From: Mobula hypostoma
Lineage: Eukaryota
Length of the DNA stretch: 60,000 bases
Direction of reading: 5' to 3'
Assembly (NCBI RefSeq): GCF_963921235.1
Contig: NC_086108.1
Coordinates: 60,452,001 to 60,512,000, forward strand
Part shown: positions 1 to 60,000 of the stretch, piece after piece
Position numbering within the stretch: position 1 is the stretch's first letter
Layout of the letters: the number at the start of each line of letters is the position of its first letter
Translations under genes and position numbers: made by a program
The notes under the pieces: model-generated
Seen by the model: the letters and a program-made list of their open reading frames with translations, nothing else
Database searches by the model: none
Told to the model about the DNA's origin: nothing

Positions 1-289
1 CAATGAGCTGGAGTACAGAAAAACGCTATCATGGACAGTCCCAAGCCCAACTGCAAAAGGAGAAGTGTTGTGTATGAGGCTAGCAACCCCATCCTGTAAA
101 AGCCCAGTGCTAAAGAAATGCCAATAGAGACTCCAGAGACCTTATTCGTGGGAGAGGAAGGACCTTCAAGGACGGTCTACACCCGGGAATAACTTGAAAG
201 ACTGGCCCAGATAGAGGACTGTTGTTGGCGGCCTATGCCTCAGTTGGGTATGGGCTTAATAAGGAAGTAAGTAAAGCAAGGGCAAGGAG

Positions 290-1890
290 ATAGAGACCTT
301 GGTAAAATGGTGTCATGACAACAAACTTTTCTTCAATGTCAGCAAAACAAAGGGGCTGGTCATTGACTTCAGGAAGTGGAGTGGTGCACATGTTCCTGTC
401 TACATCAGCAGTGCTGAAGCTGAGAGGGTGGACAGCTTCAAGTTGCTAGGAGTGAGTATTACGAATAACCTATTCTGGACCAGCCATGTAGATGCCATGG
501 CCAAGAAAACTCATTAATGCTTCTACTTCCTCAGGAAGCTAAAGCAATTTGGCATGACCTGTCAATCCTTACCAATTTTTATCAGTGCACTATAAAAAGC
601 AAACTGTCTGGACGCATAGCGGTTTGATATGGCAACTGCTCTGTATGTGACTGCAAGAAACCGCAGAGAGTGGTGGACACAGCCTAGCACGTCACAGAAG
701 CCACCCTCCACTCAATGGACTCCACCTACAGTTATCGCTGTCTCAATAAAGCAACCAGTCTAATCGAAGAACTACCCACGCTTGACATTCTCTCTTCTCC
801 ACTCTTCTAGTGGGCAAAAGATAAAAAAGCCTGAAAACACCTGCATCTACCCTGTTATTATAAGACTGTTAATGGTTCCCCGGTATGACAAGATGGACTC
901 TTGACTTATAATCTACCTTGTTATGATCTTCACTGTTTATCTGCCCTGCGCTTTCTGTGGAGATATTACAATTTATTTTGTATTATTATTATTTTACCTT
1001 GTTCTACCTGAAACTCTCTTTTACTGGGCGTCTCTGGAAATGCGACTTGTTAGCCCCTCGCTAACAGCCAATGGATTCCGCAGTGAGAAACCCACCTTTC
1101 TCAGGCTTCATAGTCTAGGGTGTAAATGGCTTTGGTCCCACCAAATCCATGGGGTTGGGATGTCTCACCCACCCAAACCACAGTTTGTGTGAATGCTGTG
1201 TGATTTACCGCCCCTGGCAATCGCCCTTCAGCAAGAAATAACAGATCATACACTGCATAAAATTAATAAATATATTTAAGAATGTTAACTTAAGCAAACA
1301 GTTATTAAAGGGGAAAAAAAGAAAAACCAGAAAGGGCCTATTATACTTATACAGTCACATGTGCACGGTGCAGCTCAAATCTTGAAGTTGTCATGTGCTG
1401 GACCCTCGGTCTGCGTGAAAGCACACACTACCTTCTGAAGGTCGCTCTAAAACCATCTTGAACAACCGGGTCTCCCACAGGAGTATTGGTCCTTCCTCCT
1501 CGAAGCCATTCATCTGCACAAAGCACCTTGTGCATCAGGGATGGCATCCTCCACCATCTTTCCCCCTGTCTTCTCCCAGTTCCCACCAACAAAAACCTCT
1601 CCACCCCGCAATCTCTAGAACCTTCTCCCGATTCTACCATCCTGATTGGCTGACACCTCATTTCCAAGGTGAAAAACAAAGCCTCTTATCTCAGCCCAAA
1701 CCCAAACAGGCTGAAAGCAGAACAGACTGCTCTTACAGAACTGCTAAAGTGAAATACCTACAGCTAACAGTAAAAATCTTAACCAGGACATTACACACCT
1801 CAACGCACTGGGTAATTGTTTGATCCCTATGAACAGTATGCAAGCCATGCTTTTCTCTGTATATCAGTACATGTGACAATCATAATTCCC
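290..1890 (+). mobile_element. Rex1/Babar-like LINE 3' fragment, interrupted by a solo LTR
   Basis: WCHDNKLFFNVSKTK...ERVDSFKLLGV RT C-terminal motif; the 3' UTR-like sequence resumes after 1795. Confidence 0.65.
1009..1795. mobile_element. Probable solo LTR (about 790 bp)
   Basis: TG...CA termini, flanks tacc/cacc (4-bp TSD with one mismatch), non-coding, splits a LINE 3' UTR. Confidence 0.5.
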
Positions 1891-2457
1891 ATAACCTTTC
1901 TCATATTTCTTGAAGTTTTTGCCATCTGAAGATTTAGCAGTCTTAGTCCTAAATATTCTCAGAGGTTTTGTATTGTTAGTCCATTGAAGTGAAGAATTCC
2001 AAAGCAACATAACCATTCAAGTGAAACAGTCTTTCATTACCTTATTCTTACAAAGTAGATGGGTCTTCTGCTAATTGTGAGACTAGGATCCTTAGAGCAG
2101 ACACTGAGCTTCCACACTGTCAAATCCCTTAAAAAATGTATATACTGTGTGTCAAGAAGATCACTTTTCTTTTAACTAAATTTCTGAAAATATAGGCCAT
2201 TTTATTCAATCACTCCTAATAAATCAGTTCTCTATTCACAGAAATCAAAGCCAGTGATTCATTATTAGAGGTAAGCATATTCTTCTGTGGAGAGACCAAT
2301 CCTTATGTGAAAATCAACAAAAAACTGCAAGTACTGAAAATCTGAAAATAAAACAGAAAATGCTAGAAACACTCAGCAGGCCAGGCAGCACCTGTGGAAA
2401 GAGAAAGTCTTAACACTTTAGGTCCGTGACCCTTCATTGGACCTGTAACAGCTAACA

Positions 2458-3151
2458 CACCAGTGACCCCTATTTCCATCCAGGGGGTCAGTGTGGACAT
2501 GGTGGAGGATTACAAATACATGGGGATAAGAATTGACAATAAACTGGACTGGTCAAAGAACACTGAGGCTGTCTACAAGGAGGGTCAGAGCCGTCTCTAT
2601 TTCTTGAGGAGACTGAGGTCCTTTAACATCTGCCGGACGATGCTGAGGATGTTCTACGAGTCTGTGGTGGCCAGTGCTATCATGTTTGCTGTTGTGTGCT
2701 GGGGCAGCAGGCTGAGGGTAGCAGACACCAACAGAATCAACAAACTCATTCGTAAGGCCAGTGATGTTGTGGGTATGGAACTGGACTCTCTGATGGTGGT
2801 GTCTGAAAAGAGGATGCTATCCAAGTTGCATGCCACCTTGGACAATGTCTCCCATCCACTACATAATGGTTGGGCACAGGAGTACATTCAGCCAGAGACT
2901 CATTCCACCGAGATACAACATAGAGCATCATAGGAAGTCATTCCTGCCTGTGGCCATCAAACTTTACAACTCCTCCCTTGGAGGGTCAGACACCCTGAGC
3001 CAATAGGCTGGTCCTGGACTTACTTCCTGGCATAATTTACATGTTACTATTTAATTATTTATGGTTTTATTACTATTTAATTATTTATGGTGCAACTGTA
3101 ACAAAAACCAATTTCCCTCGGGATCAATAAAGTATGACTATGACTATGACT
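2458..3151 (+). mobile_element. Rex1/Babar-like LINE, 5'-truncated, with (TATGAC)n tail
   Basis: ORF 2463-2933 (YKYMGIRIDNKLDW...SRLYFLRRLRSFN); AATAAA plus tatgac repeats. Near-identical to the copies at 16561 and 35214. Confidence 0.85.
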
Positions 3152-3915
3152 AACATTGACTGTTTGCTTCTTCTATGTGTTACTTATATGTGTAGCAAGA
3201 AAGACTTCATTATTTCTCTTAGATTCCAATTTTACACCAACTAACCCCTATTTTTCAGTTCATGTAAGTGGGCCACCCAATTCCTCTGCAGTTTAATGTT
3301 TACATGTAAAAAGATTCTCCTATTCTCTTTTTTTTATTGAAGAATAATTTCACAGTTCACTATTTTTCTTACCACCTTCCATCTTCGTAGCCAGTTGCCT
3401 AAACAGTCAACACTTCCTTGCTTTCACGTGGCTAAGTCAAGGGAAGGCCTAGATTTTCCTTATTGGATTTAAGAAGCACTTCTGCCTCTTTTAACCCCAG
3501 TTAAACTTGGAAGAAGTAAGAGATTAAAATGCACATCTTTATGCCTCTCTGGCCCAGCTTTGCTTCCCACCATTGAAACCACAACAGTTTGCCTTCTTTC
3601 CTAGTACAGCTAGCTTCATGTGTCTGTCACTGTTCAGCACAACAGGTTCAAACTGAAGGCACCAGAAGTGGAGCAGGTTAACAGATGGTAAATCCTCGAG
3701 CTAATTTTAATTGATATCTTGCCCTGGATAAGCTCATTCTCATTGTATCATGTACTGAGCAAACACGCTGATGAAAATGTAAACTGTATGTGCTACAAGT
3801 TTGCTATTAATTTTAAAAATGCCTAATAAATCTCTACCTATTGTTAGCTTGCTGTAACATTGAACTTCACAATTGTTTTTGCATACAAGTAGGCAAATAT
3901 AATGCTTAGAACTTA

Positions 3916-4025
3916 GCGATGCACACAAAACATTGGAGGAACTCAGCAGGCCAGGCAGCATCTTTGGAAAAAAGTACAGTCATTTCAGGCCAAGACCCTT
4001 TGGTGGGACTGGAGAAAAAGAGATT
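3916..4025 (-). mobile_element. Short Penelope 3'-end derivative with a degenerate hammerhead motif
   Basis: Matches the PLE tail (ggaggaactcagcaggccaggcagcatct). Flanked by atgcttagaactta / atgcctagaaatta (12 of 14 identical). Confidence 0.6.
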
Positions 4026-4562
4026 ATGCCTAGAAATTATTTTGCTTTCTAATCCACTTCTCTGCTCCTTCCCGGAAGGAGCTAATTTAATCGGTATTGT
4101 CCACCATTGGCTGTACCTGTACTTCACCCTGTTCCTCCCCAGTAAGTTGACATTTTTCATGTGAGAGATGAAGTAGTGAAATACAGCAGTATGCTAGATC
4201 AAGAGGCAGTCATGAAACCAGTGCATTTTTAATGATAACACACTGCAAATTAAGCAAGAGTAACCATCTTGGCTAATTTTAGCTTTCCAGCCCTCAGGAG
4301 CTCTGAGGCTGAATTATCAAACTGTCACCTTAGCTGAAGTAATCTGAATAAGAAATTAAATGTTTGAATCTTCCTAATTTCTAGGTTTTAGTTCCATATT
4401 TTTCAATGTATTTATCAACTGAATCATTGGGAGGGCTCCATAACTGCTTCATTTCAAATTAGCCATCCAACTCTTTACAGGAGCAAAAGTCTTTCAATTT
4501 AACTAGCAGATTGAAAGGGTGCATAATGCTTGTATTTAGAAATAATACTCTATGAACTTCAG

Positions 4563-4690
4563 GTGACCACTTGCTAATATCCAGTGGTCAGAAGTGGTAT
4601 CGTCATCAGCGACTATTGATACCTGGGTTCCACTACTATGTATTAAACCTTTATGCGCAGGAAATCACAGAGGCCACTAGAATCATGCTG
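4563..4690 (+). pseudogene. CYP4 exon 4 equivalent (helix C region)
   Basis: ttcag|GTGACC...ATGCTG|gtatgt, 128 nt; (G)DHLLISSGQKWYRHQRLLIPGFHYYVLNLYAQEITEATRIML. The WxxxR motif reads WYRHQ. Confidence 0.9.
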
Positions 4691-5969
4691 GTATGTATAT
4701 TGAGACTTCTGATAACTCTTAATTGTGACTTTCCAGTAAGATTGGGATACTGGTTATTGAAAGGAGTATTAGCTATTTACACTTGCAGCATTTTTACCAT
4801 CCAGACCCCACTCTTTGTGTGATTCTTACATGAAATGTGTTTGTACCATTTGATGGGAACTTAGAACCAAACAACTTTTAGATGAATTTCCTAGTGAACT
4901 CCCCCTAATGGATTAGCATAATGTTGACAGAATATTATTGGAGATTCTGTTCATATGGTTAAGATACAGGGCAAAAGCAAAATAATATACTCCACCCATT
5001 ATATAGAAATACATTTCTAGCTGAAAGAATATCTATAAAGTCAAGAGTCACAACCCTTTAGGAACCTGTACTTAGAGTCTTCAGTTTGATATACTTTTCC
5101 ACAAAGATTCTACTTTTCAGGTGAGTACCTATAATTCCCATTTCCCACTGCTACAAAGACATGGTTATAACTTTCCATGGCTTCTCCACTCTTTCCGTCT
5201 CCTCATATTTCTGTAAATCAGTCAGTGCAATATCCCAACAACACTGATTTTCTAAATAAAGTGCCTAATTTTGTGCGTGGGAGTGAATTAGCAAGTAACC
5301 GAGCTGGTTGTGTGGATGAATTTGTAACAGAGGAACATAAACTGCAATATAGGTCCAGAGACTCGCTGATGGCTGGGACACTATTTGTCTCTTCATCACA
5401 GTCATCATTAGCACCGTGAAAAAGAATGACTTTCCTTCTTCCTTTCATCTTTTTTCCCATCATTATTGTCTTCTTGCTCTCAACTGTCTTTCATTCTCTG
5501 TAATGGATTTGCTGAAAAGAAACTTTTACCTGCATTAATCTATAACTAAGTAGATTGAGAAGGTTTTTAATGTTTTGAAATTTACAATCGTAGAGGTGTT
5601 CACTCAATGAACTTAATATTAGTGCAGTGTTATCAATGTTGGTGAATCCCCAGCCCAGAGGATATGGGATCTCTTGTTGCTCCTCAGCAAGGTCATTTTT
5701 GAGAATCGATTCTTAAGTGTAATGGATATCCCCTCTGGGGGCTAATTAGGTTAAAACTAACAATTAATGACTAATCCCTCTTGAATCACATTGGAGATAC
5801 CATATTATAACTGCACCAGAATGAATTTTAAGGTGCTACATACAAGAAATTACTGTTTGCAGAGACAAAGGATTTGATCCCTTTTGATTCCCTTATGAAG
5901 GAAATAGAGGCTGGATAATATGTTAGATCCTGTGGCACTCATTAAGAACAGGAAGCAGCTAATTTATGG

Positions 5970-7869
5970 TAAACACAAAATAATCTGCAGATGCTGTTGT
6001 CAAAGGAACACTCACAATGCGCTGGAGGAACTCAGCAGGTCAGTCAGCATCAGTTGAAAAGATTAGTCGACATTTCGGGCCGAAACCCTTTGTCAGGACT
6101 GAAGGAAGAACTTTGGGGAGGGTTTGAAGAATGCTGGTGGTTGAAAAAAACAGTAATTTGAAAGACAAAGGGGTGGGGGAGGGGAAGCAGGGAGGTGATT
6201 GGCAGGAGAACAATGCGCAGTAGTAGAAGGAGGTGGAACTATGAGGGAGGTGATGTGAAATAGGGATAGAGGAAGGGAGGGGGAGTGAATTACCGGAAGT
6301 TGGAGAATTCTATGTTCATACCAAGGGGCTGGAGACTACCTTGACAGTATATGAGGTGTTGCTCCTCCAACCTGAGTTTAGCCTCATCATGGCAGTAAAG
6401 GAGGCCATGTATGGACATATCCAAATGGGAATGGGAAGCAGAGTTGAAATAGGTGGCTGCTGAGAGATCCTGTCTGTTGTGGCGGACGGAGTAGAGGTGC
6501 TCGACGAAGCGGTCCCCCTGCGTCGGGTTTCACCGATGTAGAGGAGGCCGCACCGGGAGCACTGGATGCAATATATGACCCCAACAGACTCACAAGTGAA
6601 GTGTTGACTCACCTGGAAGGACTGTTTGGGGCCCTGAATGGCAGCAAGAGAGGAGGTGTAAGGACAGGTGTAGCACTTGTGCTTACAGGGATAAGTGCCA
6701 GGTGGGAGATCCGCGGGGAGGGATGCGTGGACCAGGGAGTCGCAGAGGGATCGATCTCTGCGGAAAGCAGAGAAGGGTGGAGAGGGAAAGGTGTGCTTAG
6801 TGGAGGGGTCCTGTTGAAGGTGGCAGAAGTTGCGGAGGATAATGTGCTGGATCCGGAGGCTGGTGGGGACAAGGGGAACTCTATCCCTGTTGTGGTGGCG
6901 GGAAGATGGGGTGAGGGCCGAAGTGCGGGAAATGGAGGAGATGCGGGTGAGGGCATCATTGATCACCATAGAAGGGAAACCACGATCCTTAAAGAAAGAG
7001 CACATTTGAGATGTCCTGGAATGGAAAGCCTCATCCTGGGAGCAGATGCGGCGGAGACAGAGGAACTGGGAACAGGGAATGGCATTTTTGCATGTGGCGG
7101 GGTGGGAAGAGGTATAGTCGAGGTAGTTATGAGAGTCAGTGGGCTTGTAGAAGATGTCAGTGGACAGTCTGTCTCCAGAGATGGAGACCGAGAGATCGAG
7201 AAAGGAGAGAGAAGTGTCTGAGATAGACCAAGTGAATTTGAGGGCTGGGTGGAAGTTAGAAGAAAAGTCGATGAAAATGACGAGCTCAGCATGGGTGCAG
7301 GAAGCAGCACCAATGTAATCGTCAATGTACCGAAGGAAAAGTTGGGGAGCAGTACCAGAATAGGTTTGGAGCACAGACTGTTCCACATAACCAACGAAGA
7401 GGCAGGCGTTGCTGGGTCCCATGCGAGTTCCCATAGCTACACCCTTAGTCTGAAGAAAGTGGGAAGAGACAAAAGAGAAGTTATTAAGTGTGAGAACCAG
7501 TTCCGCCAACCAGAGGAGGGTAGTGGTGGTGGGGACCTGGTGAGGTCTATTATCCAGGAAGTAGCGGAGGGCTTTGAGGCCTTCTTGATGGGGAATGGAG
7601 GTGTATAAGGATTGGACATCCATAGTGAAAATGAAGCGGTTGGGACCGGGGAACTGGAAGTTATTGAAGGGGTGGAGGGCATGGGATGTATCGCGGATGT
7701 AGGTGGGGAGGGACTGAACTATGGATGACAAAATGGAGTCCAGGTAGGCAGATACAAGTTTGGTTGGACAGGAGCAGGCAGAAACTATGGGTCTACCGGG
7801 GCAGTCAGGCTTGTGTATCTTTGGGAGGAGGTAAAACCAAGCGGTACGCGGTGTGGGAATAATGAGTTT
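5970..7869 (-). mobile_element. Penelope-like retroelement (Neptune type), 5'-truncated, second subfamily
   Basis: RT motifs (GVAMGTRMGP, YIDD), Cys/His linker, and GIY-YIG (VIYC...LYIGET) with a frameshift. Exact 13-bp TSD agctaatttatgg at 5957-5969 and 7870-7882. Confidence 0.93.
6065..6100 (-). ncRNA. Degenerate hammerhead motif of the second PLE subfamily
   Basis: Reverse complement reads AGTC CTGACAA AGGG tttcgg CCC GAAA TG TC GACT, with two CpG-type changes. Confidence 0.6.
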
Positions 7870-8360
7870 AGCTAATTTATGGCCTTGCCTGACCTGATCC
7901 AATTTCTATGGTTTTTGTAGCAATTCTCTAAAGGTCTTTGGTGACAATGCCACACAATTTGAGGTACATTTGCATGAATTTCCTGGAGAGGATACAGAAT
8001 TAGGTCTCACTGAATATTGTTTTATTTCTTTTTGAAATGACTGCCTTCCTCTTTGGCTTTCTATGTTAGACCACTAATGCAAGATTATATTAATACATTG
8101 TACAGGAGGCATACATTACAACTACCAAGATGTGAATTTTACATTGCAAACAATTTCTTAATAATCTCTAAATCTCCCTAAATATGAATGGTTCCACTCT
8201 GCTATGGCATGGAATAACTTCATTCATAATGTAAAATTGACTTAGGATTTGTTGCAGATAATTATATATTTAAGTAAACTGACTGTGCAAATGTTAATAG
8301 TGCTAGCTTGGCGAGACATTGGTAAGTGGGAGTCTTAATTCATTGATAAATATCTCAGTG

Positions 8361-8440
8361 CAGGAGTTCCCAACCCGTTTTATGTCATGGACCAATATCA
8401 TTAAGAAAGGGGCCTTTGAACCCCAGATTGGGAAGTGCTG
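8361..8440. mobile_element. 80-bp hAT-type MITE (related copy at 56864-56943)
   Basis: CAGG...CTG imperfect TIRs; flanks tctcagtg / tcttagag. Confidence 0.55.
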
Positions 8441-8733
8441 TCTTAGAGCCATGTTAAATTTTGTTTGGATGCCTGAATCATAATCAGGGCTAAAACTCAA
8501 GGTGGTTATCTTTTCCTTAGCCTAAGATTTCCCTAACTTCTGTAGCTAAGCACTCAATATAGCAGTGCAATATTTCATATGAGAGATTCTGCAGATGCTG
8601 GATGAAGGGCCCCAGATGAAGGGTTTAGGCCCAAACGTCGACTCTTTATTCCTGTCCATAGACGCTACCCAACCTGCTGAGTTCCTCCAGCGTTTTGTCT
8701 GTGTTGATGTGAATAACATATCTTTTTCCATAG

Positions 8734-8858
8734 GACAAATGGGAACTACTCAGCACGAATGGAAAATCAGTGGAACTCTACCATCATTTCAGCCTTATGA
8801 CACTAGATAGTATTCTGAAGTGTGCCTTCAGTTACCATAGCAATTGTCAGATTGAAAG
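8734..8858 (+). pseudogene. CYP4 exon 5 equivalent
   Basis: ccatag|GACAAATGG...GAAAG|gctaga, 125 nt; DKWELLSTNGKSVELYHHFSLMTLDSILKCAFSYHSNCQIE. The donor is GC, not GT. Confidence 0.92.
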
Positions 8859-8987
8859 GCTAGAAATTTTTAATGCCGTATTTTTATTATTAATGGTTGC
8901 CCACTGTTCAATATTAAAATAAAACAGGAGTCATGCTCTATCCTACTCATTAGCAGCCTTGCATGCCTCCCAATGTCCACTTACAGT

Positions 8988-9124
8988 CGCAAACACGAGG
9001 AAATCTGCAGACGCTGGAATTTCAAGCAACACACATAAAAGTTGCTGGTGAACGCAGCAGGCCAAGCAGCATCTCTAGGAAGAGGTACAGTCTACGTTTG
9101 GGGCCGAGACCCTTCGTCAGGCCC
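8988..9124 (-). mobile_element. 137-bp Penelope 3'-end insertion (hammerhead remnant plus tail)
   Basis: Closely matches the PLE termini at 26.8 kb and 48.1 kb. Exact 13-bp TSD gtccacttacagt at 8975-8987 and 9125-9137. Confidence 0.88.
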
Positions 9125-9426
9125 GTCCACTTACAGTGCTTGTTTTCCTTCTTCTAATCCCGTGGTTAGTATGAATAATATTTTCTGATCAAATTCCTCC
9201 TTTTTTGTTTAACATGGCTGTTATTTATTATTAGTCACTTTATAGTTTATTAGTTTAAGTAACTAACTAGTTACATAATACAATAAAAAAGCATAGGAAT
9301 TGATTGACAGATTTACTTTTCACTTTAACCTTTTCTGCTTTTTCTCCTTCTGCCTTTCACTCTCTCATTTCTCCTCTCTCATCTCAATGACTCCTGTTCA
9401 TTTATACCAGCCCTTCTGCATACCAT

Positions 9427-12400
9427 GTCCATAAGACCAAAAGACATAGGAGGCGAAATAGGCCATTTAGCCCATCGAGACTGCTCACCGATCCATCATG
9501 GCCAATCCATCTGCCTTCTTGCCATAACCTTTGAAGCCTTGACCAATCAGAAAACTATTGACTTTTGCTTTAAATATACCCACAGACTTGGCCTCCACTG
9601 CAGTCTGTGGCACAGCATTCCAGAGATTCACTACCCTCTGGCTAAACAAATTCCTACTTATCTCTGTTCTAAAGGGTCACCCCTCAATTTTGAGGCTGTG
9701 TCCTCTAGTTCTGGATACCGCCCCCCCCCCCCCCGCCACAGGAAACATCTTCTCCACCTCCACCCTATCTAGTCCTTTCAACATTCAGTAGGTTTCAATG
9801 AGATCCCCCGCATTCTTCTAAATTCCAGTGAGTACAGGCCCAAAGCTGCCAAATGTTCCTCATATGTTAACTCCTTCATTCCTGCAATCATCCTCTTGAA
9901 CCTCCCCGGACCCTTTCCAATGACAACACATCCTTTCTGAGATATGGGGCCCAAAACTGTTTATAATACTCCAAGTGCAGGCTGACCAGTGTCTTATAAA
10001 GCCTCAGCATTACCTCCTTGTTTTAATATTATATTACCTTTGAAATAAATGCCAACATTGCATTTGCCTTCTTTACCACAGACTCAACCTGTAAATTAAC
10101 CTTCTGGGAGTCTTGCACAAGGATTCCAAAGTCCCTCTGCACCTCTGATATTTGATTTTTCTCCCCATTCAAATAATAGTCTGCACTTTTGTTCCTTTTA
10201 CCAAAATGCATTATCATACATTTCCCAACACTGTATTCCATCTACCCCTTTTTACCCATTTTTCCAATTTGTCTAAGTCCTTCTGCAATAGCATTGCTTT
10301 CTCAGCACTACCTACCACTCCAGCTATCTTTGTATCATCTTCACACTTTGCCACAAAGCCATCAATTCCATTATCTAAATCATTGACAAACAATGTGAAA
10401 AGTAGTGGTCCCAATACTGACCCCTGAGAAACACCACTAGTCACTGGTAGCCAACTAGAAAAGGCCCCCTTTATTCCCACTCACTGCCTCCTGCCTGTCA
10501 GCCATTCCTCTATCCATGCCAGTATCTTTCCTGTAATGACATGGGATTGTATCTTGTTAAGTAGGCTCATGTGTGGCACCTTAACAAATGCTTTCTGAAA
10601 ATCCAAGTAAGTGACACCCACTGCCTGTCCTTTGTCCACCCTGCTTGTTACTTCCTCGAAGAACTCTAACGGATTTGTCAGGCAAGATTTCCCTTTACAG
10701 AAACAATGTTGACTTTGACTTATTTTGTCATTAATCTCCAAGTACCCCAAAACATCATCCTTAATAATAGACTCCAACACTTTCCCAGGGTTAGGTAACT
10801 GGCCTATAATTTCCTTTATTTTGCTTTCCTCCCTTCTTAAAGAGTGGAATGACATTTGCAATCTTCCGGTCCTCCAGGACCATGCCAGAATCAAGTGATT
10901 CTTGAAAGATCATAACCAATGCATCTGCCATCTCTTCAGGAACCTCCTTCTGAACTCTGGAATGTGGTCTTCTGGTGCCATCTGCCTTAAGACCTTTCAG
11001 TTTGCCCAGCACTTTTTCCTTTGTAATAGCAATGGCACTTACTCCTGCTCCCTGACACTCACGGACTTCTGGCACACTGCTAGTGTCTTCCACAGTGAAT
11101 ACAGATGCAAAGTACCCATTAAGTTCATCTGTCATTTCTTTGTCTCCCATTACTACCGCACCATTTTCCAGTGGTCCGATATCAACCCTCACCTCCCTTT
11201 TACTCTTTATATAAATGAAAAAGCTTTTAGTATCTTGCTTTATATTATTGGCTAGTTTGCCCTCATAGTTCATCTTTTCTCTTCTTATGGCCTTTTTAGT
11301 CACCTTTTGTTGGATTTTAAAAACTTCCCAATCACCTACTCACTTTTGCTACATTTTATGCCCTTTCCCTAGCTTTAATGCAATCCTTAATTTCCCTTGT
11401 CAACCGCAGTTGCCTACCCCTGCCATTTGAGAACAAGTTCTTCTGTGGGACATATCTATATTGTGCCTTGTGAACTATTCCCAGAAACCTCAGCCACTTC
11501 TGCTCTGCCGTCATCCCCACCAGTATCCCCCTCCAATCCACCTGGGCAAACTCCTCTCTCAAGCCTCTGTGATTCCCTTTATTCCATTGTGATACTGGTA
11601 CATCTGACTTATGCTTCTCCCTCTCAAATTGCAGTATGAATTTAATCATATTATGATCACTGTCTCTTACTGTTTCCTTTACCTTAAGCTCCCTAATAAA
11701 ATCTGGATTATTACACAACACCCAATCTAAGATAGCCTTTCCCTCAAGCACAAGCTGCTGCAAAAAGCCATATTGCAGGTATTCAACAAATTCCCTCTCT
11801 TGCATACCGACACCAATCTGATTTTCCCAATCCCCTTGCATATGGAAGTCCCTACTACAATTGTGGCATTCCCCATATTACTTGACCTTTCCAGCTCCCT
11901 TTGCAATCTCAACCCCACATCTTGGCTACTATTTGTAGGTCTATATATGATTCCCAAATTGTTTTTTTTACCTTTGCAGTTTTTAACTCCACATAATGAT
12001 TCGATATTCTCTGACCCTATGTCACCTCTTTCTTTTTTTTTAAATTTTATTTTTATTTGGATAAGGAGTTCACAATTATCATGTACTTTTTTCACACATA
12101 TAACCTTTTCCATTTTTTATATGTATAAAACTACAATTATTTATACATTCTTAAGTACACATTGAGATGATATAAAAGCAAAATAAACATTTAAATAGAT
12201 AATTATGTACTGTGGTAAATCTAACCTATTAGGCTAAGTAATGAAATTAGTTGTTAAGAAAAATGGTAATAATAGTTTCCATACAACCCTTCTGGACCAT
12301 TTCCACTGGTCCAAAATGTTGCATACAAGCCTATATACCAACCACTGTAGGTGTTTATATCCTAATTTGTTCGTGCTTGTTCCTGCCCGCAGACATAATT

Positions 12401-14990
12401 ATCCAATCCCTATGTACTTATTTACTTAATTTTTCCATTTTTTTTTATCCCTTTCCCAAATCTTTCCCTTTACTTGTGTTAATTCTCTATTTTCCAAAAA
12501 AAAACAACAAACATTTAGACTAGGGGTTCTTACGTTAGCAATATTACTGTGTTGATGAGAAGAGCAATATAAATCATTAGGAGAGTCATCTAAAGTCTGC
12601 TCGCATTGGGGTTATATATTCAATCCATTTATTCCAGATTTGATAAAATGTTTCTTTTTGAGTTCTCAGGGAGTAGGTCAACTTTCCCATTTTAAATATT
12701 TCCAAGATAATTTCGTACCAATCTTCTAATGTAGGTGGTATTGGATTTAGCCATTTTCTAGTGATTGATTTCTTACTTGCCGCTAAGAGGGCCTGCAGCA
12801 ACTTTATATCTTCCTTCTGTTCAAGGAACAATACATGCCCCAAATAGAGCGTCTCAAAGTTCAGAGGTATCTGGGACCTAAGTACCTTAACTAATGTTCT
12901 ATGAATACCTTCCCAAAATAGACTTAATTTAGGGCAATCCCAGAAAATATGAAAATGATTTGCCTCCTTAGAGCCGCACCTTCTCCAACACATCACATTT
13001 GTATCTTTATACTTTTCCTGATATGGGGTCTTGAAGTATCTTATAATGTTTTTCCAACAATGTTCTCTCCAAGTCAAAGAATTAGTCGAGGACCATTGAA
13101 AGCAGCAGCTTTTCCCCCAAGCCTCCTCTGAAAGTACCAACCCCGCTTCGTTCTCCCACTTCTCTTTAATATACAGTGTATTTACATTTTTAGCATGGGA
13201 GAGTGCATTATATAGGCAAGAAACTGATTTACTAGGTATTGAACTGCAAGCCGAATTCAGAATCTTGAAAAATTCTAATTCTACTGTTGATAGGTCTGTA
13301 TATCTACAACTCTGGTTAACATAGTTTCGTATTTGAAGGTACCTAAAAAAGTCATTATGTTCTAGGCCATGTTTGTCCTGCAGGATTTGGAAACTTTGTA
13401 ATACTCTTTTATCTATAAATGAGAGGTAGGTTGTAAGACCTTTCTTTATCCATAGCTCAAATCTTTTATCTCCTCTGTTGGGAAGGAATTCGGTATCATA
13501 TGCACACCATCTAAAGAGTTTTAGCATGTTATTAATTCCACATGAATTAACCACCTTCTGCCATACTTTTAATGTAAGATTTATCCAAGCATTATTAAAT
13601 TTTTCCAACTGGGCCATCAATCCTTTGTCAGCTATTGAGGCCTGAAGAGGAAAACTGTCAACTAATCCAAATTCTATTTCCTTCCATCTAGCCTTATATT
13701 CCCTATTACACCAATATAACAGAGGGGTTATCTGTGAGGCATAAAAATAATTTCTCAGGCAAGGAAGAACCATACCTCCTCTTTCCTTCCCTAACTGTAA
13801 GGTGTTATATCGAATTCTAGGTTTCCTTCCTTGCCTAATGAAGCGGGAAATCCATTTGTCCCATTCCCTGAATTGATTATCATCCACCTCCACTTCCGTA
13901 AAGTACGGAAAAGATATAATAACCGAGGAAGAATATTCATTTTTATAGTATTTATCCTTGAATTTAAACTTAAAAAGGGGATAAGATTCCATCTATGCAT
14001 ATCTGCTTTTATCTCTGAGATTAATGGCCCATAATTTACCTGTGACAGTGTTGAAAGATCCTTCGGCAGGGTTATTCCTAAATATTTTAATGATTTAGCT
14101 TCCCACTTAAGATCGTATGTATCCTGCAATTTTTTGGATGGTGTATAATTTAGGGACATAACCTGCGTTTTCTTTACATTATTTTATAACCTGATATTTT
14201 CCCAAAGTCATCCAACAGTGTAAACAATCCTATAAATGATTTTTCTGGTTCACTCAGATAGACCAAAACATCATCTGCGAATAACGCCACTTTCTGTTCA
14301 ATCCCTGCCACCTTGATACCTTTTACGATTTCGCTCTGTCTTATTAGTTGGGCAAGTGGTTCAATATATAGCGCAAAAAGGAGAGGAGAAATTGAGCATC
14401 CCTGTCTAGTGCCTCTCTCTAAAATGAAGAAGTCAGAGAGGTCCCCATTTATCTTAATTCGGGCTGTTGGGCTGTCATATAGAGTCTGAATTAATTTAAT
14501 AAACCTTTCTTGAAAGCCGAATCTTCCTAACACTCTGTATAGGAATGCCCAACTAACCGAATCAAAAGCTTTCTCAGCGTCCAATCCTACTACCATTGTC
14601 TCTGTCTCGTTCTTATTAACCTGTTCTAATATGTGCAGAGTTCTCCTTATGTTGTCCTGTGTTTGTCTTTGTTGAATAAATCCAGTCTGGTCTAAATGGA
14701 TTAGGCCAGGTAAAAGCTTTTCCGATCTGTGCGCTAATATAGATGTAAATAGTTTGTAATCTAAATTAAGAACACTAATTGGCCAATAATTGCCACATTC
14801 TAGTTTATCTTTACCCTCTTTAGGAATAACTGAAATAATCGCTTCTCTCCAGGAAGGTGGTATGTCACCTCTTTCTAAAGATGTAATTTCATCTCTTACC
14901 AACAGAGCTTATGCCTTCCTGTCTGTCCTTTTGATACAAAGTATATCCTTTGATATTAAGCTCCCAACTACAACCAATGACATGACTATG
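9427..14990 (-). mobile_element. CR1 LINE (degraded endonuclease and RT), split by an L1-clade insertion
   Basis: Fragments GVSQGSVLGPLLF, YLDFQKAFVKVPH, GKAILDWVLCN, GIIYRP; ccataaga-type tail at 9427; sequence resumes after 14876. Confidence 0.9.
12034..14860 (-). mobile_element. L1-clade LINE, 5'-truncated ORF2 with poly(A) tail
   Basis: [37 protein letters not shown], and C-terminal CWRRC...HIFWDC knuckle. Poly-T at 12034. Exact 16-bp TSD tatgtcacctctttct at 12018-12033 and 14861-14876. Confidence 0.93.
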
Positions 14991-15880
14991 CCCATGCCAA
15001 CTATCAATTACCTATCTATGCTAATCCAATTTCAACTATAGCCTTCAATGCTTAGGTTTCGAATGCTGTGAATATACATTCCTCAATATCTATCTCAGCC
15101 ATGAAATAAAGGTGGGGAACAGCAAACTCTAGAAGTTAAGGTTGATACCACAGTAACTATAGTAAGGTAGGCTGCAGTTAAGAGCAGCACCTGAAGGATA
15201 AGTTTCTAGAAATGTTGTGACAATGGTCACAGCAAGGCAGGGGAGCTGTCTCAATGACTATCACCTAGTAGCAATCACATCTACTGTGATGAAGTGTTTG
15301 GAGAGGTAAGTCATGGCTCAGAAAACACTTGGACTGACTGCAATTTGCTGGCTGCCACAATGGGTCGACAGTGGATGCAATCCCAGTCCCTCCACTTGGC
15401 CTTGGACCACCTGAACAACAGCAGTACCTACATCAGACTACTGTTTATTGATAACCACTAGGTGTTGAACACCATCGTCACCTCAGTACTAATCAACAGA
15501 CTTCAAAATCTGGGCCTCTGTACCTCCCTCTGCAATTGGATCCTTGACGTCCATATCCAGCACAGTCAGTGTGGATCCCCTCCTTGCTAACCATCAATGC
15601 AGGGACACCTCAAGGAAGTGTACTTAGCCTATGCTGCATTCCCTCTACACTCATGATTGCGTGGCTTGACACAGCTCGAACACCAAATATAAATTCAACA
15701 ATGCCACCACTGCTGTCGGCAGAATTTCAGATGTCGATGAGGAGCCTGAAGACATGCACTCATTGTTTAGGAACAGCTTATTCCCCTCCACCATCAGACT
15801 TCTGAACAGTCAAAGAACCAATGTGTCCTACCTCACTAATTTTCTGATCTCTTTCTGCACGACTTATTTAATTATATATA

Positions 15881-17868
15881 TTGTGGATTCCAGTTAATTG
15901 GATCATCAGTTAATTAGGGCAGGCTCTTTTATTTGGGACAACTCTAGAAGAACGAAAACTAATCAACAAAATAGCTGGGATTCCCTTTGTTCATTTGGGA
16001 CACTATGCCACTTAACTGGGGCTGGAGACTGTTGCTGAACAGTTTCAAATTAGTGTTAGACACGTACACTTGTGTAGCCGTTAAGCGTTACACTGTGCTT
16101 AGTGTGAACAGTTCTAAATAGCGCCAGTTGCATGTGCTTGTGTTCAAAAAACAGTGATTTTTGGCACTGAAAATTGACAAGAAATAAGCAGCAAGACAAT
16201 TCAGAACTAATTTGCTCACTGCAGTTCCAAGCATTCAGGCTTCAAGATGCCAGAGATGGTTGGGAGTGAAGAATGAAATGACTTCACTACTTCAATAAGT
16301 TAGCAACTACAAAGAATTTGAAGATATTGACATCATCTTGGATGTTGCAATGAAAGTGAAGAGTTGGAGGATGCAGTCATTGATAGCATTGTATAGAAGC
16401 AGTCCACAGTCCATAAAATCCACAGTGGATTCCAGTTAATTAGAACTCATAGGGACTACGACTTAAGCGGCTACCCCAATTAGAACATGTTCATGGAAAT
16501 AATTAAATAGGTATAAAAAAAGACAAAGTCTCATTTAATTAACAAGTTATGTATTTAAATAGTCATAGTCATAATTTATTGATCCCAGGGGAAATTGGTT
16601 TTTGTTACAGTTGCATAATAAATAATAAATAGTAATAGAACCATAAATAGTTAAATAGTAATATGTAAATTATGCCAGTAAATTATGAGATAAGTCCAGG
16701 ACCAGCCTATTGGCTCAGGGTGTCTGACCCTCCAAGGGAGGACTTGTAAAGTTTGATGGCCACAGGCAGGAATGACTTCCTATGACGCTCTGTGCTGCAT
16801 CCCGGTGGAATGAGTCTCTGGCTGAATGTACTCCTGTGCCCAACCAGTACATTATGTAGTGGATGGGAGACATTGACCAAGATGGCATGCAACTTAGACA
16901 GCACCCTCTTTTCAGACACCACCGTCAAAGAGTCCAGTTCTATCCCCATAACATCACTGGCCTTACGAATGAGTTTGTTGATTCTGTTGGTGTCTGCCAC
17001 CCTCAGCCTGCTGCCCCAGCACACAACAGCAAACATGATAGCACTGGCCACCACAGATTCGTAGAACATCCTCAGCATCGTCCGGCAGATGTTAAAGGAC
17101 CTCAGTCTCCTCAGGAAATAGAGACGGCTCTGACCCTTCTTGTAGACAGCCTCAGTGTTCTTTGACCAGTCCAGTTTATTGTCAATTTGTATCCCCAGGT
17201 ATTTGTAATCCTCCGCCATGTCCACACTGACCCCCTGGATGGAAACAGGGATCACCGGTACCTTAGCTCTCCTCAGGTCCATCACCAGCTCCTTAGTCTT
17301 TTTCACAGAATAAATTAGAACACTACCGATACTACTGGTGACTGTCTGTCGTATTCGACAATGACAGGAAATCTATGTGGGAGAGTTTTTAAAGTGGAAC
17401 AGCCATTGCACTGGGGCAGTTCCACTCTCTCGACCTTGGAAGTCTCCGTCCAGTGATATGAGTAGACGTCACAACTGGAGTTTTCCCTGGTTGCAGTGGA
17501 TGACCATGACCTCTTTTGTGCCTTGTCACGCCCTTCGCTCTCCACGTGGAGTTGTAGAACAGCCTTTCTGGCCATTAGATCTCACTGTAGATCTCATCCG
17601 CCCAGAATTCGCATGCTAGAACAGGGATATGAGACCTGCCAGCTATGCTCACTATTCGCTTTAAGCACAGTGTAGAGTCTAACAGCCACACAAGCACACG
17701 CAACTGACACTAGTTCAAAACTGTTCGACAGCAGTCTCCTAATCCAACCAAGGGGTCGTAGTGTCCCAAACAAATAAAGGGATTCCCTTTAGTTTTTGTT
17801 TTTTTAGAGTTGTCCCAAATAAGCAGCTGCCCTGATTAACCAATGTCCCAATTAACTGGAATCCACTG
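15881..17868. mobile_element. Tigger/pogo-like non-autonomous DNA element(s) with nested insertions, inside an older Rex1-like fragment
   Basis: TIR (ca)gtggattccagttaatt at 15881 and 16423; its reverse complement ends at 17868; TA flanks. Confidence 0.6.
16561..17306 (-). mobile_element. Rex1/Babar-like LINE 3' fragment
   Basis: ORF 16707-17306; (gtcata)n tail. Same family as 2458-3151. Confidence 0.88.
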
Positions 17869-18173
17869 TATTTCTTATTGTAATTTATTTATTTTTTTTT
17901 TGAATTTATGTATTGCAGTGTACTGCTGCAAAAAAAAACAAATTTCACAACATATGCCAGTGGTATCAAACCAGGAGTGAGAAAGATCGGTCGGGTTGAG
18001 CAGTTTCTCAAAGAATCAATAAAAAAGTGTTTTAACAGCCGAACACAATTGATGCAGAATTTTATTGCTATTTTAGTGAAAGCAAGGAATGAATATTGTT
18101 CCAAGAATAACACATTAATGCGATTATTCGAATGAAATATAATTCTTTTGATTTGAATTTTTTTACTTTGTAG

Positions 18174-18325
18174 CCATAATTCATATATCCAGGCTGTGTA
18201 TGAGCTCGGTTTCCTTGCAAGTCACGGATTTAAAACCTTTCACTATCATTATGACCTTGTCTACTAGTTCACTCCTCATGGATACTGATTCTAGAAAGCC
18301 TGTGACCCGGCACATGCACACACAG
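18174..18325 (+). pseudogene. CYP4 exon 6 equivalent with three in-frame stops
   Basis: ttgtag|CCATAAT...CACAG|gtaaac; HNSYIQAVYELGFLASHGFKTFHYHYDLVY*FTPHGY*F*KACDPAHAHT. Stops at 18265 (TAG), 18286 (TGA) and 18292 (TAG). Confidence 0.92.
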
Positions 18326-18664
18326 GTAAACAATAATTGCCAGCATGTCTCATTACTCAACATTATTTAAAGGAATTAGCAAAGCAGAATTTGAAAATCA
18401 TTTATTTGCCTCTCCTTCCCTCTAAATACATTTTTATATTATTGACCTTGAAATTGCATTGGAATTATTCACTCTTGAATAACATTTCCCACAATTGCAT
18501 TAGTCTGGAAAGTTGTAGGCTCATGTTGAGTGACTTAAGCTCTTAGACCAATAATTCCTCATTATGGTTTCCCTTTCCCTTTTGTTATTACACAGCCATA
18601 CACTATGAATTGTTCTGTCTAGCTCTCTACTGGGTTACATTTATCCAAATGATTCTTTTACCAG

Positions 18665-18769
18665 ACAAAGTGATACGCCAAAGGAAGGAAGCATTGAAAA
18701 ATGAGAAAGAACTGGAAAGAATCAAGGAAAAGAAACCATGATTTTTTGGATATTCTTCGGGGCTCAAAG
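18665..18769 (+). pseudogene. CYP4 exon 7 equivalent with a 2-nt frameshift
   Basis: ccag|ACAAAGTG...TCAAAG|gttgat, 105 nt versus the usual 107. Reads DKVIRQRKEALKNEKELERIKEKKP, then DFLDILRGSK continues in a different frame. Confidence 0.9.
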
Positions 18770-18802
18770 GTTGATACCCATAAGTAAACATGCTTATGAA
18801 TA

Positions 18803-20388
18803 CAGGTGTCCCCCGCTTTTCAAACATTCGCTTTATGAAACCTCACTGTTACGAAAGACCTACATTAGTAACCTGTTTTCGCTTTCAGAAGGTGTTTTCA
18901 CTGTTACGAAAAAAAAGCACGCGATAAAAAAACAGCGCACGATAAAAGTCAGTGCACGCCCCGAGCAGCCGCTCTCCCCGGATTCGGAATGGCATTGCTT
19001 AAACACGTGCCTGTGAGCAGCCGTTTGCAAGATGAGTTCTAAGGTATCAGAAAAGCCTAAAAGAGTTCATCCTAAAGGTGTTACACTTGGCATAAAACTA
19101 GACATAATTAAGTGTTTTGATCGTGGTGAACGAAGTAAGGACAAAGTGCGTTTGGCTTGTGGAAGCTGACGAACATCATGTTGAAGAGGTTTTGGCATCC
19201 CATGACCAAGAATTGACAGATGAAGAGCTGATGCAATTGGACGAAAAAAGGATAACAATCGAAACTGAATGAGTAATAATAAAGTACGACTTTAATTTTG
19301 AAAGGGTATGTCGGTTTAGGGGATGTTTGCAGGATGGTTTGAGTCCTTACAAAGAACTGTGTGATAGAAAAATGCGCGAGGCTCAGCAGTCAAGCAAGCC
19401 TTCCACATCAGCCACAACAGATGACAAACCTCGACCTTCGACATCGAGGCGGGCAATCATAGGAGAAGATGAGCTGCCTGCTCTAATGGAAACAGAAGAT
19501 GACGAGATGTCACCCCAGTGTCCCACCACCCCAACCCCCAGGCCACAGACAGATACCGGTTCGTGGAGAATGCAACGGTAGCCGGGAGGCACACAGCACA
19601 TCTTTAAGAAAAAAGCCGAAACAAACATGCGAATTAATTAAGTGCCGCCCGACCCGTAATTGTCAGCCCAGATCATGGACGACGCAGTCAGAAATCGGCA
19701 CTGATCTGGGCCGACAATTACGTGCCGGACGGCACCTAATTAATTAGCATGCTTGTTTCCGCTTTTTTCTTAAGGATGTGCTGTGTGCCTCCCGGCTACC
19801 GCTGGACACCTGCATGCTTCGCGGCAATGTATCGCGCGGCGGCCTGGAGGGTGGGGGCCACTGCACCACCCAACCTGCGACAACTCAGCCTAACACACCA
19901 TCATCAGTGTGCTCGGCGCTGTCCCGATTCCAGTAAGTGATACTACACTGTACATACATTATTTCTACTTTAGATCGGCTGTGTATTTTTACGTGTTATT
20001 TGGTATGATTTGGCAGGTTCACAGCTTAAAGATTACTGGAGAGCGCTTGTGCCCCGTTTTTGCCAGTTGTGCTTGCGTGAGATTTTCTGCCGACGGCGCT
20101 TGTGTGAGATTTTCGCTACGGAGAACAGTTCAGTAATGATGGTGGAAAAGTATTTCTACTTTATATAGGCTGTGTATTTATCATATCATTCCTGTTTTTA
20201 CTATATGTTACTGTCATTTTAGGTTTTATGTGTTATTTGGCATGATTTGGTAGGTTATTTTTGGGTCTGCGAACGCTCACAAAATTTTCCCATATAAATA
20301 AATGGTAATTGCTTCTTCGCTTTACAACATTTCGGCTTACGAACCATTTCATAGGAACAGTCTACCTTCGGATGGTGGGGGAAACCTG
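18803..20388 (+). mobile_element. Tigger/pogo-like DNA transposon remnant
   Basis: TA|CAGGTGTCCCCC ... GGGGGAAACCTG|TA termini; decayed transposase-like fragments; inserted 33 nt after the CYP4 exon-7 donor. Confidence 0.75.
19576..19801. repeat. Internal inverted repeat with about 100-bp arms and a 26-nt loop
   Basis: 19576-19675 is the reverse complement of 19702-19801 with scattered mismatches. Confidence 0.9.
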
Positions 20389-20830
20389 TATTTGTCTTTT
20401 CCACTTACTGTTAAAGTCAAAGTGATGATCATGTCATTCTCCAAAATTTCTGTGATGCCATGTGATAAATTATTTGTGCAACATTTTCAGTTTATTAGGT
20501 GATCAAGATTGTATCTCTCTATAATGGGAAGAAAAAGGATAATAGACAGTGCCTCTAACATATCACTTCCATATGTATGCAACACAGTGTTTTGCATTTT
20601 TCTGTTTTGCTTTACCACATCCACCAGTGTCTAAAAGTTGGTTATAGAGACACTGCTGTGTACTGGTGTCTTCCTCAATATCTTGCCTCCTTCCATGTGT
20701 GACTTTTGAAGGTATACTGCTAAGTCCAACACATTAGACAAAAGCCATCCAACTGAGCCAACTAACATTCCGCTCCTGTGTCTACCCTTAGATGCTGGTT
20801 CCACTGCTTGCTGCCGCAGCCTTTTGAAGC

Positions 20831-21660
20831 TCAAAGTAAATTTATTATCAAAGTACTTACAGTATATGTCACTATATACAACCCTGAGATTTGTTTTCTT
20901 GCGGGCATGCTCAATAAATCCCATAACAATAATAGAATCAATGAAAGTCCACACCCAATAGCATGGACAACCAGTGTGCAAAAAAGAACAAACTGTTCAA
21001 ATATGAAAGAAAAAATAAGAATTAATAATAATAAATAAATATTGAGAACATGAGATGAAGTGTCCTTGAAAGTAAGTCTATACTGTACATTGTGATCATA
21101 TAGTGCAGTGATAAGGCAACTGAAGTTGAGTGAAGTTTGAAGTTCAAGACCCTGATGGTTGAGGGTTAATAAGTGTTCATGATCCTGGTGGTGTGAGTCT
21201 CGAGGCTCCTGTATCACCTTCCTGATGGCAGCAGTGAGAAGAGAGGATTACCCATGTAGTGGGGTTCCCTGATGATAGATGCTGCTTTCCTGCAACAACA
21301 CTCCATGTAGGCGTGGGAGGGCTTTACCCATGATGGACTGGGCTGCATCCACTAACTTTTATAGGATTTTCCTTTCCAGAGCATTGGTGCTTCCATACCA
21401 GGCTGTAATGTAACCAGTCAATATATTCTCCACCACACATCAATAGAAGTTTGTCAAAGTTTTAGATGTCATGCTGAATGTCGAGCTGTAATCGATAAAG
21501 GGCATCCTGATGTATGCATCTGCGCTGTCCAGATGTTCCAGGATTGAGTGAAGAGCCAATGAAAGGCATTTACTGGGGATCTGGTGTGTTGGTAGGCAAA
21601 TTGGAGTGGATCCAGGTAACTTCTCAGGCAGGAATTGATGTTTCATCACCAACCTCTCAA
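20831..21660 (-). mobile_element. Degraded Rex1/Babar-like LINE fragments
   Basis: SLALHSILEHLDSADAYIRMPFIDYSSTF RT fragment and a ttcaaagtaaatttattatcaaag-type tail. Confidence 0.6.
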
Positions 21661-22609
21661 AATGAAGGGGTTCCTAATTTTCACAAATGCTTATATCTCA
21701 TGCAATTTCCCTATTCACTCCTGAAATTTACTATAGAGTATGGATTAGAATGGTCTGGTGAGTAAAATTCCTGTCACCAGAGCACATAAATCACAGATTG
21801 GAGGTACCAAAGAGATCACCATTCTCCTGGTCGGAAACCAGTCTCAGGTAAGAAGTCCATAAGACCATAATCCATCTAAGTCCAGTGTAGAGGCCCAAAG
21901 GTCAAACCCAGTGAAGGCAAGGCCAAAGGTTGAAACCTGAAGGTTTACGACTGAAGGTAGAGGCCTGTATGAGTCATGAGGGTTTGAAGGAGTCACAAGG
22001 TCACCGGGGTTGAAGATCCACACAAGACTAGAAGCCAAGGCCTGAAGGTCAAAACCATGACTGGCATCCTGGAGTGCAGGCCAAAGTTGGAAGCCCTATG
22101 TCTATGAGTCTGACAATCTTAAGGACAAGGACCAGACTCTAGAGGCAGCCTGTCCTGGGGTTTGAGGCCTGTCTGGGTGTGTGAGAGGATGATTGGGAGG
22201 GATAAAATGGGTGCATGTTTTGCTCTTGTTATTTTGTTTAGTTGTTGATGTTGTTGCTGTTGTTTGTATTGCTCAATGTTATCTTGGTGCAGGAATGGGT
22301 AGCTCACTTGCAGACTGACCCCAACACATCCATGGGTATGCTGGTTGTTAACACAAATCTAGCTATATGTTTCGATGTATGTGTGATAAATAAATCTGAA
22401 TCGGAATCTGATCTCTGGATTAGAAAGACCATTTGATCTTTAAAAGGTTCAAATGTTTGAATATACTTTGACTTCACAAATATCTATATTTTTACTAAGT
22501 ATATAGGAGGAATAAATAATTTGTTTAATTTTCTAATGATTTTTCCATCAATTGCAAATGATTTATTTCTCTTCCACTGCCTTCTTTCAGTGAAAGTAAG
22601 TGACTTTGA

Positions 22610-22861
<252 letters not shown>

Positions 22862-23516
22862 TAGAATCCAAAAACCCAAGCTAGAAAAATATTTGAGTTT
22901 ATCATGTTTTAGAAAAGTTAGCATGAAAAATTGCACAGTTCCTTAATTCTGGATCGCAGAACATGTGCAAAACATCTCCAGATAATAAAGATAAAGCAGA
23001 TAAAAAGAGCGGATTTCAATGGTACGAGGGAGGACGAAGTGAAGAGATTCCTAAAGTTCAATGATTTTGCATCCAGTAAAATAGTTAACAATAGCCCTTA
23101 CCGAGTTATTTAAACTAATAATATTTGAATATTTAAAGTAAGCTATGAAAAATAAAATCAGAGTGCATTATACAAGACTCTTCAACTCATGTCAAGACAT
23201 CAACTGCAACTGAATACCTGATCCAGCTCTCATATTTGGCAATGAAAAAGATGCGTACATTATGAAGGCTCTGCAGCTGAACACTGTAAGCCTCATCAAC
23301 CACACCAACATTAGTAAATGGGTCCCTCCTGGATTTAACAATTTTTACCATTATCTATTTGCTGATAACGCTATTAAATATGTGATCTCTTAAAGTAGAC
23401 TTATTTAAAATATTTTAATTATTGGATACTAACAGATTATTTTTGATTGTTATTGGTTGGTGCCACTCTTCAGTAAAACCCTTGTTATGAATTCGAATTT
23501 CATTCTGTATTTGCAG

Positions 23517-23650
23517 GGAATTCCTGAGTACAATGCCATACAACACAATGTGTCTAAAGGAGTCTCTATGGCTTTTTCCCCCTCTTCCAGGATTGTTCAG
23601 GAAACTGATCAAACCTCTTGTATTCCCTGATGGAAAACAAGTTCCTGCAG
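23517..23650 (+). pseudogene. CYP4 exon 9 equivalent (K helix)
   Basis: ttgcag|GGAATTC...CCTGCAG|gtgtta, 134 nt; EFLSTMPYNTMCLKESLWLFPPLPGLFRKLIKPLVFPDGKQVPA. The ExxR motif reads ESLW (TGG at 23569). Confidence 0.93.
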
Positions 23651-24196
23651 GTGTTACAATTCAATAGGTTTTAAGATGAAAGAAAACTCTTACCTATTGA
23701 TGCATTGAATTACTTTTGGTGGATCCTATGTATATAGGATTATGAAGACATGTAGCCCTCTTTTATTATCATTTATTAATGCATGCATTAAGAAATAAAC
23801 ATTATTTCCTCCGGTATATTTTGTTTGTAAACAACTACTTTTCTGGACAAGCGATATCATGAATTCCAGATTAGGTGTATGCTGCTGTAAGTGACACATT
23901 GTTGATTCCAGCACAATAACAGTCATTATACTGTTTCTATGTCTCATGAAAATCATACATTAAGCCAATGAATCCTTTCAACTAAGCTTTTGGAATGCTC
24001 ACAACAGCTTTAGTGAGACTACAAAATGAGTGTAGGCATTATCAACAGTCTCTAGCACTGGCAAATTTTGTTACATTTTACCTAGAATGTTATGTTACTT
24101 CTGTTTAAACGTACCGTGGGTTAACAGTAAAGAATCATATTCTGGAAGAATTAGAGAACTTTTATTTACAGTAATAAACAAACACGTCTTAACTCA

Positions 24197-26865
24197 ACTC
24201 CTGGGCCCTCAGAGGCTCCACCTTCCTCTCACCCCAACCCTCCCCTCTCCACTGACACCCCCAGCCTCCCCCCTCCCCCCTCTGATCCCAGCTCTCATCC
24301 GTGCCGGGTCTCTACCATCCCCTCCGACCTTCAACTGTCGGAGGCAGAACGCTCTGTTCTCAGTAAGGGCCTCACGTTTGTCCCCCTTCGCCCACACCTC
24401 AGCGAGTTCCGTGTTCGCCATGATGCGGAACTTTTCTTCCGCCGTCCCCGTCTCCGAGCCTACTTCTTCAGCAAGGACTCTTCCACCCCCACCGATGACC
24501 CCTTCTCCCGTCTTCAACCCTCCTCTTCTTCATGGACACCCCGCTCTGGATCTCTTTATCACCAACTGCCGACGGGACATCAACCATCTCGACTTCACCG
24601 CACCTTGTCCCCATTCCAACCTCACTCCTTCGGAACGCTCTGCTCTCCACTCCCTCCGCACTAATCCTAACCTTATTATTAAACCCGCCGATAAGGGGGG
24701 TGCTGTTGTAGTCTGGCGTACTGACCTCTACTTTGCCGAGGCACAGCGACAACTCGCGGATACCTCCTCTTACTTACCCCTCGATCGTGACCCCACTAAG
24801 GAGCACCAGGCCATTGTCTCCCACACCATCACCGACTTCATCCGCTCAGGGGATCTCCCATCCACTGCTACCACCCGTATAGTTCCCACACCCCGCACTT
24901 CCCGTTTCTGCCTCCTACCCAAGATCCACAAACCTGCCTGTCCTGGCTGACCTATTGTCTCAGCTTGCTCCTGCCCCACCGAACTCGTTTCTGCATACCT
25001 CGACACGGTTTTATCCCCCCTTGTTCAATCCCTTCCTACCTATGTTCGTGACACTTCTCACGCTCTTAAACTTTTCGATGATTTTAAGTTCCCTGGCCCC
25101 CACCGCTTTATTTTCACCATGGATGTCCAGTCCCTATATACTTCCACCCCCATCAGGAAGGTCTCAAAGCTCTACGCTTCTTTTTGGATTCCAGACCTAA
25201 TCAGTTCCCCTCTACCACCACTCTGCTCCGTCTAGCGGAATTAGTCCTTACTCTTAATAATTTCTCCTTTGGCTCCTCCCACTTCCTCCAAACTAAAAGT
25301 GTAGCTATGGGCACCCGTATGGGTCCTAGCTATGCCTGCCTTTTTGTTGGGTTTGTGGAACAATCTATGTTCCGTGCCTATTCTGGTATCTGTCCCCCAC
25401 TTTTCCTTCGCTACATCGACGACTGCATTGGCGCTGCTTCCTGCACGCATGCAAAACTTGTTGACCTTATTAACTTTGCCTCCAACTTTCACCCTGCCCT
25501 CAAGTTTACCTGGTCCATTTCCGACACCTCCCTCCCCTTTCTAGATCTTTCTGTCTCTGTCTCTGGAGACAGCTTATCCACTGATGTCTACTATAAGCCT
25601 ACTGACTCTCACAGCTATCTGGACTATTCCTCTTCTCACCCTGTCTCTTGCAAAAACGCCATCCCCTTCTCGCAATTCCTCCGTCTCCGCCGCATCTGCT
25701 CTCAGGATGAGGCTTTTCATTCTAGGACGAGGGAGATGTCTTCATTTTTTAAAGAAAGGGGCTTCCCTTCCTCCACTATCAACTCTGCTCTTAAACGCAT
25801 CTCCCCCATTTCACGTACATCTGCTCTCACTCCATCCTACCGCCACCCCACTAGGAATAGGGTTCCCCTGGTCCTCACCTACCACCCCACCAGCCTCCGG
25901 GTCCAACATATTATTCTCCGTAACTTCCGCCACCTCCAACGGGATCCCACCACTAAGCACATCTTTCCCTCCCCCCCCTGCATTCCGCAGGGATCGCTCC
26001 CTACGCAACTCCCTTGTCCATTCGTCCCCCCAATCCCTCCCCACTGATCTCCCTCCTGGCACTTATCCGTGTAAGCGGAACAAGTGCTACACATGCCCTT
26101 ACACTTACTCCCTTACCACCATTCAGGGCCCCAAACAGTCCTTCCAGGTGAGGCAACACTTCACCTGTGAGTCAACTGGGGTGATATACTGCGTCCGGTG
26201 CTCCCGATGTAGCCTTTTATATATTGGCGAGACCCGATGCAGACTGGGAGACTGCTTTGCTGAACATCTACGCTCTGTCCGCCAGAGAAAGCAGGATCTC
26301 CCAGTGGCCACACATTTTAATTCCACATCCCATTCCCATTCTGACATGTCTATCCACGGCCTCCTCTACTGTAAAGATGAAGCCACACTCAGGTTGGAGG
26401 AACAACACCTTATATTCCGTCTGGGTAGCCTCCAACCTGATGGCATGAACATCGACTTCTCTAACTTCTGCTAAGGCCCCACCTCCCCCTTGTACCCCAT
26501 CTATTACTTATTTTTATACACACATTCTTTCTCTCACTCTCCTTTTTCTCCCTCTGTCCCTCTGAATATACCTCTTGCCTATCCTCTGGGTCCCCCCCCT
26601 TGTCTTTCTTCCCGGACCTCCTGTCCCATGATCCTCTCGTATCCCCTTTTGCCTATCACCTGTCCAGCTCTTGGCTCTATCCCTCCCCCTCCTGTCTTCT
26701 CCTATCATTTTGGATCTCCCCCTCCCCCTCCTACTTTCAAATCCCTTACTCACTCTTCCTTCAGTTAGTCCTGACGAAGGGTCTCGGCCTGAAATGTCGA
26801 CTGCACCACTTCCTACAGATGCTGCCTGGCCTGCTGCGTTCACCAGCAACTTTGATGTGTGTTGC
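24197..26865 (+). mobile_element. Penelope-like retroelement (Neptune type), frameshifted RT plus GIY-YIG
   Basis: IKPADKGGAVVV, AMGTRMGPSYACLF, YIDD, CKRNKCYTC...HFTC linker, VIYC...YIGET, LQPDGMNIDF. Flanks cgtcttaactca / cgtcttaaccca. Inserted into an LTR. Confidence 0.95.
26767..26802 (+). ncRNA. Minimal hammerhead motif with one C>T change (GAAATGTC)
   Basis: AGTC CTGACGA AGG gtctcgg CCT GAAA TG TC GACT. Confidence 0.75.
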
Positions 26866-27360
26866 GTCTTAACCCAGCCATGTGCTGGAACATTCCGGCA
26901 ATCCCCCGCATGCTCAGTGCTCTGTCCAATCATGTACTGGCACATCATTGCACGTGATATCAGCACATCTTCTTTTCCATAAAAAGAAAAACAATTAACA
27001 ACATTAATCAAAACATATCTATATCAGATAACTGAAACTCTGAAGTTGGCTCTTTCTTAAAGCCTTTGCGATTCTTTCTTAACACCACTCCCTTCTCTGT
27101 TTGGACCATGTATGATCTGGTCTGTGTCCATGTGTTCCTTTTATCTTGTATCCTCACTTTGTCTCCTTGTCCTTCAACCAAACATCTCCTTAGATCAGTC
27201 AATTCATTTTCCACTTCCATTTGTAATGAAATATGAATCTTCTTTTCATAAATCTAATTCATTCATTATCTGTATAATCTCTTTCTTATGCTGAGACTTC
27301 GTAATTTCAATAATACTTCTCAATTCCTTCACTTGTGCTTTCACTTCTTCCTTATACTGT

Positions 27361-30300
27361 TGTTACGTACCCCGTAACTGGGTTGCCAAACCAGCAGAAA
27401 TGGACCACTTAGTTGGAGTCTGGATTACTGGAACTAAGAAAGTTTTATTAAAGAAATAAGTAACACAGTACTCTAATAGTAAGGATATAAATGCAACAGG
27501 TTAGCAATGATAAAATACACATGTACACAGAACTAGGATAATAGGATCAATCAAGCTCTATCACAGTCTAGGAGTAAAATGATCAGTCCCAAGTGACGCA
27601 GAGTTCAGTTCAGCTTAGTACAGTTCGCAGTAATGGCTGTGGTGCCGTTGGAGAGAGAGAGAGAGAGAGCGAATGATGATATGCAAATCGAATTCAGACA
27701 GACCTTGATGTTCCTCCGCAGTTAGTTTTTGGGCGAGCCCTTTTCTGAGGTCACCGACTGTGACCCCTCCATTCTGGATACGATCGTCCTTCCACGGTGA
27801 ACCCGGCACCCAGGCAAGGGCGGACACACACACCAGGTTCCCGCCGATCGTACCTTTTCACCCTGTGCGTCTATAGTCGGTCCCGCGACCAGACCTCCAA
27901 AACTTCTACCAACTTGTGGGGGCATACTGCACTTCCAGGGTCTCGTTATCTCGTGATCTCGTGGTGTCTGTCTTGCCTTAGCGAACTTGTTCCTTTTATC
28001 CCCCTGCTGGGGTATTGCCTGTCCATCAAACTTCAAACAGTTCAGGTTCAAAGCAACCGGTCTGTCAATACTCAGAACTGTGTCTCTTTTCGTTAATCTC
28101 TCTCCTCTCTCATTAACATTTGGAATGTTTCTCTCTTTGTCTCTCTTATCAACATCAATCTTCTGATAACTTGGTCTTTTGTCACACCCCTATCCTTCAA
28201 AGGATTTTTACCGGGTTAAAAATTATAGGCATGAATACATTATTAGATACACACAAATATACATGGTCATCAGCTATTTGGCTAATACCGAGAACTTTAA
28301 ATTATCAACACCTTGACAGGCAGTCAACAATCACTTTTCCATTCCTTTTATAGGTGTTATTTTAATAATCCTCTAAGACCAGGCTCCAATTTAGCAAACT
28401 TCATAGTGGCCAAAAACACTAATGAGTTGTGATCAGTGTAACTTCTCAGTGGTTTCCGCCCCGGACAGAGGTAACAAGGGTCGGCCCACACCAACTTCGC
28501 ATTCTTTTGCAGGAGCTTAGTAAGAGGGAGGGTAATATCCGCAAAGTTTTTGCAAAACTTCCGATAGTACCCCACCATCTCCAAGAACCTTCTCAGGGCT
28601 CTCTTGTCTGTCGGGGTGGGGACTTCAGAGATAGCCCGCACCTTAGCCTGCATCGGTGCCAGCTGCCCCTATCTTCCCACAAATCCCAGATAAGTGATCT
28701 TTCCATGGCTGAATTCACTTTTTGCGAGGTTCACTGTCAGGTTGGCTTCGGACAGCCGTTTAAACAGCTCCTCTACCGCCACAATGTGCTCCTCCCACGT
28801 GTCACTCCAGACCACTAAATCGTCAACATACGCTTCTGCGTTCTTTAGCCCTTTTGTCACTGAATTAATCATCCTATAGGGGTGTTGCTCACTAGGCTGA
28901 CCTGGTGTGACAACAACACCATGTCCCGGCTCTTTGCATCGCCTCGGGACATCCGGACATAGGAGTGCGTGCAGTTTAATTAGCTGTCTTAGTGGGTTGC
29001 TCTGTTTGGGGGTTAAGGGAGAGACCTTTTCAGCAAAGCTGGCCAAAACAACAGACTTCTCTCATCTGGTCGGCGCCATACTTATCTTTTCGCAATGGGT
29101 TTTCCCCTTATCAGGTGGCACCCTAGCCTCATTAATTTTCGTGATAACACCGACTAGGTCTGTTCGCCTATCGTGGCAAGCTGTTAGCATATCAAAAGCC
29201 TGTAACTGTGTCAGCTCACGTCTACAATAGTCAATACCATCCTTCCTCCTGTGCGGCCAGTAAAACTCTTTCATGATTCTACCGACTGTTTTCCTCACCC
29301 CAAAATGTCCACCAAGGGGTGTCTTCTGGGCCAGGTTAAGAATCTCATCCCCATAAATTTTTGGCACCACCCCCCATTCCTCATCTGCGGGCACGGTACT
29401 TGGTCTCCATTTCCTCCTTAGTACTCTCTCCTTCACATAATAGCCCACTGGCTCCCTTTTTAATTCTGCTTCAGAGAGAGCTGTCTCTGCCAAAACCATC
29501 AGCTCCTCGTCTTGTTCCTGTGCCTGTACAAATTCCTTCCTGCCTAATGATAAATATACCTTAATTTCTATTTCACTACGCCCCTTCTTTTCATCTTCTA
29601 ACCCCTCCTGGTACAAGGCTGGTAAAAACGTCTCAGCTAAATCTATATTAGCCTCGGCAGCCTTTCTGGATATGCGCCGAGTCACTGCGCAAACGGGATA
29701 AACCTGTGAGTCCATGGGCGGGGCCTCAGTCCTGGCAGGTTGACTTGTCAATCTTACTGCTGGGTACACCTCTCCGCCCGCGAGGTCATTACCAAGAAAG
29801 ACCTCCACGTCTCCCATCGGTAGTTCGGGCTTCACCCCAATCATGACCGGTCCGGAGACCAAGTCGTTTTTTAGGTGTATCTGGAGCAAAGGTACTGCTT
29901 CAGTCCCTTTTCCAATGCCTTTTATCACCCTGACCTCCCCAGTCTGGGTCTCTGAACTAAAGTCTAACACACTCTTTAATATCAATGACTGACAAGCTCC
30001 AGTGTCTCTCCAGATCCGCATTGGAACTGGGTTTAACCCCTCCTTCACCGACACCAATCCGGGGGAGATAAACCTCTCGCTCCCTCCCTGAACTTTATCA
30101 GACCTCTTCTTCCCTAGCGGTTTGTTTGCCGGCTCAATACAGCCAGTTGGAACCGTCGTTTTCCCTTTCCCTGTCTCCTTCTTTGGGGCAAAGCACCTGG
30201 ACGCAAAGTGTCCAACTTTCCCACAATTATAGCATACGACCCCAGGAGACTTCCTACCAAACTGCTTCCGGTCTACCTTATCCTTCTCACTAGTCCCCGG

Positions 30301-30787
30301 CTTACATTCTAACTTTTCTGGCGGACTCTCTCCGCCGTCCTGACTACCCTTCTGGTAGCCTTTACTCGGGGTAAACTTCGTTTTATGCGTCAACGCGTAC
30401 TCATCCGCTAACTTAGCAGTTGCGGCTAAGGTGTCTACCTCTTTCTCATCAAGGTAGGGTCCCATACCTTCAGGGACACAACCTTTAAACTGCTCAATCA
30501 GCATTAGCTGTAGCAGTCTGTCATAATCCCCATTGACCCCTTTCGAGGCGCACCAATGCTCACAATACATCTGCATCTCACGGACAAACTCCAAATACGT
30601 GCGGCCCCATTGCTTCCTCGCATTCCGGAACCTCTGCCGGTATGCCTCCGGAACCAACTCATAAATCCTGTGTATGGCCTCTTTCACCACATCATACCTC
30701 TGGGCATCTTCTGCGGACAAGGCTGAGTAAGCTTGTTGGGTTTTTCCTTTAAGTACACTCTGAAGCAAAACAGCCCACTTATCCCTC
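27361..30787 (-). mobile_element. Gmr1-like Gypsy element (SCAN-type gag, CCHC, protease, integrase before RT), internally deleted, 5' LTR lost
   Basis: LTR at 27361-28186 (TG..CA) with adjacent PPT. LIEQFKGC...AKLADEY, CYNCGKVGHFASRC, RDTGACQS, GHFGVRKT...FYWP, then AYVDDLVVWS and YTDHNSL downstream. Confidence 0.88.
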
Positions 30788-32497
30788 GTCTGTGAGCAAT
30801 CCAAATTCGCATGTTCAACTACACTTTCTTAACTCAGTAACATACTGTTCAATTGTTTCAGCGGCTCTCTGAAGACATGTGAATAATTTATATCACTCAT
30901 ACAATAAATTACGCTTAGGTATACAAAATACTTCAACTCTGTCCATGATTGACTTTAAATTGAAATTATGTCCATCTCCAAAGACAAAATTTTTATATAC
31001 CTCTACTGCATCATTCCCGATTACATGGAGCAAAAGCGCAGCTTTGGTTTTTTCCGATTTTTCTTCATAATCGATCGCTGATAAATGCAGTTCAGACCGT
31101 TGCTTGAATATCCTCCAATTCTCAGCTACATTGCCAGTCAGCTGAAGTTTTGGTGGAGGTTGTAAACCTTCCATCTTACCGTTTACAGTTCGAACTTTGC
31201 TCTCCTCTTTTTTTTCGATTATCTTCGATTCTCGATTCTCCCGTATTATTCTTTCAGAACCACTTCTGACACCATGTTATGTTACTTCTGTTTAAACATA
31301 CCATAGGTTAACAGTAAAGAATCATCTTCTGGAAGAATTAGAGAACTTTTATTTACAGTAATAAACAAACACATCTTAACCCAGCCACGTGCTGGAACAT
31401 TCTGGCAATCCCACACATACTCAGTGCTCTGTCCAATCATGCACTGGCACATCATTGCAAGTGATATCACCACATCTTCCTTTCCTTGAAAAGAAAAATA
31501 ATTAACAACGATAATCAAAACACATCTATATCAGGTAACTGAAACTCTGAAGTTGGCTCTTCCTTAAAGCCTTTGCGATTCTCTCTTAACACCGCTCCCT
31601 CCTCTGTTTGGATCTCCTCTGTTATGATCTGGTCTGTGTCCATGTGTTCTTTTTATCTTGTATCCTCACTTTGTCTCCTTGTCCTTCAGACAAGTGTCTC
31701 CTTAGTCAGTCAATTCCCACCCTTGTTGTTCTTGCAGACTTTAATTTCATAGAGCTTTGTGAATCAAAGGGTTAGTTGTTGCAAATGACACACCTAGCTC
31801 TAATCTGGCTCTTCTTTATCATTTTCAAGGGGTTGGTTGGGCTGGGTGGATGTATCTTTATTCAGTGACTAAAGCTTCTTCCTCCGTTGATCATTTGCTG
31901 AATGTTCCTTCTGGGAAAGGAATGGTCTGAAAATTTGCATCTTGAAATGGTGGAAGAGCTATTTAAAGAATCGCGTTATCAGCTTTACTATAGTGGAAAA
32001 ATCAATTCCATTAAGAGACTTGATGAATTCCAAGAGGAATAACCAACAAGAGAAAAAAGATGCAAAAAGCATCATTAACTAAATGCTGGGCCTATGACTG
32101 ATAGGAATGAATTTCAATCATTGACCTTAACTTTAAGTGCATATAAATGTATGAGGCACTTACAGGTAATGAAAGTTAAATTAGGTGTGCCGATGCATTT
32201 CTAAATTTGCTGTACAACCTGATGGCTTATCAGGTCTAGTGTGGTCAAAGCAGCCCCTAAAACATCAAAAAATCAACATGTAGAAATCAGGGATTGTTCC
32301 TAAAGAAAGAATATTATGTTTTTTTTTCCAGCTTTTAAGTCGACATCATAAATATTATTAGTGAAGACTGGGGAATATTACCTCATTGTCATCTGGCCAG
32401 GAAGGTAGAGTCATGCATAAAAACTGTAACAGGAGTAATCAGTTGATATACACTTATTTGTCAGATTGACTGAGGTTATTTAATTATATTTCCACAG

Positions 32498-32562
32498 GCT
32501 GTCTGGTTGCATTAAGCATCTACTGCCTCCACAGGAATCCAATGTCCTGGGAAAATCCTGAG
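32498..32562 (+). pseudogene. CYP4 exon 10 equivalent
   Basis: ccacag|GCTGT...CCTGAG|gtaatt, 65 nt; GCLVALSIYCLHRNPMSWENPE. Confidence 0.92.
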
Positions 32563-32965
32563 GTAATTTCCTTTTTCATGTGTAATAATAAAATAATTAA
32601 ATCTGTATCAGTACTCTTACTGCCAAAATTTTCAGCAATGTGTCTAAACAAGTCCCTAAATGCTACTTTCTCTGAGTTCATTTGATTTAATTATCACTTA
32701 TCAATTGTAAATGCAGTGTAATTCAACCTTTGAGATTTTGATATCTTCATTCAAACGTCAAACATTTGTTTGAAGTTTTACATTTACAGTATATGATAGT
32801 ATTAATGCCTCATGTTAGCTTGGGTGTTTAAGAAAATGTACATTAGTCCCTAGATTTTTAAAATTCCCTAAATTCTGGAAAAATTAGATTAGAAAACATT
32901 GCTATTCAAGAAAGGAGTGACAAAGAAGATAGGAACTACAGTCTACTTAGGCTAACACTTGCTCT

Positions 32966-34220
32966 CCATAGAAACCATAGAAACTACAGCACAGAAACAG
33001 GCCTTTTGGCCCTTCTTGGCTGTGCCGAACCATTTTCTGCCTAGTCCCACTGACCTGCACACAGACCATATCCCTCCATACACCTCCCATCCATGTATCT
33101 GTCCAATTTATTCTTAAATGTTAAAAAAGAACCCACATTTACCACCTCGTCTGGCAGCTCATTCCATACTCCCACCGCTCTCTGTGTGAAGAAGCCCCCC
33201 CTAATTTTCCCTTTAAACTTTTCCCCCCTTACCCTTAACCCATCTCCTCTGGTTTTTTTCTCCCCTTGCCTCAGCGGAAAAAGCCTGCTTGCAGTCACTC
33301 TATCTATACCCATCATAATTTTATATACCTCTATCAAATCTCCCCTCATTCTTCTACGCTCCAGGGAATAAAGTCCTAACCTTTTCAACCTTTCTCTGTA
33401 ACTGAGTTTCTCAAGTCCTGGCAACATCCTTGTAAACCTTCTCTGCACTCTTTCAACCTTATTTATATCCTTCCTGTAATTTGGTGACCAAAACTGAACA
33501 CAATACTCCAAATTCGGCCTCGCCAATGCCTTATACAACCTCACCATAACATTCCAGCTCTTATACTCAATACTTTGATTAATAAAGGCCAATGTACCAA
33601 AAGCTCTCTTTACGACCCTATCTACCTGTGACGCTACTTTTAGGGAATTTTGTATCTGTATTCCCAGATCCCTCTGTTCCACTGCACTCCTCAGTGCCTT
33701 ACCATTAACCCTGTATGTTCTACCTTGGTTTGTCCTTCCAACATGCAATACCTCACACTTGTCTGTATTAAACTCCATCTGCCATTTTTCAGCCCATTTT
33801 TCCAGCTGGTCCAAGTCCCTCTGCAGGCTCTGAAAACCTTCCTTACTGTCTACTACACCTCCAATCTTTGTATCATCAGCAAATTTGCTGATCCAATTTA
33901 CCACATTATCATCCAGATCATTGATATAGATGACAAATAACAATGGACCCAGCACTGATCCCTGTGGCACACCACTAGTCACAGGCCTCCACTCAGAGAA
34001 GCAATTCTCTACTACCACTCTTTGGCTTCTTCCATTGAGCCAATGTCTAATCCAATTTACCACCTCTCCATGTATACCTAGCGACTGAATTTTCCTAACT
34101 AACCTCCCATGTGGGACCTTGTCAAAGGCCTTACTGAAGTCCATGTAGACAATATCCACTGCCTTCCCTTCATCCACTTTCCTGGTAACCTCCTCGAAAA
34201 ACTCCAATAGATTGGTCAAA
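32966..34220 (-). mobile_element. Young CR1 LINE 3' part with open RT frame, nested in an older + strand CR1
   Basis: YMDFSKAFDKVPH, GVPQGSVLGPLLF, KFADDTK; (ccatagaaa) tail. Confidence 0.95.
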
Positions 34221-35213
34221 TGCATTCTTAAGGGAATGATAAAAAGAAGATTTAGCAAAATCAGACATGATTAAGCAGTCAAAATATTTTATGAAAGCAA
34301 AATCATGCCTACCAAAATTGTAAGAGTTCTTTGTGAATGTAACCAGGAAGGTTACATCTGGCTTTTTCTTCCACTCAATCATTTAGAAAAAAGTGTATTT
34401 AAGGCAGAAATTGATAGGTTCTTGATTGGACATGGCATCAAAGATTATGGGGAGAAGGCCAGGAACTGGGGTTGAGGAGGATATAGAAAAAAAGGACCAG
34501 CCATGATTGAGTGGCAGACTCAATGGGCCAGATGGCCTAATTCTGCTCCTGTGTCTTATGGTCTAAGGCAGATTAAAAGAAGACAATGGATGCAGCATGA
34601 TTGCATTTTCAAAAGGTGTTTGATAAAGCGCTAGATAAAACATGGCTATACAAGAGTTCAAATGTTTGTGGGTTTAAAAAAAGGATTGGTAACATGAAAA
34701 AAGTAAGGATAAATGGATCATTTTCAGAAAATTATCTATAACCAGTAGAGTGGCAGAGAGTTCAGACAATAGAGACATAAGCAGTTTTATAGTGAGGGCA
34801 GGAAAATGGAGTTTGGAACAAAGATCAGATCACCATTGATCTCATTCGATAGTAAATAAGAGGTGAGGTGTTGAAATGACTTTATCTGCTCCAGTTAATT
34901 ATATTCTTATATTCTTAGATTAAGGTCATAACTTACTGTAGAATTTTATCCAATTCTATACCTGAAAGTGAAAAGAAAACATTATATAATAGTGAATAAA
35001 ATTTGCTGAGTAATCTCCTATGCCTGCATCTGACAGAAATTCCATGCAATATTTGGATACAAAATGGCAGACAAGGACTGATAAAATATAACTGAATCAA
35101 TTTATTTTTATTGATATTTTGCAATTCCAAGGGAGAAGGATTTTTTTGTTGACTGATCACTCCTGGGGAGAGTAACAACGATGTTGAATTTCCTTCATTT
35201 GTACATTTTCCTT

Positions 35214-36326
35214 TAGTAGTAGTAGTAGTAGTAGTAGTCATACTTTATTAATCCCGGGGGAAATTGGTTTTCGTTACAGTTGCTCCATAAATAATAAATA
35301 GTAATAGAACCATAAATAGTTAAATAGTAATATGTAAATTATGCCAGGAAATAAGTCCAGGACCAGCCTATTGGCTCAGGGTGTCTGACCCTCCAAGGGA
35401 GGAGTTGTAAAGTTTGATGGCCACAGGCAGGAATGACTTCCTATGACCCTCAGTGCTGCATCTCAGTGGAATGAGTCTCTGGCTGAATGTACTCCTGTGC
35501 CCAACCAGTACATTATGTAGTGGATGGGAGACATTGACCAAGATGGCATGCAACTTAGACAGCATCCTCTTTTCAGACACCACCGTCAGAGAGTCCAGTT
35601 CCATCCCCGCAACATCACTGGCCTTACAAATGAGTTTGTTGATTCCGTTGGTGTCTGCTACCCTCAGCCTGCTGCCCCAGTACACAACAGCAAACATGAT
35701 AGCACTGGCCACCACAGACTCGTAGAACATCCTCAGCATCGTCCGGCAGATGTTAAAGGACCTCAGTCTCCTCAGGAAATAGAGACGGCTCTGACCCTTC
35801 TTGTAGACAGCCTCAGTGGTCTATGACCAGTCCAGCTTATTGTCAATTTGTATCCCTAGGTAATTGTAATCCTCCACCATGTCCACACTGACCCGCTGGA
35901 TGGAAACAGGGGTCACCGGTACCTTAGTTCTCCTCAGGTCTACCACCAGCTCCTTAGTCTTTTTCACATTAAGCTGCAGATAATTCTGCTCACACCATGT
36001 GACAAAGTTTCCTACCGTAGGCCTGTACTCAGCCTCATCTCCCCTGCTGATGCATCCAACTATGGCAGAGACATCCGAAAACTTATGAAGATGATAAGAC
36101 TCTGTGCAGTAGTTGAAGTCCGAGGTATAAATGGTGAAGAGAAAGGGAGACAAGACAGTCCCCTGTGGAGCCCCAGTGCTGCTGATCACTCTGTCGGACA
36201 CACAGTGTTGCAAGTACACGTACTGTGGTCTGCCAGTCAGGTAATCAAGAATCGATGATACCAGGGAAGCATCCACCTGCATCGCTGTCAGCTTCTCCCC
36301 CAGCAGAGCAGGGCGGATGGTGTTCA
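35214..36326 (-). mobile_element. Rex1/Babar-like LINE with tail expanded into (TAG)n
   Basis: GAPQGTVLSPFLFTIYTSDF, NVKKTKELVVDLRR. Same family as the 2458 and 16561 copies. Confidence 0.9.
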
Positions 36327-36339
36327 TATGAGTTTCCTT

Positions 36340-37070
36340 CATTGGTAAGACTCTTGGAAGTCTGGAGGATCAGAAGGATCTTGGGGTCTGAGTCCATAGG
36401 CACTCAAAGCTGCTGTGCAGGTTGACTCTGTGGTTAAGAACGCATACAGTGCATTGGCCTTCATTAATCGTGGGATTGAGTTTAGGGGCCAAGAGGTAAT
36501 GTTGCAATGACATAGGACCCTGGTCAGACCCCACTTGGAGTACTGTGCTCAGTTCTGGTCGCCTCACTATAGGAAGGATGTGGAAACCATAGAAAGGGTG
36601 CAGAGCAGACTTACAAGGATGTTGCCTGGATTGGGGAGCATGCCTTATGAGAATAGGTTGAGAGCCTTTTTTCCTTGAAGTAACGGAGGATGAGAGATGA
36701 CCTGATAGAGGTGTATAAGATGATGAGAGGCATTGATCATGTGGATAGTCAGAGGCTTTTTCCCAGGGCTGAAATGGCTAGCACGAGAGGGCACAGGTTT
36801 AAGGTGCTTGGGAGTAGGTACAGAGGAGATGTCAGGGGTAAGTTTTTTATGCAGAGAGTGGTGAATGCGTGGAATGGGCTGCCGGCAACGGTGGTGGAGG
36901 TGGATACGATAGGGTCTTTTAAGAGACTTTTGGATAGGTACATGGAGCTTAGAAAAATAGAGGGCTATGGGTAACCCTAGTAATTTCTAAGGTAGGGACA
37001 TGTTCGGCTCAACTTTGTGGGCCGAAGGGCCTGTATTGTGTTGTAGGTTTTCTAAATTTCTATGTTTCTA
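36340..37070 (+). mobile_element. CR1 LINE 3' fragment
   Basis: LVRPHLEYCAQFW-type sequence, MRDDLIEVYKMMRG, (tttctatg) tail. Confidence 0.9.
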
Positions 37071-37226
37071 AATAAATGAACAAGTATAATGTTTTTGTGT
37101 TGTTTATTTAATTGGGTTCCCTTTATCTAGCTTTAGGACTTGTGTGAAGATCTGTTACATTTTAGGTTATATTTGTGCACAAATAGAGAAAATTCTAAAG
37201 GGTTCACAAACTTTCTAGCACCACTG
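37071..37226. mobile_element. Tc1-like right-end fragment
   Basis: Ends ggttcacaaactttctagcaccactg|TA; no matching left end seen. Confidence 0.6.
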
Positions 37227-38832
37227 TATTAACAAGGCACTTGAGTTCATTTTGTAAAAACCTTGACAGCATCCCTTCAATAACAGACACAACTCTATTA
37301 GATTTTGTGATTTGCCAGTAAGATAGAAATACACTGTATTGCATTTTCCCCTAGTGTAGCACACATTTGCCCAGGCTATTTAGGTTGGCCTGACAACCTT
37401 TAGTGATGTGAGTACTATGCATCACATTGAAGTACATTCCTTACCCTAAGAAAGAAGGTAGTTCAAAAGTTCCCTTTAATATCAGAGAGTGTATACAATA
37501 TACAACCTGAAATTCTTGTTCTTTGCAGACATCCATGAAAACAGAAGGCAGGAGGATGAGTGACAGCAAAAATGTTAGAACCACAAAGCTCCCCCCAACT
37601 CACCCCTCCTATGCACAAGCAGCAGCAAAGCATCAACCCTCCCCCTCCCCACTTACTTCAGCAAAAAGCATCAACACTCTCCACCCACCAAGCAAGCAAC
37701 AGCAAAGCCCCAAAGAAAGACCATGATCTGCAGTACAACAGAAACTAATCATTCACCCGTCAATTTGACATGTCACATGTGCTCTCTCTCCCTAATAAAG
37801 TGGCAGTGAGGTGTCACACAGTGAGAGATGAGACTAAGAAGACTAAAATTCACTGATTTACGATGTTAAATTCTGCAATGTCACTGCTTTCTCTGAGTTC
37901 TCTGAGAATTGGCAACAAACTCTCTCCCACCAATGTGAGAAAGAGAGAGACAGCAATTCACCAAGTATCAGACCTCCGACAGCTGACCTTTTGTTCATAG
38001 TGCTCCGTTTTCTTCCACAGTGCTTCAGTTAGTGACACTGGCATAGAGTTGGCTTTTCCCCAGGCCGCAGAGCCTCAGCACCTTGAGGACGCGCCCGTCT
38101 TCTAGACCACATCCCTGAGATATCAATAAACAGCTGGTCGGTGAACCCCAGGAGCAGGAACCATTGCCGTAAAGAACCAAAGTTTAACTGCAGCTGTAGG
38201 TCAGAGACTTTGACAGAACCCCATCCACCTAGCAAGGCAAAATAGAGACATTAAAGGTAGAAATTAAGCTGTTTCCACAGATGAGCTTGAAGAAACCGTT
38301 CTCTAGCACCATCGTAGCTAGGTAGTGGACAGTATCAAACTAAAGCAGAGAAATCAAGTTGAAACAGTGAGTATTTCAGTACTGTAACTGGTTATTTTAA
38401 TCAGGACTAATACAATGCTGTGACCTGATTCAGATATTGTGGCGAGTATTTGGTCCATAATGACAGACGAGAAAGCTCGTTGAACTCAACAACTCACCTA
38501 CACCCTATAATCATCAGTTCAGAGAGATTGTTGTTTACTGGTCTCTCTGTCAAAAATGCTTTTGAACATCTAACAGCAATACTGATCTGATTGTAGGTGG
38601 TATGACAGAAATAAAGGGGTCCCCATCACCAACATTGTGCCCACTAAAAAAAGGATGATGTTTAAAATGGGCAGAGATTCCAAATCACTCCTTTTGCAAC
38701 TTACAACGGAATTGCTACAGGGGGTTGGTTAATTATATGATGGTGCATCATTTAAAACCACTTTGTAGCAGACCTTAACAGAAATTCTGAGACTGCTGGG
38801 ACAGTGTAAATTCAGCAAGGTACCCTACGGCT

Positions 38833-38894
38833 GAATGCTATTACATATATTGGTTCTGTAGAATGCTATTACATATATTGGTTCTGTAGAATGC
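38833..38894. repeat. Perfect 28-bp tandem duplication
   Basis: gaatgctattacatatattggttctgta twice, plus gaatgc. Confidence 0.95.
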
Positions 38895-38944
38895 ACTTTC
38901 TCCTTCATTGGATTTTCAAAGAAAATTTGAAAATGCTCCCATGA

Positions 38945-39157
<213 letters not shown>

Positions 39158-39424
39158 TAATAAAGCAAACTCTCTCAAGAGTTTCCTTCTGGCAATCAAT
39201 GATAATGAAGTTATTTATAATTTAGCAAACCAGAGAAAATAATATGGAAATGGGTAATAATTTATGTGTTTTTCACTTTGCAGTGGTTTGAGACTCTTAT
39301 GTGGTAATGTAAAATGGGTAACATGACTGAGAAGAATGTATCTTGGTTTCTGACACCCCATTTCGCAGCTTAGACTACCATATCAAGTTAAAGACTACTT
39401 GTGTGATTTTAAGGAGTATTAATA

Positions 39425-40617
39425 CGAGGGGTGATTGATAAGATTGTGGCCTAAGGTAGGAGGAGTCAGTTTTAGAAAATCTAGCACGTTTATTTTTCAA
39501 CATAGTCCCCTCCTACATTTACACACTTAGTCCAGTGGTCGTGGAGCATACGGATCCATTTTTTGTAGAAGTCGGTGTCTTGGACCTCCAGAAAGTAGTC
39601 CACAGCAGGGGTGATTGATAAGTTCGTGGCCTAAGGTAGAAGGAGATGAGTTATACAGCTCTCATTACATGCACGTGCAGTTCAACTCTCTGAGTGATAA
39701 TGCAGTAGAGCTACTGGACTTGATGCTTCAATCCCTCTGGTAAGTTGGCACTCTCGATGTTGGCAGTGGGTTTGGAGTGGTGACAAGGAGGGAGGGTAGG
39801 TACGTCATCGGGGTCATCACATGGGCAGCCTCCTTCTTTGATGTTTCATTGATAAGCTCATGACATCTCCAGAGGGCTCAACGGTGCTACCTGGCGTCCC
39901 AGATACACCCCCCTCAGTTCCATACCCTCTGTCTTCATCTTGCAGCCCAGTTGTTGTCTTTCCTTTTAATCAAAATCCAATTGCTGCTTTCTTCTGCTGC
40001 ATTTGACAAGGACTTGATTGCTTGTTGGAGGGAGTGACCCCTCACCCCCAACTTCTTCAATAGACTGGTCGGAGATGTAGCAACGAGTCCCCTACATCCC
40101 ACTTCTACAGGGAAAATCTTGGTCTTCCAGCCATTCTGGGCAGCTTCAGTTGCCAGTTCAGAGTACTTGGTCTTTTTCCTCTCATAAGCTTCTTCGACAC
40201 CATCTTCCCATGGTACTGTCAATTCCACAACATATGCCAGCTTGGCTGTTGTGGACCACAGGACCATGTCTGGCCAGAGTGTTGTAGCCACAATGTCTGG
40301 GGGAAACACAAGCCTTTTTTCCAAGTCCACGTCTATTTTCCAATCCCGAGCAACTGCAGAATGCTTACATCTTTTGATGTTAGAAAGTTAATAACACATC
40401 GTTCTACCTTAGGCCACGAACTTATCAATCACCCGTGCTGTGGACACTTTCTGGAGGTGCAAGACGCTGACTTCTACAAAGAAGGGCTCCGTATGCTCCA
40501 CGACTGCTGGACTAAGTGTGTAAATGTAGGAGGGGACTATGTTGAAAAATAAATGTGCTAGGTTTTCTAAAATTGACTCCTTCTACCTTAGGCCACAATC
40601 TTATCAATCACCCCTCG
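39425..40617. mobile_element. Mariner-derived MITE with about 225-bp inverted arms
   Basis: TA|CGAGGGGTGATTGATAAG ... CTTATCAATCACCCCTCG|TA. The arms include the transposase C-terminus FYKEGLRMLHDCWTKCVNVGGDYVEK. Confidence 0.9.
39706..40354 (-). mobile_element. 3' fragment of a restriction-like-endonuclease non-LTR retrotransposon (HERO/R2-group-like)
   Basis: TTLWPDMVLWS...VVELTVPWEDGVEEAYERKKTKY...PVEVGCRG, an RLE-type endonuclease signature; nested in the mariner MITE. Confidence 0.82.
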
Positions 40618-42969
40618 TATATTTCATAAACTTTTGATGAGCTAGTTTTTCACCATTACTGCAGTCTCTTCTCATATGTTATGCCACATGAAATACTGGG
40701 TTTCTGCCAATTATGTCATAAAACAGAATAATGCTCTAATAGTTATTTTTATGTCACACATACTGAAGAAATGGATGAGAATATATTTTCTCTTTTCTCT
40801 TTCACTAACAGAAAATTAAAACTAACAATTCTATGTTATACTATAAGATGGAAAGCAGTTACTTATGACATCTGGCGAACAGACAGACCTGTCAACTCTA
40901 ATCCTGTTTCTATGCCTCCAGTTTATATTTGCATTTAATGATTACAACTTCCGATCTCACTAATGCAAATTAAACAAGTGTAGATAATCACTTGTTACAA
41001 AACACAGTCAATCAACTCACAAAGTTATAAAAATAATTATGAACATAATTACCAACATCAGAAGTGTTGTGTGTGGCTAGAGCATACAACCTGTTTTTCG
41101 GTCCCTGCACATCTCCTCAATTACAACCAAATGTATTGTAATTACCCTAATATCTGTTTGCTTACATAAACAAATGGATGCTATTTACTGTTGATCATTC
41201 ACTTCCAAAAAAGACTCTGAGCTTCCCATCTTTCAAGCGTCATCCTAACAATTCTATCTGCCAGGTTAACCTTATTCCATATAATGCCAATTTACAAATA
41301 TATCACTGTCACTACACAGTGGCTGGATCTACATCATGGAAAGTCTTTGTCATAAACATGGTAGGGATGCCTTCACCAGCAGAACTGCGGTGAGTGAAAA
41401 AACAATTCCCCATCATCTTCTCAAAAGCAATTAGGGATGGGTCATTAATGCTGGCATTTTCTGTGAGACCTGATTTCCAAGAATTAATATTAATATTTTT
41501 TCCAGTGTTACACTGTTGCTTGTGGAATCATAATCCTGTCCTTTCACTGCCAACATTTTGTGTTATAATTTTCCTGATCCGAACCCAGCCTAAGAACCAG
41601 CCCCTGCCTCTGCCACAACTCAGCCACTTAGTTTCTGATCCTAAAAGTGCTTTCTTGTAAACATGACGTAACCTTAATTTTACACTTCTGATATTCATTC
41701 AACTGAAACTAATGAATCAAAAGTTTGGAGATAGTTATAACTATCCAATATGATCTATTCATGTACCCCAAATAAATCCTACAAATGCCATGCTGGTAGC
41801 AACAAAGAAAATCCAATGAAGAACATGAGCATCCTTGCTGGAATCCATCTTTGGTAACAGTTTAGGATAGCACATTAGCAGTCATTAGCTTCCTTTTCAG
41901 TTTCTTTCTTCATTGATGCCCTTGAATCCCACTGCGAGGACCTGAGTTTGTTGATCTGGATGGGATTTGGCAAGTATGTGTGCAGCATTGATCTCAATAT
42001 CCCTGGGCTTGCAAAAGTTGCAGATTTCTACTGTTCCCATTTCAAATTTCAAAGTCCAAAGAAAATTTATTGTTGGAGGACATACATGTCATCATATGCT
42101 ACCCTGACATTCATTATCTTGGGGCATACATAGTAAATAGAAAGGGACTGAAAGGTAGGCATTGGTAATCATAGTATAACAATGGTCGATTGTGTTGGGT
42201 CCCTGATGCTGTAGGTAATATGTTGATGAGAATTGGGCAGGGATTTCTTCAAAGGAGCCTGACTGAAGTCCCTGACAATGATTTGAAAGGTGGGTACACT
42301 GTTTCTTGTTTGTTAATCACAGTACTCAATACCTTGAGTGCTTGCTTAACATCGGCCTTTGGTAGTCAGGATCACAGAGGTGAACTCTCTTGGTAAGTAG
42401 AACAGATGCTATTTAATCATTAGATGTTCCGGGTCGAGGGAACAAGAATGCAACAAGACCAATATGTCCAAGCACTACCAAGAGTGCATTATGAAACACA
42501 AATCCCACACCCCTTGTCTTCCCCAAACATTCTGTAGACCGATCCATCCAGTAGATCAAGAAACCCTTGGACTGGACCTCAATATCCATCATGTCTTGAG
42601 TGAGCCATGTCTCCATGAAATACAGAGACACAATTCTGATTGTTCTCCTCCACTGGATACTATATGAGTTATTGTTCAATAAATAAAATGAGGATAACTA
42701 ACTCAGGCAACTATACCAGGAGTTTGTTAATCAAGCCCTTGTCATCTAAGGGGAGACAATAATTACCTGTTACAGATATGGGCATGAAAACCTATGCAAC
42801 AGTAACACCACTCATGTCTTGGGCATTTTGAGAGGCACTGTTCATAATTAGTTAAAAGAGCTTTCAGATGAGCATACGATTGTAAGCTGTGTACTTTGTT
42901 CGGAGATATAAGGCATTCAGTGAATCAGCAGCTTGGGGAAGATTTGATGAGCAATGTAAATATAGCAGG

Positions 42970-44815
42970 GGTCATTGGGTCTTGGGTCATTTGCGGTTGG
43001 GAAGTAATGCTTGAATTCTGTCGACAGCGAAGTTAGGTGATCGCACACCAGCTGTGAGAAGGACGGTGCAGCCCCAGTCTCTCCCAAAATCCCAGCTAAT
43101 GTTGGGAACATGTCAAATATGCCCCTGTCCACTCGCCGTCCCCACAGTTCCAGTTTGGCTTTGAAAACAGACACTTTATCTGCCAACTTGTCATTCTCCC
43201 CTGAAGTGACAAATTGAGTTCATTGAGCAGGTTGATGTCACACAGATAAGCGAGTTTTGCAATCCTCTCCTCGTCACTGAAGTGTGCTGCCAGTGGTGAC
43301 TTTTTTCCTGAAAAGAAATCTCTGCAGCTGCTCTCTTAACTCAAAAACCCTGGCCAGGGCTGTCCCCCTTGATAGCCACCTGACCAGTGTGTAAGAGAAG
43401 GTGTTTGTGCTCTGCATCCATTTCCTCGCAAAGCTGCTCAAACAGACGTGAGTTAGGGCTTTTGCTTTGATGTGATTGATGACTTCAACAACATCACTCA
43501 ATACGCTGTTAAGATCAGGTGACATTTTTTGGCTAGCCAGCATTTCCCTGTGTGTGACACAGTGTGTAGACTGGCATTCAGGAGCAACCCCTTTGACTTG
43601 GGTAGTGAAACCAGACAGCCGTCCAGTCATAGCTGCAGCCCAGTCTGTGCATATTCCAACACAGAATGACCAGTCCAGTTTGCCTGACATGTAGTCATTC
43701 AAAGACTTGAATAGTTCTGCCCCAGTTGTGTTAGTTGGCAGTGGCAGTACACACAACATATCCTCGTGTACATCGTCTTGAAATATATATCGCACATAAA
43801 CCAGCAGTATTGCCTTGTTGTCAACATCGGTAGACTCGTTGACCTGGATAGCATACCATGGTGACTCGTTAAGCCGTTCCAACAGCTGTGTTTTGATGTC
43901 CTCCGCTATGTCATTGATTCTCCTTGAAACTGTGGTAGCTGAGAGAGAAACTTGTGCCATCTTGTTAGCTGCAGCTTCTCCCAACAGTTCAAGGCACACG
44001 TCCTTGGCAGCAGGCAGAATCAATTCTTCACCAACAGTGAAAGGCTTCTTAGCCTTAGCAATACGGCTAGCCACTAAGTACGATGCTCTCAGAGCAGCAG
44101 CATTTGTGGAGGTAACACACGTAAAAGTTGCTGGTGAACGCAGCAGGCAGTCAGGACGAAGGGTCTCGACCCAAAACGTCGACTGTACCTCTTCCTAGAG
44201 ATGCTGCCTGGCCTGCTGCGTTCACCAGCAATTTTTATGTGTGTTGCTTGAAGTTCCAGCATCTGCAGATTTCCTCGTGTTTGCATTTGCGGAGGTGGTG
44301 ACTCTCAGCACTTGCTTCTGTCCCGCTTGCTCACGTTTTTTTCCGCTCAAAAGACTCATCGGGTTTGTCTTTAAGTGCAGGTGCTTGGACTCAAGGAGCC
44401 GAAGCAGTTTTGAGGGCTTCATTGCCTCATTAGACAGCTTGTCTCCACATATCACACACGGGGTGCTTGCGAGTCACCGGTCACATTAAAGCCATATTTT
44501 ATGTACAACTCGTCATATTTTCTGTTGAAGGAAGCTTTCTTTTATTTTTGCAGTCTTGGCCTCAGCTGTCTCTGCATTATCATCATCGATAGGCCTTTTA
44601 TGTCCCCTACCACCTCTTCCAAAGAAACTCTCAATAATGTTTGTTTTTTACTCATCGAGTAGTTGTAGGTTAATGACCAACTGATGACCTCGCATGTGTT
44701 CAAGTTCAACAGCGGGCGTGACAGGGAATGAGGAAAGGTGCAGCTGACTCATATCGTCAAATCATATCGTTTCCTCGCAGCCCGGTAGCACATGCTTTGC
44801 GGCCCGGTGGTTGGG
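42970..44815 (-). mobile_element. hAT Charlie/Buster-type transposon (ZBED5/SCAND3-like transposase), degraded
   Basis: CGDKLSNEAMKPSKLLR, RIAKAKKPFTVGEELILPAA, ESTDV, GICTD, THCVTHREML. Confidence 0.9.
44114..44282 (+). mobile_element. 169-bp Penelope-end insertion with a short inverted arm
   Basis: 44114-44148 is the reverse complement of 44211-44245 with 3 mismatches. TSD gcatttgYggaggt at 44100-44113 and 44283-44296. Interrupts the hAT transposase. Confidence 0.88.
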
Positions 44816-44839
44816 CCTATTTAATATAGGACTAATTAG

Positions 44840-46010
44840 TCATAGAGTCATTGAGATTACAGCATAAAAACAGGACCTTTGGCTTATCGTCCATGCCGAA
44901 TATTTAAATGGCCTATTCTTATCGACCTGTACTAGGATCATTACCCTCCATACCACCATCATCCATATACCTATGGAAACTTCTCTGAAATGTTGAAATC
45001 AAGCCCACCTGCACCACCTGCACTGGCAGCTTGTTCCACACTCTCATGACCCTCTGAATAAAGAAGTTTCTCCTCATATCACCCTTAAACTTTTCACCTT
45101 TCACCCTTAACTCATGACCTGTGGTTTTCACCTTTCACCCAACTTCCGTAGAAAAAGTCTGCTTGCATTTACCCTATCTATAACCCCCATAATTTTGTAT
45201 ACCTCCATCAAATCTCCCCTCATTTTTGTATGTTCTAATGAATTAAGTCCTAATCTGTTCAATCTTTCCATATAACTCGCATCCTCCAGACCCTGCAACA
45301 TTCTTGTAATATTTCTCTGTACTCTTTCAACCTTATCTACATCTTTCCTGTAGATTGGTGACTAAAACTGCAGACGGTACACCGAATTAGGCCCTATCAA
45401 CTTCATACAACTTCAATATAACCTCCTATATCCTGTACTCAATACTTTGATTTATGAAGGCCAATGTGCCAAAAGCTTTCTAGTAAATTGCATCAGTTTG
45501 GATGCACTACAGGACATAAAACTAAAGCAGATACTGTGACACCACTTTCAGTGAATTATGTGCCTGTATTCCCAGACCTCTTTGTTCTACCGCACTCCAC
45601 AGTGCCTTACTGTTCACTGCGTTAGACCTACCCTAGTTGGTCTTACCGAAATGTAAGACTTCACACTTCTCCACATTAAGTTCCATTTGCCATTTTTTCC
45701 AGCTGATACAGGTCCCACTACAAGCAATGACAGTTCTTCCTCTTCCTCGCTGTTCACTGCACTCCCAGTCTTGGTGTCATCCGCAAACTTGCTGGTTCAG
45801 TTAACCACATTATCATCCAGATTGCTGAAATAGATGACAAACAACAATGGACCCAGCACTGATCCTTGTGGTACTCTACCAGTCACAGGCCTCCAGTCCG
45901 AGAGGCAGCCATCTACTATCACTCTCTGGCTTCTCACACAAAGCCATTGTTTAATAAAATGCATTACCTCATCTTGAACGCCGAGAGACTGAATCTTCTT
46001 GACCAACCTG
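44840..46010 (-). mobile_element. Degraded CR1 LINE
   Basis: VPQGSVLGPLLFVIY, GEKFKGDMRRNFFIQRV. Confidence 0.85.
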
Positions 46011-46917
46011 ATTTTGCTGGGATCATTATTGTTATACCTTAATAAATCACTGATAATTTGCACTGAATCCAATATAATCTATATTCAATTTATCCACATT
46101 GTATTATATTTTATTTGAGGCAAACTTGGAATGTGAAAATTGGGTGGGGCAACAATATGTTAAATTAAGTGAAATTCTGTATAATGAGTATGGTGACCCT
46201 ATAATGTCCTGATCCTGTATTATGTCTGTATTGCGATGTGTGCTGTGTGTCAATAAGAAAACAGGTGAAAATGATTCTCATAATATATTCCAAATTAGAT
46301 AAATTAATCTTTATGATAGTTTAAACAGCATGTCACTTAATTAAATATGATAAGCTTAGAATTGCAATGTTTTGCTCTGTTGAGAGTGGACTTTCAGAAT
46401 CATATCTTAGAACTTTGCCATTTGAAACCACACTGACCTATTTTGACCGCGTGCATCCAAAATGTCAGTGTGGATCAGACCTTTAATCTGATATGCTTCA
46501 TCACAAACCTCTCATATAATACATTCTCATTGGATGTACATGTAATAAGTAAGCAAGAAATGAACAGTGAGAAAAGTTTATTAAAGATGGCAAATGTTTT
46601 AGATTCACTTTGAACATTAGCTATTTATACCTGGTGACAGAAAAAAGCTGCACAAAGAGATTCTTCAAGAATCGCATTGCAAATGCACAAAGTTCTTGCT
46701 GAAGCACAAAGTATGCTTTAGAATTTTGGGATGATACTTTTTTCTGATTATGCATTTTTTTTGAATTGCATGTGTGGTGACTCGAAAATATTTCATCCTC
46801 TATTGTGTGCGTGTGCATTTGTAAGCATGTGTGTGAGCTGTTGTATAAACAATGTGAATCAACAAGAAAGCAATGGAGCATAAGAAATGCACGCTTTTTG
46901 ATCTAACAGTAGAAATT

Positions 46918-47498
46918 CAGACATCCCACCCTGCAAAAACTCATTTCAGGGAGGTAGCACCATCAATTTGCGGGAGACTTCCGGAACTTCCAGAAGAGGT
47001 GGAATTTCTGCAATAGAGTAGCTCCTTAGCAGCTAGCCAGCTAATTTAAATGACGTTAGCTATGCTAATGAACGAATGACACCTGTTAATCTCACCTCAA
47101 CATGCCTTTTACAGTCTTAACCCACCATGGGCAATAGAAAAGTCACTGTTGCAAACAGCGCAGCGAGCAACACTGTCATTTTTGACCCCTGTTAGGCAGG
47201 GGTACACTTTAGTGTAGTCTGGGATGACGTATGTTTTATATTTTCCTTTTTTTTGGAACACTCTGCCATGGCGTGCTCGCACTCTCTCTCTCGTGGTTGC
47301 TCGCGCGCTGTCTCGCTTGCTTGCTCTCGCGCTCTTGCTTGCTTTCTCTCTCGCGTGCTCTCTCTTGCTTTATCTCGCTTGCTCACTCATTCTCAAAAAA
47401 AGTGATTTCCGTGATATTGTATATAATTTGCGGGCATCAGGGAGCCACTATTAGTATGCAGGAGACTCCTGGAACCTCTAGGAGAGGTGGGGTGTCTG
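46918..47498. mobile_element. Non-autonomous TIR DNA element with 6-bp TSD (superfamily unresolved)
   Basis: TIR cagacatcccacc / ggtggggtgtctg (12 of 13 match); gaaatt directly on both sides (46912-46917 and 47499-47504). Confidence 0.7.
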
Positions 47499-48129
47499 GA
47501 AATTTAATAAATAATTTAATAATAAATAAGGACTCTCTCGAGATTCTTTTTATACACTCTTGGAAGATTAACAACCAAGTAGACAGTTCTACGAAATGAT
47601 AAAGTTCGGGGTACTTTAGATTCCGCCTGCTCGTGAAGTGTGGAGGATCCAGAGCAGAAAAGGAAGGAAGCTGCTTTACTTACACTGGGTTGCAGATATG
47701 CGTTTGGAAAAAAGTTCAAAACTATGACAGCAAGTTTCTAATTTTGAACTTTCCCTGCTGCAACAAAATGTTTGCAGGTCAATAAAATAAAAATGATACA
47801 ACTTGCATATACAAAGTGCATAAGCACCACTCAAAGCACTGGATAATTGCCCATAGGCCTCTTGGAAATCTAGCTTCCTCTGCTACAACATCACAATAAA
47901 ACTGCTGCATAGAAAATAACCAATTCTTTAGCTACATTAGTCCATCCAAACTGATGCAACTTACTAGATGTTCTCCTCTCATCAATCAAACTACACCCAC
48001 TGTACATGCCAATATTAGAATAAAAAGAAGTGAACAACAGGAATTCTGCAGATGCTGGAAATTCAAGCAACACACATCAAAGTTGCTGGTGAACGCAGCA
48101 GGCCAGGCAGCATCTATAGGAAGAGGCGC

Positions 48130-48165
48130 AGTCGACGTTTCAGGCCGAGACCCTTCGTCAGGACT
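48130..48165 (-). ncRNA. Minimal type I hammerhead ribozyme motif (intact core)
   Basis: Exact reverse complement of 51204-51239. Confidence 0.85.
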
Positions 48166-51100
48166 AACTGAAGGAAGAGTGAGTAAGGGATTTGAAAGCT
48201 GGAGGGGGAGGGGGAGATGCAAAATGATAGGAGAAGACAGGAGGGGGAGGGATGGAGCCAAGAGCTGGACAGGTGATAGGCAGAAGGGGATACGAGAGGA
48301 TCATGGGACAGGAGGTCCGGGAAGAAAGACGGGGGGGGGGTGACCCAGAGGATGGGCAAGAGGTATATTCAGAGGGACAGAGGGAGAAAAAGGAGAGTGA
48401 GAGAAAGAATGTGTGCATAAAAAAGAGTAACAGATGGGGTACGAGGGGGAGGTGGGGCCTAGCGGAAGTTAGAGAAGTCAATGTTCATGCCATCAGGTTG
48501 GAGGCTACCCATACGGAATATAAGGTGTTGTTCCTCCAACCTGAGTGTGGCTTCATCTTTACAGTAGAGGAGGCCGTGGATAGACATGTCAGAATGGGAA
48601 TGGGATGTGGAATTAAAATGTGTGGCCACTGGGAGATCCTGCTTTCTCTGGCGGACAGAGCGTAGATGTTCAGCAAAGCGGTCTCCCAGTCTGCGTCGGG
48701 TCTCACCAATATATAAAAGGCCACATCGGGAGCACCGGACGCAGTATATCACCCCAGTCGACTCACAGGTGAAGTGATGCCTCACCTGGAAGGACTGTTT
48801 GGGGCCCTGAATGGTGGTAAGGGAGGAAGTGTAAGGGCATGTGTAGCACTTGTTCCGCTTACACGAATAAGTGCCAGGAGGGAGATCAGTGGGGAGGGAT
48901 GGGGGGGACGAATGGACAAGGGAGTTGTGTAGGGAGCGATCCCTGCGGAATGCAGAGAGAGGGGGGGAGGGGAAGATGTGCTTAGTGGTGGGATCCCGTT
49001 GGAGGTGGCGGAAGTTACGGAGAATAATATGTTGGACCCGGAGGCTGGTGGGGTGGTAGGTGAGGACCAGGGGAACCCTATTCCTAGTGGGGTGGTGGGA
49101 GGATGGAGTGAGAGCAGATGTACGTGAGATGGGGGAGATGCGTTTAAGAGCAGAGTTGATAGTGGAGGAAGGGAAGCCCCTTTCTTTAAAAAATGAAGAC
49201 ATCTCCCTCGTCCTAGAATGAAAAGCCTCATCCTGAGAGCAGATGTGGCGGAGGCGGAGTAATTGCGAGAAGGTGATGGCGTTTTTGCAAGAGACAGGGT
49301 GAGAAGAGGAATAGTCCAGATAGCTGTGAGAGTCAGTAGGTTTATAGTAGACATCAGTGGATAAGCTGTCTCCAGAGACAGAGACAGAAAGATCTAGAAA
49401 GGGGAGGGAGGTGTCGGAAATGGACCAGGTAAACTTGAGGGCAGGGTGAAAGTTGGAGGCAAAGTTAATAAAGTCAACGAGTTCTGCATGCGTGCAGGAA
49501 GCAGCACCAATGCAGTCGTCGATGTAGCGAAGGAAAAGTGGGGGACAGATACCAGAATAGTCCCTATATACTTCCATCCCCCATCAGGAAGATCTCAAAG
49601 CTCTACGCTTCTTTTTGGATTCCAGACCTAATCAGTTCCCCTCTACCACCACTCTGCTCCGTCTAGCGGAATTAGTCCTTACTCTTAATAATTTCTCCTT
49701 TTGCTCCTCCCATTTCCTCCAAACTAAAGGTGTAGCTATGGGCACCCGTATGGGTCCTAGCTATGCCTGCCTTTTTGTTGGGTTTGTGGAACAATTTATG
49801 TTCCGTGCCTATTCTGGTATCTGTCCCCCACTTTTCCTTCGCTACATCGACGACTGCATTGGCGCTGCTTCCTGCACGCATGCAAAACTCGTTGACTTTA
49901 TTAACTTTGCCTCCAACTTTCACCCTGCCCTCAAGTTTACCTGGTCCATTTCCGACACCTCCCTCCCCTTTCTAGATCTTTCTGTCTCTGTCTCTGGAGA
50001 CAGCTTATCCACTGATGTCTACTATAAGCCTACTGACTCTCACAGCTATCTGGACTATTCCTCTTCTCACCCTGTCTCTTGCAAAAACGCCATCCCCTTC
50101 TCGCAATTCCTCCGCCTCCGCCGCATCTGCTCTCAGGATGAGGCTTTTCATTCTAGGACGAGGGAGATGTCTTCATTTTTTAAAGAAAGGGGCTTCCCTT
50201 CCTCCACTATCAACTCTGCTCTTAAACGCATCTCCCCCATCTCACGTACATCTGCACTCACTCCATCCTCCCACCACCCCACTAGGAATAGGGTTCCCCT
50301 GGTCCTCACCTACCACCCCACCAGCCTCCGGGTCCAACATATTATTCTCCGTAACTTCCGCCACCTCCAACGGGATCCCACCACTAAGCACATCTTCCCC
50401 TCCCCCCATCTCTCTGCTTTCCGCAGGGATCGCTCCCTACACAACTCTCTTGTCCATTCGTCCCCCCCATCCCTCCCCACTGATCTCCCTCCTGGCACTT
50501 ATCCGTGTAAGCGGAACAAGTGCTACACATGCCCTTACACTTCCTCCCTTACCACCATTCAGGGCCCCAAACAGTCCTTCCAGGTGAGGCATCACTTCAC
50601 CTGTGAGTCGACTGGGGTGATATACTGCGTCCAGTGCTCCCGATGTGGCCTTTTATATATTGGTGAGACCTTACGCAGACTGGGAGACCGCTTTGCTGAA
50701 CATCTACGCTCTGTCCGCCAGAGAAAGCAGGATCTCCCAGTGGCCACACATTTTAATTCCACATCCCATTCCCATTCTGACATGTCTATCCACGGCCTCC
50801 TCTACTGTAAAGATGAAGCCACACTCAGGTTGGAGGAACAACACCTTATATTCCGTATGGGTAGCCTCCAACCTGATGGCATGAACATTGACTTCTCTAA
50901 CTTCTGCTAGGCCCCACCTCCCCCTCGTACCCCATCTGTTACTCTTTTTTATGCACACATTCTTTCTCTCACTCTCCTTTTTCTCCCTCTGTCCCTCTGA
51001 ATATACCTCTTGCCCATCCTCTGGGTCACCCCCCCCCCGTCTTTCTTCCCGGACCTCCTGTCCCATGATCCTCTCGTATCCCCTTCTGCCTATCACCTGT

Positions 51101-51203
51101 CCAGCTCTCGGCTCTATCCCTCCCCCTCCTGTCTTCTCCTATCATTTTGCATCTCCCCCTCCCCCTCCAGCTTTCAAATCCCTTACTCACTCTTCCTTCA
51201 GTT

Positions 51204-51239
51204 AGTCCTGACGAAGGGTCTCGGCCTGAAACGTCGACT
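51204..51239 (+). ncRNA. Minimal type I hammerhead ribozyme motif in the Penelope 3' end (intact core)
   Basis: AGTC CTGACGA AGG gtctcgg CCT GAAA CG TC GACT: helix I AGTC/GACT, CUGANGA core, helix II AGG/CCT, GAAA, palindromic ACGT in place of helix III, UC cleavage site. Confidence 0.85.
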
Positions 51240-53384
51240 GCGCCTCTTCCTATAGATGCTGCCTGGCCTGCTGCGTTCACCAGCAACTTTGATGTGTGTT
51301 GCATAAGAAGAAGTGAATTGACAATCCCTATAATACTGTGTGAATACGAGTTGAGTAACACTTGGAGGGGCATTGAGAACTGGAAGGGGATGGAATGTAG
51401 ACTGAGTTTGAGACCTCACCATTTACCATCAGAGGTGTCTCATTGAATTATCAATGACTAAGTAGGCTTGTTCCTATAAAGCATAGCTTGTAGACTCGAC
51501 TGAGAACAGGTAGAAGAAAACCATTATGAGAGATCTGGTCATTCTCAGAAATTTAACTGTTGCAGATTCATCTTCAATATTGTAAGGGGAAACTACATCA
51601 TAATCCTTGTGGAGGCAAAGCTCATACTGAGAAAGCACTACATCATATCATATACGTGTACCACTACTACAGTAAACATAACTTCACAATAGACCTAACT
51701 TTTGTAATTTGAAACTGTAGATTATCAACAGTTACATGGTATATTTCACCACACCCTGTAATTCATGGCCTAGTCTATTCACATGTTATATTATCATCAG
51801 GTAAAGGTACCAACCTTTTCTTAAGGTGATGCATAGAGCCTGGTAGGTGTAGCATCAGACCTATATAAAAATAATGTGCCAACGAGGTGAAGCAGCAGCA
51901 CAAACATGCCAAATATAGCAGCCTCCCATCCGCCCAACAATCTCTTTGATCCTTTACCATCAGGCAGAAGGTACCACAGTACTAGGACAAGGACTGTTAG
52001 GATGGGAAGCAGCTTCCTCCCCCAGGCTGTGAGACTATGGAACTCCCTGCCACCAGCCAGGTCTCATCACATTATGAAGCACCAGCAGCGTTATACTGTT
52101 TTACCTTTTAACTCCTGTCATAAGTTCACCTTATTATTTGTTAATTTATTTGTATTAATATTACTTAATGTGTTGTGTGTGAGGGGAACGTTGGTCCAGG
52201 GTATTGTTGTTTCGTTTAGCGGCATACATGTATATGGTTGAATGACAATAAACTTGAACTTGAGAACAACACAGTAACTGGCCCATCCAGTCCATGCCAA
52301 TCTGATATTCTACCTAATTCCAGCTACCAGCAGCCACACCATATCTCTCCAAACCCCTCTCATCCACGTACCTACCCAAACTTCTCTTAAATTTTACAAT
52401 TAATCTTCCATCTACCATTTCTGCCCGCAATTCATTCCACACTCAAAGAGAAGTTTCCCTTCAGATTGCCCTTCAATATTTCATCTTTCACTCTAAACTT
52501 ATATGACCTTTAGTTCTAGTCTCATGCATTCACCCTATAATCAAAAGTAGCAACTAATAGAGTTTGACCATCCCACAATCATCAGACCTGATTAACACTC
52601 TGCAATCCTGTCGTATTTGATTATGTAGTGGTGGACAATTAAACAGGTAACTGACTAACATAAGGTAGTGGTGACACAATACATACTGTACTAAACTCCA
52701 GATAATGCAATGGCTAGAAGAGAAAAGAGGCTCATATCAGGGGAATGGATGTCAACTCAGGAAGATGAGAAGACAGATATGGAAAGTGTACCACCAGCCC
52801 AGTTGATTGCGAACAGCAAAGCTCGGGAACAAGCTTACAACCCAAGATCCCTCTGTACATCAGTGCCCTAAGTGGCCTGCCAATTTTCTTTATTTTCCTC
52901 TCGTACCGAACCTCCCAAAATATATATCTCACACTTGTCTGGATGAAGCTCCAGCTGCTATTTCTCCATCAAAATTTCCAACCAATCCATATCCTACTCT
53001 ATCTTTTTACAATCTTCGTCACTATCCACAACACACCAATTTACTTACTTACTTATTTAGAGATACAGCGTGGTACCAGACCTTCGAGAAGTGCCACCAG
53101 CAACCCACTGATTTAACTCCAGCCTGATCACAGGCAAATTTACAATGACCAATTAACCTACTAATCAGTGTCTGTCATCGGCAAACTTACTAATTAGTCC
53201 ACTTTCACTCAAATTATCAACATATATTACAAACAGTAGCTCAATTGTTCAACATCACTAACAATTTTGTATCCACATTACCAGCTCACTTTAACTTAAT
53301 CTTCTGGACCAGCTTGCCACAACATCTACTGCCCTATCTTCATTAATCATCTTCATTAATCATCTTCATCATCTCCACAAAACA

Positions 53385-54060
53385 CAGCTTGACTTGCAAG
53401 TTGAGTCGGTAGTAAGGTAGGCAAATGCAATGTTATCATTTATTTTGAGAGGACTAGAATATAAAAGCAAGAATGCCACGGTGAGGCTTTCTAAGGCATT
53501 GGTTAGAACACATTTGGAATATTGTGAGCACTTTTGGGCTCCATTTCCATGAAAGGGTGTGCTGACATTAGAGAGGGTCCAGAGGAAGTTTACTAGAGTG
53601 ATCCCGGGAATGAAAGTGTTAAATGTATGAGGAGCATTTGATGGCTGTGGGCCTGTACTCACTGGAGTTTAGAAGAATGAAGAGGTAATCTCACTGAAAC
53701 CTACCAAATATGAAAAGCCTGGACAGAGTAAATATGGAGAGGATGTTTTCAATAGTGGGAGACTTTAGGACCAGACAGCATAGACTTTGAATAGAAGGAT
53801 GTTCATCTAAAGCAGAAATGAGGAGGGATTTCTTTAGCTAGAGGGTGGTGAATCTTCATTTGTCACAGAGGGCAAAGTCATTAGATGTATTTAAAGTTAA
53901 AGTTGATGGGTTCTTGATTAGTAAGGAAGTCAAAGGCTGTGGAAGAAGACAGGAGAATGGGGCTGAGAAGGAAAATAAATCAGCCATGATTGAATGGCGG
54001 AGCAGACTGGAAGGGCCAAAAGGCTTAATTCTGCTCCTATGTCTTATGATTTTATGGTCT
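53385..54060 (+). mobile_element. Degraded CR1 LINE 3' fragment
   Basis: LVRTHLEYCEHFWAP-like sequence and a tcttatg-type 3' end. Confidence 0.75.
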
Positions 54061-55559
54061 TCTATGTATTAGAACTTCAATGAAGGTATGAAGTTCAAAG
54101 TAAATATATTATCAAATACATCTGTGTCACTGTACTCAACCCTGACAAGTCCTCTTAAACAATAACAGCGAGGAATTTAAAGTTGCTGACCCTCTCTACC
54201 TCTGATCCTCTGGTAAGGACTGGATCATGGACATTTGATTTCCTTCTCCTGAACTCTATAATCAGCTCCTTGGTCTTGCTAACGTTAAGTAAGAAGTTGT
54301 TGTTATGACACCACTCAGCCAGATTTTCAATTTGCCTCCTAAATACTGATTCACAGCTACCTGTGATTTGGTCTCGGACAGTGGTGTCACCAGCAAACTT
54401 GAACATGGTATTGGAGCTGTGCTCCAAAAGAAAAGACTCAAGTATTTGTAACTATCATCAGCAAATAAGGGCTAGGAGGTTGACAGCAGCCTCCTCAGGC
54501 TCCCATCACAGGAACCAGTCTTAGCTGGAGATTGAAAAATCAGCAAAACAACAGGAATTGCCATCATGGCTATTTGTCTCAGCACAGCTGGCAAACTAGC
54601 ATCTGCCTGACAACACAGAATATTACCCTAGTTAACTTCTGTCTGTGTTATCAGAACTATTTCAATCTGACAAACTACAAATACAATGTACTGCAACCTT
54701 TTTAATCAAGACACAACATTGTAGGTGGAGGCTGAACACGTGACATTGTTTGCTGTTTAGCAGCTGATTCAGGTACTCTCCCGATGCTGCTGTGCTGCTT
54801 TTGTTACCCTGCACACATTATATTAACAGTATGTAATAATTATTACTGTTAAATACATATGTGTGATGAACAGGTGGTAAGACAAAGACCATTGACGTCA
54901 TTGTAGTACAGGTGCTCCAGTTACCACCCACTTTCCAGGTGAAAGCTAATAGGCCACTGTAAATTGCCCCTTGTGTGCAGGTGAGTGATAGAATCCGGAA
55001 GGAGCAGGGTGGAATTGTTGGGAATGTGGGGAAAATAAAATGTGATAATGTAATTAATTTATTCATTGCATACCCATTTTAATTAGCAAAAATGGATGCA
55101 CAATGGCCAGACTTGGTGAGCTGAAGGGGCTCTTTCCATGTTTATGACTGAATTCCTCCAACATTTCAGAGCTGGAGTTCTGGATTCAAATTCGTCTCCA
55201 CTAACTCCAGAGACATTAGCAGAAGGAAAAAGATAATGTATATATGCTATGCTACAACAGATGCTTTTTTTTCAAGATGCTTTTTAAAAAAAATTCTGAT
55301 GCTACAGTAGCGTTACAAACTTTTTGGCCCCCAAGTTCTCTGAAGAGAACAGCAGTGAATACAGGGCTCTGGCCTTCATCGTTCCTCCAATACATTAGTG
55401 GGTCATTTGCACATTGCTGTTATGAGGAAATGTTGTGTGCAAGTTGATTGCTGTAGGTATATATCAGCGATACTTTACTGAAAAAAAACACATTTCATTA
55501 GAAAGAAAAGTTCTTAAACCCAGTTCTATCTTCAGGAAACTAAACATTCCTTTACAGAC

Positions 55560-56050
55560 AACGTACTCCCAGAGAACTCCTCACGCCCCATATATGATTG
55601 ACGTATGACGTTTTCGTGCGTGTGACGCAACACAGCGTAGCTGTGACAATTGGCGGCGTCCGATGCGGCGGGGCGGCCTCAGCGAGGGCGGCATGTCGAG
55701 TGATTTCTATCTTCGTTATTATGTGGGGCACAAGGGAAAATTCGGCCACGAGTTTTTGGAGTTTGAGTTCAGGCCGGATGGTAAGTCGTGCCTAGAGGTG
55801 GCGTACGGTGGGGTGAAGTGGGAGCCGGTGTGAGTGACAGGCCTGGCCTGGCCTGGCCTGCCCCGCCGTGCAGCCGCCTGGTCAGGCAGACCGCTTCTGA
55901 GCTTCTCACACAAAATACTGGAGGAATTCAGCAGACCTGGAAAGGAGTAAACAGTCGGCGTCCCAGCGTGGGTCAGGTCACCCTCCAGAGCGGCGTTGGT
56001 CCATCTCCCTCCGCTCTCCTGAGGGTTTCCACCGAGGCAGGCGTACAGCA
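55560..56050 (+). promoter_or_regulatory. CpG-rich promoter and 5' region of MAGOH with clustered CRE/ATF half-sites
   Basis: Abrupt CpG and GC enrichment in an AT-rich background. TGACG at 55599, 55606 and 55623; ATTGG (reverse CCAAT) at about 55649; GGGGCGG at about 55670. Confidence 0.75.
55693..55780 (+). CDS. MAGOH: Protein mago nashi homolog (exon junction complex core), first coding exon; later exons lie beyond the window
   Basis: gcggcATGTCGAGT...CCGGATG|gtaagt, 88 nt; [30 protein letters not shown], essentially the invariant Mago nashi N-terminus. Missed by the ORF track. Confidence 0.97.
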
Positions 56051-58102
56051 CGAGAACAGATCCTTAGGCCCAGTTGATCCATACTAGTGTTTTACCTTCC
56101 TACTTGGATAAGCAAGTGCAGGGGTGGTAAAGTTTGCAGAGGACATGGAGATTGGTGGTGTAGTTTACAACGGGATATTGATAGGACGCAGAGCTGTGCT
56201 GAGAGGTGGCAGATGGATTTCAATGCAGGAAAGTGTCAAGTGATACACTTTAGAAGGTCGAACTTGAAGGAGTACAGGGTTAATGGCAGGATTCTTAATA
56301 GTGTGGATGAATGGAGGGTTCTTGGCTTCCACGTCCATAGACCTCTCAAAAGCTGGCATGCAAGTTGATGGTGTGATTAGTTGGAAGACTGAGTTCAAGG
56401 TAATGTTGCATCTCTTTAAAACTCTGGTTAGACAGGTGGTGGTAGAGTCAGATACATTAGGGATATTGGGATATTTAAGTAACTTGGTTCAAAGTAAATT
56501 TATTATCAAAGTACGTATATGTCACCATATACTACCCCGGGATTCATTTTCTTGCAGACGTTCACAGTAGAACAAAGCTAGCCATCCATTTCTCCTTTAT
56601 CCATGTGCCTATGTGGGAGGGAAGTGTTAGAATGATCCTGGAGTAGGTTAAAAGGTCGGCACAACATTTTGGGCCAAAGGGACTGCACTGGGTAATTTTG
56701 TTCAATGTTCCCATACTTGCTTCAATTTCAATTCCACTCCTTTTTTCCACTTTATTGCTTCCACCCCCCCCCCCCCAGAACCCCAAACTCCACAGCCTGG
56801 GGAAATGAACTCCCTACATATAGAATGTTATGCCCTTTCAGACTTTTGTATGAACTTCCAGTGTAGGGGTGTCCAACCTGGAATCCACAGACTCCTTGCT
56901 TAATGGTTCTGGTCCATGGTATAAAAAAGGTTGAGGACCCCTGTTGTAGAGTGTGCAGTTCTAGACTCCTCATCTGGTAAACCAGTCTAGTGAATCTCTG
57001 TTGTATGTTTTCAATGACAAGTGCATCCTTGGATAAGGAGTTGTACACAGTAGTCCTGTCAAGGTCCTCTACAGTTACAATAGGACTTCCTTGGTTCTAT
57101 TTTCAAGTCCTCTCATAATAAAGGATAACATATTTGTCCTCATTACTTCCTGGCCGTGCATTTTGGTTTTCATTGATAAGTGTACAGTCAGATCTGGGTC
57201 CCATTGAACATAAACAATGGCCAATCTCTCTTTAGTGGTCATCTTAAAGTCCAGGATGTGGGCTATTAGGTCTTGGAAGTTTCTTGCCCTTCAGACCGTT
57301 TATTTTCTTCCCTATAGACAAACTCAATATTTGTCTTTTTTAAGCCTCTAGGATATTACAATTACCTCGCCAACCTTTGAAGCTTTAACTCTGCTTTTAT
57401 ATTTCATCCTCAACTTGGATCTTACTTTCTCTTATCAATGTGTTGGCAATGCCTTAGTTTTCCTGCACTGCTGCAAAAGGAAGGTAGAAAATCTTGAAGT
57501 TGTTTAGAATGTGCAACTTTTCAAGATGCAACAATATTACTAGGCTGAAAACTTGAATTATTTTGCAAAGTCTTCAGGGAAGGTCAGCTAGAAAAGCTCC
57601 TGTTTCTTTTCCATCTAAACTTTTTTTTGGAGGGGGTGTTTGTTATGTAAATGGTACGGAAGCTGCAAGGCCTACAGAGGACAGTAAAAACTGGCGAGAG
57701 GATAATAAAGGTCTTCTCCTCAAACCCCCCCCCCCCATTTGTGACATTTATTGGGAGGATTGCCCAAAGTATTGTTGAGGACCCATACCACAATCTCTTT
57801 GACCTACTACTGTCAGGAAGGCGGTACAGCTGACCTCTACCACATCTGCCAGACTGGGTAACAGCTTCTTCCCTCAGGCTGTGAGACTAATGAATACCCT
57901 GCATAACCTGCCACCACTAGGACAGTGAGCTGTTTACCATACTGTTTACTAGTGCTACGCTGTACTACATGCATTTTGAATTATATTTTATTAATTTACT
58001 TTTAGTATAATATTTTGTTTCATAATGAGAGACATAGTGTGGATAGCCGGAGGCTTTTTCTCAGGGATGAAATGGCTAACACGAGGGGGCATTGTTTTAA
58101 TG

Positions 58103-59331
58103 CAGCAGTCCCCAACCACCGGGCCGCGGACTGGTACCAGGCCGTAAAGCATGTGCTACTGGGCCGTGAGGAAACGATATGATTTGGTGATATGACTCAG
58201 CTGCACCTTTCCTCATTCCCTGTCATGCACTATTGAATTTGAACGCATGTGAGGTCATTACGCACACGTCATCCATGTCAGCGCGGGAAGGAGATCAACT
58301 CCTCGAGCTTGCAAATGACGCCCGGCTGAGAAGTATGTTTGACATAACATCTCTGCCGGCATTCTGGATCAAAGTCAAGGCTAAATATCCTGAGATAGCC
58401 ACGAAAGCACTGAAAATGTAGCTTTCATTTCCAACATTTTTCTGCAAAACGGAGTTTTCTGCATTGAATGCAACGAAAACTAAATTGCGGAATAGACTGG
58501 ACATAAGGACCCCCCTTCGAGAATCGCTGTCTCCCATCACCCCTCGATAGGACCGTCTTGTTGCAGGGAAACAAGCCCAGGGCTCCCACTGATTCAGCGA
58601 TATTGGTGTGTTGTAATGACTTTATATGTTCATACGGAGAAAATATGTGCTGTGTGTTTAATATCCAAACGTTACTTAAAATGTTATGATGCTATTGACT
58701 TACTTATATAACCATATAATAATTACAGCACGGAAACAGGCCATCTCTGTCCTTCTAGTCCGTGCCGAACGCTACTCTCACCTAGTTCCACCGACCTACA
58801 CTCAGCCCATAACCCCCCATTCCTTTCCTGTCCATATACCTATCCAATTTTTCTTTAAATGATAATATCGAACTTGCTTCTGCCACTTCTACTGGAAGTT
58901 CGTTCAACACTTACTTGAAGCTCCCCTGATAATTGACTTATCACTATATTCATGCGTGGAAAATATGTGCTGTGTTTAATATTAAATTCGTTAGAAAAAC
59001 CCTTTTAGAAACGAAATTGAGTGTATTAGCCACTTATCACCTATATTCCGGTCGTGATTAACACCCCCCACCCCGCCCAAACAAAATCACCGAAAACGAT
59101 TTGTAGAAGAAGGGAGAGAGGGAGAAAAAAAATTGGTAGGGGTGCGTACTGGTGCCCGCACAAGGCTTCATGGTCATTGTAGTCTTTCTTGGGGTAAACT
59201 CAACGTATTTGACTGCTACTCTTGTCCGTTGGCAACCCTACCCACCCCCCCCCCTGCCCCAGTCGGCCGGTCCGCAAGAATATTGTCAATATTAAACTGG
59301 TCCGCAGTACGAAAACGGTTGAGGGCCCCTG
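58103..59331 (+). mobile_element. Non-autonomous hAT-Buster element inside a CR1 3' end (MAGOH intron 1)
   Basis: CAGCAGTCCCCAACC ... GGTTGAGGGCCCCTG termini; 8-bp TSD ttttaatg / ttttaagg with central TA; dimerisation-domain remnant FWIKVKAKYPEIATKALK; terminal sequence shared with the 44.7-44.8 kb hAT end. Confidence 0.88.
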
Positions 59332-60000
59332 TTTTAAGGTGCTGAGAAATAGGTACGGGGGATGTCAGGGATAAGTTTTTCCAGACAGAGAGGTGGGTGT
59401 GTGGAATGCATCGCCGGTGATGGTCGTAGAGGCGGATACAATACGGTCTTTTAAGGGATTCTTAGATGGGTACATGGATCTTAGAAAAACAGAGGGCTCT
59501 GCAGTAGGGTAATTCTAGGCAGTTTCTCGAGTAGGCTACATTGTGGGCCGAAGGGCCTATAATGTGCTATAGATTTCTATATGTGCTGTGTGTGATGCAT
59601 GTTTTGTGGGTGCACCATGGTCCAGAGGAGCATTGTTTTGTTTGGATACAGTATATGTACAGTCAGATGGCAAACTTGAACTTGAATGTGGATCAGTGGT
59701 CAGAATGTTGCTTTTTGTTCCAAGCTGAGGAAGATTTCTAAAGTATATCAGTGGTGTAAGACATTGGATACTTGTGGCTCCTCAGATCCACTGCCTTGTA
59801 GCTGTGCTTATACTTGTGTCAAAATCTGCGATCGAATTCATCTTTCCTTGCTCTCACAATTTTTCAAGATTCAAAGATTCAAAAAAACTTTATTGTCATT
59901 CTAACCGTACATTAGCTCTGCAGGGCAGAATGAGACAGCGTTTCCCAGGAGCAGTGCAATCATAACATACAAACGAAACACTAAATAATAAACATAACAA

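Follow-up and report, generated by a model that had tools for sequence, protein, structure and literature searches.

How do copies of a retroelement only 100-170 nt long, bearing a ribozyme motif, come to stand alone beside long copies of the same element? The question is raised by a 60,000-nucleotide stretch of the Mobula hypostoma genome (the window; NC_086108.1, positions 60,452,001 to 60,512,000), in which a preliminary description had recognised Penelope-like elements (PLEs) with minimal hammerhead ribozymes and, next to them, short insertions of their terminal region. The latter had been proposed to be either extreme 5' truncations or a retrozyme- or SINE-like parasite. Positions along the element are given below relative to the predicted hammerhead cut site, negative upstream and positive downstream.

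The sequences support the assignment of the window elements to PLEs with a reverse transcriptase (RT) and a GIY-YIG domain, of the Neptune/Nematis type by their linker, and with a hammerhead in the pLTR. The RVT_1 domain is matched at 6316-7902 (Pfam, E 3.7e-8) and GIY-YIG at E 2.4e-4, just under the Pfam cut-off; at a further locus, L214, a 1043-aa open frame holds both, weakly scored, in the arrangement of EN+ PLEs, a single ORF with RT and C-terminal GIY-YIG. In L214 and at 48462-49583 of the window a CX4CxxC linker precedes the GIY-YIG; linkers of the form CX2-5CxxC belong to Neptune/Nematis and are missing from Penelope/Poseidon (PMC8557442). A Poseidon assignment was dropped after this linker check. 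The wider architecture is likewise that of EN+ PLEs, with pLTRs from partial or full tandems (14/19 near-full-length subfamily A loci), inverted 5'-truncated neighbours and one tail only (15/17 and 9/9 inverted pairs). The element has two 3' ends, at +67 and +101. The family is young and abundant, and both the element and its ribozyme motif are of an already described sort. The copies and motifs in the window are these:

48033..49560, minus strand: tail-bearing arm of a head-to-head PLE insertion of the young subfamily A, 5'-truncated at -1427, with the GIY-YIG end of the ORF, 3' UTR, hammerhead and tail
49561..51302, plus strand: partner arm in that insertion, lacking the tail and reaching from -1677 to +67
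51204-51239, plus strand: intact minimal type I hammerhead, predicted cut after 51235
48165-48130, minus strand: intact minimal hammerhead, identical in sequence to 51204-51239
24194..26865, plus strand: long subfamily A copy, 5'-truncated and tail-less, spanning -2629 to +67, 9-bp exact TSD
26767-26802, plus strand: hammerhead with CG>TG in the palindrome
5970..7869, minus strand: long subfamily B copy, 5'-truncated but tail-bearing, between TSDs of 13 bp (5957-5969 / 7870-7882)
6316-7905: RT ORF of the 5970..7869 copy
6100-6065, minus strand: hammerhead with G8>A and CG>TG
8988..9124, minus strand: short solo copy with tail, start about -31/-28
44114..44282: miniature head-to-head insertion, 14-bp TSD with 1 mismatch
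44114-44148, minus strand: tail-less arm of 44114..44282, +31 to +65
44149-44282, plus strand: tail-bearing arm of 44114..44282, start -31, core C3, U4 and G12 changed
3916..4010, minus strand: older short copy whose core has decayed; doubtful TSD of 10 bp with 1 mismatch (3902 and 4026)
8580..8705: older miniature head-to-head pair, an inverted tail piece followed by a decayed core and pLTR end on the plus strand
2330..2444, minus strand: old decayed short copy
55908..55962, minus strand: weak pLTR-end fragment without catalytic core

The two arms at 48033-51302 form one head-to-head insertion, flanked by a 15-bp TSD with 1 mismatch (48020-48034 / 51303-51317). All four motifs first noted at long PLE 3' ends, intact at 48130 and 51204 and mutated at 26767 and 6065, were found again, as were the tail-only copies at 3916, about 8580, 8988, 44114 and 2330; the one at 55910 is visible by eye only and was missed by blastn and nhmmer. 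Two supposed simple solos, at 44114 and about 8580, each consist of two short pieces joined head to head. Three short copies had been credited with TSDs of 13-14 bp, and those at 8988 (13 bp, exact; 8975-8987 / 9125-9137) and 44114 (14 bp) stand, leaving 3916 with its doubtful repeat; a TSD search at the 8580, 2330 and 55910 copies found none. The catalytic core is intact in 0/6 short window copies, with G12 and C17 changed in 8988..9124.

The intact motif at 51204-51239 comprises a 4-bp helix I, a CUGACGA core, an extra A ahead of helix II, a 4-bp helix II with a tetraloop, GAAA and a palindromic ACGU, an architecture that matches the minimal PLE hammerhead of PMC4209133. It has every feature of the minimal type I form: CUGANGA, GAAA-NN-UH, helices I and II, an extra nucleotide after A9 and palindromic 15.2-16.2. 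The domain matches and this published motif bear out the original identification of element and ribozyme. A profile yielded 316 matches in 1.62 Mb of genome versus 0 in reversed sequence; an Rfam scan gave no match to hammerhead families at E<=1. The catalytic core is intact in 56 of the 157 motif-spanning copies, and helix pairs are kept at 70-95%. As to covariation in helices I and II, the common changes are one-sided only (G-U/G-C 68/66; U-G/U-A 133/12), and two-sided changes, found in at most 5/157 copies, are CpG-like. Folding z-scores are not significant (0.13, 1.37, 0.11, -1.83, -0.66, -1.52), which is evidence neither way because a motif without helix III is expected to behave so. The minimum-energy fold of the ribozyme region is an alternative hairpin closed by helix I, and in the predicted folds the active hammerhead form is less favoured than an alternative hairpin or a duplex. 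Cleavage by PLE hammerheads is weak in vitro, and was dispensable for insertion in the one PLE reconstituted.

Because subfamily boundaries distorted an initial histogram of endpoints, the counts used here are those for the young subfamily and those based on TSDs; they rest on samples, with young copies drawn from 1.62 Mb of genome, and the short/long cut-off was chosen after data inspection. In this sample 32/68 young copies end at -14 to -62 from the cut site, about 10 times the background: the stop hazard per 100 nt is 1.72 at -14..-38 (25/68) and 0.73 at -39..-62 (7/43), against 0.06-0.17 in six other bins. The rate ratio for the stop zone versus -63..-600 is 10.6 (p ~1e-15), or 9.4 with the window and its neighbours left out. 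The pattern was replicated among the matches listed by an exact-motif search, where 11 of 19 distinct insertions are short. Endpoints defined by TSDs only were obtained for 25/234 solo matches, versus 2-7 in three swapped-flank controls, and non-A TSD-defined ends lie at -48..-30 in 8/12 cases. For subfamily B, 1/8 ends fall in the stop zone (p 0.13 versus subfamily A). Starts of short arms are widely spread, from -72 to -9, most often at the opening bases of helix I (12/52 at -31/-30), with another 12/52 reaching -46..-72. Ends also occur at +5, +6, +7 and +9, which weakly suggests that cleaved templates or stalls occur on rare occasions. We found no paper in the literature on this endpoint cluster.

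The suspected non-random stop point is supported by these counts, and plain extreme 5' truncation is not, because the stop rate rises roughly 10-fold in one zone. Ordinary random truncation, with the pile-up an artefact of subfamilies that have only the ribozyme and tail in common, is extremely improbable: such an artefact is genuine for diverged subfamilies, and single motifs are termed truncated PLEs in PMC4209133, but the pile-up remains in copies mostly 90-99% identical to the full-length or long reference, TSDs adjoin the start in many of these, and the background hazard is flat outside the stop zone, whose counts already contradict this account. Ends at the cut site itself (-2..+3) number 0/72 among young copies, which rules out cleavage products as the source of the short copies; cleaved linear RNA is not their template.

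The arms of inverted pairs are concordant in 25/25 cases (16 short with short, 9 long with long, 0 mixed; random pairing p ~1e-7). Tail-started and tail-less arms stop alike (medians -31 and -34, p 0.14), and a ruler measured from initiation, with its 34-nt shift, is rejected (p 2e-6). Where a copy stops depends on the template or the RNP and not on chance in each cDNA. A simple fold-back origin of inverted pairs is rejected for 6/15 one-tail pairs, in which the tail-less arm extends further upstream; two separate cDNAs are often needed for head-to-head insertions. Full-length subfamily A copies show no stop at an upstream ribozyme in any of 17 passages (p 1.4e-4 versus 32/68), or 1/19 if two jumped pieces are counted (p 9e-4).

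It is conceivable, if rather unlikely, that the RNA extends upstream and that in some RNPs the ribozyme region, folded or protein-bound, halts the RT at helix I or causes its release, a state resembling a template boundary and common to both cDNAs of one insertion. The mode exactly on the first bases of helix I, the concordance of arms (compatible with a per-RNP state), the hairpin closed by helix I and the protein-assisted ribozyme of the anole PLE (PMC11167929) would agree with this; yet the RT reaches helix I from its 3' side (+4) and the ends fall beyond the whole motif, the upstream ribozyme is passed without a stop in full-length copies, and the arms at -46..-72 lie past the helix.

Another alternative, that the short copies belong to a non-autonomous family of SINE or retrozyme type with its own master loci, mobilised by the PLE enzyme, is very unlikely. 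Such copies are very numerous (about 69,000 young short arms genome-wide by extrapolation) and have TSDs, and for animal retrozymes an origin from pLTRs has been reported (10.64898/2026.07.22.740005). A parasite of this kind is at odds with a tree in which short copies lie among long ones; identical rows occur in both classes, and each of the four commonest diagnostic variant classes holds both; there is no fixed 5' end or private sequence, and tandem arrays of the short unit are absent among 74 young copies. Clades of their own, which had been considered for the short copies, did not emerge: short/long labels change 19 times versus a shuffled mean of 22.4-22.5 (48/500 shuffles as low), in a weak tree of 75 columns only, with which a small minority short-only lineage is compatible. 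The earlier assumption that interleaving means plain truncation fails as well, as interleaving and a sharp endpoint cluster co-occur.

The reading we prefer, at a probability of about 0.55 and from sequence comparison, is that the short stand-alone copies are run-off cDNA spanning the stretch between the pLTR-ORF junction and the 5' end of uncleaved RNA. In a different PLE, of the Poseidon type (PMC11167929), RT initiates internally at two sites, both target strands are cut and extended, ORF sequence downstream of the start sites is required, and the main substrate is uncleaved RNA. The PLE enzyme of the window element would likewise begin just downstream of the ribozyme, copy only 100-170 nt and run off an uncut RNA whose 5' terminus probably lies at the first bases of helix I. 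This end may be the transcription start, at an initiator-like motif with +1 at -31. Since they miss the downstream ORF stretch, the short copies would be dead on arrival. Full-length subfamily A copies starting at -31/-35 of the upstream pLTR, as expected of unit-length mRNA, were not found, and the run-off model therefore needs a second template class: long and more-than-unit copies would come from RNA without an end at helix I, either tandem read-through RNA or a circle produced by ribozyme cleavage and ligation.

If YYANWYY and BBCABW are taken, as we assume, for initiator motifs, their +1 positions in the pLTR (-59, -46 and -31; -46 and -35) coincide, post hoc, with the main and minor clusters. 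Several points weigh against run-off: the biochemistry is borrowed from Poseidon whereas the window element has a Neptune/Nematis-type linker, the initiator motifs are degenerate and their pyrimidine-A steps resemble splice acceptors as well as bonds at which RNA is labile, subfamily B has only the one end in the stop zone, and the wide spread from -72 to -9 implies more than one sharp start. An untemplated G at the junction is a sign of a cap, as in L1; it was not consistent at the junctions read.

The template end might instead come from processing, either a splice-related end at a 3' splice site immediately ahead of helix I or a cut made within the pyrimidine tract by a nuclease or small RNAs, which we consider quite unlikely. 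Branch-point-like, pyrimidine-tract and CAG/TAG sequence does lie immediately upstream of helix I, and in D. virilis the intron of Penelope terminates at the helix I 5' end (PMC4209133), but no upstream exon sequence is common to the short copies, TSDs adjoin varied starts, and the predicted branch point has no pile-up (1/52 arms at -46). Contigs from four presumed-RNA runs, which cannot show starts, contained no clear splice joint and no pile-up of starts or ends.

Building on run-off, we tentatively suggest two PLE template classes between which the ribozyme might switch retrotransposition from abortive to productive. A linear uncut transcript from the first hammerhead base would yield inserts of 100-170 nt by twin priming and run-off, and cleavage by the ribozyme together with circularisation would remove the 5' end and license long and more-than-unit copies; the short copies would then be a genomic map of the transcript start. 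About half of the young copies are tiny, presumably dead inserts that end at the upstream edge of the motif, not at the cut site, and tens of thousands of young TSD-bounded copies offer a fossil read-out on the role of the PLE hammerhead.

Among known systems, non-LTR (animal) retrozymes (10.64898/2026.07.22.740005) resemble the short copies in being non-coding, pLTR-related dispersed monomers with a type I hammerhead. Retrozymes are tandem units, each with a complete ribozyme, whereas the short copies are solos or head-to-head pairs, lack tandem units and form no clade of their own. PAc, the green anole Poseidon, also has two 3' ends, separated by about 34 nt and lying downstream of the ribozyme, and gives both-strand products with no sign of cleaved RNA as template, as far as the available part of PMC11167929 goes, which holds no analysis of PAc 5' endpoints. 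It belongs to a different clade by linker motif, and its ORF starts within the ribozyme, whereas the open frame of the window element starts at +58 or later. Discrete 100-170 nt inserts starting at the edge of helix I, with concordant arms, are not described for Neptune/Nematis EN+ PLEs in the accessible portions of PMC4209133 and PMC8557442; in all else compared, those elements are alike: an ORF with RT, C-terminal GIY-YIG and CX4CxxC linker, a minimal type I motif in the pLTR with an extra nucleotide between 9 and 10.1 and a palindromic helix III, mostly single motifs, partial tandems, an adjacent inverted truncated copy, and a 30-40 nt tail at one end.

A motif search recovered all four hammerhead sites of the preliminary description (intact at 48130 and 51204, mutated at 26767 and 6065), and the ORFs upstream of the motif match RVT_1 and GIY-YIG. 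The ribozyme-bearing features and short copies of the window, with their target-site duplications (TSDs), are:

51204-51239, plus strand: intact hammerhead motif (motif search)
48165-48130, minus strand: intact hammerhead motif (motif search)
at 26767 and at 6100: mutated hammerhead motif
8988-9124: tail-only copy, clear TSD of 13 bp
44114-44282: tail-only copy, clear TSD of 14 bp with 1 mismatch
about 3916-4010: tail-only copy, doubtful TSD of 10 bp
8580-8705: tail-only copy
2330-2444: tail-only copy
55908-55962: weak fragment without the core

Three features of the motif, namely an extra A ahead of helix II, a short helix I and a palindromic ACGU, recur in the minimal hammerhead of PMC4209133, and this agreement suggests that the motif is, as had been proposed, of the type carried by Penelope-like elements (PLEs). 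Among 157 copies spanning the motif the core is intact in 56, and the helix I and II pairs are 70-95% kept, the changes in them being one-sided or due to CpG decay. An Rfam scan gave no hammerhead match for the motif in the window, and folding of the motif region gave no significant result. Directly before helix I, window 51170-51207 combines branch-point-like, pyrimidine-tract and AG sequences, resembling a 3' splice site.

Short copies had been described at six places, three of them with TSDs of 13-14 bp. Five are indeed tail-only copies, whereas the sixth is the core-less fragment; TSDs are clear at 8988 and 44114 and doubtful at 3916, and none was found at 8580-8705, 2330-2444 or 55908-55962. 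The core is intact in 0/6 of these short copies. 48033-51302 is a single head-to-head insertion with a 15-bp TSD. A Gypsy-like LTR element (24087-31705) encloses the PLE copy at 24194-26865 in one of its repeats: the two parts of this repeat, 24087-24196 and 26867-27193, match 31274-31705. In the ORF of the LTR element, 29062-30828, SCAN, zinc knuckle and integrase zinc-binding matches were found. The miniature insertion at 44114-44282 breaks a longer minus-strand open frame, 43274-44194 (within 43274-44400), which has no Pfam match and looks like a DNA-transposon remnant. Elsewhere in the window, 19573-19804 is a MITE-like 110-nt inverted repeat with a 12-nt spacer and only below-threshold miRNA-family matches in Rfam, and a further repeat (2430-3079, 16560-17372 and 35229-36369; 92-96% similar), whose frame matches Pfam ALKBH8_N, probably represents LINE 3' ends.

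From the 3.48-Gb genome we drew 1.62 Mb on four contigs at round coordinates, the window and an adjoining 50 kb included, and searched this sample with a profile built from 45 natural copies. It gave 316 matches against 0 in a reversed-sequence control, which, if the sample is typical, extrapolates to about 680,000 genome-wide. An exact 33-mer of the youngest subfamily occurs 6,368 times (control, 0). Protein searches found many open frames above 1,000 aa. Long frames or tandem spacing led us to retrieve 20 loci; in 12 of these the frame runs to 1035-1043 aa, the unit measures about 3.5 kb, and three loci are tandems. Many subfamily A copies (places listed by the protein searches, and loci L212-L230) combine such 1035-1043-aa frames with near-identical repeats, including 3.5-kb tandems. 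Subfamily A is a very young family and possibly still active.

We number positions from the predicted cut site (C17 = 0; window 51235 and 48134). The raw histogram of 5' ends peaks at -40..-20, but it is confounded by subfamily boundaries; we therefore turned to 74 young copies of the A group, with natural copies, either full-length or long, as references. Leaving out one that was the reference itself and one cut by the sample edge reduced them to 72. Stops per 100 nt are 0.13 at +31..-13, 1.72 at -14..-38, 0.73 at -39..-62, 0.06 at -63..-162 and 0.13-0.17 as far as -2700. The rise to 1.72 and 0.73 in this zone, against 0.06-0.17 in the other bins, speaks against plain extreme 5' truncation, one of the origins first suggested, and makes random truncation the least likely account. 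With 32/68 young copies stopping in -14..-62, the suspected non-random stop near the ribozyme core is borne out. A second sample, the first 20 among the matches listed for the exact 33-mer, holds 19 distinct insertions (loci L248 and L249, one duplicated insertion, counted once), 11 of them short among those listed. TSDs abut the start in many short copies. Ends within the zone are found in 8/12 older-subfamily copies with TSD-defined ends (-48..-30) and in only 1/8 of subfamily B, the second subfamily of the window. At block B152, position 18352, a short copy with an 8-bp TSD sits inside the ORF of another PLE copy and supplies an internal empty-site control.

Among 52 pooled short arms, 12 begin on the opening bases of helix I (-31/-30); minor groups lie at -35/-34 (5) and -59/-58 (4). 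An RNP boundary at helix I would place ends here, and we regard it as possible though doubtful; a processed RNA end as the source of the stop appears unlikely. No stop falls at the cut site (-2..+3; 0/72). A few 5' ends at +5, +6, +7 and +9 (the B177 pair and loci L212 and L204), just past the predicted cut site, weakly hint at rare cleaved templates or a stall on the 3' side of helix I.

The 3' ends lie at about +65-72 or at +101, the latter including a tail. In subfamily A the open frame begins at +58, so the tail shares the reading frame of the ORF. Exactly one of the two arms carries the tail in 15/17 inverted pairs of the 1.62-Mb sample and 9/9 of the second. As the tail-less arm extends further upstream in 6 of the 15, which fold-back of a single cDNA cannot yield, we infer two cDNAs behind these pairs.

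Several causes of the stop could be rejected. A stop set by the length copied would shift tail-started and tail-less arms by 34 nt, yet their medians are -31 and -34. Across both samples, 16 inverted pairs are short+short, 9 long+long and 0 mixed (one duplicated-junction pair counted once; short/long cut-off picked after a gap was seen in the data), ruling out an independent chance per cDNA. Pair gaps in the first 100 among the 33-mer matches listed, a set overlapping the second sample, are 26-154 nt in 13 cases and 859-3285 nt in 4. An obligatory sequence stall is excluded by near-full-length A copies, with 0 zone stops in 17 crossings of the upstream ribozyme (1 in 19 with two jumped pieces included), and by subfamily B (1 in 20); the crossing A copies end at -233 to -2153, agreeing with the background rate. 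Their two repeats differ on average by 2.3 of 260 nt within a locus (13 loci) against 6.2 between loci. Finally, a SINE- or retrozyme-like parasite, the other origin first suggested, would make the short copies a separate family; in a weak tree (70 rows, 75 columns) short/long labels change 19 times (22.4-22.5 on average after shuffling), and common variant classes contain both alike, which argues against such a family and renders this reading very unlikely.

The simplest account, to which we give a probability of roughly 55%, is an uncut template whose 5' end lies at helix I or slightly upstream of it; uncut, because the cut site is contained in the short copies. On this view the enzyme would act at the junction of pseudo-LTR and ORF, close to the 5' end of the transcript, and each nick would yield one run-off cDNA of 100-170 nt, whereupon the cDNA ends would be trimmed and joined; long copies would have to come from tandem read-through RNA or from circular RNA, of which PMC4209133 proposes the latter. 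Initiator-like motifs, compared post hoc with the consensus, have their +1 at -31, -35, -46 and -59. Against run-off, the ends are broadly spread and no unit-length copy starting at -31/-35 was found.

Also against the run-off account, its biochemistry is borrowed from the anole element, for which PMC11167929 describes a template that must hold ORF sequence beyond the start sites, cutting and extension of both strands, and insertion persisting in ribozyme mutants. Neither the motif nor the occurrence of solo copies is new: PMC4209133 describes both, with motifs mostly single and linked to truncated PLEs, and also reports pairs on opposite strands. What is added here are the arm-concordance, pass-through and ruler tests of the short-copy stop; among the papers listed by the literature searches, no title or abstract describes 5' ends clustering at helix I or arm concordance. 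The host is presumably a cartilaginous fish, and the element itself is a further PLE of already known type. Its one-tail pairs agree with the single PLE tail described in PMC8557442 and PMC3846280 and with the anole element's pair of RT start sites (PMC11167929). Its linker reads CX4CxxC, a type that PMC8557442 assigns to Neptune and Nematis rather than Penelope/Poseidon, so that by linker motif it would be placed with the former. With D. virilis Penelope, whose transcription starts within the pseudo-LTR upstream of the ribozyme (PMC2377424), it shares the 3' splice-site-like sequence before helix I.

What the first reader, a model, noticed from the sequence alone, without database searches (positions are those of the whole stretch)
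27206..27357. LTR element appears to carry a captured SH3KBP1/CIN85 C-terminal coiled-coil sequence
Seen: on the minus strand, inside the 200-bp-LTR element and directly joined to its integrase-tail remnant, the sequence reads EEVKAQVKELRSIIEITKSQHKKEIIQIMNELD, then one extra T, then YEKKIHISLQMEVEN. The ORF track shows only the last residues. Knowledge (recalled, not searched): the vertebrate SH3KBP1/CIN85 C-terminus is [48 protein letters not shown], an ungapped match with about 29 of 48 identities by hand; this coiled coil is an oligomerisation domain. Inference: a host mRNA fragment (I recall this segment spanning introns in the host gene) was transduced into a non-autonomous LTR retrotransposon and may have amplified with it. 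Its link to the element's gag cannot be read, because the nested Gmr1-like insertion and a deletion removed the upstream junction.
Basis: partly seen in the sequence, partly recalled or inferred. Interest (0 to 1): 0.85.

Follow-up and report, generated by a model that had tools for sequence, protein, structure and literature searches.

The report
Ray retrotransposon fusing two host genes
This is a decayed copy of a crippled jumping gene in a ray that carries a spliced piece of the host gene CIN85 slotted in frame inside a spliced piece of a second host gene, RABEP1; the hybrid multiplied to over a hundred copies, and its parent and intermediate forms survive in the same genome, showing step by step how such elements shuffle protein domains.

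Summary
Confirmed, and richer than reported. Window 27209-27350 (-) is the SH3KBP1/CIN85 C-terminal coiled coil, 93.6% identical to the host exons and lacking two introns. It is not joined directly to the integrase tail: it sits in frame inside a spliced RABEP1 piece that replaced pol in a non-autonomous Gypsy element (LTR-gag-protease-RABEP1-CIN85-RABEP1-integrase tail-LTR, about 2.3 kb). The RABEP1-CIN85 junction occurs 146 times; 11 of 17 full-length copies have perfect 5-bp target duplications; stingray gene models show the same chimera. CIN85-only and RABEP1-only sister families and single-crossover intermediates share identical cargo-tail junctions, so the hybrid most likely arose by microhomology template switching between two cargo-bearing elements. 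Cargo decays neutrally after insertion, yet all 18 junction classes I read keep the gag frame, against a 38-54% chance rate, which suggests read-through translation was needed for copying. The mechanism is known (LTR-mediated retrocopies, Tan 2016). The scan noted other cargoes (SUDS3, RBM25, USP35, MYH16) on other DNA of this genome, but not these genes.

The parts
27209..27350 (-). Captured spliced SH3KBP1/CIN85 C-terminal coiled coil (ray protein aa 616-662). Pieces of three host exons: 27350-27286, 27285-27221, 27220-27209. Broken by a 1-nt insertion at 27251.
27351..27360 (-). Last 10 nt of the upstream RABEP1 piece. The rest, with the protease and the 3' part of gag (about 1,040 bp in sister copies), is missing here.
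27159..27215 (-). Downstream RABEP1 piece (exon 4, aa ~154-168); 27209-27215 is the 7-nt microhomology shared with CIN85
27008..27158 (-). Integrase C-terminal tail remnant to the stop codon, in frame with the RABEP1 piece. The label rests on recalled Gypsy integrase-tail motifs; Pfam gave no significant hit.
26867..26967 (-). First half of the 3' LTR, after a polypurine tract
24087..24196 (-). Second half of the 3' LTR, displaced by a Penelope-like insertion (24197-26866, with a ~9-bp duplication)
27361..28186 (-). Single surviving LTR (~826 bp) of the nested Gmr1-like element
   Evidence: similar LTR in L023
28187..30787 (-). Nested Gmr1-like internal region (SCAN, zinc knuckle, integrase zinc domain upstream of RT); its 5' end is deleted together with part of the host element
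30788..31174 (-). 5' part of the element's own gag
31275..31474 (-). 200-bp TG..CA LTR followed by the primer-binding site (31274-31260; tRNA-Leu type, recalled)
31475..31719 (-). 3' remnant of a second, tandem copy (RABEP1 tail, integrase tail, polypurine tract) that shares this LTR

Best explanation
A decayed copy of a non-autonomous Gypsy LTR retrotransposon family. Step 1: during reverse transcription in the particle, RT switched onto co-packaged spliced host mRNAs at short microhomologies and back. This gave family A (gag-PR-RT start-CIN85 aa ~539-667-integrase tail) and family B (the same with RABEP1 aa ~61-168). The product is shown; the switching is inferred. Step 2: A and B RNAs, and a second backbone subfamily, recombined by further switches at a GAAG(C/A)AGTG(G/A)AA-like motif present in both cargoes. 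This gave single-crossover forms (RABEP1-CIN85-tail) and the double-crossover form C of this window, where 47 CIN85 codons replace 4 RABEP1 codons. Products shown; order inferred. Step 3: the hybrid spread by integrase-mediated transposition with RT and integrase supplied in trans (spread shown; helper inferred). Copying favoured RNAs read in one frame from gag to a stop near the 3' LTR, for RNA stability or packaging by their own Gag (inferred), while the cargo's amino-acid sequence is a passenger. Step 4: copies decayed neutrally. This one gained a frameshift, a nested Gmr1-like element with a deletion, and a Penelope-like insertion (shown).
For: Intron loss: SH3KBP1 introns of 1,087 and 2,037 nt and a RABEP1 intron of 9,063 nt, with GT/AG ends in the host, are absent from copies. 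Rabaptin PF03528 E 1e-38 and aspartyl protease domains in sister copies. Junction microhomologies: 10/12 nt at RABEP1->CIN85, 7 nt at CIN85->RABEP1, 6 nt at RT->RABEP1. All 8 A copies plus L019 and L035 switch from CIN85 to the tail at the same point, and B and C copies share one RABEP1->tail point. Counts: 146, 222 and 25 junction-motif hits, each with 0 control hits. 11 of 17 full-length copies have perfect 5-bp TSDs and 4 more have one mismatch; LTR-LTR K2P median 0.092. C forms a star-like burst in the protease tree. Cargo changes are neutral: synonymous fraction 0.221 vs 0.237 simulated, 52 stops vs 46.6; 3 of 34 copies are free of stops and frameshifts. 8 of 8 backbone->RABEP1 junction classes are in frame, 18 of 18 classes overall by eye, against a null of 36-47% for backbone x cargo; only 8 of 35 small cargo indels keep frame. 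Differences between backbone groups fall mostly at third codon positions, 55 of 92.
Against: No autonomous helper was searched for, so trans-mobilisation is inferred. RABEP1 x CIN85 matches of 7 nt or more are in frame 7 of 7 times by sequence alone, so those junctions say little about selection. The window copy and L002 (378 kb away, no shared 3' flank) share the frameshift and 4 non-CpG substitutions; if that was retrotransposition rather than gene conversion, a frameshifted RNA was copied at least once. Third-position bias in gag/PR may date from autonomous ancestors. Only 66 loci were examined out of several hundred, about half chosen by a protein search. L063 has a small frameshift just upstream of its RT->CIN85 junction. 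Order of crossovers is inferred from shared junctions, not from a rooted test.
Confidence: 0.75

Rival explanations
1. The fused protein itself was selected: Gag (with or without protease) carrying host coiled coils from RABEP1 and CIN85 helped these defective elements multimerise or win packaging against the helper, so coiled-coil cassettes were swapped and stacked.
For: All 18 junction classes read are sense and in the gag frame. Variants that delete the protease and fuse RABEP1 straight to the Gag end amplified (6 and 5 sampled copies). Both cargoes are coiled coils. Unchecked scan notes list other rod-like cargoes such as MYH16.
Against: No purifying selection on cargo, even for changes shared by several copies (synonymous fraction 0.308 vs 0.284 +/- 0.039 simulated). 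Only 3 near-fixed cargo changes exist (2 synonymous), too few to test. Cargo boundaries vary freely. A frameshift within CIN85 is shared by two loci. GAA-rich coiled-coil codons also supply microhomology.
Confidence: 0.15
2. The CIN85 piece was captured a second time directly from host SH3KBP1 mRNA into a RABEP1-carrying element, independently of family A.
For: Type C retains only internal CIN85 sequence, 93-99% identical to host, which cannot by itself name the donor. Host CIN85 mRNA is abundant in a putative RNA run.
Against: Intermediate L019 has the same RABEP1->CIN85 junction as C and the same CIN85->tail junction as family A, where host mRNA would continue into its last codons and 3' UTR. 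Element RNAs with packaging signals are far likelier co-packaged partners (established retroelement biology).
Confidence: 0.1
3. An ordinary LINE-made processed pseudogene of SH3KBP1 that inserted into an LTR element, or an ordinary part of Gypsy pol.
For: The piece is spliced and lies inside a repeat.
Against: No poly(A), no TSD around the cargo, both ends internal to the mRNA with microhomology, pol replaced rather than interrupted, and 146 copies share one junction. 94-100% DNA identity to host exons rules out a native pol segment.
Confidence: 0.01

Closest known systems
LTR-mediated retrocopies of animals (Tan et al. 2016, PMC5131818; passages found by term, and section 7; supplements not read)
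   Same: Partial spliced mRNA replaces part of the element's ORFs; microsimilarity at switch points (median 6 bp there); chimeras of two or more parent genes; re-mobilisation as non-autonomous elements; examples in zebrafish, chicken and mouse.
   Different: The passages read describe young or single loci. Here there are 146+ copies of one two-gene junction, one gene nested in frame inside the other, both single-cargo parent families and crossover intermediates preserved, and transfer onto a second backbone (gag 73-78% identical).
Maize Bs1 (read through the review PMC13317346, passages)
   Same: LTR element carrying pieces of three host genes that form a hybrid ORF.
   Different: Bs1 is described as a transcribed and translated chimeric gene; here copies decay neutrally and expression is not shown.
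Template-switch chimeras between elements: Veju TRIM, BARE-2 (PMC13317346, passages)
   Same: Recombination between different co-packaged element RNAs.
   Different: There the exchanged parts are element or unknown DNA; here they are captured host coding cassettes.
Host-gene capture by Drosophila telomeric retrotransposons (PMC13534243, abstract only)
   Same: Retrotransposons carrying host gene fragments through amplification.
   Different: Those are LINEs that capture silencing genes to suppress them; RABEP1 and CIN85 are endocytic-trafficking genes (recalled) and no small-RNA data were available.

Membership tests
LTR-mediated retrocopy (Tan 2016) | Host sequence is spliced mRNA (introns lost) | tested here: met
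   Two SH3KBP1 introns absent in the window copy; one RABEP1 intron absent in sister copies
LTR-mediated retrocopy (Tan 2016) | Cargo replaces part of the element's ORFs between two LTRs | tested here: met
   17 two-LTR copies of 1.9-2.6 kb without RT/RNase H/integrase core
LTR-mediated retrocopy (Tan 2016) | Microsimilarity at switch points; no poly(A) or cargo TSD | tested here: met
   About 2-10 nt shared at the junctions viewed; no significance simulation run
LTR-mediated retrocopy (Tan 2016) | Co-transcription from the LTR | tested here: inconclusive
   Only contigs of runs whose RNA status is a guess; one low-depth contig (3.6) bridges CIN85-RABEP1-tail
Non-autonomous Gypsy/Ty3 element | TG..CA LTRs, PBS, PPT, 4-6-bp TSD, gag and protease remnants | tested here: met
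   the Gypsy label rests on the protease domains and recalled motifs, no RT tree was made
Non-autonomous Gypsy/Ty3 element | Autonomous partner with matching LTRs | not tested
   No search run
Domesticated chimeric gene (Bs1-like) | Purifying selection on the fused ORF at fixed loci | tested here: not met
   Neutral substitution spectrum; 3 of 34 copies free of stops and frameshifts in cargo. Not every copy was examined.
LINE-1-type processed pseudogene | 3' poly(A) and TSD flanking the cDNA | tested here: not met
   CIN85 piece ends before the host stop codon and runs into RABEP1 or element sequence

The most novel reading that the evidence does not exclude
Ray genomes hold a family of defective Gypsy elements under selection to keep one translated frame, which act as a long-lived in vivo domain-shuffling machine: they collect host coiled-coil cassettes, swap and nest them by element-to-element recombination, and may use them as Gag-attached oligomerisation modules to parasitise the helper's particles.
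Probability: 0.15. Interest if true: 0.85.

Novelty: new variant of a known kind. Interest (0 to 1): 0.58.

Why it matters
It gives a vertebrate case in which every stage of retrotransposon-driven exon shuffling is still readable: two single-gene captures, crossover intermediates, a nested two-gene product and its burst of spread. The frame bias makes testable the question of whether non-autonomous LTR elements need read-through translation in cis. In practice these copies are annotated as 'RABEP1-like' or uncharacterised genes in stingrays, and a retrocopy pipeline that drops repeat-masked or highly redundant candidates (VGP methods, PMC13320880) may miss them.

Tried and rejected
Pfam on the window's own two CIN85 peptides gave nothing significant; PDB and homologue searches did. 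Purifying selection on the cargo was tested and not found; a first uncorrected pN/pS of about 0.5 for shared changes vanished once transition and CpG bias were simulated. The third segment in type E copies was not identified: Atlas gave no hit and the representative search returned only 2 unrelated repeat proteins. Expression: no RNA holder listed; contigs cannot show transcription. In unlabelled, probably DNA runs of two coded organisms, contigs cover all 30 bins and two contigs of one run bridge the RABEP1-CIN85 junction. Four literature searches (listings only) showed no paper on RABEP1 or SH3KBP1 capture in rays, and the VGP preprint's main text has 0 mentions of either gene; supplements were not read. 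No tRNA genes in the window. The last two parts failed and were redone. No structure or complex prediction was run, since no binding claim is made.

Full report
Observation. The first peptide hits only the two human CIN85 coiled-coil structures in the PDB (E about 2e-6) and is 28/33 identical to ray SH3KBP1. The best protein relatives of both cargoes are from myliobatiform rays, so the host is inferred to be such a ray.

Host genes and intron loss. The host SH3KBP1 lies on G000:C18. Splice-site motifs gave one genome hit each. Its last three exons end at 80906641, span 80907729-80907792, and start at 80909830; the introns of 1,087 and 2,037 nt between them are absent from the window copy, which is 93.6% identical to the exons over 141 bases. 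The donor was therefore spliced RNA.

The family. The 155-nt segment has 433 first-look candidates; 40 were scored, at 90-95% identity apart from itself. In the 30 loci fetched, the segment lies within a 200-bp-LTR element, and copies without the window's nested insertion have about 1,040 bp between the gag break and the segment. That stretch encodes the end of Gag, an aspartyl protease and about 92 codons of RABEP1 (Pfam Rabaptin E 1e-38; 97% DNA identity to host exon 3; a 9,063-nt intron lost). After CIN85 come about 15 more RABEP1 codons and then the integrase tail. So 47 CIN85 codons stand in place of 4 RABEP1 codons. The window keeps 10 nt of RABEP1 before and 57 nt after the CIN85 piece. 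The rest was lost with the 5' end of a nested Gmr1-like element (integrase domain upstream of RT). The 3' LTR is split by a Penelope-like insertion, and a tandem remnant lies upstream.

Spread and age. The RABEP1-CIN85 junction motif occurs 146 times at up to 2 mismatches, control 0. Of 17 two-LTR copies, 11 have perfect 5-bp TSDs, 4 have one mismatch and 2 have more (my reading). LTR pairs differ by K2P 0.053-0.158, median 0.092; the window's pair by about 0.06. The 28 type C protease regions form a star. Predicted proteins from Hemitrygon akajei (P0001, P0034) and Hypanus sabinus (P0002) show the same chimeras. The hybrid thus probably predates the split from dasyatid stingrays, tens of millions of years ago (recalled timescale; horizontal transfer not excluded).

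Parents and intermediates. A search with ray SH3KBP1 returned 67 matches, nearly all intronless and covering about aa 520-668. The 8 fetched carry gag-PR-(RT start)-CIN85-tail with no RABEP1 (type A); the native CIN85 motif occurs 222 times including the host exon. Eleven fetched copies carry RABEP1 only (type B); the native RABEP1 motif occurs 25 times at 1 mismatch, including the host exon and 3 chimeric loci. Among 66 loci I classed 39 as C (2 truncated), 8 A, 11 B, 6 E (RABEP1-CIN85-unidentified third segment; 94 candidates), one D (L035) and one F (L019). Ten duplicate or overlapping loci, three host loci and the first host hit were dropped before counting. A, D and F leave CIN85 for the tail at the same point; B and C leave RABEP1 for the tail at the same point; C, E and F share one RABEP1-CIN85 point. 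One capture per gene followed by recombination between elements explains this most simply. The C/E/F backbone is a different subfamily from A/B (gag 73-79%, protease 87-89% identical; split supported 99/99, bootstrap not converged), so the cassette also changed backbone.

Mechanism of joining. RABEP1 and CIN85 share 10 of 12 bases at the 5' junction and 7 bases at the 3' junction, both at the same RABEP1 motif; RT and RABEP1 share 6. This fits the microsimilarity template-switch model of Tan et al. 2016 (PMC5131818, passages), which also reports multi-gene chimeras and re-mobilisation.

Selection. Relative to the host, cargo changes in 51 CIN85 and 48 RABEP1 copies are neutral: synonymous fraction 0.221 against 0.237 +/- 0.017 simulated, 52 stops against 46.6, and 3 of 34 copies with both pieces are free of stops and frameshifts. 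Only 8 of 35 small indels keep frame. In contrast, 8 of 8 backbone-to-RABEP1 junction classes read through in the gag frame (L021 left out because unrelated inserted DNA precedes its cargo, L010 and L014 not examined), as do 10 further classes read by eye. Chance microhomologies are in frame 36-47% of the time for backbone x cargo and 41-54% for RABEP1 x CIN85 at 3-6 nt, but 7 of 7 at 7 nt or more. For the 8 backbone junctions alone, 0.47^8 is about 0.002 (my arithmetic). Backbone-diagnostic sites are third-position-rich (55 of 92) whereas singletons are near even (243 of 632). I read this as selection for one translated frame during copying, not for the cargo protein. Against it, the window copy and L002 share the frameshift and four non-CpG substitutions without a shared 3' flank; L014 has an insertion at the same place without those substitutions.

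Expression was not shown.

Novelty. The mechanism is known. Four paper searches (listings only) and the VGP preprint's main text showed no report of this family; supplements were not read. Earlier unchecked notes of this scan describe the same kind of capture with SUDS3, RBM25, USP35, MYH16 and RNF213 elsewhere in this genome, and none with RABEP1 or CIN85. What this case adds is the nested two-gene product with its parents and intermediates, and the frame bias. Verdict: real, a new variant of a known kind, interest 0.58.

Noticed in passing
L017, L018, L026, L047, L050, L060; 94 candidates: Type E copies carry a third, unidentified ~60-codon lysine-rich segment in frame after CIN85, possibly a third captured host mRNA.
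   Followed up: partly
G000:C9:59594241-59594681 and 66 further matches: A larger CIN85-only family (at least ~220 copies) carries SH3KBP1 aa ~520-668, including the proline-rich stretch; at least three different 5' junctions.
   Followed up: partly
window 48067-51302: A 1,494-bp, 99% inverted repeat formed by two Penelope-like copies 248 nt apart, 94-98% identical to the Penelope-like insertion at 24197-26866.
   Followed up: no
window 31275-31719; L025, L028/L029: Tandem copies sharing an LTR recur in this family.
   Followed up: no
L023:2665-3137: A second family copy carries an LTR 86% identical to the window's nested Gmr1-like LTR, inserted in gag.
   Followed up: no
window 43274-44194 (-): A ZBED/hAT-like transposase fragment (recalled motif) interrupted by a Penelope end.
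   Followed up: no
G000:C2:30664721-30664834: Weak hit (58%) to the SH3KBP1 linker, perhaps the paralogue CD2AP.
   Followed up: no
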